Below are positions 1-64,000 of a stretch of DNA of 64,000 bases, piece after piece (positions within the stretch are counted from its first letter, which is position 1; each line of letters begins with the position of its first letter). The DNA lies in contig NC_091286.1 in the NCBI RefSeq assembly GCF_032444005.1, forward strand, positions 487,692,001 through 487,756,000, written 5' to 3'. This DNA comes from Ranitomeya imitator (lineage: Eukaryota). Both the position numbers and the translations under genes were made by a program. Below the pieces are notes generated by a model that was given only the letters and a program-made list of their open reading frames with translations, was not told the origin of the DNA and did not search any database.

Positions 1-2
1 AT

Positions 3-3000
3 TGGTGCTATGCAGATGTATTCTCTAAGAAGGCTGCTGAGACCCTACCGCCTCATCGCCCCTACGACTGTCCTATAGACCTCTTGCCTGGAGCCGAACC
101 TCCTCGGGGAAGAGTATATCCCCTCTCCCTCCCAGAGACGGAGGCTATGTCTCAATACATTCAGGAGAATTTGGCAAGAGGGTTTATAAGGAAGTCGGTG
201 TCTCCGGCAGGGGCGGGATTCTTCTTCGTACAGAAGAAGAACGGGGAGTTACGTCCTTGCATCGATTACAGGGGTCTCAATGCTATCACCATTAAAAATA
301 AATACCCGTTGCCCCTGATATCGGAGCTCTTTGACAGGCTAAGGGGAGCTAAGATATTCACCAAATTAGATCTGCGGGGTGCCTATAATCTGATTCGTAT
401 CCGTGAGGGGGACGAATGGAAAACGGCTTTCAATACCAGGGATGGGCACTATGAGTACCTGGTGATGCCCTTCGGGCTCTGTAATGCCCCAGCCGTTTTT
501 CAGGACTTTGTCAACGATATCTTCCGGGATATGCTTTCCACCTCGGTTGTAGTCTATCTGGATGATATTCTCATCTTCTCTCCAGATATTGACTCCCACC
601 GGAGAGATGTTGGCAGAGTCTTCGAACTCCTACGGGCGAATTCCTTATATGCAAAGTTGGAGAAGTGTGTGTTTGAGCAGGAGTCCTTACCTTTCCTGGG
701 CTATATCATCTCGGCCCAGGGATTGGCTATGGATCCTGCCAAACTACAGGCAGTGATGGACTGGCAGGAACCCCATTCTCTTAAAGCGGTGCAGCGCTTT
801 ATGGGGTTCATAAATTACTATCGCCAGTTCATCCCCCACTTCTCAACTTTGGTAGCTCCCTTGGTATCCCTCACCAAGAAGGGAGCAAATCCCAAATTGT
901 GGTCCGAAGGGGTCTCCAAGGCCTTCGCTTCTATAAAGTCCCATTTTGCTAGCGCTCCCATCTTACATCGTCCCGATGTAGATAAGCCATTCCTTATGGA
1001 GGTGGATGCCTCATCCGTTGGTGCTGGAGCAGTCCTCTATCAAAAGGATGCTCAAGGTCGGAAGCACCCATGCTTCTTCTTCTCAAAGACCTTCACACCA
1101 GCGGAGAGAAATTACTCCATCGGGGATAGGGAGTTGCTGGCAATGAAGTTGGCCTTTTCGGAGTGGAGACACCTCTTGGAGGGTGCTCGGTTCCCATTCC
1201 AAGTCTTCACGGACCACAAGAATTTGGTCTATTTGCAGACAGCCCAGCGGCTGAATTCTCGTCAGGCCAGATGGTCCTTGTTTTTCTCCCGGTTCCACTT
1301 TACTCTACATTATCTCGCCGGAGAGAAGAACATTCGTGCTGACGCTCTCTCTCGCTCCCTTGTGTCAACTGAGGAGGAGGAGGACGAGCCTCGGCTCATT
1401 GTCCCTTCGGAGAGTCTGAGAACCGTAGCTCCGGTTTCGCTTGAGTCTGTGCCTCCGGGCAAGACTTTTGTTCCCATCAATTTGCGACCGGAGGTTCTCT
1501 CCTGGGCTCATTCGTCCAGAGTGGGTGGACACTTTGGGGCAAAGAGGACATCAGAGTTGCTGGCGAGAATGTACTGGTGGCCACATATGGTTCGTGACGT
1601 CGGAGACTACGTTCGGGCATGTGTCTCTTGTGCCAAGAATAAGTCTCTCCGTCAACGGCCAGCTGGGTTGTTATACCCTCTGCCGGTGGCAGACAGGCCC
1701 TGGGAGATGGTCGGGATGGACTTTGTGGTGGGTCTGCCCAAGTCTCGTGGCTGTACCATTATTTGGGTAATCACCGACCATTTTTCTAAAATGGTGCATT
1801 TGGTGCCGCTTCCTCGGCTACCTTCTGCACGGGCCTTGGCAGCGTTGTTTATTAAACACATCTTCCGTCTTCACGGTATGCCAGACAAAATTGTCAGTGA
1901 TCGGGGTCCCCAGTTTGCGTCTCGGTTCTGGAGAGAGCTTTGTCATCTTCTCACTATTGAGTTAAATCTCTCTTCGGCATATCATCCCGAGACGAATGGG
2001 TTGGTGGAGAGAGCCAACCAGACCTTAGTCACATATCTGCGACATTTTGTCTCTGCTAAGCAAGATGACTGGGCATCTTTGCTACCGTGGGCGGAGTTTG
2101 CTCTTAACAATGCTGTAGCTGACTCCACTGGACAGACCCCATTCCTCCTTAACTATGGTCAGCATCCGCGGGTACCTGTGCCCATGCCCGTGTCTTCCGC
2201 CGATTCCAGGGTGGCAGACTGGGCTGTGGAGGCACGGGACATTTGGGATCGCACTCAGGATGCCATTCGGGCTTCCAAGGAGAGAATGAGGTCCTCCGCC
2301 GACGCACATCGGCGCCCCGCTCCAACCTTTGCTCCTGGCGATTTGGTGTGGCTCTCCGCCCGTAACATCAGGCTGCGAGTTGAGTCTACCAAGTTTGCAC
2401 CTCGCTACTTAGGTCCTTTTAAGGTCCTCGAACAGGTTAATCCTGTGGTTTACCGCCTGGCCCTTCCTCCACGCCTTGGTATCACCGACACCTTTCATGT
2501 GTCCCTCCTTAAGCCCGTCTACATGTCCCGGTTTTCTGAGTCTTCTACTGGGACGTCGGGTTCGTCTACGGACGATTACGAGGTGAACGCTATCTTGGGG
2601 TTCAAGGTGGTTCGTGGCAAAAAATTTTATTTGGTGGACTGGAGGGGTTACGGTCCTGAGGATAGATCCTGGGAGCCTGCTGAGCACATCCGGACTCCGC
2701 AGCTCATTGCTGCCTTCGAACGTAGCGAGGCCCAAGGAGGGGGGGGCCCTAGGAGGGGGGGTAATGTTAGGGGTCGAGTTCCCGCTTCTGCACAGGGGGA
2801 ATCTCGAGCCATCTCCGCTGCGGTCTCCCATTCTTGTCCAGCCGCAGTGGAGTCTGCTCAGCAAAGACGTCGGTCCCAGCGTCTTGCTCATTCTCACTCT
2901 GTTCTGAGAGTTACTGCTGTTTCTCCAGTCTCTGCCATTAAAGCCAGTACTGGTCAGCAGCGAGCGGACTTCTCTGGGACTAAGTCCTTGTCTGCGCATA

Positions 3001-3140
3001 CTGAGCATGCCCAGGGTAAGATCTCCCGTTGGAGATCGAGGGTCATGTGCTCAGGCTCTGCGGCACATTCCATTGGTCCTCTTGACAGGTCTTGGAAGGG
3101 CAAAAGTCCTGTTGCCACTTCCTGTGCTGCAACTATATAA
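3..3140 (+). CDS. Gypsy Pol polyprotein, 5'-partial (RT, RNase H, integrase, chromodomain, read-through into LTR)
   Basis: Frame is open from position 3. RT motifs (LRPCIDYRGLN, KYPLP, YLDDILI), RNase H (EVDAS...ELLA...TDH), integrase HHCC and GMDF...SDRG..ER, GPF motif, chromodomain YEVNAILG...YLVDWRGYGPEDRSWEP. Confidence 0.95.
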   Translation, partial: WCYADVFSKKAAETLPPHRPYDCPIDLLPGAEPPRGRVYPLSLPETEAMSQYIQENLARGFIRKSVSPAGAGFFFVQKKNGELRPCIDYRGLNAITIKNKYPLPLISELFDRLRGAKIFTKLDLRGAYNLIRIREGDEWKTAFNTRDGHYEYLVMPFGLCNAPAVFQDFVNDIFRDMLSTSVVVYLDDILIFSPDIDSHRRDVGRVFELLRANSLYAKLEKCVFEQESLPFLGYIISAQGLAMDPAKLQAVMDWQEPHSLKAVQRFMGFINYYRQFIPHFSTLVAPLVSLTKKGANPKLWSEGVSKAFASIKSHFASAPILHRPDVDKPFLMEVDASSVGAGAVLYQKDAQGRKHPCFFFSKTFTPAERNYSIGDRELLAMKLAFSEWRHLLEGARFPFQVFTDHKNLVYLQTAQRLNSRQARWSLFFSRFHFTLHYLAGEKNIRADALSRSLVSTEEEEDEPRLIVPSESLRTVAPVSLESVPPGKTFVPINLRPEVLSWAHSSRVGGHFGAKRTSELLARMYWWPHMVRDVGDYVRACVSCAKNKSLRQRPAGLLYPLPVADRPWEMVGMDFVVGLPKSRGCTIIWVITDHFSKMVHLVPLPRLPSARALAALFIKHIFRLHGMPDKIVSDRGPQFASRFWRELCHLLTIELNLSSAYHPETNGLVERANQTLVTYLRHFVSAKQDDWASLLPWAEFALNNAVADSTGQTPFLLNYGQHPRVPVPMPVSSADSRVADWAVEARDIWDRTQDAIRASKERMRSSADAHRRPAPTFAPGDLVWLSARNIRLRVESTKFAPRYLGPFKVLEQVNPVVYRLALPPRLGITDTFHVSLLKPVYMSRFSESSTGTSGSSTDDYEVNAILGFKVVRGKKFYLVDWRGYGPEDRSWEPAEHIRTPQLIAAFERSEAQGGGGPRRGGNVRGRVPASAQGESRAISAAVSHSCPAAVESAQQRRRSQRLAHSHSVLRVTAVSPVSAIKASTGQQRADFSGTKSLSAHTEHAQGKISRWRSRVMCSGSAAHSIGPLDRSWKGKSPVATSCAATI
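2736..2764 (+). promoter_or_regulatory. Polypurine tract (plus-strand primer) before the 3' LTR
   Basis: GGAGGGGGGGG and GGAGGGGGGG tracts end a few nt before the LTR-start TG at 2765. Confidence 0.75.
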
Positions 3141-3733
3141 ACTGCGCATGACCGCACGGCCATGCGCTAGTATTGTCTTGTTAATATGTGTGTGTGTGTT
3201 GTGAGTGAAAGTCGCTCTTTAAAATACCCTCCCTATTGAATGTCTGTTCGCGGAAGGTGTATGTTTGCTATCTAGCGCCCGACTTGTCCAACAGCACGAA
3301 ACACACATTGCAGCGTCCTCTTGCGGTGTCCGCCTGTACGGCGCCGTGCGCTTGCCTTGCGCTTTCCATACCCAAGCCAGTGTGGTTGGTGGCGTCCGTC
3401 AGTGCGGCATTGCTCGCACTCCTGTGCATTTATATATTTATTCTTAGTTTCCTTACACACCCAGTTGTGGTGTAGTGCCAGCGAGGGTCTAATCGGACTT
3501 CAATCCCAGTTGGGGTTAAGTACGCTGACTGCTCGCTCGCGCTTTAGGTGCGGTGCCGCGATCCTGTGACGCAGCAGGATTGCTCCCTTCACGCTGGGTG
3601 AGGTTGAACCCACGTGTATATACTATAGTGTACCGCCATATAGTCTGCTATTTACTAGCAGCAGGGTTTCTCCTGCACGGTGGACCCCGGACTGCGAACG
3701 CATCTTTCTTGGTGCGTTCCGCCAGTCCTAACA
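2765..3733 (+). repeat. 3' LTR (969 bp)
   Basis: TG...CA termini with 7-bp terminal inverted repeat TGTTAGG/CCTAACA. TATA-like CTATATAAA near 3133. Homologous to 56268-57213 in reverse orientation. Confidence 0.9.
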
Positions 3734-5511
3734 GGGTGTTGATCTGCTTCTGATTTCTCTACCTGAAAAAAATCCCCCTTCTAAATCCTCATACAATACT
3801 AGAGATTACAATTTAGGGAAAATTAAAGGGAAGTTTCCTAATATAGTTCCTTATTCTGCTAAATATTTTAAAAAACAACAAATATCTCCAACACAGACAA
3901 ATTTACTTCCTACCAATCAGATGAATCCATTAGCTCTTCAGGACAGATGGAAAATGGTCATTTTGGGGAGTTTTATAGCGATATAGATTCATCTGACTAT
4001 AAAGGTGACTTTTTTTCAGATGATATAGCCCTTGATGACATCTATTCTTCAGAGTCATATTCTTCCTCAGAACACAAATCTAGTAGTGAAAACTCTGAAT
4101 TTTATGAAAAATTTAAGCAAAAAACTAAACCAAATCAAATCAAACCAAATCAGAAAAAATTACAAGGGCCCTCTAACAACAACAACTCATTGATAAACGA
4201 TATGCAAGCAAAAGATGATAATCCAACAGAAAAATTTATGATTAGCATATGTAAAGCCCTCCTAGTTCCAGTGAAAAATACTACTAGTGATGATGACTCA
4301 AAAATATCTGAAACCGATTTGGAATCTGAATACACTTAAACAATATCAAAGCGTCCGAGAGTTTCATTAAAGAGTTCTTTAAAGATGTGTTTTCATACAT
4401 AGCTGTTAACACACACTCAAATTCTTATGGAGTTTCTGATAACTTCTTCTATAACTCAAAAAAAAAAATCTCTTCAGTCAAAAATCAAAGGTCCTCATAT
4501 CCTAATGAGGACCAAAATCTTGCTACACTCTGATTCACTGAAAAATATCCAAAATGATATCAACTCTTTTAGAAAAAAAATCTAAACAATCTTGAAGACT
4601 TTAAAAAGAAAAATAATGTAAAAATTAAAGGGATTCCAAAGTCGGTCCAGAACTCCCAACTAAAAGATTACATCTCTTCATTAATTTCTTATCTACTTCC
4701 TAACGCCATAGAGAAAATTTTAATTGAAAAGGCCTTTAGTGTATGCAGACCATCTGCTCTTCCACGTGATGTCGAAACAGATGTCATTGTCTCCTTCTAC
4801 CCCAAGTCGGTTAGAAATGCTTTACTAAATATACCAAAGGAGCCGAAATTCTTTTCTTCTCCATATAACAAGCTGGTCATTTTCAAAGACCTATCTAAAG
4901 AAACATTACAAAAGCGAAAATTATTTCAGTCCACTACCTGTGAACTCCGAAAAGCTGGAATACCTTACAATTGGTCTCAGATCTCAATGCTAAAAATTAA
5001 ATTTACATCCAAATTGATCGATATTTCATCTCTGGCGGAGGGAGCTGACTCCCTGACAGGTGCAGACATAATATAATCCATGGACTCCCACGGACACCTC
5101 TCTAAATCCAAATCTGATCTTCATCCCAAATTAAGAAATACTTCAAACAAACAACACCTTATTGAACATAATGGCTCTATTCTTTGAACGCCCAGAAAGA
5201 CTTTTCTTAATTTATTCCTCAGTTGTAGCCTGTTTTTGAACCGTACTTTGCCCCCACAAGGTTATAGGAACACCTAAAGGTGATTTCAGACATCCCAGGT
5301 TGTATTTATTTTTCCTTCTGAACCATATTTGACTTTTGAGTAAACGACAGTTGTCCTGGTTCTATTTGAGTAAGCTACAGTATATTAAAGTATGGAAGTC
5401 CTGTATTTTTTTTCCCCTTTCTTTCCCTATTATGCCATGTAGACTATTTTTCCTGCCCCCTTTACCCTTACCTTTGTTAAATTTGTAAAACCAATAAAAA
5501 TTTGTTGGAAA
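3734..5511 (+). mobile_element. LINE-1 ORF1-only (HAL1-like) non-autonomous element, decayed
   Basis: ORF1p-like coding remnant, then about 320 bp of 3' UTR ending CCAATAAAAATTTGTTGGAAAA. No endonuclease or RT remnant seen between ORF1 and the tail. The 5' boundary is uncertain. Confidence 0.55.
3947..5187 (+). pseudogene. LINE-1 ORF1p-like (Transposase_22 type: RRM + CTD) pseudo-ORF with frameshifts
   Basis: The stop-free frame 4573-5187, absent from the ORF track, reads LEDFKKKNNVKIKGIP...IEKAFSV...PRDVETDVIVSF...LVIFKDLSKETLQKRKLF...LRKAGIPYNW. This matches L1 ORF1p motifs (RRNN.RI.GIPE, ERAHR, PR.VIV.F, IF.DLS..T..RR). An acidic Ser-rich N-terminal ORF (3947-4339) is joined to it only through frameshifts. 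Confidence 0.8.
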
Positions 5512-5966
5512 ACCAAGGACGATGGTCATAGTTCAGTGTATTAATGCAACTAAATTGCATTGTTAATAAACTTGGAAAGTTTTAAAGGATTAACCCCTTT
5601 ACCCCCAAGGGTGGTTTGCACGTTAATGACCGGGCTGATGTTTACAATTCTGGCCACTGTCCCTTTATGAGGGTATAACTTTGGAACGCTTAAACGGATC
5701 CTGGTGATTCTGACACTGTTTTCTCATGACATATTGTACGTCATGATAGTTGTAAAATTTGTTTGATATTTCCTGCGTTTATTTGTGAAAAAAAATGAAA
5801 TATGGCAAAAATTTTGAAAATTTCGCAATTTTCCAACTTTTAGTTTTTATGCAATTAAATCAGAGATATGTCACACAAAATACTTAATAAGTAACATTTC
5901 CCACATATCTACTTTACATCAGCACAATTTTGGAACTAAATGTTTTTTTCCTTAGGGAGTTATAAG

Positions 5967-6385
5967 TAGTGTTGAGCATTCCGATACCGCAAGTACCGAG
6001 TTCCGATATTTTTGAGATATCGGGAATCGGTATCGGGATTAAGATTCATGTGTAAAATAAAGAATAAAAATAAAAAATATTGATATACTTACCCTCGGAC
6101 GTGCCCTGGTTGTCACCGCTGCAACCGCCATGCTTCCGTTCCTAAGAATGAGCGCGTTAAGGACTTTCGATGACATCGCGGCTTGTGATTGGTCGCTGAG
6201 CGGTCACATGAGTTTCCTCTCCTTCATACCCTGGGAACCATAGAAGATACCTTCCGATATTTGTGTCCCATTGACTTGTATTGGTATCGGATATCGGTAT
6301 CGGCGATATCCGATATTTTTCGGATATCGGCCGATACCATCCGATACCGATATTTAAAAGTATCGGACGGTATCGCTCAACACTA
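5967..6385. mobile_element. hAT-type MITE nested in the piggyBac-like element
   Basis: TIR TAGTGTTGAGC/GCTCAACACTA, 8-bp TSD GTTATAAG (5959-5966, 6386-6393). Shorter relative of 19018-20351. Confidence 0.9.
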
Positions 6386-6659
6386 GTTATAAGGGTTAAA
6401 ATTTCACCAGCAATTTCTCATTTTTACAACATCATTTTTTTAGGGACTACATCTCATTTGAAGTCATTTTAAGGGGTCTATATGATAGAAAATAACCAAG
6501 TGTGACACCATTCTAAAAACTGCACCCCTCAAGGTGCTCAAAACCACATTCAAGAAGTTTATTAACCCTTCATGTATTTCACAGGAATTTTTGGAATGTT
6601 TAAATAAAATTGAACATTTAACTTTTTTTCACAAAAAATTTATTCAGCTCCAATTTGTT

Positions 6660-7950
6660 TTTTTTACCAAGGGTAACAGGAGAAAATGGACCCCAAAAGT
6701 TGTTGTACAATTTGTCGTGAGTACGCTGATACCCCATATGTGGGGGTAAACCACTGTTTGGGCGCATGACAGAGCTCGGAAGCGAAGGAGTGCCATTTGA
6801 CTTTTCAATGCAAAATTGGCTGGGATTGAGATGGGGCGCCATGTTGCGCATGGAGAGCCCCTGATGTGCCTAAGCATTGAAACCCCCCACAAATGACACC
6901 ATATTGGAAAATAGACCCGCTATGGAACTTATCTAGATGTGTGGTGAGCACTTTGACCCACCAATAGCTTCACAAAAGTTTATAATGCAGAGCCGTAAAA
7001 ATAATAAATCATATTTTTTTACAAAAATGATTTTTTCGTACCCAATTTTTTTATTTTCCCAAGGGTAAGAGAAGAAATTGGACCCCCAAAGATGTTGTAC
7101 AATTTGTCCTGAGTACGCTTATACCCCATATATGGGGGTAAACCCCTGTTTGGGTGCATGGGAGAGCTCGGAAGGGAAGGAGCGCCGTTTGACTTTTCCA
7201 TGCAAAATTGACAGGAATTGAGATGGGACGCCATGTAGCGTTTGGAGAGCCACTGATGTGCTTAAACATTGAAACCCCCCACTAGTGACACCATTTTGGA
7301 AATTAGACCCCCTAAGGAACTTATCTAGATGTGCGCTGAGCACTTTGACCCACTAAGGGCTTCACAGAAGTTTATAATGCAGAGCCGTAAAAGTAAAAAA
7401 TCTTTTTTTCCCACAAAAATTATTTTTTAGCCCCCAGTTTTGTATTTTCCCAAGGGTAACAGGAGAAATTGGATGCAAAAGTTGTTGTCCAATTTGTCCT
7501 GAGTAGGTTGATACCCCATATATGGGGGGGAATCACCGTTTGGGCGCATGGGACAGCTCGGAAGGGAAGGAGCGCCATTTGGAATGCAGAATTAGATGGA
7601 ATTGTCTGCAGGCGTCACATTGCATTTGCAGAGCCCCTAATGTAACTAAACAGTAGAAACCCCCCACAAGTGACCCCATATTGGAAACTAGACCCCCAAA
7701 AAACTTATGTAGATGTGTTGTGAGAACTTTGAACCCCCAGTTTCACTACAGTTTATAACACAGCCGTGAAAATAAAAAAATCTTTTTTTTTTTTACAAAA
7801 ATTATTTTTTAACCCCTTTTTGGGCACACGGGAGAGCTCGGAAGGGAAGGAGCACTGTTTTACTTTTTCAACGCAGAATTGGCTGGAATTGAGATCGGAC
7901 GCCATGTCGCGTTTGGAGAGCCCCTGATGTGCCTAAACAGTAGAAACCCC
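6660..7950. repeat. About 390-bp tandem repeat (roughly 3.3 units) inside the piggyBac-like element
   Basis: The block ...GATACCCCATAT...GAGCTCGGAAGGGAAGGAGC recurs at about 390-bp spacing. It is the reverse complement of the array at 51545-54960. Confidence 0.8.
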
Positions 7951-7965
7951 CCAATTATAACTGAA

Positions 7966-8246
7966 ACCCTAATCCAAACACACCCCTAACCCTAATCCCA
8001 AAGGTAACACTAACCACACCTCTAACCCTGACACACCCCTAACCTTAATCCAAACCCTATTCCCAACCGTAAATGTAATCCAAACTCTAACCCTAACTTT
8101 AGCTCCAACCATAACCCTAACTTTAGCCCCAACCCTAACTGTAGCCTTAACCCTAGCCCCAACCCTAACTCTAGCCCTAACCCTAGCCCTAACCCTAGCC
8201 CTAAACCTAACCCTAGCCCTAACCCTAACCCTAACCCTAGTCCTAA
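7966..8246. repeat. Telomere-like (CCCTAA/CCCTAG)n tract
   Basis: Degenerate to near-perfect CCCTAA and CCCTAG hexamers. Confidence 0.9.
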
Positions 8247-9941
8247 TGGGAAAATGGAAATAAATACATTTTTTAAATTTTTCTCTAACTAAGGGGGTGA
8301 TGAAGGGGGTTTGATGTACTTTTATAGCGGGTTTTTTTAGCAGATTTTTATGATTGGCAGCTGTCACACACTGAAAGACGCTTTTTATTACAAAAAATAT
8401 TTTTTGCGTTACCACATTTTGAAAGCTATCATTTTTACATATTTGGGTCCACAGAGTCATATGAGGTCTTGTTTTTTTGCGGGACGAGTTGACGTTTTTA
8501 TTGGTAACGTTTTTGGGCACGTGACATTTTTTGATCGCTTTTTATTCTGATTTTTGTGAGGCAGAATGACCAAAAACCAGCTATTCATGAATTTCTTCTG
8601 GGGGAGGCGTTTATTCCGTTCCGCGTTTGGAATTGATAAAGCAGTTTTATTCTTCAGGTCAGTATGATTACAGCAATACCTCATTTATATCTTTTTTTAT
8701 GTTTTGGCGCTTTTATACGATAAAAACTATTTTATAGAAAAAATAATTGTTTTTGCATCGCTTTATTCTGAGGACTATAACTTTTTTATTTTTTCGCTGA
8801 TGATGCTGTATGGTGGCTCGCTTTTTGCGGGACAAGATGACATTTTCAGCGGTACCATGGTTATTTATATCAGTCTTTTTCATGCGTGTTATTTAACTTT
8901 TTGTTTGGCGATATGAGAATAAAGCGTTGTTTTTTGCCTCTTTTTTTTTTCTACGGTGTTCACTGAAGGGGTTAACTAGTGATATAGTTTTATAGATCTG
9001 GTCGTTATTGACGCGGCGATACTAAATATGTGTACTTTTATTGTTTTTTTATTATTATTTTGATAAAGAAATGTATTTATAGGAAAAATATATATTTCTT
9101 TTTTGGAAATTTTTTTTGCATATGTGAATATTTTTTTTACACTATAACATTGCTCCGGGGGAGAGCATCATGTTATAGTGTAAGATCACTGATCTGACAC
9201 TTTGCTGTGCACTATGTCAGATCAGCGATCTGACGTGCACTTCTCCAGGCTTCCCAGCACCTGCTCTGAACAGGCGCAGTGAAGCCACCTCCCTGCAGGA
9301 CCCGGATGCCAGGGCCATCTTGGATCCAGGCCTGCTGTAGGGAGGAGGAGGTAAGATACCCTCGGAGCATTGCAATGTAATCGTGTTGCTCCGAGGGTCT
9401 CAGGGAAGCATGCAGGGAGCCCCTTCCCTGCGCTATGCTTCCCTATACCACCGGAACACTGCGATCATGTTTGATCGCAGTGTGCTAGGGGTTAATGTGC
9501 TGGGGGCGGTCCGTGACCGCTCCTGGCACTCAGTGCCAGATGTCAGCTGCGATAGTCAGCTGACACCCAGCCGCGATCGGCCGAAGCTCCTCCCGTGAGC
9601 ATGGCTGATCGCTCTGGACGTACTATTCCATCCTTGGGAATTAGGGCCCACCCCACATGGACGGAATAGTATGTCCAATGGCAGAAAGGGGTTAAAGCTC
9701 TATTAGGAGTGCTTCTTTAAAAGGTAAACAGATCATTAAATTAATGCATTATTTTTTTGGCGTTTCTAAAATCACTACTTTCCACACTATATAACTTTAA
9801 TGTCTGTCTAGTAATGCAGACTTATAGGATTTTAGTACATATGCATTTTAACAGTCCATTCCTTAATGTCAGAAAAAGTCACAAAGGAAATAATAATGGC
9901 AGCAAAATTGTCATGCAGATTTAGGGATGAATCGTTACTAA

Positions 9942-10775
9942 GGCTGGTTTCACATTTGCGTTTTTTGCCGCTGCGTTTAAAAAAACGCATGCATTTTTTT
10001 TCCTATACTTAACATTAAAAATGCATGCGTTTTTTTGCATGCGTTTTGCTCCTTTTTGCAGCCGCATGCGTCTTTTCTATGCATGCGTTGTGTTGCAGAA
10101 ATGCGACATGTAGTAATTTTTAGCGGCGTCTTTTGCTGCAAAAAAAGCATGCTTTTTTTGCGGAAAAAAAACCTATTGCTGTCTATGTAAACGCATGCGT
10201 TTTTAAGCAAATGCATTTGGTTGCATTAAAAAAGCATGCATTTTTATAGAAAAAAAACATTAAACACACTGATATGCCACCCCCCACCATAAAGGTGATA
10301 AAGGGATCCTAATCCTAACCCTAAAGGGATCCTAACCCTAACCCTAAAGGGATCCTAACCCTAACCCTATCCCTAACCCTAAACCTAGGGATCCTAACCC
10401 TACCCCTAACCCTAACCCTACCCCTAACCCTAACCCTAAGGGTTAGGGTTAGGATCCCTAGGGTTAGGGTTAGGGTTAGGGTTAGGTTTAGGATCCCTTT
10501 AGGGTTAGGGTTAGGGCTAGTATCCCTACCCCTAACCCTAGCTATTGCTGTTTATAGTGGGGTTTTTACTTGATTTTGATGATTGGCAGCTGTCACACAC
10601 TTCTCATCATGCGTTTAAAAAGCGCAAATGCATGAAAAAATGCATGTAAACGCGTCAAAACGCCGCATATTTTTCACCACATGCAAAAACGCATGCGTCT
10701 AAAAAACACAGCGTTTGCACGCGTTTACATGCGTTTTTTCACCATGCGTTTTAAAACGCAAGTGTGAAACCAGCC
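9942..10775. mobile_element. PIF/Harbinger-type MITE
   Basis: TIR GGCTGGTTTCACA/TGTGAAACCAGCC, 3-bp TSD TAA on both sides. Confidence 0.85.
10308..10541. repeat. Inverted telomere-like tract (CCCTAA)n then (TTAGGG)n inside the MITE
   Basis: The C-rich tract switches to G-rich at CCCTAAGGG (about 10437). It is punctuated by GGATCC. Confidence 0.9.
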
Positions 10776-10939
10776 TAAATTAACATTTCTAGAACATGTA
10801 GTCCAATTGACTGAATCCCGAGTCATTAGTATAAACCAGACTAAAATTAAACATAATATTAAAATTGTTTAAACATAAAAAAACAAACAATTTCCCTCTA
10901 AAATTCCATTTAGACAACCTGTTTACTTCTTTAGAGTGA

Positions 10940-11167
10940 AAGATTATTAACTAAAAGACCTTATCTCTGACAACATTTTTCCATGTTAATGATTTTTCAC
11001 ATTCATTTTACAGATATATTACCACTAACTGATTATCTAGCACATTTGGCCACAAAGAATCAGCAAATAGCCTCGGGAGTATAAAAGCACATCTCTCCAA
11101 GTGTAAAGTTCTCTTCATTTGGTTGAGCAGCTGAAGAGAAGGGAAAACACAGCTTGGCACAGTAAGG
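10940..11167 (+). promoter_or_regulatory. Candidate TATA promoter plus short non-coding first exon
   Basis: HNF1-like sites (10940-10951, GTTAATGATT at 10985), GATA TTATCT (10961, 11033), TATAAAAG (11080-11087), donor-like ACA|GTAAGG at 11161/11162. Motif-based only. Confidence 0.35.
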
Positions 11168-11656
11168 ATCATGTAGTTTTTTATAATAATAATATAAATG
11201 TAGACAAACATACATAAATATGAATCAAAATGTACATAAAAATATAGTCTTACTATTCTGAGGATAAAAATCAGAGAAACGTACGAGGAATTCCTCTTTA
11301 GATTTGATTTTTGCATTTGATGTTATTCATTACTTAAACAAAAGTTAATTGCAAATCAACTTATACCTAACTGTTTAACAGTCAATCCTGCCATGTTCTA
11401 ATATAATTACACTATTTTTCCTTTTTTTTTAATTATGTCTTAGTTTCTTGAGACTGACTAATTCTAGTGTGGGTGCAGATTATTTTGTTATTATGAACTT
11501 TACTATTTGTAGAATGATTTGTGTGATATGTCCAAATATTGAATGTTGGGTGTTCAATAAATTGGTTACTTGCTGATAAGAATATGAACAATGCATAATT
11601 ATTGCAACCTAATTTATTTCAGTATATTGCCAAATATATGCTTAATATATTAAAGG

Positions 11657-12153
11657 GATGTGCAAATAGGAGATTGAGGAGTACTCAGGTGGATAAGATA
11701 AAAATGACAGATTTTATCAGAATTTTTTTTTTTTTTAAATGAGAAACAATATAACGGGACACAGTCCAGGAGTAAACAGAAGCATCAGGATCACCACTCA
11801 CTAATACAAGAATATTGCACATATCCCATGTATTCAACAGTCAGATGCATAAGTTAATAAGCCATGGCAGGAACTATCCCAACAAAGTAACACCATAAGA
11901 AAAAGCCAAAATAGTAAATATAGATCCCATCTGGGAATGATGCTTGCCAAGGTGAAAGGAGTGGGACCCTGGGCCAGGTGGTGGTACCTTATGCAGCTGA
12001 CTTTGGGATACATGGGAAATGTGAAATATTCTTGTGTTAGTGAGTGGCGATTCTGGTGTTTCTGCTTATTCCTGGACTGTGTCTTTTTTTCTTATTAAAT
12101 CTGTCATTTTTATCTTATCCACCTGAGTACTCCTCATTCTCCCATTTGCACAT
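11657..12153. repeat. Unclassified fold-back element with long imperfect inverted arms
   Basis: GAGGAGTACTCAGGTGGATAAGATAAAAATGACAGATTT and its exact reverse complement at the other end. Inner arms (GACACAGTCCAGGA..ACCACTCACTAA) are also inverted. Confidence 0.6.
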
Positions 12154-13827
12154 GTATTTTTCGGAGTTGGAGTGTATCTTAACTTAGGGTGGGTCACTAC
12201 TTAGTGCCACCACCTCGCAAATAGTATGCAGCTGAGGCTTGTGTTTGCATATATTAAATGGAACCTGACAGCTTATATACGCTGCCAGATCCCCATATCA
12301 GTATGCATCAGACGCTGGTAGCATGATTGCAGCACTATAAGTTAAAAAACTGCAGTGTTTAAGTGAAAAAACATACTTTTACAGCCTTCTGGGACAAAGC
12401 CACAAAGGTGACTTCTTGCAAAGGCCAGTCCTGGCGGCTTCTCTTCAATTCGTTGCCCATGTGACTTCTTTCCCGGCAATTTTTAATATAATTTTCTTAA
12501 AACAATCATACAACCAGTGTGTGAACTGCTGTATGCTTGCCTGTGGATTGGGCAGCAGTTATCAGTGGTAACGTAATGTTTAATGGTCATTTTCTAAACT
12601 CTAATATTGATGTGTTAAAAGGGCAACGACAGAACTAAAAATATTGCTTAAATGGGACTTAATTTAGTTTTTTGGATTGCATTACTTGCTTTTTATTTTG
12701 ACCCATTTCCACATTTGAATCCGGACAAATCTTTTAGTTACAGTGGAGCAGATTTATTACTGGATTTATGTCAAAAATGTAAAAAAAAAAATAAAAATAT
12801 GGCTTTGGCATGCTTTGATAAACAACATTAGTTTGAACTGAGTTGCCAGATGGGATGTATTATAATATACAGTATTTAACCAGTTGCAACAATAAACACA
12901 AGGTTTTTTTCCCCCAAGTGTTGGACTTTGATAAAATGGTTGTGCCCACATTTAGATGCAAAAAAGTTATCCAACTAAGAGGTGGTTTCATGGCTACAAC
13001 AAGGTATTTTTTGCCCAGTAAAGTTTCACCCTTTACCAAAGATATCACATTCACAATATTTACTTTTATTAATGAGACTTATTGGCCCTGACTGGTTTAA
13101 TAATTGACAAAATTGTCCAAAAATGATCCAAATTTGCAGTTTTAATCTACCTTCACTCTGTGTGATAAATTTGTTTTAGTTTTTTCAAGTTTGTATTGTA
13201 TAAAGGTGCATTAAGACTAAGATTATTATCATTGTGAATACTTACCGGTATTCATAACTTATTGTTGTTGGGAATACTTGTTTCCCAATATTTGGCCTAT
13301 CTAAATACTCATTCATCAGGAGAAACTATTTTTAAGCTTGCTTAAAAATTATCCCTCTTGGCAACACATAATGCTGTATAAACAGGACATGTGAAAACAA
13401 TGACATTCTGAGTGCAGAATGATCATGACAACAATCATTCTGTACTTATAGAAATTTGGTCAATCTGTCTAAATAGGCTTGCCGTCAATCTGCTTCTATA
13501 CAGCTGATAGGAGATTAACTAACACTACTGGTCCATTAGCGTAAATGCACTCTGAGCATTTGCACAGGATTAGTAAGTCGGTCTTATTATATGTTCACAT
13601 GTGAAATTGATACCTTTATAGAAAAAATAGGAGAAAAAAATCATAATTTGGAGGCATTTGTTGGGTCTTTGCAGGTTGTAGCCTAGATTCACTGAGACTA
13701 ATGGATAGTGAGAGATTGACTGCCCAGACATCGAACGACAAGCCGATTCATAAGAGTTTAGTGCTGGCATGATTGACATTCCAATTCTGTTCATAATAGC
13801 ATTATGATATAAGCTATTATAACTTAA

Positions 13828-14785
13828 TTCCTTAGTAACCGGGCCACGGTTTTGAAATCTGACAAAAGTCACTTTATGTGGCAATAAATCAGAAATGCTT
13901 CAACATATCCCAGTGATTTTGAGAATGTTTTTGCATGACACATTGTACTTTTTTGAGAGTGGCAAATTTATGTCGATATTGCATGCATTTATTTATTAAA
14001 ATATCAGAAATGTTACAAAAATTTCCAAAAATTAGCAATTTTTGAACTTTTTATGATTATTCCTTTAATTAAGATAGTCCCACCACATAAAAACATTAAT
14101 AAATAACAATTCCCTCATGTCGACTTTACATGTTCACCATTTGTGAAATGTTTATTTCTCTAGCATTTTAGAAGGTTTAAAAATGTAGCTGTAATTTTTT
14201 CATTTTTTCAAGGAAATTTACAAAACTTATTTTTTTATGGACCTATTAAGTTTCGAAGCAACTTTCGGGGCCCTTTATATCAGAAACCCCCAAAAGTGAT
14301 ACCACACTAAAAACAGTGCACCGCAACATATTCAATATTGCTTTCAGGTAGTTTATTAACCCTTCAGGTGCTTTGCAGGAATTAATGCAAAGTGGCATGA
14401 CAGGAATGAAGACATTTATTTTTACCATACAAATGTTGCTAACTTCTGAACAGGTCACTGGTACCGGCAGACTCTAAGGCCATTATTTGGCCATGAATTG
14501 CTATGGCAAACATCAAGACCACACAACCAAGATCTCAGGGTAGCTATGGTGTTAAAGAGGGAGCCCCACACCCTGTTAACCATCTAGATACTGTAGTCTT
14601 TATTGACAGCAGCATTTAAGAGGTTAAATGACTATAGTCAGTACCAACACTCATTGTGGCTGATGTAGCAAGTTGTCAGCTATAGTGTACAACTGGCAGT
14701 TACAGTATGGTCACCCATCGGGATATGCTAATCTTTTATATTTCAGGTCAGTAAAAAAATATATCGGTGGTCACTAAGGGACTAA
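13828..14785. mobile_element. Old copy of a roughly 960-bp piggyBac-like MITE
   Basis: Colinear with 16164-17123 over its whole length. Degenerate ends TTAATTCCTTAGTAACCG and GGTCACTAAGGGACTAA. Confidence 0.65.
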
Positions 14786-16163
14786 GGCACTAAGGGACAA
14801 TATTGTGATCACAATAGTTATTGAATTGCCATGAAAATTATAAACTACCAAGCAGAAATGAAAAACTGGTACAGCAACAATATGTCCTAAATATTTGTGA
14901 GAAATTGTCACAGTTTTTCTCATGTCACTCCAAAATTTCTTTGCCATTATTTTCCAAAGTTAATGCATAAACAATGCAACTTTGTAATGATTTTGGAAAA
15001 CTGCTGTAAAATGTGGTGACACAATATCATATTATTATCAAAATGTGTCAACATTTGAACTGTTATGGTGATTAAAATATAGTGTATATTATGATATACG
15101 TAAAACATATTCACCAAGTGAAACATTTAAAGAGAGGGCAAGGTACATTTTACACCAAGGTTTCTCTATGCGCCCACGTAAGGAGAGACTTGTCAATCAA
15201 GCAGAGAGAGGGGTGAGGAAGAGAGCAGGGACCCATTTCAAGCCACCATTTTCAAATATATTTTTTCAGGCTAAATATACATTTTAGGAATGAGGGAATC
15301 AGTATCTGATTCATGCTGTCCATGATTCTGTTAACATCAATCAATCTCGTTATTTAAATGCGAGCAATCTCTGGTCAGTAGATGGAATCATTAAGAGACA
15401 TGGCTAAACAAACCTTTGTTCAATTGATAATAAAATGGTATTTGCACTGCTTTATCAATTATGTAGCTGGAGATGAGGTAAAACTATTTCCACACCTATA
15501 GGACCTTCATGCCATTGTGTGTGAATAATTCACAGTCAACTAAAAAAATCAAACACTGATGTTAATGAATGACAGGAAGAGTATCAGCCTTTATTATAAC
15601 TATTCACTGCTGCAGCTGACAAGTAACTGCCTCTAAACCACATTTATCCCATTTATCAGTAGACTTATTAATCTAGAGGTTTAGTAATAATGTATGTCGC
15701 TAACCTAGTACACTTTAGCAATGTATTTAATGCGTAATAGCTGTCACATAAAGAAAGGTCACATTCTTATTAGGAGTTAACAGGGAAGAATAGAAAGTGC
15801 ATTCCTTGCCATACATAATCTAGTTTAGGACCTGATCTTTCTCACTACATTAGTGAGTAATGCAGTTAAAGTGCATCTAGCATAACAAATAGGGACAAAT
15901 TAGCTGTAGTATGTGGGGCAGAAGAAATGTTTATTTGTAGTAAGATAAATCTTAACATCCTTTGCCTTTTTGTAAAATCATAAAACAGTGACTTTTGACA
16001 CAAGCTGACTTACTGGGTATTTGTTAGTTTGCAATTGCACATCCGCATTGTATTGAAAGAAAGATCCATGTACCAAGACCAGATCAGTGATGGTGGAGAT
16101 ACCTGAGGAAATGTAGTTGTTATACATGCATGCAGTAAGAAGTGGCATTTGATATTGTATTAA

Positions 16164-17123
16164 CCCCTTAGTGACCGAGCCAAATTTTTGAAATCTGACC
16201 AGTGTCACTTTATGTGGTAATAACTCTGCAACGCTTCAACAAATCCCAGTGATTTTGAGATTGTTTTTTCGTGACACATTATACTTTATGATAATGGTAA
16301 ATTTTGTTCAACATTTTTTGTGTTTATTTATAAAAAATATAAAAAATGTGAGAAAAATGTTAAAAAATTAGCAATTTTCTAAATTTGAATGATTATCCCT
16401 TTAATCCAGATAGTCATACCACAGCAAACCATTAATAAATAACATTTCCCACATGTCGGCTTTACATCAGGACCATTTGTAAAATGTTCTTTTATTTTGT
16501 CAGCATTTTAGGAGGTTTAAAAATGTAGCAGCAATTTTTCATTTTTTCAAAGAAATTTACAAAATTTATTTTTTTAGGGACTTATCCATGTTTGAAGTGA
16601 CTTTAGGGGTCCCATATATTGGGAAACCCACAAACGTGATACCATTTTAAAAACAGCACCCCTAAACATATTGAAAACTGCTGTCAGGTCGTTTATTAAC
16701 CTTTCAGGTGCTTTACAGGACTTAATGCAAAGTGGTATGACAGAAATGAAAATGTGTATTTTTACCACCTAAATGTTGCTAACTTCTAAACAAATTACAA
16801 CAGCCGTCAGACTCTAAGGCCGCTATTTGGTCATGAATTGCCATGGCAAACATCAGGACAACAAAATCATGATCTGAGGGCACCAATTGTGACAAAGAAG
16901 AAGCCCCCACACTCTGTTAACCATTTATAATGATGTAGTCACTATTGACAGCAGCATCTAAGGGGTTAAACAGATTTAGATGGTGCAAATACTGATCGTG
17001 GCTGATACAGCAAGTTGTCAGCTATAGTGTACAACCAACAGATGCTGGATTGTTACCTGTATGGGGAAGCTATTCTCTTATATCTCAGGTCAGTTAAAAG
17101 ACGTATTGGCGGTCATTAAGGGG
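16164..17123. mobile_element. piggyBac-like MITE (960 bp)
   Basis: TTAA TSD (16160-16163, 17124-17127). TIR CCCCTTAGTGACCG versus CCCCTTAATGACCG (1 mismatch). Confidence 0.85.
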
Positions 17124-17419
17124 TTAATGTGCCCTACGTGAACTTGGTGGCAACCTGTACCAAACGGGTGGCATGCAGCCAGGGGCACAAGGCCAGAAAG
17201 CACTTATGGCATTGTTAGCTGTACTTTAAATAAAATAATATATACTTGAGCTGTATTAGCACTAGGCCAAGCTCACATGAGTGTGAAGAAAGACCTATTT
17301 TTTATTACAAGGTGGAAAGCAACAGTTTCCTACAAGCTAATGTTTGTATATATATATACTAGCTATTGAACCCGTTCTATGCCCGGGTGGCGAGCATTTA
17401 TATTGGTATATGGTCTCCA

Positions 17420-17740
17420 TCCTGGTATGTGCTGCTCCATCCTGCGTCCCCATCCTGTCATGTGCTGCACCCATCCTGCGTCCCCATCCTGTCATGTGCT
17501 GCTCCATCCTGCACCCCCATCCTGTCATGTGCTGCTTTATCCTGTGTCCCCATCCTGTCATGTGCTGCTCCCATTCTGCACTCCCATTCTGTCATGTGCT
17601 GCACCCATCCTGCGCCCCCATCCTGTCATGTGCTGCACCCATCCTGCGTCCCCATCCTGTCATGTGCTGCTCCCATCCTGGGCCTCCATTCTGACATGTG
17701 CTGCTCTCATCCTACGCCACCATTCTTTAATTTGCTGCTC
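17420..17740. repeat. About 34-bp minisatellite (CATCCTGCGTCCCCATCCTGTCATGTGCTGCTCC)
   Basis: About 8-9 tandem imperfect units. Confidence 0.85.
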
Positions 17741-17744
17741 CCAT

Positions 17745-18615
17745 CCATATGCCCCATACGCTGCTCCATAAAGGTTTATGGCCCCCATAAGATGCTCCAT
17801 AGTATATGCACCGTACACTGCTCCATAAAGGTTGATGGCCCCCATAAGATGCTCCATAGTATATGTCCCCGTACGCTGTTCCATAAAGGTTTATGGCCCC
17901 CATAAGATGCTCCATGGTGTATGCCCCCATACACTGCTCCATTATGGTTTATGGCCCCCATGAGATGCTCCATGGTATATGCCCCCATACACTGCTCCAT
18001 TATGGTTTATGTCCCCATAAGATGCTCCATTGTATATGCCCCCGTACACTGCTCCATTATGGTTTATGGCCCCATAAGATGCTCCATTGTATATGCCCCC
18101 GTACACTACTCCATTATGGTTTATGGCCCCATAAGATGGTCCATTGTATATGCCCCCGTACACTGCTCCATTATGGTTTATGGCCCCCATAAGATGCTCC
18201 ATTGTATATGTCCCCGTACACTGCTCCATTATGGTTTATGGCCCCATAAGATGCTCCATGGTATATGCCCCCGTACACTGCTCCATTATGGTTTATGGCC
18301 CCATAAGATGCTCCATTGTATATGCCCCGTACACTGCTCCATTATGGTTTATGGCCCCATAAGATGCTCCATTGTATATGCCCCTGTACACTACTCCATT
18401 ATGGTTTATGGCCCCATAAGACGCTCCAGTGTGTATGCCCCCGTACACTGCTCCATTATGGTTTATGGCCCCCATAAGATGCTCCATAGTGTATGCCCCC
18501 GTACACTGCTCCATTATGGTTGATGGCCCCCATAAGACGCTCCAGTGTGTATGCCCCCGTACACTGCTCCATTATGGTTTATGGCCCCATAAGATGCTCT
18601 ATGGTATATGCCCTG
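17745..18615. repeat. About 58-bp minisatellite (TATATGCCCCCGTACACTGCTCCATTATGGTTTATGGCCCCATAAGATGCTCCATTG)
   Basis: About 15 tandem units; accounts for the repetitive ORFs in the track. Confidence 0.9.
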
Positions 18616-19017
18616 TATTCTGCTGCAATATATGAAAAAAAAAAATACCATACTCACCTATCGTCGCTGGGCGCCGAGTGCTGGGGGGCCTGAGCAGGCG
18701 GGGACACCGGCGCGCTGTGGGGGTCAGGTGCCGGTATCGCTGCTAGTTCAGGCCCCCCAGCACTTGCTATATTCACCTGGCCCCATTCCACCGCTGCGCG
18801 CCGCCATCTTCCGGGTCCTCTGGCTGTGACTGGTCAGTCAGAGGGCGGCGCGCATTAAGCGTGTCATCACGCCCTCTGAACTGAACGTCACAGGCAGAGG
18901 ACCCGGAAGATGGCAGCGCGCAGCGGTGGAACGGGGCCAGGTGAATATAGCCGATACTTACCCTCTTGGCGGTCCCTGCTTCTCTGTTGGAGATCGCGGT
19001 GTGCATTCAGTGTTTAC

Positions 19018-20351
19018 TAGTGTTGAGCATTCCGATACCGCAAGTATCGGGTATCGGCCGATACTTGCGGTATCGGAATTCCGATACCGAGATCCGATAC
19101 TTTTGTGGTATCGGGTATCGGTATCGGATACATAGAGATGTGTAAAATAAAGAATTAAAATAAAAAATATTGATATATTTACCTCTCCGGTGGCCCCTGG
19201 ACTCAGCGCGGGTAACCGGCAGGCTTCGTTGTTCAAAATCAGCGCTTTTAGGACCTGAGAATCACGTCCCGGCTTCTGATTGGTCGCGGGCCGCCCATGT
19301 GACCGCCACGCGACCAATCACAAGCCGCGACGTCACCGCAAGCTATTAGCGCGCTCATTTTTGAAAAATGAGCGCGTTAATGACTTTCAAAGACGTAGCA
19401 GCTTGTGATTGGTCGCGGCCACGCGACCAATCACAAGCCGCGACGTCACCGCAAGCTATTAACGCGCTCATTTTTAAAAATGAGCGCGTTAATGGCTTTC
19501 AAAGACGTAGCGGCTTGTGATTGGTCGCGTGGCCGCGACCAATCACAAGCCGCGACGTCACCGCAAGCTATTAACGCGCTCATTTTTGAAAAATGAGCGC
19601 GTTAATGACTTTCAAAGACGTAGCGGCTTGTGATTGGTCGCGGCCACGCGACCAATCACAAGCCGCTACGTCTTTGAAAGCCATTAACGCACTCATTTTT
19701 AAAAATGAGCGCGTTAATAGCTTGCGGTGACGTCGCGGCTTGTGATTGGTCGCGTGGCCGCGACCAATCACAAGCCGCTACGTCTTTGAAAGCCATTAAC
19801 GCGCTCATTTTTAAAAATGAGCGCGTTAATAGCTTGCGGTGACGTCGCGGCTTGTGATTGGTCGCGGCCACGCGACCAATCACAAGCCGCTACGTCTTTG
19901 AAAGCCATTAACGCGCTCATTTTTAAAAATGAGCGCGTTAATAGCTTGCGGTGACGTCGCGGCTTGTGATTGGTCGCGTGGCGGTCACATGGGCGGCCCG
20001 CGACCAATCAGAAGCCGGGACGTGATTCTCAGGTCCTAAAAGCGCTGATTTTGAACAAAGAAGCCTGCCGGTTACCCGCGCTGAGTTCAGGGGCCGCCGG
20101 AGAGGTAAATATATCAATATTTTTTATTTTAATTCTTTATTTTACACATCCCTATGGATCCCAGGGCCTGAAGGAGAGTTTCCTCTCCTTCAGACCCTGG
20201 GAACCATGAGAATACCTTCCGATACTTGATGTCCCATTGACTTGTATTGGTATCGGATATCGGTATCGGCGATATCCGATATTTTTCGGGTATCGGCCGA
20301 TACTATCCGATACCGATACTTTCAAGTATCGGACGGTATCGCTCAACACTA
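19018..20351. mobile_element. hAT-type fold-back MITE
   Basis: TIR TAGTGTTGAGC/GCTCAACACTA, 8-bp TSD GTGTTTAC (19010-19017, 20352-20359). Interior 19135-20148 is a near-perfect inverted repeat. Confidence 0.92.
19309..19978. repeat. Six 112-113-bp palindromic units, three forward and three reversed
   Basis: Units start at 19309, 19422, 19534, 19647, 19759 and 19871. Each begins CGCGACCAATCACAAGCCGC, ends in the reverse complement of that, and is centred on GCGCTCATTTTT(G/-)AAAAATGAGCGC. Confidence 0.92.
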
Positions 20352-20458
20352 GTGTTTACGCATACCGCGATCTCCTGGGAGCGTCACTCTCTGGGGGCCA
20401 GACTGCGCCGGCTCTTACGCAGTCTATAAAGGCTTCGGACAGAGTGACGCTCCCAGCG

Positions 20459-20460
<2 letters not shown>

Positions 20461-20497
<37 letters not shown>

Positions 20498-20521
20498 CAT
20501 ATACACATATATATATATATA
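20461..20521. repeat. (TA)n microsatellite at the Helitron/Tc1 junction
   Basis: Directly visible. Confidence 0.95.
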
Positions 20522-23050
20522 CAGTGAATCAAATAATTATTTGATCTTTTGCTGATTTTGCAAGTTTGCCCACTGACAAAGACATGGACAGTCTATAATT
20601 TAACCCCTTTCTGACCTTGGACGGGATAGTATGTCCGAGGTCAGATACCCCGCTTTGATGCAGGGCTCCAGCGGTGAGCATGCATCAAAGCCGGGACATG
20701 TCAACTGTTTTCAACAGCTGACATGTGTCCGCAATAGCGGCGGGTGAAATCATGATTCACCCGCCACTATTAACTAGTTAAATGCCGCTGTCAAATGCTG
20801 ACAGCGGCATTTAACCGGCACTTCTGGCCATCCGGCTGGAAATGAGCACATCGCTGAACCCCATCAAATGATCCGGGGTCAGCGATGCTTCTGCATAGTA
20901 ACCATAGAGGTCCTTGAGACCTCTATGGTTACTGATCCCGGCTAGCTGCGAGCACCACATTGTGGTCGGCGCACATAGCACACCTGCAATTCAGCTACAT
21001 AGCAGCTATCTGATGATCGCTGCTATGTAGCAGAGATCGAGTTGTGCCAGCTTCTAGCTTCCTATGGAGGCTATTGAAGCATGGCAAAAGTTAAAAAAAA
21101 GTTAAAAAAATGTGAAAAAAATAAAAAAATATAAAAGTTTAAATCACCCCCCTTTCGCCCCATTCAAAATAAATCAATAAAAAAATCAAACCTACACATA
21201 TTTGATACCACCGCGTTCAGAATCGCCCGATCTATCAATAAAAAAAGGATTAACCTGATCACTAAATGGCGTAGAGAGAAAAAAATGTGAAACGCCAGAA
21301 TTACGTTTTTTTGGTCGCGGCGACATTGCATTAAAATGCAACAACGGGCGATCAAAAGAACGTATCTGCACCAAAATGGTATCATTAAAAACGACAGCTA
21401 GGCATGCAAAAAATAAGTCCTTAACCAACCCCAGATCATGAAAAATGAAGACGCTACGGGTATCGGAAAATGGCGCAATTTTTTTTTTTTTTAGCAAAGT
21501 TTGGAATTTTTTTCACCACTTAGATAAAAAATAACCTAGACATGTTAGGTGTCAATGAACTCATAATGACCTGGATAATCATAATGGCAGGTCAGTTTTA
21601 GCAGTTAATGAACCTAGCAAAAAAGCCAAGCAAAAAACAAGTGTGGGATTGCACTTTTTTTGCTATTTCACCACACTTGGAATTTTTTTTTCCCGTTTTC
21701 TAGTACGCAACATGCTAAAACCACTGATGTCATTCAAAAGTACAACTTGTTTTGCAAAAAATGCGCCCTGACATGGCCATATTGACGGAAAAATAAAAAA
21801 AGTTATGGCTCTGGGAAGGAGGGGAGCGAAAAACGAACACGGAAAAACAGAAAATCCCAAGGTCATGAAGGGGTTAATGGTAGGTTAATTTTAACACTAA
21901 GAGATAGAATACCAAAAATATTGTATACATTATATAAATGTATTTGCATTTTACAGTGAGAAATATGTATTTGATCCCTCTGGCAAACAAGACTTAATAC
22001 TTGGTGGCAAAACCCTTGTTGGCTATCAGTCAAATTTTTTTTTAGTTGATGATGAGGTTTGCGCACATTTCAGGATGAAATTTGTTCATCTCCTCTTTGC
22101 AGATCATCTCTAAATCATTAAGAGTTTGAGGCTGTCGTCTGGCAACTCGGAGCTTCAACTCCCTCCATAAGTTTTCTATGGGACTAAGCTTTGGAGACTG
22201 GCCAGGCCACCCCATGACCTTAATGTTCTTCTTTATGAATCACTCCTTTCTTCCCTTGGCTGTTTGTTTTGGTTTATTTTCTTGCTGGAAGACCCAGTCA
22301 CGACCCATTTTTAATGTCAGGTTGGAGGGAAGGATGTTGTCATTCAGGATTTTACAGTATATGACTCCATCCATTCTCGCATTGATTTGGTGAAGTAGTC
22401 CTTTACCATTAGCAGAGAAACACACCCGAAACATAATGATTCCACCTTCATGCTTGACAGTGGGGACAGTGTTCTTTGGGTCATAGGCAGTATTTCTCTA
22501 CCTCCAAACACGGCGAGTTGAGTTAATGCCAAATACCTCAATTTTTGTCTCATCTGACCACAGCACCTTCTCCCAGTCACTCACAGAATCATCCAAGTGT
22601 TCATATGCAAACTTCAGACAGGCCTGCACATATGCCTTCTTGCGTAGGAGGACCTAGCTGGCACTGCAGGATATTAAACCTTTACAGTGTAAAGTGTTGC
22701 CAATTATTTTCTTGGTGACTGTGCTCCCAGCTACCTTGAGATCATTAACAAGCTCCTTCCATGTAGTTTTAGGTTGATCTCTGACTTTTCACATGATTAA
22801 GGATACCCCACGAGGTGAGATTTTGCATGATGTCAATTGACAGTCATTTTGTATTTCTTCCACTTTCTTACTATTGAACCAACAGTTGTCTCCCTCTCAC
22901 CTAGCATCTTACTTTTGTAGCCCATTCCAGCTTTGTGCAGGTCAACGATCTTGTCACTGACATCTTTATAAAACTCTTTGGTCTTGCCCATGTTGAAGAG
23001 GTTAAAGTCTGACTGATTAATTAAGTCTATGCAAAGGAGTCTTTTGTAAT
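20522..23050 (-). mobile_element. Degenerate Tc1 transposon, right end lost, interrupted by a piggyBac-like MITE
   Basis: TA|CAGTG start. TIR sequence resumes after the insertion at 21877. Minus-strand transposase fragments (MDGVIYCKILNDN...WVFQQENKPKQT; WSDETK-like region). Confidence 0.8.
20604..21873. mobile_element. piggyBac-like MITE (1270 bp)
   Basis: TTAA TSD (20600-20603, 21874-21877). TIR CCCCTTTCTGACCTTGG versus CCCCTTCATGACCTTGG. Confidence 0.85.
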
Positions 23051-23689
23051 TATTAGAGATGAGCGGTGTTCAAGTAGAACTGTTCGCCAATTTCAAATTC
23101 AAGCTGTTTTGGGCGATGTTCGAGTCGTTCGACAAACCCGAACAATTTGCTTAAAATTCGTTGTTAATAAACTGTTTCAGTGTATAGTGGGCGGGAGATA
23201 GATCTGTGCTGAAATAACGCCGATCTCCATTTTTTTTCCATCCCGCATTTACAGTGGGGTGGTGCAGTCTCTCAGCCTATCAGCAGTGCACACACACACA
23301 ACAATGTGCATGTGATGCACACAAGCAAGGGCATGTGTCATTGGCTGTGTATGTCACATGTCCTTGCCTTATAAGAACCATCCATTTGCCCCGTCACCAC
23401 CATTTCCTCACTGATGCAGCTGAGTGTTAGACGGCACAGCTGCTGCTCTGGGCGCTATACAGACTAAAAGTGTTTTTTTGGAGCGAATTGTCAGAGAGAT
23501 AGGTTTAGGGAGTCGGAAGGAGTCGGGACTAGTTGTAATACCTGCCCTTTTCAGGGTAGGTTACAGCAGTTCATAGTACTGTTTGCCAGGCAGGTCTGTG
23601 CCAGTGCTGTGCAAGAGTTTGTCACAGCATTTGGTGTAATCTAGCTCAGCCAAACCTTTTGGGCTAGTAGCATTGTCTGATAGTCATCT

Positions 23690-24345
23690 AAATAGCCCGC
23701 CTGTGAAGCTAGCTACACTGCCTGTGTATCTCAATTTTTACTGCATCTAACCCAGTTAATTGTTTAGGGCCTAGGAGCAGTGTCTGCACATCAGCAGAGT
23801 AGCCCGCCTGTGAAACTAACTACACCACTTGTGTATCTCTATTTTCACTGCATCTAATCCAGTTAATTGTTTTGGGCCTAGGAGTAGTGTCTGCACGTCA
23901 GCAGAGTAGCCCGTCTGTGAAACTAACTACACTGCCTGTGTATCTCTATTTTCACTGCATCTAATCCAGTTAATCGTTTAGGGCCTAGGAGCGGTGTCTG
24001 CACATCAGCAGAGTAACCCGCCTGTGAAACTAACTATACCGCCTGTGTATCTCAATTTTTACTGCATCTAATCCAGTTGATAGTTTTGGGCCTAGGAGCA
24101 GTGTCTGCACGTCAGGAGAGTAGCCCACCTGTGAAACAAACTATACCGCCTGTGTATCTCAATTTTCACTGCATCTAATTCAGTTGATAGTTTTGGGCCT
24201 AGGGGCAGTGTCTGCATGTCAGCAAAGTAGCCCGCCTGTGAAACAAACTATACCGCCTGTGTATCTCAATTTTCACTGCATCTAATCCAGTTGATAGTTT
24301 TTGGCCTAGGAGCAGTGTCTGCACGTCAGCAGAATAGCGCAGCCA
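23690..24345. repeat. 107-bp tandem repeat (about 6 units)
   Basis: GCATCTAA unit starts at 23743, 23850, 23957, 24064, 24171, 24278. Confidence 0.9.
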
Positions 24346-24381
24346 CCCACCGCCTGTTTACCTAAGTACTATTTTGTAATG

Positions 24382-25260
24382 GCATCTAGCCCAGGAAATC
24401 CTTTTGGGCCTAGTAGAATTTAGTGCTACTCAGCAGCGTACCCCACCCATGAAGCAAGCTACACTGCCTGTTTACCTAAATACTATTTTGTAATGGCATC
24501 TAGCCCAGGAAATCCTTTTGGGCCTAGTAGAATTTGGTGCTACTCAGCAGCGTACTTCACCCATTAAGCAAGCTACACCGCCTGTTGATCTAATTACTAA
24601 TTTTTAACTGCATCTAGCCCAGAAAATTGTTTTGTACCTAATAGCATTTTGTGCTACTCAGCAGAGCACCCCACCCATGAAGAAACCAACACCGCCTGTT
24701 GGACTAATTTTAACTGCATCTAGCCCAGGAAATCATTTTGTACCTAATAGCATTTTGTGCTACTCAGCAGAGTACCCCAGCCATGAAGCAAGCTACACCG
24801 CCTCTTTACCTAAATACTATTTTGTAATGGCATCTCGCCCAGGAAATCCTTTTGGGCCTAGTAGAATTTAGTGCTACTAAGCAGCGTACCCCACCCATGA
24901 AGCAAGCTACACCGCCTGTTTACCTAACTACTATTTTGTAACGTCATCTAGCCCAGGAAATCCTTTTGGACCTAGTAGAATTTAGTGCTACTCAGCAGTG
25001 TACCCCACCCATGAAGCAAGCTACACTGCCTGTTTACTTATACACTATTTGTAACAGCATCTAGCCCAGGAAATCCTTTTGGGCCTAGTAGAATTTAGTG
25101 CTACTCAGCAGCGTACTCCACCCATGAAGCAAGCTACACTGCCTGTTTACCTAAGTACTATTTTTTAATGGCATCTGGCCCAGGAAATCATTTTGGGTCT
25201 AGTAGCAATTTCTGCTACTCAGCAGAGTACCCCACCCATGAAGCAAGCTACACCGCCTTC
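24382..25260. repeat. About 114-bp tandem repeat (8 units), related to the 107-bp unit
   Basis: Unit starts at 24382, 24496, 24610, 24716, 24830, 24944, 25057, 25171. Confidence 0.9.
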
Positions 25261-25269
25261 TTTCTTTCT

Positions 25270-25720
25270 CAATCTAACCCCTCGGCTTTGGGGTGTCCAC
25301 TCTCCCTCCAACTCTCTCCTTCTCACAGGTGGACTATCGCTTGTTTTCACACTGTGGCGAATCTTTTGGGCCCAGGCATAAGAAGTCGTCGAGTTAATGG
25401 ATAATATGTGCCGCCTTACAAACGTCCATGATGACACCTTCGAGGAAGCAACTAAACGCCTCAAATAGTGAGCAGGATATGGAGCACCCCATGGGCAGAC
25501 AGCAATCTATGTAGTATGCTCCTTCACAGAAGCAGCCCAATGGGAGGACATTATTCGGAGGCACAGGTAGTAACCGGAACGCCCCCTCAATGTCTGTTTT
25601 GGCCATTAGGGTGCCCCTTACCAACTTCTTGAACCTGAACAAGAAATCATGAAGCATGAACGTAGTATATGGCCGAGAGCAATATAGTACAGCTCTCCCA
25701 AAATCAGTATCCAGACACAC
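25270..25720 (-). pseudogene. Reverse transcriptase fragment of a DIRS/Ngaro-type retrotransposon
   Basis: LMAKTDIEGAFRLLPV...YYIDCCLPMGCSISCSLFEAFS...HIIH*LDDFLCLGP. The Tyr of YLDD is replaced by a stop. Confidence 0.75.
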
Positions 25721-26190
25721 TGGGTCACCAGGACAACTCTAACAATCATGTACTACAGCAAAGAAAGGGAGTATAAAAATCCCAAGGATCATAATAGAAA
25801 AGACAACTTTATTGGTACAAAAATACATAGCAAGAAGATATGATCTATTAAAATAATGCAACAAAACAGGTAGTAAATAGAGAGAAACTCTAGGTATACT
25901 GGTGTAAATGGGAGACACTACATGTATCCGGGGGTAAGTATGCTGCTAGCAATGCGGCTACTACAAAATCCTATCATTATAGGGTGGTTCCTACGAAATC
26001 TCCAGGTGTCAGAGACAATACCCCATGAGGAACATACCTAACAAATAAATAGCCTATGCATGCTTACCCATAGTATGGCCGGACAGCTCACCCACTGTGC
26101 ACCAGGAGCCCCTTGACGCACGTTTCGCCGCCAAGCAACCCCTTTTGAAAAAGCTTGGTGGCGAAACGTGCATCAAGGGGCTCCTGGTTT
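25720..26190 (-). mobile_element. Possible Penelope-like or DIRS terminal remnant
   Basis: Minus-strand AATAAAGTTG tail and a 30-bp inverted repeat with CGAAACGTG cores at 26100-26188. Classification is tentative. Confidence 0.35.
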
Positions 26191-26199
26191 CATTACATA

Positions 26200-27669
26200 A
26201 AAATTATCAATGTAAATCACATCTAATATCTCATGGAGGTATGGAGTTGGAATGATGCTCAAAATCAAAGTGGAAAATTAAGTTACAGGCTGATCCAACT
26301 TCAGTGGAAATGCCTCAAGACAAGGAAATGATGATCAGTAGTGTGTGTGGCATCCACGTGCCTGTATGATCTCCCTACAATGCCTAGGCATGATCCTGAT
26401 GAGGCGGCAGATGGTCTCCTGAGGGATCTTCTCTCAGACCTTGCCTAAAGCATCCCCAACTCCTGGACAGTCTGTGGTGCAACATTGGTGGATGTTGCGA
26501 GACATGTTGTCCCAGATGTGTTCAATCAGATTCAGGTCTGGGGAACAGGCGGGCCAATCCATAGCTTCAATGCCTTCATCTTTCACGAACTGCTGACACA
26601 CTCCAGCCACATGTGGTCTGGCATTGTCCTGCATTAGGAGGAACCCAGGGCCAATCGCACCAGCATATTGTCCCACAAGGGGTCTGAGGATCTCATCTTG
26701 GTTTCTAATGGCAGTCAGGCTACCTTTGGTGAGCACATGGAGGGCTGTGTGGCCCTCCAAATAAATGCCATCCCACACCATTACTGACACACTGCCAAAC
26801 TGGTCATGTTGAAGGATGTTGCAGGGAGCAAGATAGTGCCCCATGGGGTCTCCAGACTCTGTTACATCTGTCACATGTGCTCAGTGTGAACCTACTTTCA
26901 TCTCTGAAGAGCCCAGGGCACCAGTGTCAAATTTGTCAATCCTGGTGTTCTGTGGCAAATGCCAAGCATCTTGCACGGTGTTGGGCTGTGAGCACAGCCC
27001 CGATCTGTGGAAGTTTGGCATTCAGACCATCCTCATGGAGTCGGTTTCTAACTATTTACGCAGACACATGCACATTTGTGGCCTGCTGGAGGTCATTTTG
27101 CAGGGCTCTGGCAGTGCTCCTCCTGTTCCTCCTTGCAAAAAGGCTGAGGTAACGGTCCTGATGCTGGGTTTTTGCCCTCCTACTGCCCCCTTCACATCTC
27201 CTGGTGTACTGGCCTGTCTGCTGGTGATGCCTCCAGTATCTGGACACTACTCTGACAGACCCAGCAAACTCTTTTTGCCACAGCTCACATTGATGTGCCA
27301 TCCTGGATGAGCTGCACTACCTGAGCCTCTTGTGTAGGTTGTAGAGTCCCTCTAATGCTACCACGAGTGTGAAAGCACAACCAACATTCAAAAATGACCA
27401 AATCATCAGCTAGAAAGCATTGATACTGATATGTGGTCTGTGGTCCCCAAATGCAGAATCACTCCTTTATTGAGTGTGTCTTGATAATTGCCAATAATTT
27501 CCATCTATTGTCTATTCCATTTGCACAACAGCATGTGAAATTGATTGTCAAACAGTGTTGCTGTTGTCAAACAGTGTTGCTTCCTAAGTGGACAGTTTGA
27601 TTTCACAGAATAATGATTTACTTGGAGTTGTATTCTGTTGTTTAAGTGTTTCTGTTATATTTTTGAGCA

Positions 27670-27671
<2 letters not shown>
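26200..27671 (-). mobile_element. Degenerate Tc1 transposon, one end truncated
   Basis: Minus-strand transposase fragments (SVMVW...LMQDNARPH...DWPACSPDLNLIEHIW; [18 protein letters not shown]). TIR ...TTTTTGAGCAG followed by (TA)n. Confidence 0.85.
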
Positions 27672-27703
<32 letters not shown>

Positions 27704-30189
27704 AATATATATAAAAACAATTTACTGTGCGGTAGTGCGAAACGGCAGTCATCTGTTGGAAACACACGTTCTCCCTATTTGTCCTGCTGCTGACTTGATG
27801 TCCTAATAAAGATTGGATGTTTTACGGACGGTGAGTGCTCTTCTCCAATTCCTTATTACTGGCTTGGACTGAACTTTTTTCCTGAATGAGCACCTGGATT
27901 CCGTTATGGCTCTTAGCAACAGAATACCTGCTGTGTTATACTGCGTGTAGTAGTGGTTCATGTAGGCAGATGGCGCAGACTTCTTTTTGCCTTTTAGTTG
28001 TTGCTTAATCTATATGTACTGTAGTTATTTATGTAAATTTAGCTTTTTATTCTTTCATTGTTATTTGGCAATATGTAGTCTGTATATAAACCAAGTATTA
28101 CGTTGTAGGTATTGCATATTACTATTTGGAATAAGTAGAGCATTTTTAACCCTATTTATTACTTTTTCCTTTTGACTTGAATCCTTATTGATGGACCAGA
28201 TTGGTTCCGAGGAGGGTGTCACCAGTGGCAACTTCCATCTTCATTTAAAAGCAATAAGAGATGTTGTCTTCTGAACACAATAATTTTCAAAGTAGATGTA
28301 ATTGAGTTCCTCTCATGTTGTGGACATTTAGGGCAATAAAATTTCTGTCATCAAGCTCTTTTCTTATCTTTGGGACAAAGTGCATTCATTGTAGTTACCT
28401 AGAGACATATTGCAAAAAAAAAATGTGGACGTGTCACAGTGCTACTGTGGCAAATTACATAAAGTTAGGTAAGTGTTAAAAAAAATGCAATTACCTGTGA
28501 TGACCCTTCCAGAATATATTAATTGTAAGTTCATTGCAGTATACAAGTTGATGTAGGACAGATAATAAGAAAGGTTCTTTCTAATTAGAGCCTTTTCTAG
28601 CTATTCAGATGCACCCATTAATATTAATGGTGTAGGGATCTTACCAGAATATCCACATTATAAATAAATTGCAGTCTACAATGTGTAGGGAAGAAATTGA
28701 TAAAGAAGTTTTGTATCTAGAGGAGACCATTCAGATGTCTCCATTGATATTAATATTGCGGTGGCCACAAAAGAGCAGTGGTGTTTGAGAATTAGTCTCT
28801 TGAATAATTTTCTCACTTGATTATACCTCAATATTTTCTACAGACATTGACCTGTCAATTCCTTTTTGTATGATAAGCTTGTAGGACTGTAATCTGTCAT
28901 TATGTTAGTAATTGCATGTAAGTTTCAAGGGTTAGTTGCTTTACAACATAGGCTTCTTATCTGTTGACATTGCGTGAATTTTCCCTTATCTCTTGTGTTT
29001 TGGTAAATTATTGCTAATAATGCTGACATATTACACAGATATGAGTTATATTTTGTAATGATTCACTTAGTGCAGAAATTAAAGATCTTTAATACGGGAG
29101 TGGTTAGCTTTGTCCATAATAGGGTTTTGATTTCCATGTACTGTAAAACTCAGCTGTGAACAATGTGAAGCACCATAGGATGTCATCCAGAATATTTATC
29201 CATAATATGAATCCATGGAAGCTCTGTATTCTACCATAAAGGCCAAAGAATTTGTAATTCGCATAAAACTCATGCTTACGTTAGACCTTGACTGGGGACA
29301 CTTTTGCAACATATCTTATTTCTCTAATTCATCTAAAATGAAAAATAAAATCTTCGGCAATATACTGAATTACAAATATTATATAGAGCTTTGGACATTT
29401 GTAAGTATTCATGGTTGCAGATTAAGAACAAACACTATGCAATTTGACTATGCAGTCATGAGTTAAACCCTTCATACACATTAGATAGCTGTCAGGCGAA
29501 CAATGCTTTGGCCGATCATTCAGCAAACAGCCTTCTGGACCTTCTTTCCCATAAAAAGGAGAACACATTTGGCCTACTGATCTTGTACTCTCTACGTCTC
29601 TACTGCCGACATACTTCTCTGCTGGAGCCTTTTTTTCAAGAAAACAAATGGATTAGCAATTTGAAATTAGGCATTATCAACTAACATCTTCCATGACAGT
29701 CAGTTGACTGGTGCCTCCATACACATTACATTGTCATCCAAAGCAGTCGATATTGCTGATATTAGTATAATGCAGACCTATGCAACTGCAGGATGCAGGT
29801 TACGTTACATCTGACTGTTTGACTGTTTCTATATGGCCCCAGACTGGGACAGCAAAATGGTCAGAAGAAGTAGCCTGTGGGCTGTATGCCACAGCCACCC
29901 TTGCTCCATCCCATATCTCAATTTTATCGGTATCATCATCAGTGGAATTCAGATACTGGTGAACATAAAGGTGGAAGAAGGAAGTCTCTGTCTTCCACCA
30001 TTCAGTTAGTGTAACTGAGTGTCTCAGTACAATAGGTGTCATGACATTATTAGACCACATCTGCTGTCGAGCCTCAGTGTGCAGAGCAAATACAGTAGTG
30101 CAACAGAGGAATTGGGGCCAAGTGTATATTGTTTATCTGTTTTTCATTCACTTGTTGGAAGAAAATATGAGGCCATCGTTAATGTGTTT

Positions 30190-30773
30190 GTGGGCTGTGG
30201 AAGATAATACTGTGTGGTGGACATAATATTGTGTTGGGGAAGATGTGGGGATCATATTATTGAGGTCATCATTCTGTGATGGAGGGCTGTGGTGATTATA
30301 CTGTGTTGGTGGTGCAGGGGGTCATCATATTTTGCTGAATGGCAGTGTGGGTCATATTTTGGGGGTCATCATTGTGTAGGGTCATGATACTGTGGGTCAT
30401 AATGTGGGTGATCATTCAGCATTAGGGACTTTAGGGACCATTAAATTGTTTATAGATGACTGTAGAGCCATCATACTGTTTGAAGACAGTGGTGGCTATC
30501 ATAATGTATTAGGGCTATGGAGGTTCACACTGTGAGGGTCATCATTCTGTATGTAGGGAGCTATATGGAATCATACTGCATAGGTTTTAAAATTCTGTGT
30601 GCGAGATCATATTTTTTGGAAGTCTGTGATAGCCATAATACTAGGTTAGAGATCATACTGTGGGGTGGATTGTGTGAGCAATTAAACTTTGTGGAAGCCA
30701 TTATACTGTATGTAGTCATATTTTTGGGGGACTGTGGAGGAATAAACTGTGTGCAAGGCTGTAGGAGCAATTA
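30190..30773. repeat. Degenerate CATCATACTGTG/GGG low-complexity repeat, continuing at 32380-32470
   Basis: Recurrent (G)TCATCAT..TGTG motifs on both sides of the Tc1 insertion. Confidence 0.5.
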
Positions 30774-32379
30774 CAGTGGGGCAAAAAAGTATTTAGTCAG
30801 TCAGCAATAGTGCAAGTTCCACCACTTAAAAAGATGAGAGGCGTCTGTAATTTACATCATAGGTAGACCTCAACTATGGGAGACAAACTGAGAAAAAAAA
30901 TCCAGAAAATCACATTGTCTGTTTTTTTAACATTTTATTTGCATATTATGGTGGAAAATAAGTATTTGGTCAGAAACAAAATTTCATCTCAATACTTTGT
31001 AATATATCCTTTGTTGGCAATGACAGAGGTCAAACATTTTCTGTAAGTCTTCACAAGGTTGCCACACACTGTTGTTAGTATGTTGGCCCATTCCTCCATG
31101 CAGATCTCCTCTAGAGCAGTGATGTTTTTGGCTTTTCGCTTGGCAACACGGACTTTCAACTCCCTCCAAAGGTTTTCTATAGGGTTGAGATCTGGAGACT
31201 GGCTAGGCCACTCCAGGACCTTGAAATGCTTCTTACGAAGCCACTCCTTCATTGCCCTGGCGGTGTGCTTTGGATCACTGTCATGTTGAAATACCCAGCC
31301 ACGTTTCATCTTCAATGCCCTTGCTGATGGAAGGAGGTTTGCACTCAAAATCTCATGATACATGGCCCCATTCATTCTTTCATGTACCCGGATCAGTCGT
31401 CCTGGCCCCTTTGCAGAGAAACAGCCCCAAAGCATGATGTTTCCACCACCATGCTTTACAGTAGGTATGGTGTTTGATGGATGCAACTCAGTATTCTTTT
31501 TCCTCCAAACACAACAAGTTGTGTTTCTACCAAACAGTTCCAGTTTGGTTTCATCAGACTATAGGACATTCTCCCAAAACTCCTCTGGATCATCCAAATA
31601 CTCTCTAGCAAACTTCAGACGGGCCCGGACATGTACTGGCTTAAGCAGTGGGACACGTCTGGCACTGCAGGATCTGAGTCCATGGTGGCGTAGTGTGTTA
31701 CTTATGGTAGGCCTTGTTACATTGGTCCCAGCTCTCTGCAGTTCATTCACTAGGTCCCCCCGCGTGGTTCTGGGATTTTTGCTTACCGTTCTTGTGATCA
31801 TTCTGACCCCACGGAGTGGGATTTTGCGTGGAGCCCCAGATCAAGGGAGATTATCAGTGGTCTTGTATGTCTTCCATTTTCTAATTATTGCTCCCACTGT
31901 TGATTTCTTCACTCCAAGCTGGTTGGCTATTGCAGATTCAGTCTTCCCAGCCTGGTGCAGGGCTACAATTTTGTTTCTGGTGTCCTTTGACAGGTCTTTG
32001 GTCTTCACCATAGTGGAGTTTGGAGTCAGACTGTTTGAGGGTGTGCACAGGTGTCTTTTTATACTGATAACAAGTTTAAACAGGTGCCATTACTACAGGT
32101 AATGAGTGGAGGAAAGAGGAGACTCTTAAAGAAGAAGTTACAGGTCTGTGAGAGCCAGAAATCTTGATTGTTTGTTTCTGACCAAATACTTATTTTCCAC
32201 CATAATATGCAAATAAAATGTTAAAAAAACAGACAATGTGATTTTCTGGATTTTTTTTTTCTCAGTTTGTCTCCCATAGTTGACGTCTACCTATGATGTA
32301 AATTACAGACGCCTCTCATCTTTTTAAGTGGTGGAACTTGCACTATTGCTGACTGACTAAATACTTTTTTGCCTCACTG
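30774..32379 (-). mobile_element. Full-length Tc1 (DD34E) transposon, copy 1
   Basis: TA flanks. About 200-bp TIRs beginning CAGTGGGGCAAAAAAG. Near-identical to 58962-60565. Confidence 0.97.
30989..32011 (-). pseudogene. Tc1 transposase (340 codons) with nonsense mutations R57* and W151*
   Basis: ATG at 32011. In-frame TGA (31841-31843) and TAG (31559-31561). Motifs [20 protein letters not shown]. Confidence 0.95.
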
Positions 32380-32469
32380 TATATTGAGTTGGGGGGCTGT
32401 TGGTGCATCATACTGTGTATGAGGGCTATGGAATCCACTGTACTGTGTGCGGAGCTGTGGGACTATCAT

Positions 32470-32828
32470 CTCATCTCCCAAGATCTTGGAGCTGAGATTT
32501 CCATCTGCGCATGCGCTGTCCCTGGTGGCCGTTTTCCCAGAGTCCACCGCATAGGAAACAATGGAACTGTGGGGGCTCTGGCCTTCACAAAATGTCATCA
32601 GAGCCCTCGCAGCACTGGAGATATCTGCAGCAGCATTGGGCACCCCCCGCAGCACTATCAGACACCCCCAGCACCACCCCGGGCACCCGCAGCACTGCCA
32701 GACACTAACTCATCCCAACCTGTGGCCTGCAGCAATGGTTCCGGTAAGGTATATCCGCATTATAAGACGCACCCCCATTTTCCCCCCAAATTTGGGGAAA
32801 AAAGTGCATCTTATAATCTGAAATATAT
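32470..32828. mobile_element. Probable pogo/Tigger-like MITE fragment
   Basis: The end TATAAGACGCACCCCC...AAAAAGTGCATCTTATAATCTGAAA resembles pogo-type subterminal repeats. Left end unclear. Confidence 0.45.
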
Positions 32829-32879
32829 AGTCTATCTGAAAACTGGGATGTGCCTTTGTATCCAGCCCTTATACCTTCT

Positions 32880-33285
32880 AGGACTACATTTTGCTGCAAT
32901 TACCTCTGGAAGTCTTTTGATATTCACCCCTATCATATTTGCATATCTAGAGGCTAAATATTTTGCTCATAATTCTTTACAAACTAGTTCTAGCTCAGTC
33001 AGAATAGATGGAGAATGTCTGTGGACAGTAGTATTCAAGTTTTGTCACAGATTCACAATGGGATTTAGGTCTAGACATTGTGCAATTCAAACACATGAAT
33101 ATGCTTTGAACTAAACCATAACATTATAGCTCTGGCAGTATGTTTAGGGTCATTGTCTTGCTCGAAGGGGAACCTTTGCCCCAGTCTCGAGTCTTTTGCA
33201 TCCTCTAGCATGTTTTCCTGCAGTATTTCCCTGTATTGCCCTCCATCCATCTTCTTATCAACTCTGACAAGCTTCTCTGTCCCTG
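32880..33285 (-). mobile_element. Old Tc1 transposase remnant
   Basis: Antisense of the C-terminal Tc1 region (GGGTCATTGTCTTG, CCATCCATCTT); similar to other Tc1 copies in the window. Confidence 0.7.
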
Positions 33286-33500
33286 TGTTATGGGGATACT
33301 GGGACAGAGTGGAGCCAGAAGATCATGACATCCAGTTTCATGAACGTCTGAACTGTTTAGAAGCGCTTCACCATCTTAATAAAGTGTGTAGATTTTTTTC
33401 CTTCTGGCAGGGCAATAGATAATCTGTTCCATTGACGTGGTTAGTGTTATCATGTACACTATGGTTTCCCACAGGGGACAGATAAGGGTTGATATAGTAA

Positions 33501-34224
33501 AGGTACTGTCACACTAGACGATATCGCTAGCGATCCGTGACGTTGCAGCGTCCTCGCTAGCGATATCGTCCAGTGTGACAGGCAGCAGCGATCAGGCCCC
33601 TGCTGGGAGATCGCTGGTCGGGGAAGAAAGTCCAGAACTTTATTTCGTCGCTGGACTCCCCGTAGACATCGCTGAATCGGCGTGTGTGACACCGATTCAG
33701 CGATGTCTTTGCTGGTAACCAGGGTAAACATCGGGTAACTAAGCGCAGGGCCGCGCTTAGTAACCCGATGTTTACCCTGGTTACCATCCTAAAAGTAAAA
33801 AAACAAACACTACATACTTACCTACCGCTGTCTGTCCTCCAGCGCTGTGCTCTGCACTCCTCCTGCTCTGGCTGTGAGCGTCGGTCAGCCGGAAAGCAGA
33901 GTGGTGACGTCACCGCTCTGCTTTCTGGCTGCCCGGCGCTCACAGCCAGACCAGAGAAGCAGAGCGCCGAGGACAGACAGCAGAAGGTAAGTATGTAGCG
34001 TTTGTTTTTTTACTTTTTAGGATGGTAACCAGGGTAAACATCGGGTTACTAAGCGCGGCCCTGCGCTTAGTTACCCGATGTTTACCCTGGTTACCGGGGA
34101 CCTCGGGATCGTTGGTCGCTGGAGAGCTGTCTGTGTGACAGGTCTCCAGCGACCAAACAGCGACGCTGCAGCGATCCGGATCGTTGTCGGTATCGCTGCA
34201 GCGTCGCTATGTGTGACGGTACCT
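33501..34224. mobile_element. PIF/Harbinger-type MITE
   Basis: TIR AGGTAC(T/C)GTCACAC, TSD TAA on both sides, largely palindromic interior. Confidence 0.9.
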
Positions 34225-34249
34225 TAACATAGCAAGGAACGTGAACCAA

Positions 34250-35268
34250 GCATCTCCATCTTCAGGAGCAATCTGGGGGACAGGGATAGACTAAAGAGCC
34301 CCTAGTTCTAGTTACCTGGTTAGCACCCACAGTCCCAAGGCAATGCATGACACCCTGCTGACGAAAAGCATCCGCACAGCATGATGCTGCCACTATCTTG
34401 GTTGATGATGTGGCTGATGTTTTCAGGGATGTTTCATTTAGCCTAAAGAGTTCTACTTTTGTCTCATTTGAAAAGAGCACTTTCTTCCACATTCTAGCTG
34501 TGTCCCCTACATGCAAACTGCAAATGGAACTTCTTATGGCTTGATTTAAAAAATTACTTTCTTTTTGCCACTCCTCCATAAAGGCCACATTTATGGAATA
34601 TACAATTGATAGTTGTCCTGTGAACAGATTTTTCCCATCAGAGCTGTGGATCTCTGCATCTCCTCCAGAGTGGCCAGGGGATGTCAGTTTTAGGTGGATG
34701 GCAATGCTGTGGTAGATTGGCAGTTGTGATATACTCTTTCCATGTTTGGATATTAGATTGGACAGTGCTTCATGAGATGTTCAGAGCCTGAGCTATTTTT
34801 TAATAACCTAACCCTGTTTAGCATTCTCCACTACTTTTTAGGGCTTGTTTCCACATGCGAGAAACACGTCCGTGCCTCGCATGTGGAAACGAAGTTCTGG
34901 CCCGGCACTCCGGAGTGGAGCGTGCGGCTGCATGTGTTGCTATGCGGCCGCACGATCTGCTCCGGAGTGCCGGCGCCAGAACTTCATTTCCACATGCGAG
35001 ACACGGACGTGTTTCTCGCATGTGGAAACAAGCCCTTACCCTGATCTGTCTGGTGAAGCTATACTGAGAATAAATTACACACAGGTGGACTCAATTTACT
35101 AATTATGTGACTTCTGAAGGCAATTGTTCAAAGGGGGTACCAGAGTAGAGGGGGCTGAATACAAATGCACAGTTAGTTAGAAAACTATGCATCATTTCCT
35201 ATACACTCCAAAAACACATTTAAGTTTCTGGGTAGAACATAAATGTTGAATACTTTTTCAAGGCACTG
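34250..35268 (-). mobile_element. Old Tc1 remnant with nested MITE
   Basis: Tc1-like antisense coding remnant. Terminus GAATACTTTTTCAAGGCACTG|TA. Confidence 0.7.
34841..35035. mobile_element. 195-bp palindromic Harbinger-type MITE
   Basis: GGGCTTGTTTCCACATGCGAGAAACACGTCCGTG and its reverse complement at the other end. TSD TTA on both sides. Confidence 0.92.
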
Positions 35269-37026
35269 TAAGTTCTAGTCTACCTAAACTTCATGAGTGC
35301 ACTACAATAACAGTGTAGATGAAGATGATGATTGCTGCATCAGTAGTCCTTACAGTGGAGCTGTCACTTACCATAAATAAGTAATTTGCCTAATATAAAT
35401 GTTGCTGTCAGCCTAAATCTGGCATTGTATATTTCTTGTTCCTGTGCCTCTCAGGTTCTAAGATATATCTATCTCTTGCATGTATACAACAACTGGTCAT
35501 GGTCCTCAAAATGACTCTCATAGACAAGAATTTATGACCATGCGTACTTAGCTAAAAAGACTAGATTTATAGAAAAGAAAAAGGTGGCCATATCTCAGTA
35601 ATTGAGAGGGGCAGGAGCAAAAGAAAAACGACTCAAGATTCGGAAGCATACATGCAGCAGCATTCAGACCAGGTGGATAAAATATACATTTATGGCAAGT
35701 GATAAATCCTCAATATAAGGGTATTCCCATTCTTCAATGTCATAACATTTCACTAGAACAAAGCTTCCTTTGGCATAGTAGTACACTCAAAGTTAAGGGT
35801 TTGGCCATGATGGCTGGAGAAAAAATCGGACTTATTTTCAGTAGATTTTAGGGATGTCAGTTTTGTCATGTACCTGGCAGTGCAGTGTTGGAATATTTAA
35901 CTACTCTAGAAGATAAAATGGACACAACAATAACTAACCTTATTTGAATGATGACTTCACTAGTCTATTGTAAATGCCTGGTCATCGAATATCTATTACT
36001 GTTTTATAATGCATTTAAAAGGTTTTATCATTATATATATTTTATTGCCACCCACACTATAAATGGCCATAATATGTACACTAGATCTATATAGAAATAA
36101 CCTAGATATTTTGATTTTCTTTTTAGTATTTAATAGTAAAAACTATAAAAATAAATGATGGTGTGGTTTTATTTAGCATAGACAGTGAATTAGGCTTATT
36201 TTTCTACGAGAACTTTCATTTTGCTATTTAGCATGCTTTTAAACCAATGTAAAATGCAATTACTGCACTAAGGTATCGATCTGGAAAGCAGAGATTAGTT
36301 TTAATGAATTTTGTTGCTGTTGTACAGTTAGACAGTAATGGTGCCATGTTGTACTTTACACAAGATTGAGCAGTTGGCTATGCAAGGCCCTTCACTGTTT
36401 GTCAGCCATGACATGTTTCCTAAGTTTAGGAAGCATCCTGCGTCTCCAAGGATTAAGCTAGAGATGAACAGCTGGTGTATTATCCTTGTAAAACACATAC
36501 TAAAAAGATCACATTTACATGCTAGAACATTAATACAGATGCTAAAAAGAAACATTTTTCAAAGTTGATGGGATACTTGGAGTCAAATGTCACATTTTGA
36601 GCTTGAACTTACAATGTCAAGAAAGACAGATGTAAAAAACTATATAGTCAAAGTCTCTGGTCGGTCAGAACTTTATTACAGTGAATGCGAGCTAAACATC
36701 ACTTCTTTGAAAAGCTATTGGTGAATTACAGGAGAGATATCTCCTAGGTGAGTTTCCACAGTCTACCATTGGCTGAGATGTGGAAGGAAGTATGCAGTAG
36801 ATGGCACTTTAGACCCGCTGCAACAGCAATGACGTATTGCCCCTCATATACAGGTACGACCGGGCCTTGACAAATATTCATACCAAGTTAACTATTCCAC
36901 ATATTTTCACATTACACCCACAAACTTAAATGTATTTATTGGGATTGTATGATAACAATTCAAAGTAACATGTACAGCATTTGTAAAGTATAAAGGAAAT
37001 GATTCACGGTTTCTAACTATTTTTAA

Positions 37027-38208
37027 CCCCTTACTCCCTGGGCCATTTTTCATTTTTTGCTCCCCTTCTTCCCACAACAATAATTTTTTTTTTATTGTTC
37101 AGTCAATATGGCCATGCAAGGGCTTGTATTTTGTGGGACTAGTTGTACTTTTGAAAAGTAGACTTGGTTTTAACATATCATGTACTGTAAATCTGGGAAA
37201 AAAATCCAAGTGCGGTGAAATTGCAAAAAAAGTTCTGCAGTTTTCTTTTTGTTAACATGTACACTAAATGCTAAAACTGACTATCTATTATGATTCTCCA
37301 GGTCATGATGAGTTCACAGACACCAAACATGTATAGGTTTTTTTTTATTTAAGTGTTGAAAAAAATTCCCAAATTTGCTTTAAAAAAAGGCGCCATTTTC
37401 TGAGACTTGTAGCATCTTAACTTTTTGTGATCTGGGGCTGGGTGGTGGCTTGGTATTTGCAACCCAAGCTGACATTTTTATTGATACAATTTTGGTATAG
37501 ATACAATGTTTTGATCACCTGTTATTGCATTTTATTGCAATGTAGCGGCAACCACAAAAATGTAATTCTGGCGTTTTGAATTTTTTTCTTGTTACGCTGT
37601 TTAGCAATCAATGTTTTTCTATTGATAGATTAAGTGATTTTGAATGTGGTGATACCAACTATGTGTAGATTTGATTTTTTATTGTTTTCTTTTGAATTGG
37701 GAGAAAGGAAATTGATATGAACCTTTATATTTTTTAATTTTTTTAATATTTTTAAAACCGTGTTTTTATTTTTTGCATGCTTCAATAGTCTCTACGAGAG
37801 ACTAAAAGCTGCAGTACTTTGATTGACTCTGCTACACACAGGCAATGATCAGATCAAATGTGTGTAGCAGAAATGCTCACCTGCTATGAGCGTCAACCAT
37901 GGGGTGGCGCTCATGGCAATCTGGCAATGACAACCACAGAGGTCTGCTGCAGACCTCTGGTTGTCATGCTGACCCATCAGGGTCACTGATGGACAGAGCC
38001 AGTGACGCAGTTCCTGTAAGCGCGAGTTAAGTGCCGCTGTGAGAGATTCATTCAAAGTGGCATTTAACTAATTAACAGCCATGGTAGATCGTCAGGTGTA
38101 TAGATCAGCTGTCATGTGTCCGAAAAGGTGCCGGCTCAGAGCCAGAGCTGGCATCAAACAGAGGGAATCCAACATGTGCGTATTATTATGGCACATGTCA
38201 GAAAGGAG
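37027..38208. mobile_element. Older piggyBac-like MITE, same family as 20604-21873, reverse orientation
   Basis: TTAA flanks (37023-37026, 38209-38212). Sequence is colinear with the reverse complement of 20604-21873. Confidence 0.75.
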
Positions 38209-38235
38209 TTAAAAATATAAATCTGAAAATTTTGA

Positions 38236-39010
38236 CAGGCATTTGTGTTCAGCCCCCTGAGTCAATGCTTTGAAGGATCAAATTTTGCTCTAATTATTAC
38301 TGTAAGTCTTTTGGAGTATGTTTCTACCAGCTTTGCACATTTGGAGGCTAAAATTTGTGTCCATTATTCTTTGCAAACTAGCTCTTGCTCAGAGAGATTG
38401 GATGAAATTGGAGATTGGATGAAAGCAGATGAAAGCATCTGTGAGCAGCAATTTTGAAGTCTTGTCACAGACACATTTTGGTCTAGACTTTGAGTGGTAA
38501 TTCAAACACATGAATATGTCTTGATCTGAACCATTCCATTGTAGCTCTGTAAGTATGTTTAGAGTCATAGTCCTGCTGGAAAGTAAACCTATATCCCTGT
38601 CTCAAGTTTCTTTCAGCCTCTAACAAGTTTTCCTACAGGATTGCCCTGTACTTAACTTCATTAATCTTCTCATCAACTCTGACCAGCTTTCCTGTTTCTG
38701 TTACAAGAAGAGCATTCCCACAGTATGATGCTTCCACCACCATATTTAACTGTGAGGATGGTGTTTTAGGCTGATGTGCAGTGCTAGTTTTCTGCCACAT
38801 ATAGCAGTTTGCAATTAGCCCAAAAAGTGATACTTTAGTCTCATCTGATCAGAGCACCTTCATCCACATGCTTGCTGTGTTTTCTACATGGTATTTTGCA
38901 AACTGCAAACAGGACGTCTTGTGGCTTGTTTAAAAAATGGCTTTCTTTGTGACACTCTCCCATAAATGCCAGGTTTGTGGAGTTTACGAGCAAGACCATG
39001 TTCACATGTT
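38236..39010 (-). mobile_element. Old Tc1 remnant
   Basis: TTCAGCCCCCTGAGTCAA subterminal motif and antisense transposase remnants (GTCTCATCTGATCAGAGCACC). Confidence 0.7.
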
Positions 39011-40039
39011 CAGCATTTCATCAGTATTTAAGATCCATATTTGTAAATCAAAATCAGCACCATATCACTTACTCTCTTATAGGACTTCTTCCATTTTTCC
39101 AGAGGCCACATAGTTCTCTACTGACTACAGTAAGATGCCCATGTGTCTTCTGGAAAAAGCAAGAACAACTTTAATGCAAACCTGTCATCGGGATTTTTCT
39201 AAGTAATCTACAGGCATTGTCAGGTTGGTGCTCTTACACTGATTCAAAGGATACCTGGGATGAGGAAATCCATCCTGTAGTTGTTGTTTAATCTTTGTTT
39301 GCGGTTTTCATTTAATGAGATTATAATGCCTCAGGGCCTTATCATAATCTCAGAGGGATTAAATAGCAGGTCACTGAACTTTCAGTGGCCTGCCTCCTAT
39401 TTTATATACTGTGCTTGCGCAGTTTATATTGGTGGTCTTCAGAAAAAAATAACTCCAGCAAAACGGCCGCTTGCCATATATTCCACTGCCCGTGCCATTT
39501 TGCTGGAGCCAATTTTTTTCTCCAAAATGGTGCCAGCAGTGGTGCATGCACAGTAGCATCTATCTGCAAGTGATATTCTTAATCTACGCAAGCCACACCC
39601 ACTGGCGGTGGCACATGCGCATTAGCATCTATCTGCAAGTGATTCTCTTAATCTTTGCAAGCCCCACCCACTGATGGCAAGCGCTTGTGCAAAATGAGAG
39701 CATTGCTTACAGATAAGTGTTACGGTGCATGCGGCGCAATAGCGCTACTTTTTGGAGAAAAAAATTGAGCTCCAGCAATATGGCACTGGTGGCAGCACAT
39801 GCACAGTAGCATCTATGGCTCCATTTTGCTGGAGTTAATTTTTGTTGTAAAGGCCACAATATAAACTGCGTAACTGCAGTATTTAAAATAGGAGGCAGTT
39901 GTCTGAAGATTTAGTTACCTGTCATTTAGGCCCACATGGATTAAGATGAGGCAAGAGCACCAAATAAAGACCCACCCACAGGCCCACTCCAAAGCTTGAG
40001 AATCTCATTAACTGAAAACAGCAAACAAAGGTTAAACAA

Positions 40040-40100
40040 CAATTGTAAAGTGCTGCGGAATATGTTGGCGCTATATAAATAAAAATTATTATTATTATTT
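40040..40100 (+). mobile_element. 3' tail fragment of an L2/CR1-clade LINE
   Basis: TGTAAAGTGCTGCGGAATATGTTGGCGCTATATAAATAAA followed by (ATT)n; recognised from memory as a typical amphibian LINE tail. Confidence 0.55.
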
Positions 40101-42480
40101 CTTCAACCCAGGTATAATGTAAAATCATTGTGACACCGTCAACCTATCAGTGCCTGTAATTTACTTAGCAAAATCTTTGACAGGTTCGCTTCACTAGAAT
40201 TATGCTATACATGTTTGTTGTTACATGTCTCTTAAAGAAAAAAAAAACCTTTTTGTCTTGCTAGGACATGGCAAACTGGGCCAAAACCTTGGCTGGCTTG
40301 GTTTTCCCCCAGGAATAACTAGTTTACTTAGGAAGTCTCCCTTTTATATTTTTGCCATTCATATGTTCATATGTGCATCTGAAGTTCTCTAGGAAAAATA
40401 TCTTCAAATTCCAATTAAACAGCAGAAAAACAAATAATTACTTTAAGCTTCAGTATACCCTGATTTTAAAATTTCAAGATAGGACATTGGTCTAATCATT
40501 ATCTATTAAGAAGTGCTATTCAACTGGTAAACTAGAAAATACTACTTACTACTTTTTTCAAGTTATTATGACAGATAACAGTAGAAGGTTAGATTTTATA
40601 TTATCATTGCCCAGATTATCATGCTTTCTGATTTTGCTAATAGATGATATGTAGTTCTCAGTAATGCACTTGTACTGGTTTCAGTATGATTTATCCCAGC
40701 TCATATTTTACGTAAATTATAGTTTTTAATTCTTCTATGCAATATTCGTTTACATATTAAAAGCTGGAAGCCTTGTTATGCAGATTTAATCTAAGTGCCA
40801 ACAGCCAATGTCAGCCAATGTTGTTGGCAATGAAGACAACTAAGTGCTGTTCATTGCCAGGCACCACATTTTGTTAACATGGGACCATATAGTGACAGAT
40901 TCAGTAAAAGTGATGTAAAACATACTGTTTTTTTCATCATATTTTGTTCCAAAGCTTTTATTAAAGTATGATATTATTTGGCCAGGTTGAACTTGGCATT
41001 GGCTACATTTGTAAAATATGACACTTGCCAAAAAACATGACAGACATTAGTATACTAATCTAAATATGTGTGCTGTAATTCGGGGTATTTTGATTTTACA
41101 TTTGAATTGGTACTTTCATTGCCTCCTTATCTGAATTGAGGAGTTTACTAATTTTGTGCATGCTATGATTTGTAGTAAAGGTGGTAGAACATCTAGATCA
41201 CTTGAACCGATAAAATCAATGTTTATTCCAAAATTGTTAAAAACATCTTCAGTGTATATTCCATAAAAATATTAGGTGAGAGGTCTATGAGACATGGGAG
41301 TTGTTTCTAACCTTTCAACTCCCTGATTCTTAGTCATAACATTAAGACTTAGAACCAGGAAGTTCAAAGGGGTTCGAAACATAGTAACGGCCATGACTTC
41401 TACATTTTTTGCCTAATCTTTCATGGAATATGCACAGATGAAGGTGTGTTTAACCATTTTGGAATAAATATTGTTTTTATCTATTCAAATGTGCTCGATG
41501 CCCTACTTCCTTGCAACCTTCTGTGTGTGATTGACTCTCACAAGTGCTCCAGTGCACTACATTTTGTGGTTCCTGGCCTATAGGAGGAAGAGATGGACAC
41601 GTTTTCTCCTCTTTTTAATCTGATTTCAGATACCCTAACTCAGTATGGCAATTGATTATTGTTATAAAGGCAAGTTATATATGCTGAATCTGTTGGGGGT
41701 CAGCAATATAAATGTGGCATTGTTAACATTATCTATGAAGGGCCAGTATAGGGCACAATAGGACCAGCTAGAGCATCATTTACCATTCATTTTAGAGTTC
41801 CAATCTATGCAATAAGGCAGGGACTAAGATTAGGGTACAAGAGGGTGTTTAAGTACTTGTGTAGTTGTGACCTAGGAATAACCTTATTCTATTTACGAGT
41901 GATACAGTAAACTGACTAATATGGATCTCTGGTATATCTGTGTTCAGACAGGGCAGGGCATGTCATGGTTTAATTTGTATATTACCAATACAGATGGAGA
42001 CAGATCATGTCTCTTTAAAGTCCTGTGTGACAAGTCTCTTACTGACACATTCCCTCTGTGGGAATGCTGATAATTACATACATGTTTAGTGAGCCCTGAA
42101 GGTGTCACAAGGCCCCCACTATTTTGCTGACCTTCTGATCATCCAAGATAAGAGAATTATTATACATATATGTCTATAATACTTTGCTAGCAATACTATT
42201 ATCGTGGTCTTTTTCACTTCTTTTTTTTTCATGGTGGGACCATTGTTAAGTGGTCTCTTTTAAAGCCATGTCTTAAATACTATGATTTTATGAGGTAGAT
42301 TTTTCAGTGAATATTTTTCAAAACTGTGCCACCTATAGCTTAATTTTGCATCTGAAGGGTATGCTTTATTATCCTATTAAATGAGAATATTCAATATGGA
42401 CAATATCTTTTTTTATGTAAGTTAGAGAGCCTAGAGCCCTAAGAAAAAGCAGCCTATTCCATCAGAAAAGTTGACATAAC

Positions 42481-43095
42481 TAGAGATGAGTGATAGGATC
42501 TGCGAAGGATCGAGTTTAGTTGAATTTTCTGAAATTCATGGTTTAATGCAAATTCAAAAAATTTGAGATTCAATTTGTGGTTCGCATGAAAAAACTCTTG
42601 GAAGGCACCATTTCCCACACTTGAAGCAACAGAGAGCAGACTAATGTCTTTTTCGTGGCGGCATGGGTTTCCCCAATTACCTGCAGTTTTGACATCGAGC
42701 AGATTATCATAGCAGTGGTGGTCAATACCTGGGCCATCACAGATCAGAGTTTACCAGTGGAGTTTGTACTACAAAGTCACTTCCATCTTCTGAGTCGCTG
42801 GATATGTCTCTCTCTTGTAGAAAGTAAGCCCTTATAGTCCGTGAGGTCCTCTCTACTTCTCTCTTCTGTAGACTATGAGAACCTAGCGCAACAGTATCCT
42901 CTCACCTGTAAATTGTAAGCTCTAATGGTCAGTGGGGTTATTGCTTTTTCTTCTCCCTTCATGTATTTTCCGAGCAAGCACAAGGTTTTTAGTATTGAGA
43001 TTACAGTTACTCAAGTATATTTTCTCTACATTGTACTTTTGGGGATAATTTGAAAAAATTGACATTCTCAAATTTTTTATGATCCGCTCATTCTA
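42481..43095. mobile_element. Old hAT-type MITE
   Basis: TAGAGATGAG...GCTCATTCTA termini. 8-bp flanks GACATAAC/GACCTAAC (1 mismatch). Confidence 0.7.
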
Positions 43096-43607
43096 GACCT
43101 AACCATTTAGAACACAATAAGCACCATGTTATTTTAAACCATAAATAAATGATTGCATTCAGCCTGTGCAACTGATATCAGCTTAATAATAATATGACTA
43201 CAGTAAAGAAAACATGGCAAATACTAATCAGCTGATTGCAAGAGGAGAAGGGGTTTTCCTTTTGGGATCATTTTAAGAGTAAGAGCACATGGCTTTGCTA
43301 TTTGTATGGCGGAAAAATCTTCTACCTGGATTTATCAATGATCAAATTAAGTTAAGTTAATTTGTGCAGCTTTTGTATAAAAGTAATGTGGGTAGAGTTT
43401 CAGATGAGTGGCCAACCACACTATCTCGTCTCTTAGAGCTGAGTGTCATCTTTTTCTTTCTTTCTGATTTCTAAATAGAAATCGGAGAAGTGTTGCTTGA
43501 GCAGTGGTATAGAGTACAAAACAGCAACTTAACACACATATGCAATAGCTGTTAGCTGATATTTTAGAATTAACCTAAAGAGAAGGGAAAAAATGTTTGG
43601 AGAGTTA

Positions 43608-44431
43608 GGCTATGTGCACACGTTGCAGATTATTTTTTTTCATGGCGAAAATGCATACACAAAACAACCCATTGAATTCAATGGGATTCCGTAATGCTGT
43701 GCTAATGCTGCGTATTTTTCCGCGGCAGAATCGCATCATGGAAAAATACGCAGCATATTCATTCTTTGTGCGGAATCACGGTGATTCTGCACAGATAAGA
43801 GTGCATTGATCTGCTTACTTCCCACATGGGGCCAAGCCCACAATGCACAAAGTAAGCAGATCATGTGCCCTAAAAAAGAATTAAAATAAAAAATAGTTAT
43901 ATACTCACCTTCTGGCGACCCCCGGATCTAGACCAGGCCTTAGCAATGCTTCCGGCAGCTCCCGTTCCCGGTAATGCCTTGCGACAATGATCTGTGATGA
44001 CATAGCGGTCTCGCATGATGCTATTTCATCTGAGGTCATTGTCGTGAGGTATCACTGGAAACGAAAGCTGTTGGGAGCATTGTGAGGATCGGGAAGGCTG
44101 TGGGGGCCGCCGGAAGGTGAGAATATAAAAAAAAAATTTAATTATTTTTAACATTATATCTCTTTACCACATCAATAGTAAAAAGTTGGTTACACTTGTC
44201 AAACACTATGTTTGACAAGTGTGACCAATCTGTCAATCATTTTTCCAAGCGATGCTACAGATCGAATAGGAAAACGCTAGCATTCTGCAAGCTAATTACA
44301 CTTTCAAAACGCTAATGTTTAGCAGGAATATGCGTGCCCGTGCCAATTCCGCATGCGTTTTACCCGCTACAAGGAGTTGCAGAATTGCCACGGAAATTGC
44401 TGCAGCAATTCAGCAACGTGTGCACATAGCC
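43608..44431. mobile_element. PIF/Harbinger-type MITE
   Basis: Perfect TIR GGCTATGTGCACACGTTGC; flanks TTA/TTT. Confidence 0.85.
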
Positions 44432-44709
44432 TTTATGTTCTTGAAATCATAAATACGCTTTACTGGAGGTATAACTTAAGACACAACATTATTAAGTTGA
44501 GATACAAAAATAGCAAAAATATACAAAACCAGAATTTTGGCCCAATTTACTCTGCAAATGTGACCATTTTTCAATTTTGATATTTGAGAGCCCATAATTA
44601 TGTATTCCTACCTAAAGAGACAATATTTTGGGCTTTAATACTAAAACATAACTATTATAAATATACCATGTTGCTTATCTTCTCAGCTTATAGTGAAGTT
44701 ACACATTAA

Positions 44710-45099
44710 GAGTATGTGCACGCGTCAGGATTTCTTGCAGAAATTTTCCTGACAAAAAACAGACATTTCTGCCAAAAATCCACATGCGTTTTTTACACAT
44801 TTTTTCATGCTTTTTTGACGCGTTTTTGACACGTTTTTGGTGCATTTTTTGTGCGTTTTTTCCCAAATGCATAGAATAGCGGGAAACATGCAAAAAATCC
44901 ACAAAATTAATGAACATGCTGCTTTTTTACCGCAATGCGTTTTTTTCCCAGAAAAAAACGCATCATGTGCACAAAACATGCAGAATGCATTCTAAATGAT
45001 AGGATGCATAATGTATGCGTTTTTAATGAGTTTTTATAGCTTTTTTATCGCGAAAAACGTGAAAAAAATGCGAAAAAACCTGAACGTGTACACATACCC
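44710..45099. mobile_element. PIF/Harbinger-type MITE
   Basis: G(A/G)GTATGTG(C/T)AC termini, TSD TAA on both sides. Confidence 0.85.
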
Positions 45100-45649
45100 T
45101 AACAAAAGAAATCATACAAAAGAAGCTAAAATACACTGTGGCTGCAGCTCTGTCTCACATCGCATTGAACTTTTAGAAGTTTGGTGATTTATAACGTGCT
45201 ACATTTTTTTTTTATTTTCATCACTACCCTCTAAAATCCATAACTTTTTATTTTTTCAGCAACATAGCTATATAAAGGTTGTTTTAAAAGGGAGAGGTTG
45301 TGTTTTTCACTGTCATCATTTTCTGTGCACATAATTTATTGTATTAGCTAACTTTTATTAACTTTTTCGGGGGATGAAAAATCGCAGCATTTTTTAAGGC
45401 ATTCACATAGCACAGTGCATAAATAGCAAAATAACCTTACTCTACAGGTAGAAAAATGATATTGATACTAATGTTTTTCTATTTTTTATTTATATATTTG
45501 ACAAACTTTTCACAGTAAATTATTTAATGCATTTAAACATGTTTCTTTGCCATTATATTCTTAAAGACAACTTTTTTTAGTTTTCAAATCTTTTTGAAGT
45601 ACACACAAATTTTGGATTGCTAATTAATTCATGCTTTAAGGCATAATAA

Positions 45650-45750
45650 GCAAAAATAAACATTTCTTTTACGGAGTTCAAAGAAAGTGTTTAAAACATG
45701 ATAAGTTATAGTTTGGGTTTCTATAGAGAGAGAGTGATACTAAGGTAAGG
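45650..45750 (+). promoter_or_regulatory. Alternative candidate for SI non-coding exon 1 and donor
   Basis: Strong donor TAAG|GTAAGG at 45744/45745 in unique DNA, 2.65 kb upstream of the ATG exon. Upstream AATAAA...TTTTAC (Cdx-like), TGATAA and TTTAAAA. Confidence 0.3.
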
Positions 45751-46573
45751 TATTTTTCATTTTTACATAATAAATCAGAAATAGAGGGGAAATATTTATT
45801 CTGTTTATATATAATTTGTATCAATTTACGAGATTTATCTTTGATTTTTTCACTTTGATATGCCATCCCTCACAGGCTGACATTCTGTTAGGTCTTAATA
45901 GGTGTTTAAATATGGCAGATTTGTGGCCCACTGTTAGACTCCTTTAGGATATAGCAACCCATCGGCATAGTGAGAGCAGATTTTTTATTTAAGTGGTCAA
46001 TGGGTTGATGGAGAGAGTCTAGTCCTGTGATTAGCAATGACAGTGGCATCACATGATAGAATAGATATCTGAGCTTGAACTTATCTTTAATCACGGCCAT
46101 TACAGAATTTGGGATTGTTAACAAATGTAACGCACTGTCCATCCCAGTTTACAACTAACAAAGTAGTAATAAACTATTTATTCCCCAAAAATGAGCTTCT
46201 TGCAGATCCCTCTGAAAATAACAAATACGTAAAATCCAACATGCTCATATTATTTCCTCATTCTCTGATGTCAAGAAACTCCCATGCACATTTGATTTTT
46301 AGTTTGTCTAACAAAAAATGTTGAATTGTTTGAATAACTTCTCGAGTATGGGATAAAAAATGAACAATCTTTGATGCTGCTTACAAAGGGCTTACAACAA
46401 CTGCCTGAATCCAATCGAAGCATGAATTGATGAGCATTACCATAAAAGAGAAAGAGTTATCAATATTAAACAAAAAAGATATACAGTATATATTGGTACG
46501 ATTTTAGACAGTAGATAGAAAAATATTTAGAATTGAGAGTCCTCAGTGGTTGATACCTTTTAATGGCTAACTG

Positions 46574-46722
46574 TAGGGTTGAGCGACCTTGACTTTTTTA
46601 GGGTCGAGCCGGGTTTCGCGAAACCCGACTATCTCAAAAGTCGAGTCGAGTGAAATCGGCCGATTATGGCGAAAAGTCGACCGAAACACGAAACCCAATG
46701 CAAAGGCAATGGGATTTTTTTT

Positions 46723-46769
<47 letters not shown>

Positions 46770-47063
46770 CGTCCGTCCCTGAACTGAAAAACTGGTGTTA
46801 CACAGTGCAAATCGCTACAGCGCACAAGCGACAACATGGCGATAGGCGTCCACGCCCCTAAGACCTATGTCATCACTCTGCCCACGCCCCTTCATTGGCT
46901 GAAAAAAATGGCGCCAAGCGCGTCATACGAAACGCGACTTTGGCGCGAAAGTCGCGTACCGCATGGCCGACCCCACACAGGGATCGGGTCGGGTTTCATG
47001 AAACCCGACTTTGCCAAAAGTCGGCGACTTTTGAAAATGAACGATCCGTTTCGCTCAACCCTA
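46574..47063. mobile_element. hAT-type MITE with internal (CT)n
   Basis: TIR TAGGGTTGAGCG/CGCTCAACCCTA, 8-bp TSD GCTAACTG (46566-46573, 47064-47071). Confidence 0.92.
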
Positions 47064-47088
47064 GCTAACTGAAAAGATGGTAACAAAT

Positions 47089-47127
47089 TGCAACCTTTCG
47101 AGACTACTCAGGTCTCTTCATCAGGCA
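47089..47127 (-). ncRNA. Minimal hammerhead ribozyme motif, stem III mutated
   Basis: Minus strand reads TGC CTGATGA A GAGAC CTGAGTA GTCTC GAA AGGT T GCA. Confidence 0.55.
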
Positions 47128-47189
47128 TAGACTAAAAGAAATTCTGAATAAATATAAATATGTGATTCTTCAGATTTTGTATTAGTCTA

Positions 47190-47228
47190 TGCCTGATGAA
47201 GAGACCTGTGTAGTCTCGAAAGCTTGCA
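47190..47228 (+). ncRNA. Minimal type I hammerhead ribozyme motif
   Basis: TGC CTGATGA A GAGAC-CTGTGTA-GTCTC GAA AGCT T GCA: core boxes, 5-bp stem II, palindromic AGCT stem III, 3-bp stem I. Confidence 0.65.
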
Positions 47229-47334
47229 ATTTGTTACCATCTTTTCACTTAGCCTTTAAAAGGTATCAACCACTGAGGACTCTCAATATTAAACAGTAAG
47301 TTTTTGTGTTGTCATAATGCATTGAGTCTCTTAA

Positions 47335-47721
47335 AGGGGTTGTCAACTTCTTAGATATTGATAGGCTATCCTTAGAGTAGGTCATCAATATCAGATCTAT
47401 GAGATTCCGACAACCAGCAGTCCCAAGAGTCATGTGTTTGTAGTCCTGACTGCAGCCAGATGTAAGAAGTGTACAGATCTGGAACAGCTCAATACACTGG
47501 GTAGCGGCTGTACTCAAATCTGTAGCTCAATCCCTGTGGAAGTGAAAAGGAGATGAGCTGCAGTACTCAAGAATGTCCACTACACAGTGCACAGAACTTT
47601 GGTGTTACAGCTCAAAATACGGTTTACATCCATCCCAAAGCCTGATATCACCAGATATTTTCTGATATTTATAATCTACCTTAAGAATAGACCATCAATA
47701 TACAGGTAATTGACAACCCCT
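47335..47721. mobile_element. T2/Kolobok-type MITE
   Basis: TTAA TSD (47331-47334, 47722-47725). AGGGGTTGTCAA/TTGACAACCCCT TIR. Confidence 0.8.
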
Positions 47722-47733
47722 TTAAATATCCAC

Positions 47734-48188
47734 AAACGTTCAGAGAAGAGCTGCCAGGATGGTGAGCAGACTGCAAAGTATTTCCTACAAGAAAAGGTTA
47801 AAGGATCTGGGGAAGTTTAGCTTGCAAAAAAGAAGGCTAAGAGGAGACTTAATAGATGTCTACAAATATCTGAAGGGCTGTCACAGTGTAGAGGAATTAT
47901 CCTTATTCTCATTTGCACATGGAAACATGACAAGCAATGGGATGAAACTGAAAGGGAGAAGATAAAGATTAGATAATAGAAAAAACCTTTTGACAGTGGG
48001 AGTCATCAACAAGTGGAACAGGCTGCCATGAGAGGTGGTGAGTTCTCCTTCAAAGAAAGTCTTCAAACAGATGCTTTACAGACACCTGAGGTGGCTTAGT
48101 GAATCCTGCACTGCATTGAACAGGGGCTTGAACACGATAACCATTGAGGTCCCTTCCTACTCCAACATTCTATGATTCTATGATTCTA
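47734..48188 (+). mobile_element. 5'-truncated CR1 LINE
   Basis: RT C-terminus (SYKKRLKDLGKFSLQKRRLRGDLIDVYKYLKG), 3' UTR and the (ATTCTATG)n CR1 tail. Confidence 0.92.
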
Positions 48189-48398
48189 GACTGCAATAGA
48201 AATATCTGTATTAATACACATAAAAATGAAAATCATTCTTTTCTATGATGTTATAGTACCTTTATGCATTCAAATACTTTGAGTATAAAGGACAATTGTT
48301 AAAAATAGTTAGTAATATTTATTATATAAAACCTTAATTCAGACTAAAAACCCTATGAGCAAAGTTTTTAATAAATTATTTTTCTTTTTCCTTTACAG

Positions 48399-48525
48399 AT
48401 GGGGAAGAAAAGGAAATTTAGTTTTTTGGAGATTATTCTAATTGTGCTTTTTATTATGATGACAATAATATCAGTTGCTTTTGTTGCCCTTTTTGCAACA
48501 GGACAACCAGGACTCAAATCAGCAG
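48399..48525 (+). CDS. SI: Sucrase-isomaltase / maltase-glucoamylase family gene, first coding exon (cytoplasmic tail + signal-anchor)
   Basis: Acceptor TTTTCTTTTTCCTTTACAG is followed directly by ATG. Translation MGKKRKFSFLEIILIVLFIMMTIISVAFVALFATGQPGLKSA, phase-1 donor AG|GTAAAA. Matches the recalled SI N-terminus (MARKKFSGLEISLIVLF...) and exon layout. An MGAM paralog is not excluded. Confidence 0.88.
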
Positions 48526-48964
48526 GTAAAAAACACTAATTAATTGCATGAACAATCCTTAACATCGTATAATAATGAAGCGTGATGAGTCTGTCTTCAC
48601 TTTTAGCTGATGCATAACAAGCAGATACATTGAATATATTTATTTTAACCTATGGCTTCAACTTGTTTGCATAATTATTTTTCCCAGATGTAGATTTACA
48701 TGATCATTTTTAATCATTTTGGTTCCCCCATGCTAAGTTTGTGGTTTAAATAAGGTAGAGAATCTCTCCCTGTTTCACTTTCTTGATGTGATTAAGTAAA
48801 TAAATTAGTAGCTCAGAGGATAGATCTCTTATCTCTTGATACACTTTCCTTCATAACTATAACCTTTCTGAAAGTAGATTTCTTTGGAAGCTTAGAAACG
48901 TGTAAACTTAAATAATAAAAAAAGATCTAATGGTTCCTATTTCTTTGAAATGTTTTGCTTTTAG

Positions 48965-49050
48965 ACTCTTCCCCGCCATTTAAAGGTGTATGTCCAGCTA
49001 CCTCTCATAAAGACAGAATAGACTGTCTTCCAGATCAATTAGCTTCTGAG
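48965..49050 (+). CDS. SI: SI/MGAM family gene, second coding exon (stalk + start of trefoil/P-type domain)
   Basis: Acceptor TTTTGCTTTTAG. Phase 1 joins in frame to the previous exon, giving DSSPPFKGVCPATSHKDRIDCLPDQLASE. Donor GAG|GTGAGA. Matches the C-P...RI.C.P(D/E)Q..E pattern. Confidence 0.9.
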
Positions 49051-50079
49051 GTGAGAATACACAACTACCATTTAAGAACTGTTCATATGAAAAGAATAAG
49101 TCATAACTGCCAAAATATTACTTATGTTCTACTCACAATTTTTTTGAAAGCTATACTTTACTAAAGAGCATCTGCCAATAAAATGTATGTTTTTAGCAGT
49201 CAGAGATTCTGAGAAAATAATTGATGGAGTGAAGTCCATCCTTCTAATATTTCAATGCTTACATGTTTTATTATATAGGAAATTTAAATAATAAGTTGTT
49301 GGCTAGATAAATTTTCATAAACAGAAAATGACTTCTGCAGAGTAATTAGGCTGACTCAATATGGGCTGGACAAATGGCAACCTATTTCCTTTGTGACGAC
49401 CATATTTAATGGAGTTCTGCCTGGGCCAAAACATCCCATTATATTTTTAGGAAAACCTGCACAATAAAATATTTTGGCATCTAAATGTATGTAATAGAGA
49501 TGAGCAGATCTTTTGAAGATCAATCCTTCTGGATTTTTCCTACTATTTGATTAATGGGAAATCAATATCCTGCAGAATTTAATTACTTCAATTGTCCTTA
49601 AAAGGTGTCTATAACAATCTGAGGTCTCCTAGGACTGTATACCACCTATTTCAATTTCCTTAACCCCTTCCCGACCCATGACGCCACGTAGGCGTCATGA
49701 AAGTCGGTGCCAATCCGACCCATGACGCCTATGTGGCGTCATGGAAAGATCGCGTCCCTGCAGATCGGGTGAAAGGGTTAACTCCCATTTCACCCGATCT
49801 GCAGGGACAGGGGGAGTGGTAGTTTAGCCCAGGGGGGGTGGCTTCACCCCCTCGTGGCTACGATCGCTCTGATTGGCTGTTGAAAGTGAAACTGCCAATC
49901 AGAGCGATTTGTAATATTTCACCTATTATAACGGGTGAAATATTACAATCCAGCCATGGCCGATGCTGAAATATCATCGGCCATTGCTGGAAATACTAAT
50001 GTGCCCCCACCCCACCCCACCGATCGCCCCCCCAGCCCCCCGATCTGTCCGGTACACTGCTCCGGCTCCCCTCTGTCCT

Positions 50080-50310
50080 GTGCTCCGCTCCCCCCCGTGC
50101 TCTTGTCCGCTCCCCCCGTGCTTCAATCACCTCCCCGTGCTCCGATCACCCCCCCTGCACTCCGATCCACCCCCCTCCGTGCTCCGTTCCACCCCCCCGT
50201 GCTCCGTTCCAGCCCCCCCGTGCTCCGTTCCACGCCCCCATGCTCCGTTCCACGCCTGCCGCGCTCCGATTCCCCCACCCATGCTCCGATCCCCCCCCGT
50301 GCTCCCACCC
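50080..50310. repeat. C-rich minisatellite (CCCCCCGTGCTCCG(T/A)TCCA-like)
   Basis: About 11 imperfect 18-20-bp units. Confidence 0.75.
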
Positions 50311-50579
50311 CCACCGTATCATACTTACCGATCCTGCCGGGGTCCGTCCGTCTTCTCCCCGGGCGCCGCCATCTTCCAAAATGGCGGGCGCATGCGCAGT
50401 GCGCCCGCCGAATCTGCCGGCCGGCAGATTCGTTCCAAAGTGCATTTTGATCACTGAGATATAATCTATCTCAGTGATCAAAATAAAAAAAATAATAAAT
50501 GACCCCCCCCCCTTTGTCACCCCTATAGGTAGGGACAATAAAAAAATAAAGAAATTTTTTTTTTCCACTAATGTTAGAA

Positions 50580-50670
50580 TAGGGTTAGGGTTAGGGTTAG
50601 GGGTAGGGTTAGGGGTAGGGTTAGGGGTAGGGTTAGGGTTAGGGTTAGGGGTAGGGTTAGGGGTAGGGCT
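50580..50670. repeat. Telomere-like (TTAGGG/GTAGGG)n tract, continuing at 51370-51520
   Basis: Directly visible; split by nested Harbinger MITEs. Confidence 0.9.
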
Positions 50671-50672
50671 TC

Positions 50673-51015
50673 GGTATGTGCACACGTATTCTGGTCCTCT
50701 GCGGATTTTTCCGCTGCGGATTTGATAAATCCGCAGTGCTAAACCGCTGCGGATTTATGGCGGATTTACCGCGTTTTTTTCTGCGCATTTCACTGCGGTT
50801 TTACAATTGCGATTTTCTTTTGGAGCAGTTGTAAAACCGCTGCTGAATCCGCACAAAGAAGTGACATGCTGCGGAATGTAAACCGCTGCGTTTCCGTGCA
50901 GTTTTTCTGCAGCATGTGTACAGCGTTTTTTGTTTCCCGTAGGTTTACATTGAACTGTAAACTCATGGGAAACTGCTGCGGATCCGCAGCGTTTTCCGCA
51001 GCGTGTGCACATACC
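50673..51015. mobile_element. Harbinger-type MITE
   Basis: GGTATGTGCACACG/CGTGTGCACATACC TIR. TSD imperfect. Confidence 0.75.
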
Positions 51016-51025
51016 TTTAGAATTA

Positions 51026-51369
51026 GGCCATGTGCACACGGTGCAGATTTGGCTGCGGATTCGCAGCAGTGTTCCGTCAGGTTTACAGTACCATGTAAAC
51101 ATTTGAAAAACCAAATCCGCTGTGCCCATGGTGCGGAAAATACCGCGCGGAAACGCTGCGTTGTATTTTCCGCAGCATGTCAATTCTTTGTGCGGATTCC
51201 GCAGCGTTTTACACCTGTTCCTCAATAGGAATCCGCAGGTGAAATCCGCACAAAAAATACTGGAAAACCGCGGAAAATCCGCAGGTAAAACGCAGTGCCT
51301 TTTACCCGCGTATTTTTCAAAAATGATGCTGAAAAATCTCACACGAATCCGCAACGTGGGCACATAGCC
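51026..51369. mobile_element. Harbinger-type MITE
   Basis: GGC(C/T)ATGTGC(A/C)CACG termini, TTA on both sides. Confidence 0.8.
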
Positions 51370-51544
51370 TTAGGGTTAGGGGTGGAATTAGGGTTGTGGT
51401 TAGGGGTGTGATTAGGGTTATGGCTACAGTTGGGATTAGGGTTAGGGGTGTGTTAGGGTTAGGGTTGTGATTAGGGTTATGGCTACAGTTGGGATTAGGG
51501 TTAGGGGTGTGGGGGGGTTAGTGTTGGAGTTAGAATTGAGGGGT

Positions 51545-54500
51545 TTCCACTGTTTAGGCACATCAGGGGGTCTCCAAACGCAACATGGCGCCACCATTGA
51601 TTCCAGCCAATCTCGTATTCAAAAAGTCAAATGGTGCTCCCTCAATTCCGAGCCCTGACGTGTGCCCAAACAGTGGTTTACCCCCACATATGTGATACCA
51701 GCATACTCAGGATAAACTGCGCAACAATTACTGGGGTCCAGTTTCTCCTGTTACCCTTGTGAAAATAAAGAAATGCTTGCTAAAACATCATTTTTGAGGA
51801 AAGAAAAATGATTTTTTATTTTCACGGCTCTGCGTTGTAAACATCTGTGAAGCACTTGGGGGTTCAAAGTGCTCACCACATATCTAGATAAGTTCCTTGG
51901 GGGGTCTAGTTTCTAAAATGGGGTCACTTCTGGGGGGTTTCTACTGTTTAGGCACACCAGGGGGTCTCCAAACGCAACATGGCGCCACCATTGATTCCAG
52001 CCAATCTCGTATTCAAAAAGTCAAATGGTGCTCCCTCAATTCCGAGCCCTGACGTGTGCCCAAACAGTGGTTTACCCCCACATATGGGGTACCAGCATAC
52101 TCAGGATAAACTGCGCAACAATTACTGGGGTCCAGTTTCTCCTGTTACCCTTGTGAAAATAAAGAAATGCTTGCTAAAACATCATTTTTGAGGAAAGAAA
52201 AATGATTTTTTATTTTCACGGCTCTGCGTTGTAAACGTCTGTGAAGCACTTGGGGGTTCAAAGTGCTCACCACATATCTAGATAAGTTCCTTGGGGGGTC
52301 TAGTTTCTAAAATGGGGTCACTTGTGGGGGGTTTCTACTGTTTAGGCACACCAGGGGGTCTCCAAACGCAACATGGCGCCACCATTGATTCCAGCCAATC
52401 TCGTATTCAAAAAGTCAAATGGTGCTCCCTCAATTCCGAGCCCTGACGTGTGCCCAAACAGTGGTTTACCCCCACATATGGGGTACCAGCATACTCAGGA
52501 TAAACTGCGCAACAATTACTGGGGTCCAGTTTCTCCTGTTACCCTTGTGAAAATAAAGAAATGCTTGCTAAAACATCATTTTTGAGGAAAGAAAAATGAT
52601 TTTTTATTTTCACGGCTCTGCGTTGTAAACGTCTGTGAAGCACTTGGGGGTTCAAAGTGCTCACCACATATCTAGATAAGTTCCTTAGGGGATCTAGTTT
52701 CTAAAATGGGGTCACTTGTGGGGGTTTCTACTGTTTAGGCACACCAGGGGCTCTGCAAATGCAACGTGACACCCGCAGACCATTCCATCAAAGTCTGCAT
52801 TTCAAAAGTCACTACTTCCCTTCTGAGCCCCGATGTGTGCCCAAACAGTGGTTTACCCCCACACATGGGGTATCAGCGTACTCAGGAGAAACTGGACAAC
52901 AACTTTTGGGGTCCAATTTCTCCTGTAACCCTTGGAAAAATAAAAAATTCTGGGCTAAATAATTATTTTTGAGGAAAGAAAACGTATTTATTATTTTCAC
53001 GGCTCTGCATTATAAACTTCTGTGAAGCACTTGGGGGTTCAAAGTGCTCACCACACATCTAGATAAGTTCCTTTCGGGGTCTAGTTTCCAAAATGGGGTC
53101 ACTTGTGGGGGGTTTCTACTGTTAAGCCACATCAGGGGCTCTGCAAACGCAACGTGACGCCCACAGAGCATTCCATCAAAGTCTGCATTTCAAAACGTCA
53201 CTACTTCACTTCCGAGCCCCGGCATGTGCCCAAACAGTGGTTTACCCCCACATATGGGGTATCAGCGTACTCAGGAGAAACTGGACAACGACTTTTGGGG
53301 TCAAATTTCTCCTGTTACCCTTTGGAAAATAAAAAATTGCAGGCTAAAAGATCATTTTTGAAAAAATAATTTTTTTTTTTTATTTTCATGGCTCTGCGTT
53401 ATAAACTTCTGTGAAGCACTTGGGGGTTCAAAGTCCTCACCACACATCTAGATTAGTTCCTTTGGGGGTCTAGTTTCCAAAATGGGGTCATTTCTGGGGG
53501 ATCTCCAATGTTTAGGCACACAGGGGCTCTCCAAACGTGACATGGTGTCCGCTAATGATTGGAGCTAATTTTCCATTTAAAAAGCCAAATGGCGTGCCAT
53601 CCCTTCCGAGCCCTGCCGTGCGCCCAAACAGTGGTTTACCCCCACATATGGGGTATCAGCGTACTCAGGACAAACTGGACAACAATATTTGGGGTCCAAT
53701 TTCTCCGATTATCCTTGGCAAAATAGGAAATTCCAGGCTAAAAAATCATTTTTGAGGAAAGAAAAATTATTTTTTATTTTCATGGCTCTGCGTTATAAAC
53801 TTCTGTGAAGCACCTGGGGGTTTAAAGTGCTCAATATGCATCTAGATAAGTTCCTTGGGGGGTCTAGTTTCCAAAATGGGGTCACTTGTGGGGGAGCTCC
53901 AATGCATAGGCACACAGGGGCTCTCCAAACGCGACATGGTGTCCGCTAACAATTGGAGCTAATTTTCCATTCAAAAAGTCAAATGGCGCGCCTTCCCTTC
54001 CGAGCCCTGCCGTGTGCCCAAACAGTGGTTTACCCCCACATATGAGGTATCGGCGTACTCGGGAGAAATTGCCCAACAAATTTTATGATCCATTTTATCC
54101 TACTGCCCATGTGAAAATGAAAAAATTGAGGCGAAAAAAAAATTTTTGTGAAAAAAAAGTACTTTTTCATTTTTACAGATCAATTTGTGAAGCACCTGAG
54201 GGTTTAAAGTGCTCACTAGGCATCTAAATAAGTTCCTTGGGGGGTCTAGTTTCCAAAATGGGGTCACTTGTGGGGGAGCGCCAATGTTTAGGCACACAGG
54301 AGCTCTCCAAACGCGACATGGTGTCCGCTAACGATGGAAATAATTTTTCATTCAAAAAGTCAAATGGCGCTCCTTCCCTTCCGAGCCTTGCCATGTGCCC
54401 AAACAGTGGTTTACCCCCACATATGAGGTATCGGCATACTCAGGAGAAATTGCCCAACACATTTTAGGATCCATTTTATCCTGTTGCCCATGTGAAAATG

Positions 54501-54960
54501 AAAAAATTGAGGCTAAAAAAATTTTTTGTGAAAAAAAAGTACTTTTTCATTTTTACGGATCAATTTGTGAAGCACCTAGGGGTTCAAAGTGCTCACTATG
54601 CATCTAGATAAGTTCCTTGGGGCGTCTAGTTTCCAAAATGGGGTCACTTGTGGGGGAGCTCCAATTTTTAGGCACACTGGGGCTCTCCAAACGTGACATG
54701 GTGTCCGCTAAAGAGTGGAGCCAATTTTTGATTCAAAAAGTCAAATGGCGCTCCTTCCCTTCCAAGCCCTGCCGTGCGCCCAAACAGTGGTTTACCCCCA
54801 CATATGAGGTATCAGCGTACTCAGGACAAATTGGACAACAACATTCGTGGTTCAGTTTCTCCTTTTACCATTGGGAAAATAAAAAAATTGTTGCTAAAAG
54901 ATAATTTTTGTGACTAAAAAGTTAAATGTTCATTTTTTCCTTCCATGTTGCTTCTGCTGC
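51545..54960. repeat. About 394-bp tandem array (about 9 units)
   Basis: Identical 70-aa spurious ORFs at 51979 and 52373 (offset 394). The first three units are near-identical and later units diverge. Confidence 0.9.
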
Positions 54961-55542
54961 TGTGAAGCACCTGAAGGGTTAATAAACTTCTTGAATGTGG
55001 TTTTGAGTACCTTGAGGGGTGCAGTTTTCAGAATGGTGTCACTTTTGGGTATTTTCAGCCATATAGACCCCTCAAACTGACTTCAAATGTGAGGTGGTCC
55101 CTAAAAAAAATGGTTTTGTAAATTTCGTTGTAAAAATGACAAATCGCTGGTCAAATTTTAACCCTTATAACTTCCTAGCAAAAAAAAATTTTGTTTCCAA
55201 AATTGTGCTGATGTAAAGTATACATGTGGGAAATGTTATTTATTAACTATTTTGTGTCACATAACTCTCTAGTTTAACAGAATAAAAGTTCAAAATGTGA
55301 AAATTGCGAAATTTTCTAAATTTTCGCCAAATTTCCGTTTTTATCACAAATAAACGCATAATTTATTGATCTAAATTTACCACTAACATGAAGCCCAATA
55401 TGTCATGAAAAAACAATCTCAGAACCGCTAGGATCCGTTGAAGCGTTCCTGAGTTATTACCTCATAAAGGGACACTGGTCAGAATTGCAAAAAAACGGCA
55501 AGGTCTTTAAGGTCAAAATAGGCTGGGTCATGAAGGGGTTAA

Positions 55543-55953
55543 AGATGTTGTCCACTACTTTTACATGGATGACCTATCCTTAGCCTAGGTCATCAGTAAC
55601 TGAACGGCCAGAGTCGACACCCAACACCCTTGCCGATCAGCTGTTATTGGTGGCGTTGGCGACTGCTGGACGGAAGTTATTACTAACCGAGCTGCTATGT
55701 CTACTTGTATAGGCTGTGGGTTGTTACTGCACATACGAATCCTATTTAATTCAATAGGAAGTGGATGTGTAGTACCCTGCGGCAGCAATTACAAGTAGAT
55801 GGAGCAGTTTGGTAACTGAGTACTTTCTGCCAGCAGCCGCCAACCACTGATAACAGCTGATCGGCAGGATGCCGTTTGTGGGACCCAGGCCATTCAAACA
55901 TTGATGACCAATCCTAAGGATAGGTCATCAATATAAAAGTAGAGGAAACCTCT
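55543..55953. mobile_element. Old T2/Kolobok-type MITE
   Basis: TTAA flanks. Subterminal GATGACC(T/A)ATCCT/AGGATAGGTCATC inverted repeat shared with 47335-47721. Confidence 0.7.
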
Positions 55954-56253
55954 TTAATGCAAACATAACCTTAGTAATTTCAAAGCGACCACAACTTATA
56001 TGGGTATATGTAAACAGTAGAGATGATCAAATCTTTAGAAATTCAAATTTTATCAAAAAAATATATTTGCGAATAAATTAGCTGAAAATTAAAGGTCCTC
56101 CAATTGCAATGAAAATATATCTACACTCTGAGGTCTCCTAGGACTGTATCCAGTGACATTTAACCTCTTTCATGCAAACACAGCTCTAGTAATGTATTCA
56201 ATAAGGAGTAGAAATGCAGCACTCACTCGTATCCATTGAATAAAAGTCCTTTA

Positions 56254-57699
56254 GGCTACTTTCACACTATTAAGGCTAGCGGAATGCACTAAATAATTAG
56301 AAATATAGTATAAGGTGCGTTCGCAGCCTGGGGTCCATCTTGCAGAGATGAAACCTGCTGCTGAATAATGACAAACTATATGGTGGTACAATGTGGAAAC
56401 ACACACTGGTTAGCTTCACCCTGTATAAAGGAAGCAAACCCTGTTGCATCACAGGGCCGCGGTACCGCACAAAGAGTGCAAGCAAGGAGTCACAGAACTC
56501 TATCCCAAGACTCAGGATTAGAGTTCCTCTAGACCTTTTGTGCTTGACACCGCTACTGGGGTGTCAAAGTATAACAGAAATAATAATTTTAATGCACAAG
56601 AGTACGTGCAGTGCCGCTCTGGTGGACGCCACTAACCACCCAGACTTGGGTCAGGAAAGCGCTCTAATAGCACACGTCGCCACACTGGCAGTCACAGCAA
56701 TAAGACGCTGTATCGTGTGTTAAGTGCTGATAGCTCTGTCGGGCGCTAGATAGCAAACATCCACCATACACGAGCTGTCAAACACTAGGGAGGGGATGAT
56801 TAATGAGCGACTTTCACACACACATACATTTTCAAGTATACACTAGCGCATGGCCAAGCAAACTTTTTATAGCAGCAGTGCTACAGGACCTTCCAGATGG
56901 TCCAATAGGAACTGCAACAGGACCTGAGCATGTGACCCCCGACATCCAATGGGAGTTCAACCCGTGGGCATGCTCAGTATGGGAAAAGCAGGACTTAGTC
57001 CCAGAAAGACCTGCTCACTGCTGATCAGTGCTGGTTACAAAGGCAGAGCCTGGAAGGGCAACAGTAACCAGTTGCACAGTATCAGCTTGAGCCAGATGCT
57101 GGGACTGACGTCTCCGCTGAGCAGGCTCCACTGTGGCTGGAGAAGAATGTGAGACCACAGCAGAGATGGTTCGAGATTCCCCCTGTGCAGAGGTGGGAAC
57201 TCGACACCTAACACATCAGGCGCAATCCGGCAAGTTTTGAAAAAAAGATGCGTTTTTTTCTCATAGAGTTGTATTAGTGCCGAATGGTGCCTGATGGCCA
57301 CACATTTCATCAGTTTTTTGCCTGATCCATCTAAAAAAAATTTCAGTCGGCCAGAGAAAACGTTCATAGTAACGTTTTTTCTGTCCGGAGGAAAAACACC
57401 ACGCGACGGTTCCAGCGATAAACGGATCAAACTGACATGTGAAATGATGAATCCGGCCTACGAATCCATTTTTTTCCATACAATCATGAAAAATTTCCAC
57501 TGTGGAGTCTCTCTCTCTCTCTCTCCTTTTCCCTGGAACAGGAAGTCCAAACTCTATATCCGGGTTCATTAAAAAAAAAATGGATCCAGCAAAGAAACCG
57601 ATCCGTTGCTTCAGTTTTTCACAATTTGCAACGGATCCATTTTTTTACAAATTTTCCGGATCCTGCCTGACGGCAAAAACCCGATGTGAGAAAGTAGCC
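56254..57699. mobile_element. Harbinger-type MITE interrupted by a solo LTR
   Basis: TIR GGCTACTTTC(A/T)CAC, TSD TTA (56251-56253, 57700-57702). Confidence 0.85.
56268..57213 (-). mobile_element. Solo LTR related to the Gypsy LTR at 2765-3733
   Basis: Minus strand begins TGTTAGGTGTCGAGTTCCC and is colinear with the LTR at 2765. The other end is TATTAAGG (TG mutated). TSD not resolved. Confidence 0.85.
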
Positions 57700-58922
57700 T
57701 TATTTTATACACATGGACATCATTATTTGCGGCAGGCAGGTAGAAACAGGGGTTGCAGCAGGGGAAAAGAGAAACATCTAACTACTTTGGTGCCTCTTTG
57801 TTCTTACACAGCCCTAGTAATGTCTTAATTGATCTCGCCATAAAAATGGATGTTAACTCTATAGTACCACAATGCACTGATGAACACCGTGAATAGAAAA
57901 CTTGCACCTGCAACAAGTCGCTGTATTTGTATAGCATGTGCTGATGTAAAATTTGACCTTACCTTATGAGGTAAACAGTCGTAGTTAAATGTCTGGATTT
58001 GGGGGAATTTTTTGGGGGGATCCATAAAAAACAATTATTCTCTTTTTCACATATACAGTAGGATTGTATAAGAAATTAAAGTACAAAGTACAGTCACTTC
58101 TACCTAGCAAGCACACCTTCTTTGACTGACGCTAATTTCAGATTTTTTTTCTGAAAAAAAAATGTGTTGCTTGTTTTTAATACATTAAGAACATAGAAAA
58201 AGAAAATGTAACTGTAATTGAAATGATGCAGGACAAATACCAGCTAAACCATATCACTGATCTATTACAATGAGTCTGGCACTGCTTCTGATACCTCTCT
58301 ATTTCTCGCTTCCTCTATAAGCTGAATCTGTATTATCATTAGCAGACCATTACAATCATCTTCTTCAGTGTTGCAGTTGCACAACAGATTACTGTCTGAA
58401 ATATTTGTCCAATGTTTCAGGGCTTTCACTTCCTTTCTCTATTGCTGAGCTGTGGGCTCTGTTCACCTCTCACTATCCTGAATTACCCTAATGTGCTACT
58501 GCATTCCCTGCCCCTGCTTTTATGCAGCCAATGGCAGTCCTTCAAAATGGGTTGTGTCATACCCTGTGATGTAATAGCTGAAGAGCATTATGGGAAGTTC
58601 ATGCAGTCATGCCAGACATGACACTTCAACAATTCATAAAATAGAAATCGACTTTGTCTTAGTGATTTGTGCAAAGTTAATTACTAATTGTTCAAATTTA
58701 CCAAGATCTTCAAATTTAATAAAATTCTACATGTAATTGATTTGCATCAAATCGATTCACTCATTTCTAATATACTGTATACATTTTGTATTCTCCAGAA
58801 TATTTATTTCTGTAACATTTGAGTAAAATTCAATTCCACTCCAATAAATCCACCGATCTCTAATTTTCATCATAGCATTCATCACCATAGCTTTTTCGTG
58901 TAAATGCTTCCTTTCTGGCAAC

Positions 58923-58925
<3 letters not shown>

Positions 58926-58961
<36 letters not shown>
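58926..58961. repeat. (TA)n microsatellite at the Tc1 insertion site
   Basis: Directly visible. Confidence 0.95.
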
Positions 58962-58964
<3 letters not shown>

Positions 58965-60565
58965 TGGGGCAAAAAAGTATTTAATCAGTCAGCAATAGTG
59001 CAAGTTCCACCACTTAAAAAGATGAGAGGCGTCTGTAATTTACATCATAGGTAGACCTCAACTATGGGAGACAAACTGAGAAAAAAAATCCAGAAAATCA
59101 CATTGTCTGTTTTTTTATCATTTTTTTTTCATATTATGGTGGAAAATAAGTATTTGGTCAGAAACAAACAATCAAGATTTCTGGCTCTCACAGACCTGTA
59201 ACTTCTTCTTTAAGGATCTCCTCTTTCCTCCACTCATTACCTGTAGTAATGGCACCTGTTTAAACTTGTTATCAGTATAAAAAGACACCTGTGCACACCC
59301 TCAAACAGTCTGACTCCAAACTCCACTATGGTGAAGACCAAAGAGCTGTCAAAGGACACCAGAAACAAAATTGTAGCCCTGCACCAGGCTGGGAAGACTG
59401 AATCTGCAATAGCCAACCAGCTTTGAGTAAAGAAATCAACAGTGGGAGCAATAATTAGAAAATAGAAGACATACAAGACCACTGATAATCTCCCTCGATC
59501 TGGGGCTCCACGCAAAATCCCACCCCGTGGGGTCAGAATGATCACAAGAACGGTGAGCAAAAATCCCAGAACCACGCGGGGGGACCTAGTGAATGAACTG
59601 CAGAGAGCTGGGACCAATGTAACAAGGCCTACCATAAGTAACACACTATGCCACCATGGACTCAGATCCTGCAGTGCCAGACGTGTCCCACTGCTTAAGC
59701 CAGTACATGTCCGGGCCCGTCTGAAGTTTGCTAGAGAGCATTTGGATGATCCAGAGGAGTTTTGGGAGAATGTCCTATGGTCTGATGAAACCAAACTGGA
59801 ACTGTTTGGTAGAAACATAACTTGTCGTGTTTGGAGGAAAAAGAATACTGAGTTGCATCCATCAAACACCATACCTACTGTAAAGCATGGTGGTGGAAAC
59901 ATCATGCTTTGGGGCTGTTTCTCTGCAAAGGGGCCAGGACGACTGATCCGGGTACATGAAAGAATGAATGGGGCCATGTATCGTGAGATTTTGAGTGCAA
60001 ACCTCCTTCCATCAGCAAGGGCATTGAAGATGAAACATGGCTGGGTCTTTCAACATGACAATGATCCAAAGCACACCGCCAGGGCAACGAAGGAGTGGCT
60101 TCGTAAGAAGCATTTCAAGGTCCTGGAGTGGCCTAGCCAGTCTCCAGATCTCAACCCTGTAGAAAACCTTTGGAGGGAGTTGAAAGTCCGTGTTGCCAAG
60201 CGAAAAGCCAAAAACATCACTGCTCTAGAGGAGATCTGCATGGAGGAATGGGCCAACATACCAACAACAGTGTGTGGCAACCTTGTGAAGACTTACAGAA
60301 AACGTTTGACCTCTGTCATTGCCAACAAAGGATATATTACAAAGTATTGAGATGAAATTTTGTTTCTGACCAAATACTTATTTTCCACCATAATATGCAA
60401 ATAAAATGTTAAAAAACAGACAATGTGATTTTCTGGATTTTTTTTTCTCAGTTTGTCTCCCATAGTTGAGGTCTACCTATGATGTAAATTACAGACGCCT
60501 CTCATCTTTTTAAGTGGTGGAACTTGCACTATTGCTGACTGACTAAATACTTTTTTGCCCCACTG
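58962..60565 (+). mobile_element. Full-length Tc1 (DD34E) transposon, copy 2
   Basis: TA flanks, long TIRs CAGTGGGGCAAAAAAG/CTTTTTTGCCCCACTG. Confidence 0.97.
59328..60350 (+). pseudogene. Tc1 transposase (340 codons) with nonsense mutations G33* and W46*
   Basis: ATG at 59328, TGA at 59424, TAG at 59463. The remaining frame is open, with SDETK and D-34-E spacing (HDNDPKH...NPVE). Confidence 0.95.
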
Positions 60566-61791
60566 TATATATAAACTATTCAGACTGTCAAAGAGGAAAT
60601 ATGCACTATAAAAGCTACTAAGCTGCTTGAATGTTTACAAAAATACAGAATCTGGATCTTATGGATTTTTTGTAAGTTGCTCAGTGTGAATTCGGCAAAA
60701 TGGTGGCCAACTGAAACACCATCCTGCTGAACAATAGAGAGCTGGCAAAAGATAACAATGAAAAAACATACTCACCTTGCCAATCTCCTTTCTGGATGCC
60801 CCTGCTGCTTCATGCCCACTGTCTGGTCCTACGCGTCTCTGTTGCGCCACATATCTGGTCCAATGTTCACTGTACACCTTGGCTTCTGGCTATAAGTAGG
60901 CTCCAAAGTTCATTGCGCATGCACCGAGGTGTACTTATGGCTGGTGGCCACTGCTCAAAGTGAACATTGTGGCTCAGACAATCAGCATGCTGGTGTTAGG
61001 GTGGACTGAACAACAGACAGGGAGCAGTGGGAGCAGTCAGAAAGGTGAGCCATGGTATCATTTTTTTAACCTTTTCCCGGGTCTCAAGTTTTTGTTTGTC
61101 CCTGCTACTCCCTGTGTGCTGTCGGTCTTGTGTTCACTCTAGGCTGAGTCTTCCAGCCACGAGCAGAACTGAGTGTTCACTGCGCATGGACAGTTAAACT
61201 TGGGACCTGCTAGTGACCTATATTTACCACCAGGCTGGAAATGCAGTAAACAGCGGGGGTGACCAAAGAGGTGACTATTGAAGAGAGTATGAGTTTTTCT
61301 TTTTTACATTTTACGAATATTGTGCTTCAGGATCTGTAGTGACTCCAGAACATAAAAGGGACGTTTCAATGGACTGAGAATAACTTTAGTGCAATTCAAA
61401 TTTCCCAGTAAAATCTGTGCAATTTGACTCATTCTATTGTGTTAGATCCACTCATCTCTAGTGAGAACCATTACTGTTTGATGCAGATGTGCATTATCTA
61501 CCAAGCAGTGTCTTTTTTCACCATACGGCCTATCCAATATTCTGTCAACCTAATTCCTCTGTTGCAATTATTTTCATATGATTGAAAGGTCACTGCGCTA
61601 AAGCAACTGGAAAAAAAGGAAGAACATTTTATCTAATGAGAGAGATAATACCTGTTTTTACAGAGGTACCTACAGGACCATTACTATATTGCCCTTAATG
61701 CTCAATGGGTTAAGTACTGTTACAAATGAACACTGTTAATATAACTCACCATTTGGAGTATATGTATGAAGGTTACTGATACATAACAATA

Positions 61792-63726
61792 GAGTGTCTT
61801 GCAAAATTATTCGGCCCCCTTGAACTTTTCAACCTTTTCCCACATATCATGCTTCAAACATAAAGATACCAAATGTAAATTTTTTGTGAAGAATCAACAA
61901 ATGGAACACAATTTTGAAGTTGAACAACATTTATTAGTTATTTAAAATTTTTGTGGAAATACAAAAACTGAAAAGTGAAATATTATTTGTCCCCTTTAAC
62001 TTAATACTTTGTTGCGCCACCTTTTGCTGCCATTACAGCTGCAAGTCGCTTGGGGTATGTCTCTATCAGTTTTGTTCATTGAGAGACTGAAATTCTTGCC
62101 CATTCTTCCTTGGCAAACAGCTCGAGCTCAGTGAGGTTTGATGGAGATCGATTGTAAACAGCAGTTTTCAGCTCTTTCCTCAGATTCTAGATTGGATTGA
62201 GGTCTGGATTTTGACTTGGCCATTCTAACACCTGGATATGTTTATTTGTGAACCACTCCATTGTAGATTTTGCTTTATGTTTGGGATCATTGTCTCATTG
62301 GAAGACAAATCTCCTTCCCAGTCTCTTGTCTTTTGCAGACTCCAACAGGTTTTCTTCAAGAATGGTCCTGTATTTGGCTCCATCCATCTTCCCATCAATT
62401 TTAACCATCTTCCCTGTCCCTGCTGAAGAAAAGCAGGCCCAAACCATGATGCTGCCACCACCATGTTTGACAGTGGGGATGGTGTGTTGAGGGTGATGAG
62501 CTGTGTTGCCTTTACAATAATAGGACTATAAACTGGATACACATAGGGTTAATAAAGCAAAAATCATGTAAGTACCCTGCAGCCACTAGTGAGATCCTCT
62601 ACCCCCAGTTTTTTTCCTTAGGACAGCAGACCTATGTTTATTGATAGGGGTCCTGTAGGTTGTGGGTAGAGGATCTCACTAGTGGCTGCAGGGTTCATTA
62701 GGGTCCCTAGGGTCAGCCATCGTGGAGCAGGGGTGCCAATACGCTCCCCCCTAGGGTGTCTACCTCCGCAGCTAGGTAGGGTTTATTTAGGTGCTTGTCC
62801 AGGGATTTCTAGCAATACCCATTAGATTTTTTCTTGGGTTGAACACTTTTTTTTTTGTCACGACGGGTGTTATGGTTTGCCTTTATTTTAATAATGAAAG
62901 TTATTTTTAGATCTGTATTGCCTTTATGCCATGTTTGGTGTGTCTCTACGGTGGCTTGTTGCAAATTTTAAATTACACTTTTTATGGATATCTTTGAGAA
63001 ATAGCTTTCTTCTTGTCACTCTTCCATAAAGGCCAGATTTGTGCAGTATACGACTAATTGTTGTCCTGTGGACAGACTGTCCCACCTCAGCTGTAGAACT
63101 CTGCAGTTCATCCATCTCTGATCAGTCTTCTCCTTGTTTGAGATGAAAGTTTAGAGGGACGGCTGGGTCTTGGTAGATTTGCAGGGGTATGATACTCCTT
63201 CCATTTCAATATGATCGCTTGCACAGTGCTCCTTGGGATGTTTAAAGTTTTGGAAATCATTTTGTATCCAAATCCGGCTTTAAACTTCTCCACTATAGTA
63301 TCACGGATCTGCCTGTTGTGTTCCTTGGTCTTCATGATGCTCTCTGTTCTTCAAACAGAAACCTGAGACTATCACAGAGTAGGTGCATTTATACGGAGAC
63401 TTGATTACACACAGATGCGTTGTATTTATCATCATTAGGCATTTAGGACATCACTGGATCATTCAGAGATCCACAATGAACTTCTGGAGTGAGTTTGCTG
63501 CACTGAAAGTAAAGGGGCTGAATAATATTGCACGCCCCACTTTTCAGATTTTGAATTTTCACAAAAATTTAAAATAACCAATAAATTTCAATCAACTTCA
63601 CAATTGTGTTCCACTTGTTGTTCATTCTTCACCAAAAATTTATATTTGGTATCTTTATGTTTAAAGCATGATATGTGGGAAAAGTTTGAAAAGTTCCAGG
63701 GAGCCGAATACTTTTGCAAGGCACTG
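61792..63726 (-). mobile_element. Degenerate Tc1 transposon with internal insertion
   Basis: Termini (C/G)AGTG.CTTGC...GCAAGGCACTG|TA. Minus-strand transposase pieces MKTKEHNRQIRDTIVEKFKAG and MVVAASWF-frame remnant. Confidence 0.85.
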
Positions 63727-64000
63727 TATATGACCCACCAGTATACATATTGGTATAGTACGGTACAGGAATAAACGGGGTCTTCGTTGTAGTATCCTGA
63801 AGTGTCAGTGCTGTGTCCTTACTGCATAGCAGTACGTGAGCAAGGGGAGCAAATGTTGTTTGCCAGTACCGAGTCCAAAATGCAAGGGGCAGCGGCTACT
63901 TAGAGAGAGCGGATATGAGCGTGGATCCACCACTCACTGACCTGCGCTGAAACTCGATTCCTCCATATATCTAACTGCGGGGTTCCAAGCGGTGGGAGGC

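Follow-up and report, generated by a model that had tools for sequence, protein, structure and literature searches.

The closest precedent for the sequences described here is the capture of NUBPL by bat Helitrons: HelibatN3 has taken up the promoter of NUBPL together with six codons and a splice donor, and works as an exon trap (PMC4778049). Cut-and-paste transposons of the Pack-MULE, Pack-CACTA and Turmoil-1 kind gain internal cargo by transduplication while their termini stay unchanged, and members with and without cargo exist; the cargo consists of assorted gene fragments, mostly coding exons. Introners are MITE-like DNA transposons whose splice donor and acceptor let the element be spliced out. 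Other points of reference are the U1-PAS axis, which bears on the directionality of promoters, and transposons engineered for gene trapping or activation, such as promoter-plus-splice-donor cassettes.

We examined a stretch of 64,000 nt from Ranitomeya imitator (NC_091286.1, positions 487,692,001-487,756,000; hereafter the window), from which all counts below are taken. Local scripts covered the whole window, and the input to Rfam and TRF was cut at 37700/37770. We found that maximal U1-type donors and CpG-rich cores show a genuine, oriented association, and the non-autonomous elements in which they do so represent two or more superfamilies that were verified. As in HelibatN3, a non-autonomous DNA transposon bears a promoter-like CpG segment, a short candidate first exon and a strong donor directed toward flanking DNA, and the candidate first exon sometimes includes an ATG within a YY1-like word. 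Termini with target-site duplications (TSDs) accompany the cassettes (8 bp in the hAT and 3 bp in the Harbinger-like elements; the Helitron-like and TTAA-type assignments are plausible only). Unlike that of HelibatN3, the present cassette is usually a palindromic duplicate with donors on both strands; it resides in hAT and Harbinger MITEs, with at least one module common to both; and its donors are the extended U1 complement. The gain of internal cargo recalls the Pack-type elements, whereas here the cargo regularly takes the form of a 5'-end-like cassette that bears one particular RNA signal. The layout is similar to that of an activation-tagging cassette, in this case within a natural element, symmetric on both strands and with putative activity. 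A palindromic donor pattern that crosses superfamilies was not found described in the literature.

Enrichment and orientation of the U1-type motif

The sequence GGTRAGTAT is the full complement of the U1 snRNA 5' end and the strongest possible U1/5' splice-site sequence. It occurs 10 times in the window, in about eight independent contexts, against an expectation of 0.81 (sd 0.85, maximum 3; 100 shuffles of the window). In 10 of the 16 GGTRAGT sites the next two bases are AT, which gives full pairing to the U1 5' end. Complementarity to U1 beyond chance, as a functional 5' splice site or U1 site would call for, is therefore present. Sites that match at least 9 of the 11 positions of CAGGTAAGTAT number 26, with 12 expected (maximum 22 in 200 local Markov simulations). 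Eleven of these strong sites have at least 7 CpG per 100 nt upstream, a density found at 8% of all positions; the mirrored arrangement, with the CpG-rich side downstream, was seen at none of the 26. When occurrences with similar flanks were merged, GGTAAGTAT ranked 13 among 951 tested 9-mers (of about 40,000), and it was the sole top-ranked word other than family-specific terminal or subterminal repeats. The U1-type sites usually lie at the junction of a CpG-rich core with a T-rich tract, and in the palindromes the distance from dyad to donor is about 80-135 nt.

A preliminary description of this stretch had proposed that unrelated hAT, Harbinger, piggyBac-like and Helitron elements each carry a CpG-rich, promoter-like core bounded by outward-facing donors. 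The motifs that it listed are present, on the strands it assigned and at or within a few bases of the positions it gave, and the donor-type motif is, as it proposed, more frequent than in shuffled controls and oriented relative to the cores. Several of its donors are nonetheless degraded or weak: 19175/20101 (GTAAAT), 44114 (GTGAGA), 61042 (GTGAGC) and 9348 (GTAAGA, with a GC-rich downstream side). Further, its outward pairs are not independent donors. Palindromic duplication of a single arm yields both automatically, and each element therefore counts once.

Of the housekeeping-promoter motifs that it suggested, a largely anecdotal set, the NRF1 palindrome exceeds shuffles (2 sites); YY1 (4 against 2.2 expected), CCAAT (26 against 20, mostly in one tandem array) and CRE (one site) do not. 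In three modules a YY1-like word that includes an ATG precedes the donor by 25-50 nt, an arrangement shared with housekeeping first exons.

Anatomy and homology of the modules

The hAT assignment was borne out for two elements, both with 8-bp TSDs:

5967-6385: hAT MITE copy 1; TIR TAGTGTTGAGC; TSD GTTATAAG at 5959-5966 and 6386-6393
6085-6095, minus: U1-complement site AGG/GTAAGTAT of copy 1; GGAAGCATGGCGG about 46 nt upstream, T-rich tract downstream
19018-20351: hAT MITE copy 2; 8-bp TSD GTGTTTAC
19175-19185, minus: degraded donor GAG/GTAAATAT, left arm of copy 2
20102-20112, plus: degraded donor GAG/GTAAATAT, right arm of copy 2

Copy 1 retains a single arm of the shared module. The inner palindrome of copy 2 (19126-20161) has arms that are 96% identical, and its core is a 112-bp tandem array containing CCAAT and TGACGTC motifs.

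Two further elements proved to be Harbinger-like, with 3-bp TSDs, as had been proposed:

33501-34224: Harbinger-like MITE 1; TIR AGGTACYGTCACAC; TSD TAA
33814-33824, minus: U1-complement site TAG/GTAAGTAT, 10 of 11 positions, 87 nt from the dyad, then a T-rich tract
33984-33994, plus: U1-complement site AAG/GTAAGTAT, 10 of 11 positions, 79 nt from the dyad, then a T-rich tract
43608-44431: Harbinger-like MITE 2; TIR GGCTATGTGCACACG; TSD TTA/TTT
43861-44160: palindromic module in MITE 2, homologous to the hAT module
43901-43911, minus: donor AAG/GTGAGTAT of that module
44114-44124, plus: degraded donor AAG/GTGAGAAT of that module

In MITE 1, the arms of the inner palindrome (33714-34095) are 90% identical, and the CRE TGACGTCA sits at its dyad (33905-33912); a protein word search with the ORF that crosses this core gave no match. 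MITE 2 has a relative of 352 bp at 51019-51371 that lacks the module, and beyond this relative it contains about 570 bp of internal cargo. The cargo is thus an addition to a family that also exists in module-free form.

The hAT modules (6.0 kb and 19-20 kb) and the module at 43.9 kb are homologous over about 150 bp (E = 1.7e-11; 1e-9 in a second comparison), so that cargo has been exchanged here and has not converged. Exchange across superfamilies, one of the two origins proposed at the outset, is thereby shown in this one case, and for this pair the terms "unrelated" and "convergent" fail. An nhmmer profile of the shared module recovered only its own five arms in the window, and metagenome pattern scans for further copies were blank, as was an exact look-up of a Tc1 transposase ORF. 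For a single common origin of all the modules, shuffle-tested pairwise alignments gave weak hints only, between hAT copy 1 and palindrome C, described below (z = 4.5-6), and between palindrome C and the module at 50328 (z about 3). The palindromes also account for sub-threshold Rfam matches to hairpin "miRNAs". An SI-like gene is present in the window, and the elements are situated within its introns or close to them.

A mini-intron (donor, pyrimidine tract and YAG within 33-39 nt) was considered and rejected as a general feature: the acceptor-like YAG occurs only in MITE 1 and the left arm of MITE 2, is not conserved in the homologous hAT arms, and is below threshold elsewhere. The likeness to introners is therefore confined to a MITE-like transposon bearing splice signals; the donors face outward from the center with no conserved acceptor partner, and the element would not be removable as an intron. 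The hexamers AATAAA and ATTAAA are almost absent from the sense strand downstream of donors, and those of the hAT/Harbinger module occupy the strand that reads inward, on the upstream side of the donor. The module thus parallels the U1-PAS axis, with a U1 site and no PAS in the outward direction and PAS hexamers in the inward one.

The remaining modules belong to elements of less certain class:

17353-20440, minus: Helitron-like host element, ends uncertain; hairpin and CTAG end near 17353, TA-rich target
18650-18660, minus: U1-complement site TAG/GTGAGTAT; upstream 73% GC with 10 CpG per 100 nt, T11 tract downstream
18766-18951: palindrome C, arms about 86% identical
18954-18964, minus: U1-complement site AGG/GTAAGTAT, adjoining palindrome C
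50321-50400, minus: one-sided cassette within a TTAA-type element that starts at 49661
60740-61080: old unclassified palindrome, arms about 62% identical, CpG o/e 0.29
60768-60778, minus: donor AAG/GTGAGTAT of the old palindrome
61042-61052, plus: degraded donor AAG/GTGAGC of the old palindrome

The Helitron label is plausible only, on the strength of the hairpin and CTAG near 17353; the element also holds tandem arrays of 34 bp and 57 bp at 17417-18613. The sites at 18650 and 18954 are both sense-oriented within it, as is the donor of HelibatN3. The latter site had been listed as an outward donor and in fact aims into the neighboring palindrome. Each arm of palindrome C reads, outward, AAGATGGC(A/G)GCGC, about 25 nt, and CAG/GTGAATAT, with the G of GT at 18776 (minus) and 18941 (plus). 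The piggyBac-like label has TTAA and a TIR starting CCCC as its sole basis and is likewise plausible only. The cassette of this element runs, on the minus strand, from NRF1 GCGCATGCGC and YY1 AAGATGGCGGC (with an ATG inside) through about 35 nt to CG/GTAAGTAT and then G-rich repeats.

Proposed origin and upkeep of the cassettes

We tentatively favor, at a probability of roughly 0.45, the reading that these modules are promoter/first-exon-like cargo cassettes whose 5' splice site is real and is kept by selection in transposon lineages. In favor of it stand the enrichment and orientation of the motif, the AT extension of the sites, the position of the donors relative to the dyads, the YY1-like words, the lack of PAS hexamers downstream of the donors, the homology between hAT and Harbinger modules, the decay of donors in single arms and the HelibatN3 precedent. 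The unit that recurs would be a cassette carried as internal cargo by non-autonomous DNA transposons. It would consist of CpG-rich DNA closed by the maximal U1-binding site GGTRAGTAT, usually with a U-rich tract next, an anatomy that would correspond to a promoter-proximal first exon and the start of its intron. Inverted duplication (fold-back) of one unit would produce a palindrome with a donor ending each arm. The cassette may travel from one transposon family to another as an internal segment that leaves the termini behind, through capture or template switching, and such movement would account for its occurrence in hAT as well as Harbinger MITEs. The 9-mer is intact across modules whose flanks can no longer be aligned, from which we infer selection on the source copies of transposon lineages. 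It would be kept as a real U1/5' splice site that serves outward transcription initiated in the core, while individual inserted copies would afterwards decay neutrally; arms with decayed donors (GTAAAT, GTGAGA, GTGAGC) are seen in the window. Counting against this reading, it is not obvious why a non-coding MITE should need its transcript to be spliced, and several MITEs in the window have a CpG core without any donor. The lack of enrichment of transcription-factor motifs other than NRF1 and the loss of CpG described below also count against it. Strong U1 sites occur in just 6 of the 20 CpG-dense segments.

It is somewhat unlikely, in our estimation, that the modules are passive relics, that is, 5' ends of host genes or autonomous transposons that were captured during gap repair and amplified without benefit, the donor being merely captured along with them. 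Bat Helitrons offer a documented case in which a promoter was captured along with a first exon and donor (PMC4778049), the Harbinger MITE with the module has a module-free relative, and donors have decayed in inserted copies. Loss of CpG may point the same way. The CpG o/e is 0.8-1.6 in young cores and 0.29 in the oldest, and CpG-type transitions make up 30-50% of arm mismatches; inserted copies thus look germline-methylated, and not like maintained CpG islands. However, ordinary host donors rarely extend to +7A/+8T, whereas about 8 of 9 CpG-context modules do so, and the only host donor seen here, that of an SI-like exon at 48526/48527, is an ordinary CAG/GTAAAA. Further, an intact 9-mer amid unalignable flanks would be unlikely under neutral descent from a single capture or under independent captures from random genes.

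We regard as distinctly improbable a more elaborate proposal, in which MITEs of several superfamilies share and exchange a selected "CpG-island mimic", consisting of a bidirectional promoter and two short first exons that end in maximal U1 sites. U1 binding would favor productive outward transcription and hold the element and its TIRs in open, poorly methylated germline chromatin, where mobilization would be favored; under host read-through, folding of the palindrome into a hairpin would conceal the donors. Were this true, non-coding DNA transposons would be using an RNA-processing signal as an anti-silencing device.

There is very little likelihood that the sites are a host-tolerance device, whereby U1 suppresses premature cleavage and polyadenylation caused by the AT-rich arms within introns, and carrier families, being less harmful, accumulate. 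U1 telescripting is established biology and counts in favor of this idea, as do the placement of the elements in or near introns of the SI-like gene and the AATAAA/ATTAAA hexamers in the arms of the hAT/Harbinger module. The geometry of these hexamers contradicts it, along with the earlier suggestion of U1-mediated protection against premature termination in the AT-rich arms: on transcripts that cross the element, the PAS-bearing arm precedes the core and donor, and the arm after the donor is without PAS hexamers. In read-through RNA, moreover, a hairpin of -176 kcal/mol holds the donor against its own complement, and poor access for U1 would follow; a strong, unpaired intronic donor would in turn risk exonization. 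The least credible reading is that the word acts at the DNA level as a protein-binding or structural element or stems from the gene of U1 snRNA or some other RNA, and only looks like a donor, or else that it reflects chance or biased selection. This reading can draw on the minus-strand ATACTTACC, which matches the U1 snRNA 5' end as its first nine bases, and on examples having been chosen by eye in the preliminary description. Chance is excluded by the shuffles, however, and Rfam returned no snRNA, U1 included, whether at gathering score or with E allowed up to 1. The presence of a single site at the core edge of each arm, in elements of more than one transposase superfamily, speaks against binding by a transposase.

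Implications for transposon and genome biology

Even if the cassettes are inactive, the locus still shows internal cargo exchange between transposon superfamilies, and repeats rich in GGTRAGTAT would be a source of false splice-site and first-exon predictions in genome annotation. If the cassettes are active, the promoter captures described in single orientation in bat Helitrons would have counterparts in hAT and Harbinger MITEs, including ones that are palindromic and two-sided, and a non-coding DNA transposon would be under selection for an RNA-processing signal. Tens of thousands of mobile, bidirectional promoter-plus-donor units would then be spread across a giant vertebrate genome, and alternative first exons, chimeric transcripts and new transcription units could readily arise from them.

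U1-complementary words beside CpG-rich segments

The 5' end of U1 snRNA, which we take to be AUACUUACC, pairs at all of its positions 1-9 with GGTRAGTAT. This word occurs 10 times in the window, whereas dinucleotide shuffles give an expectation of 0.81 and a maximum of 3. The AT extension follows GGTRAGT at 10 of 16 window sites. Further, with GT fixed, 26 sites agree with CAGGTAAGTAT at 9 or more of its 11 positions, whereas 200 local Markov simulations give an expectation of 12.0 and a maximum of 22. The 100 nt upstream are CpG-rich at 11 of these 26 strong sites, as opposed to 8% of all positions, and it is these sites that account for the excess; the mirrored arrangement of the CpG-rich side is found at none of the 26. 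The 11 sites are not mutually independent. Once palindrome arms and homologous modules are pooled, the exact 9-mer has about 8 independent contexts versus the 0.81 expected, for which our own Poisson estimate is ~2e-6. When occurrences with similar flanks are collapsed, GGTAAGTAT ranks 13 among 951 tested 9-mers (of ~40,000), and every word ranked above it belongs to the terminal or subterminal repeats of just one transposon family. Both the excess of the U1-complementary word and its oriented tie to CpG-rich transposon cores are real.

All of the motifs listed in the preliminary description are present, in place and on the strand that it gave. Its promoter-motif argument is mostly anecdotal: YY1-like words (4 versus 2.2 in shuffles), the CRE (a single site) and CCAAT boxes (26 versus 20, mostly in one tandem array) do not rise above shuffled sequence. 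The NRF1 palindrome does exceed it (n=2), but the site at 32507 lies outside any donor-bearing core. Among the listed donors, those at 19175 and 20101 (GTAAAT), 44114 (GTGAGA) and 61042 (GTGAGC) are degraded. The donor at 9348, described as facing an AT-rich arm, has a downstream side that is not AT-rich, and that at 18954(-), described as outward, aims instead into the adjoining palindrome at 18766-18951.

Strong U1 sites are present in only 6 of 20 CpG-dense segments. They are absent from a CpG-rich MITE at 34840-35036 (197 bp, TSD TTA), from the CpG-rich Harbinger MITEs at 50672-51372, and from a hAT MITE at 46574-47063, the CpG core of which holds CCAAT and AAAATGGCGCC words. This last element (TIR TAGGGTTGAGCG, 8-bp TSD GCTAACTG) sits inside a palindrome with ~190-bp arms (46533-47286).

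Transposon hosts, palindromes and a shared module

The donor-bearing families are a hAT type, two Harbinger types, a Helitron-like element and the TTAACCCCTT type. The elements central to the comparison are:

5967-6385 and 19018-20351: hAT MITE copies 1 and 2, common TIR TAGTGTTGAGC, perfect 8-bp TSDs
33501-34224: Harb1, a Harbinger-like MITE, TIR AGGTACYGTCACAC, TSD TAA
43608-44431: Harb2, a second Harbinger-like MITE, TIR GGCTATGTGCACACG, TSD TTA/TTT
51019-51371: 352-bp relative of Harb2, TSD TTA

These termini and target-site duplications bear out the hAT label and, in the form “Harbinger-like”, the Harbinger label. The Helitron label for the host of 18650 and 18954 is plausible only (on the minus strand a hairpin and then CTAG, the target being TA-rich), and “piggyBac-like” is weakly based, on TTAA and a TIR starting CCCC.

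Where an element is palindromic, its donors are 80-135 nt from the dyad on either side. The arms are 96% identical in hAT copy 2, 90% in Harb1, ~86% in the 18766-18951 palindrome, ~70% in Harb2 and ~62% in a palindrome at 60740-61080. Given this arm identity, the paired outward donors are copies of each other, and one palindrome was counted as one observation. As RNA, the center of Harb1 is predicted to form a near-perfect hairpin (-176 kcal/mol, z -22.8) in which either donor pairs with its own complement. Of the mismatches between arms, 30-50% are CpG-type transitions in the three young palindromes, and CpG o/e is 0.29 in the oldest core; this decay, though the numbers are small, speaks against inserted copies keeping a CpG island.

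The families had been called unrelated and their modules possibly convergent, which is partly wrong. The hAT arms are homologous to those of Harb2 (~43.9 kb) from ~100 nt upstream to ~48 nt downstream of the donor, with 67% identity and an E-value of 1.7e-11 in the donor set (1e-9 in the whole window). The consensus of this alignment reads ...CGGAAGCATGGCGG...GGGGCCGCCGGAAG/GTAAGTATATCAATATTTTTTATTTTAATTC..., with the slash at the splice junction. The termini of Harb2 match those of its 352-bp relative, which has no module insert, and the insert in Harb2 comes without hAT termini. Since these Harbinger termini exist without the insert, and the insert without hAT termini, we infer either that internal cargo passed between superfamilies or that a third source supplied both. 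The suggested exchange across superfamilies is thus supported for one pair. A profile (nhmmer) of the hAT/Harb2 module found no further match in the window. Shuffle-tested alignments gave a weak hint of kinship between hAT copy 1 and the 18766-18951 palindrome (z 4.5-6) and a weak score (z ~3), owed largely to the word AAGATGGCGGC, between that palindrome and a one-sided minus-strand unit at ~50321-50400. Thus, the remaining modules are either independent or diverged past recognition.

Genomic setting

The window has 41% GC, a CpG o/e of 0.53 and no runs of N, and it is crowded with repeats, among them a chromovirus-type pol ORF, two Tc1 elements and many MITEs. The Ty3/Gypsy pol (84-3140, +), which enters across the left edge, is a 1018-aa ORF with RT, RNase H, integrase and chromodomain. 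The 1.6-kb Tc1-type element is present as inverted copies at 30768-32386 and 58957-60567 that are 98% identical, with TIRs of ~210 bp and ORFs with DDE_3/HTH_Tnp_Tc3_2; they look recently active. Telomere-like (TTAGGG/CCCTAA)n interstitial arrays lie within TTAA-type elements at 7965-8246, 10299-10527 (an inverted pair), 50577-50670 and 51388-51500, and a Harbinger MITE insertion interrupts the array at 50.6-51.5 kb. Two copies of a TTAA-type element (6650-7779 and 51537-54937) contain long tandem arrays of a 392-bp unit; in the Helitron-like element, the arrayed units measure 34 bp and 57 bp (17417-18613).

A sucrase-isomaltase-like gene has its first coding exon, encoding MGKKRKFSFLEIILIVLF..., at 48399-48526 (+); therefore, the elements from 49.6 kb on are intronic to it. 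The exon is bordered by an acceptor ending in cctttacag and by an ordinary donor, CAG/GTAAAA, the sole real host donor identifiable in the window.

Cassette layout and its interpretation

The unit runs from a CpG-rich segment through a maximal 5' splice site sequence to, usually, 25-40 nt that are T-rich. In three modules, 25-50 nt separate the donor from an upstream ATG set in a YY1-like word:

50375: AAGATGGCGGC
18766-18951 palindrome: AAGATGGC(A/G)GC
hAT copy 1: GGAAGCATGGCGG

Many housekeeping first exons have an ATG inside such a word shortly before the donor. The layout is that of a promoter-proximal first exon, made bidirectional when fold-back doubled it. Whether the modules are independent or diverged, the 9-mer is intact amid flanks that cannot be aligned, which argues for selection on the word within transposon lineages; in individual inserted copies, it decays like neutral sequence. 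Our best reading, with a probability of roughly 0.45, is that the modules are promoter/first-exon-like cargo cassettes with a selected 5' splice site. In a search of sequencing runs, which listed Logan contigs only, some runs guessed to be RNA contain 47-71% of the words sampled from the element searched for, none of the matching runs being recorded as RNA; two other organisms contain 64% and 29% of these words.

Passive capture of gene 5' ends is a serious rival. It has the same anatomy, and the two readings part only over selection on the donor. Random host donors are disfavored by the near-universal +7A/+8T. It had also been suggested that U1 protects the elements' AT-rich arms from premature polyadenylation. 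AATAAA/ATTAAA is nearly absent from the sense strand up to 300 nt downstream of the donors, and the inward-reading strand of the hAT/Harbinger module holds 1-4 such hexamers. The protection idea does not fit: whichever way the element is transcribed, the arm with the PAS hexamers comes before the donor; further, read-through RNA would sequester the donor in the predicted hairpin. An introner is ruled out by donor orientation. Intron-like units of 33-39 nt (pyrimidine tract, TAG/G), each beginning directly at its donor, lie at 33821-33789 (-), 33987-34020 (+) and 43908-43870 (-). Their acceptor-like YAG, present in Harb1 and in a single arm of Harb2, has no conserved counterpart in the homologous hAT arms. 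An origin from U1 snRNA or another RNA gene is dismissed, as Rfam (run, like TRF, on 1-37700 and 37770-64000) found U1 neither at the gathering score nor with the E-value relaxed to 1, and its sole matches were sub-threshold hairpin “miRNA” hits that arise because the modules are palindromic.

The nearest precedent is HelibatN3, a Helitron of bats, which captured the NUBPL promoter together with six codons and a splice donor and functions as an exon trap (PMC4778049). Amplification in that bat genome yielded 4,690 copies from the promoters of 15 genes (PMC4778049; see also PMC4224331). The modules described here differ in being usually palindromic and two-sided, and in residing in hAT and Harbinger MITEs; in full-text literature of limited coverage, we found no description of such a cassette common to both. 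If the selected-donor reading is correct, for which the odds fall slightly short of even, these cassettes would represent a variant of the known promoter-capture phenomenon.
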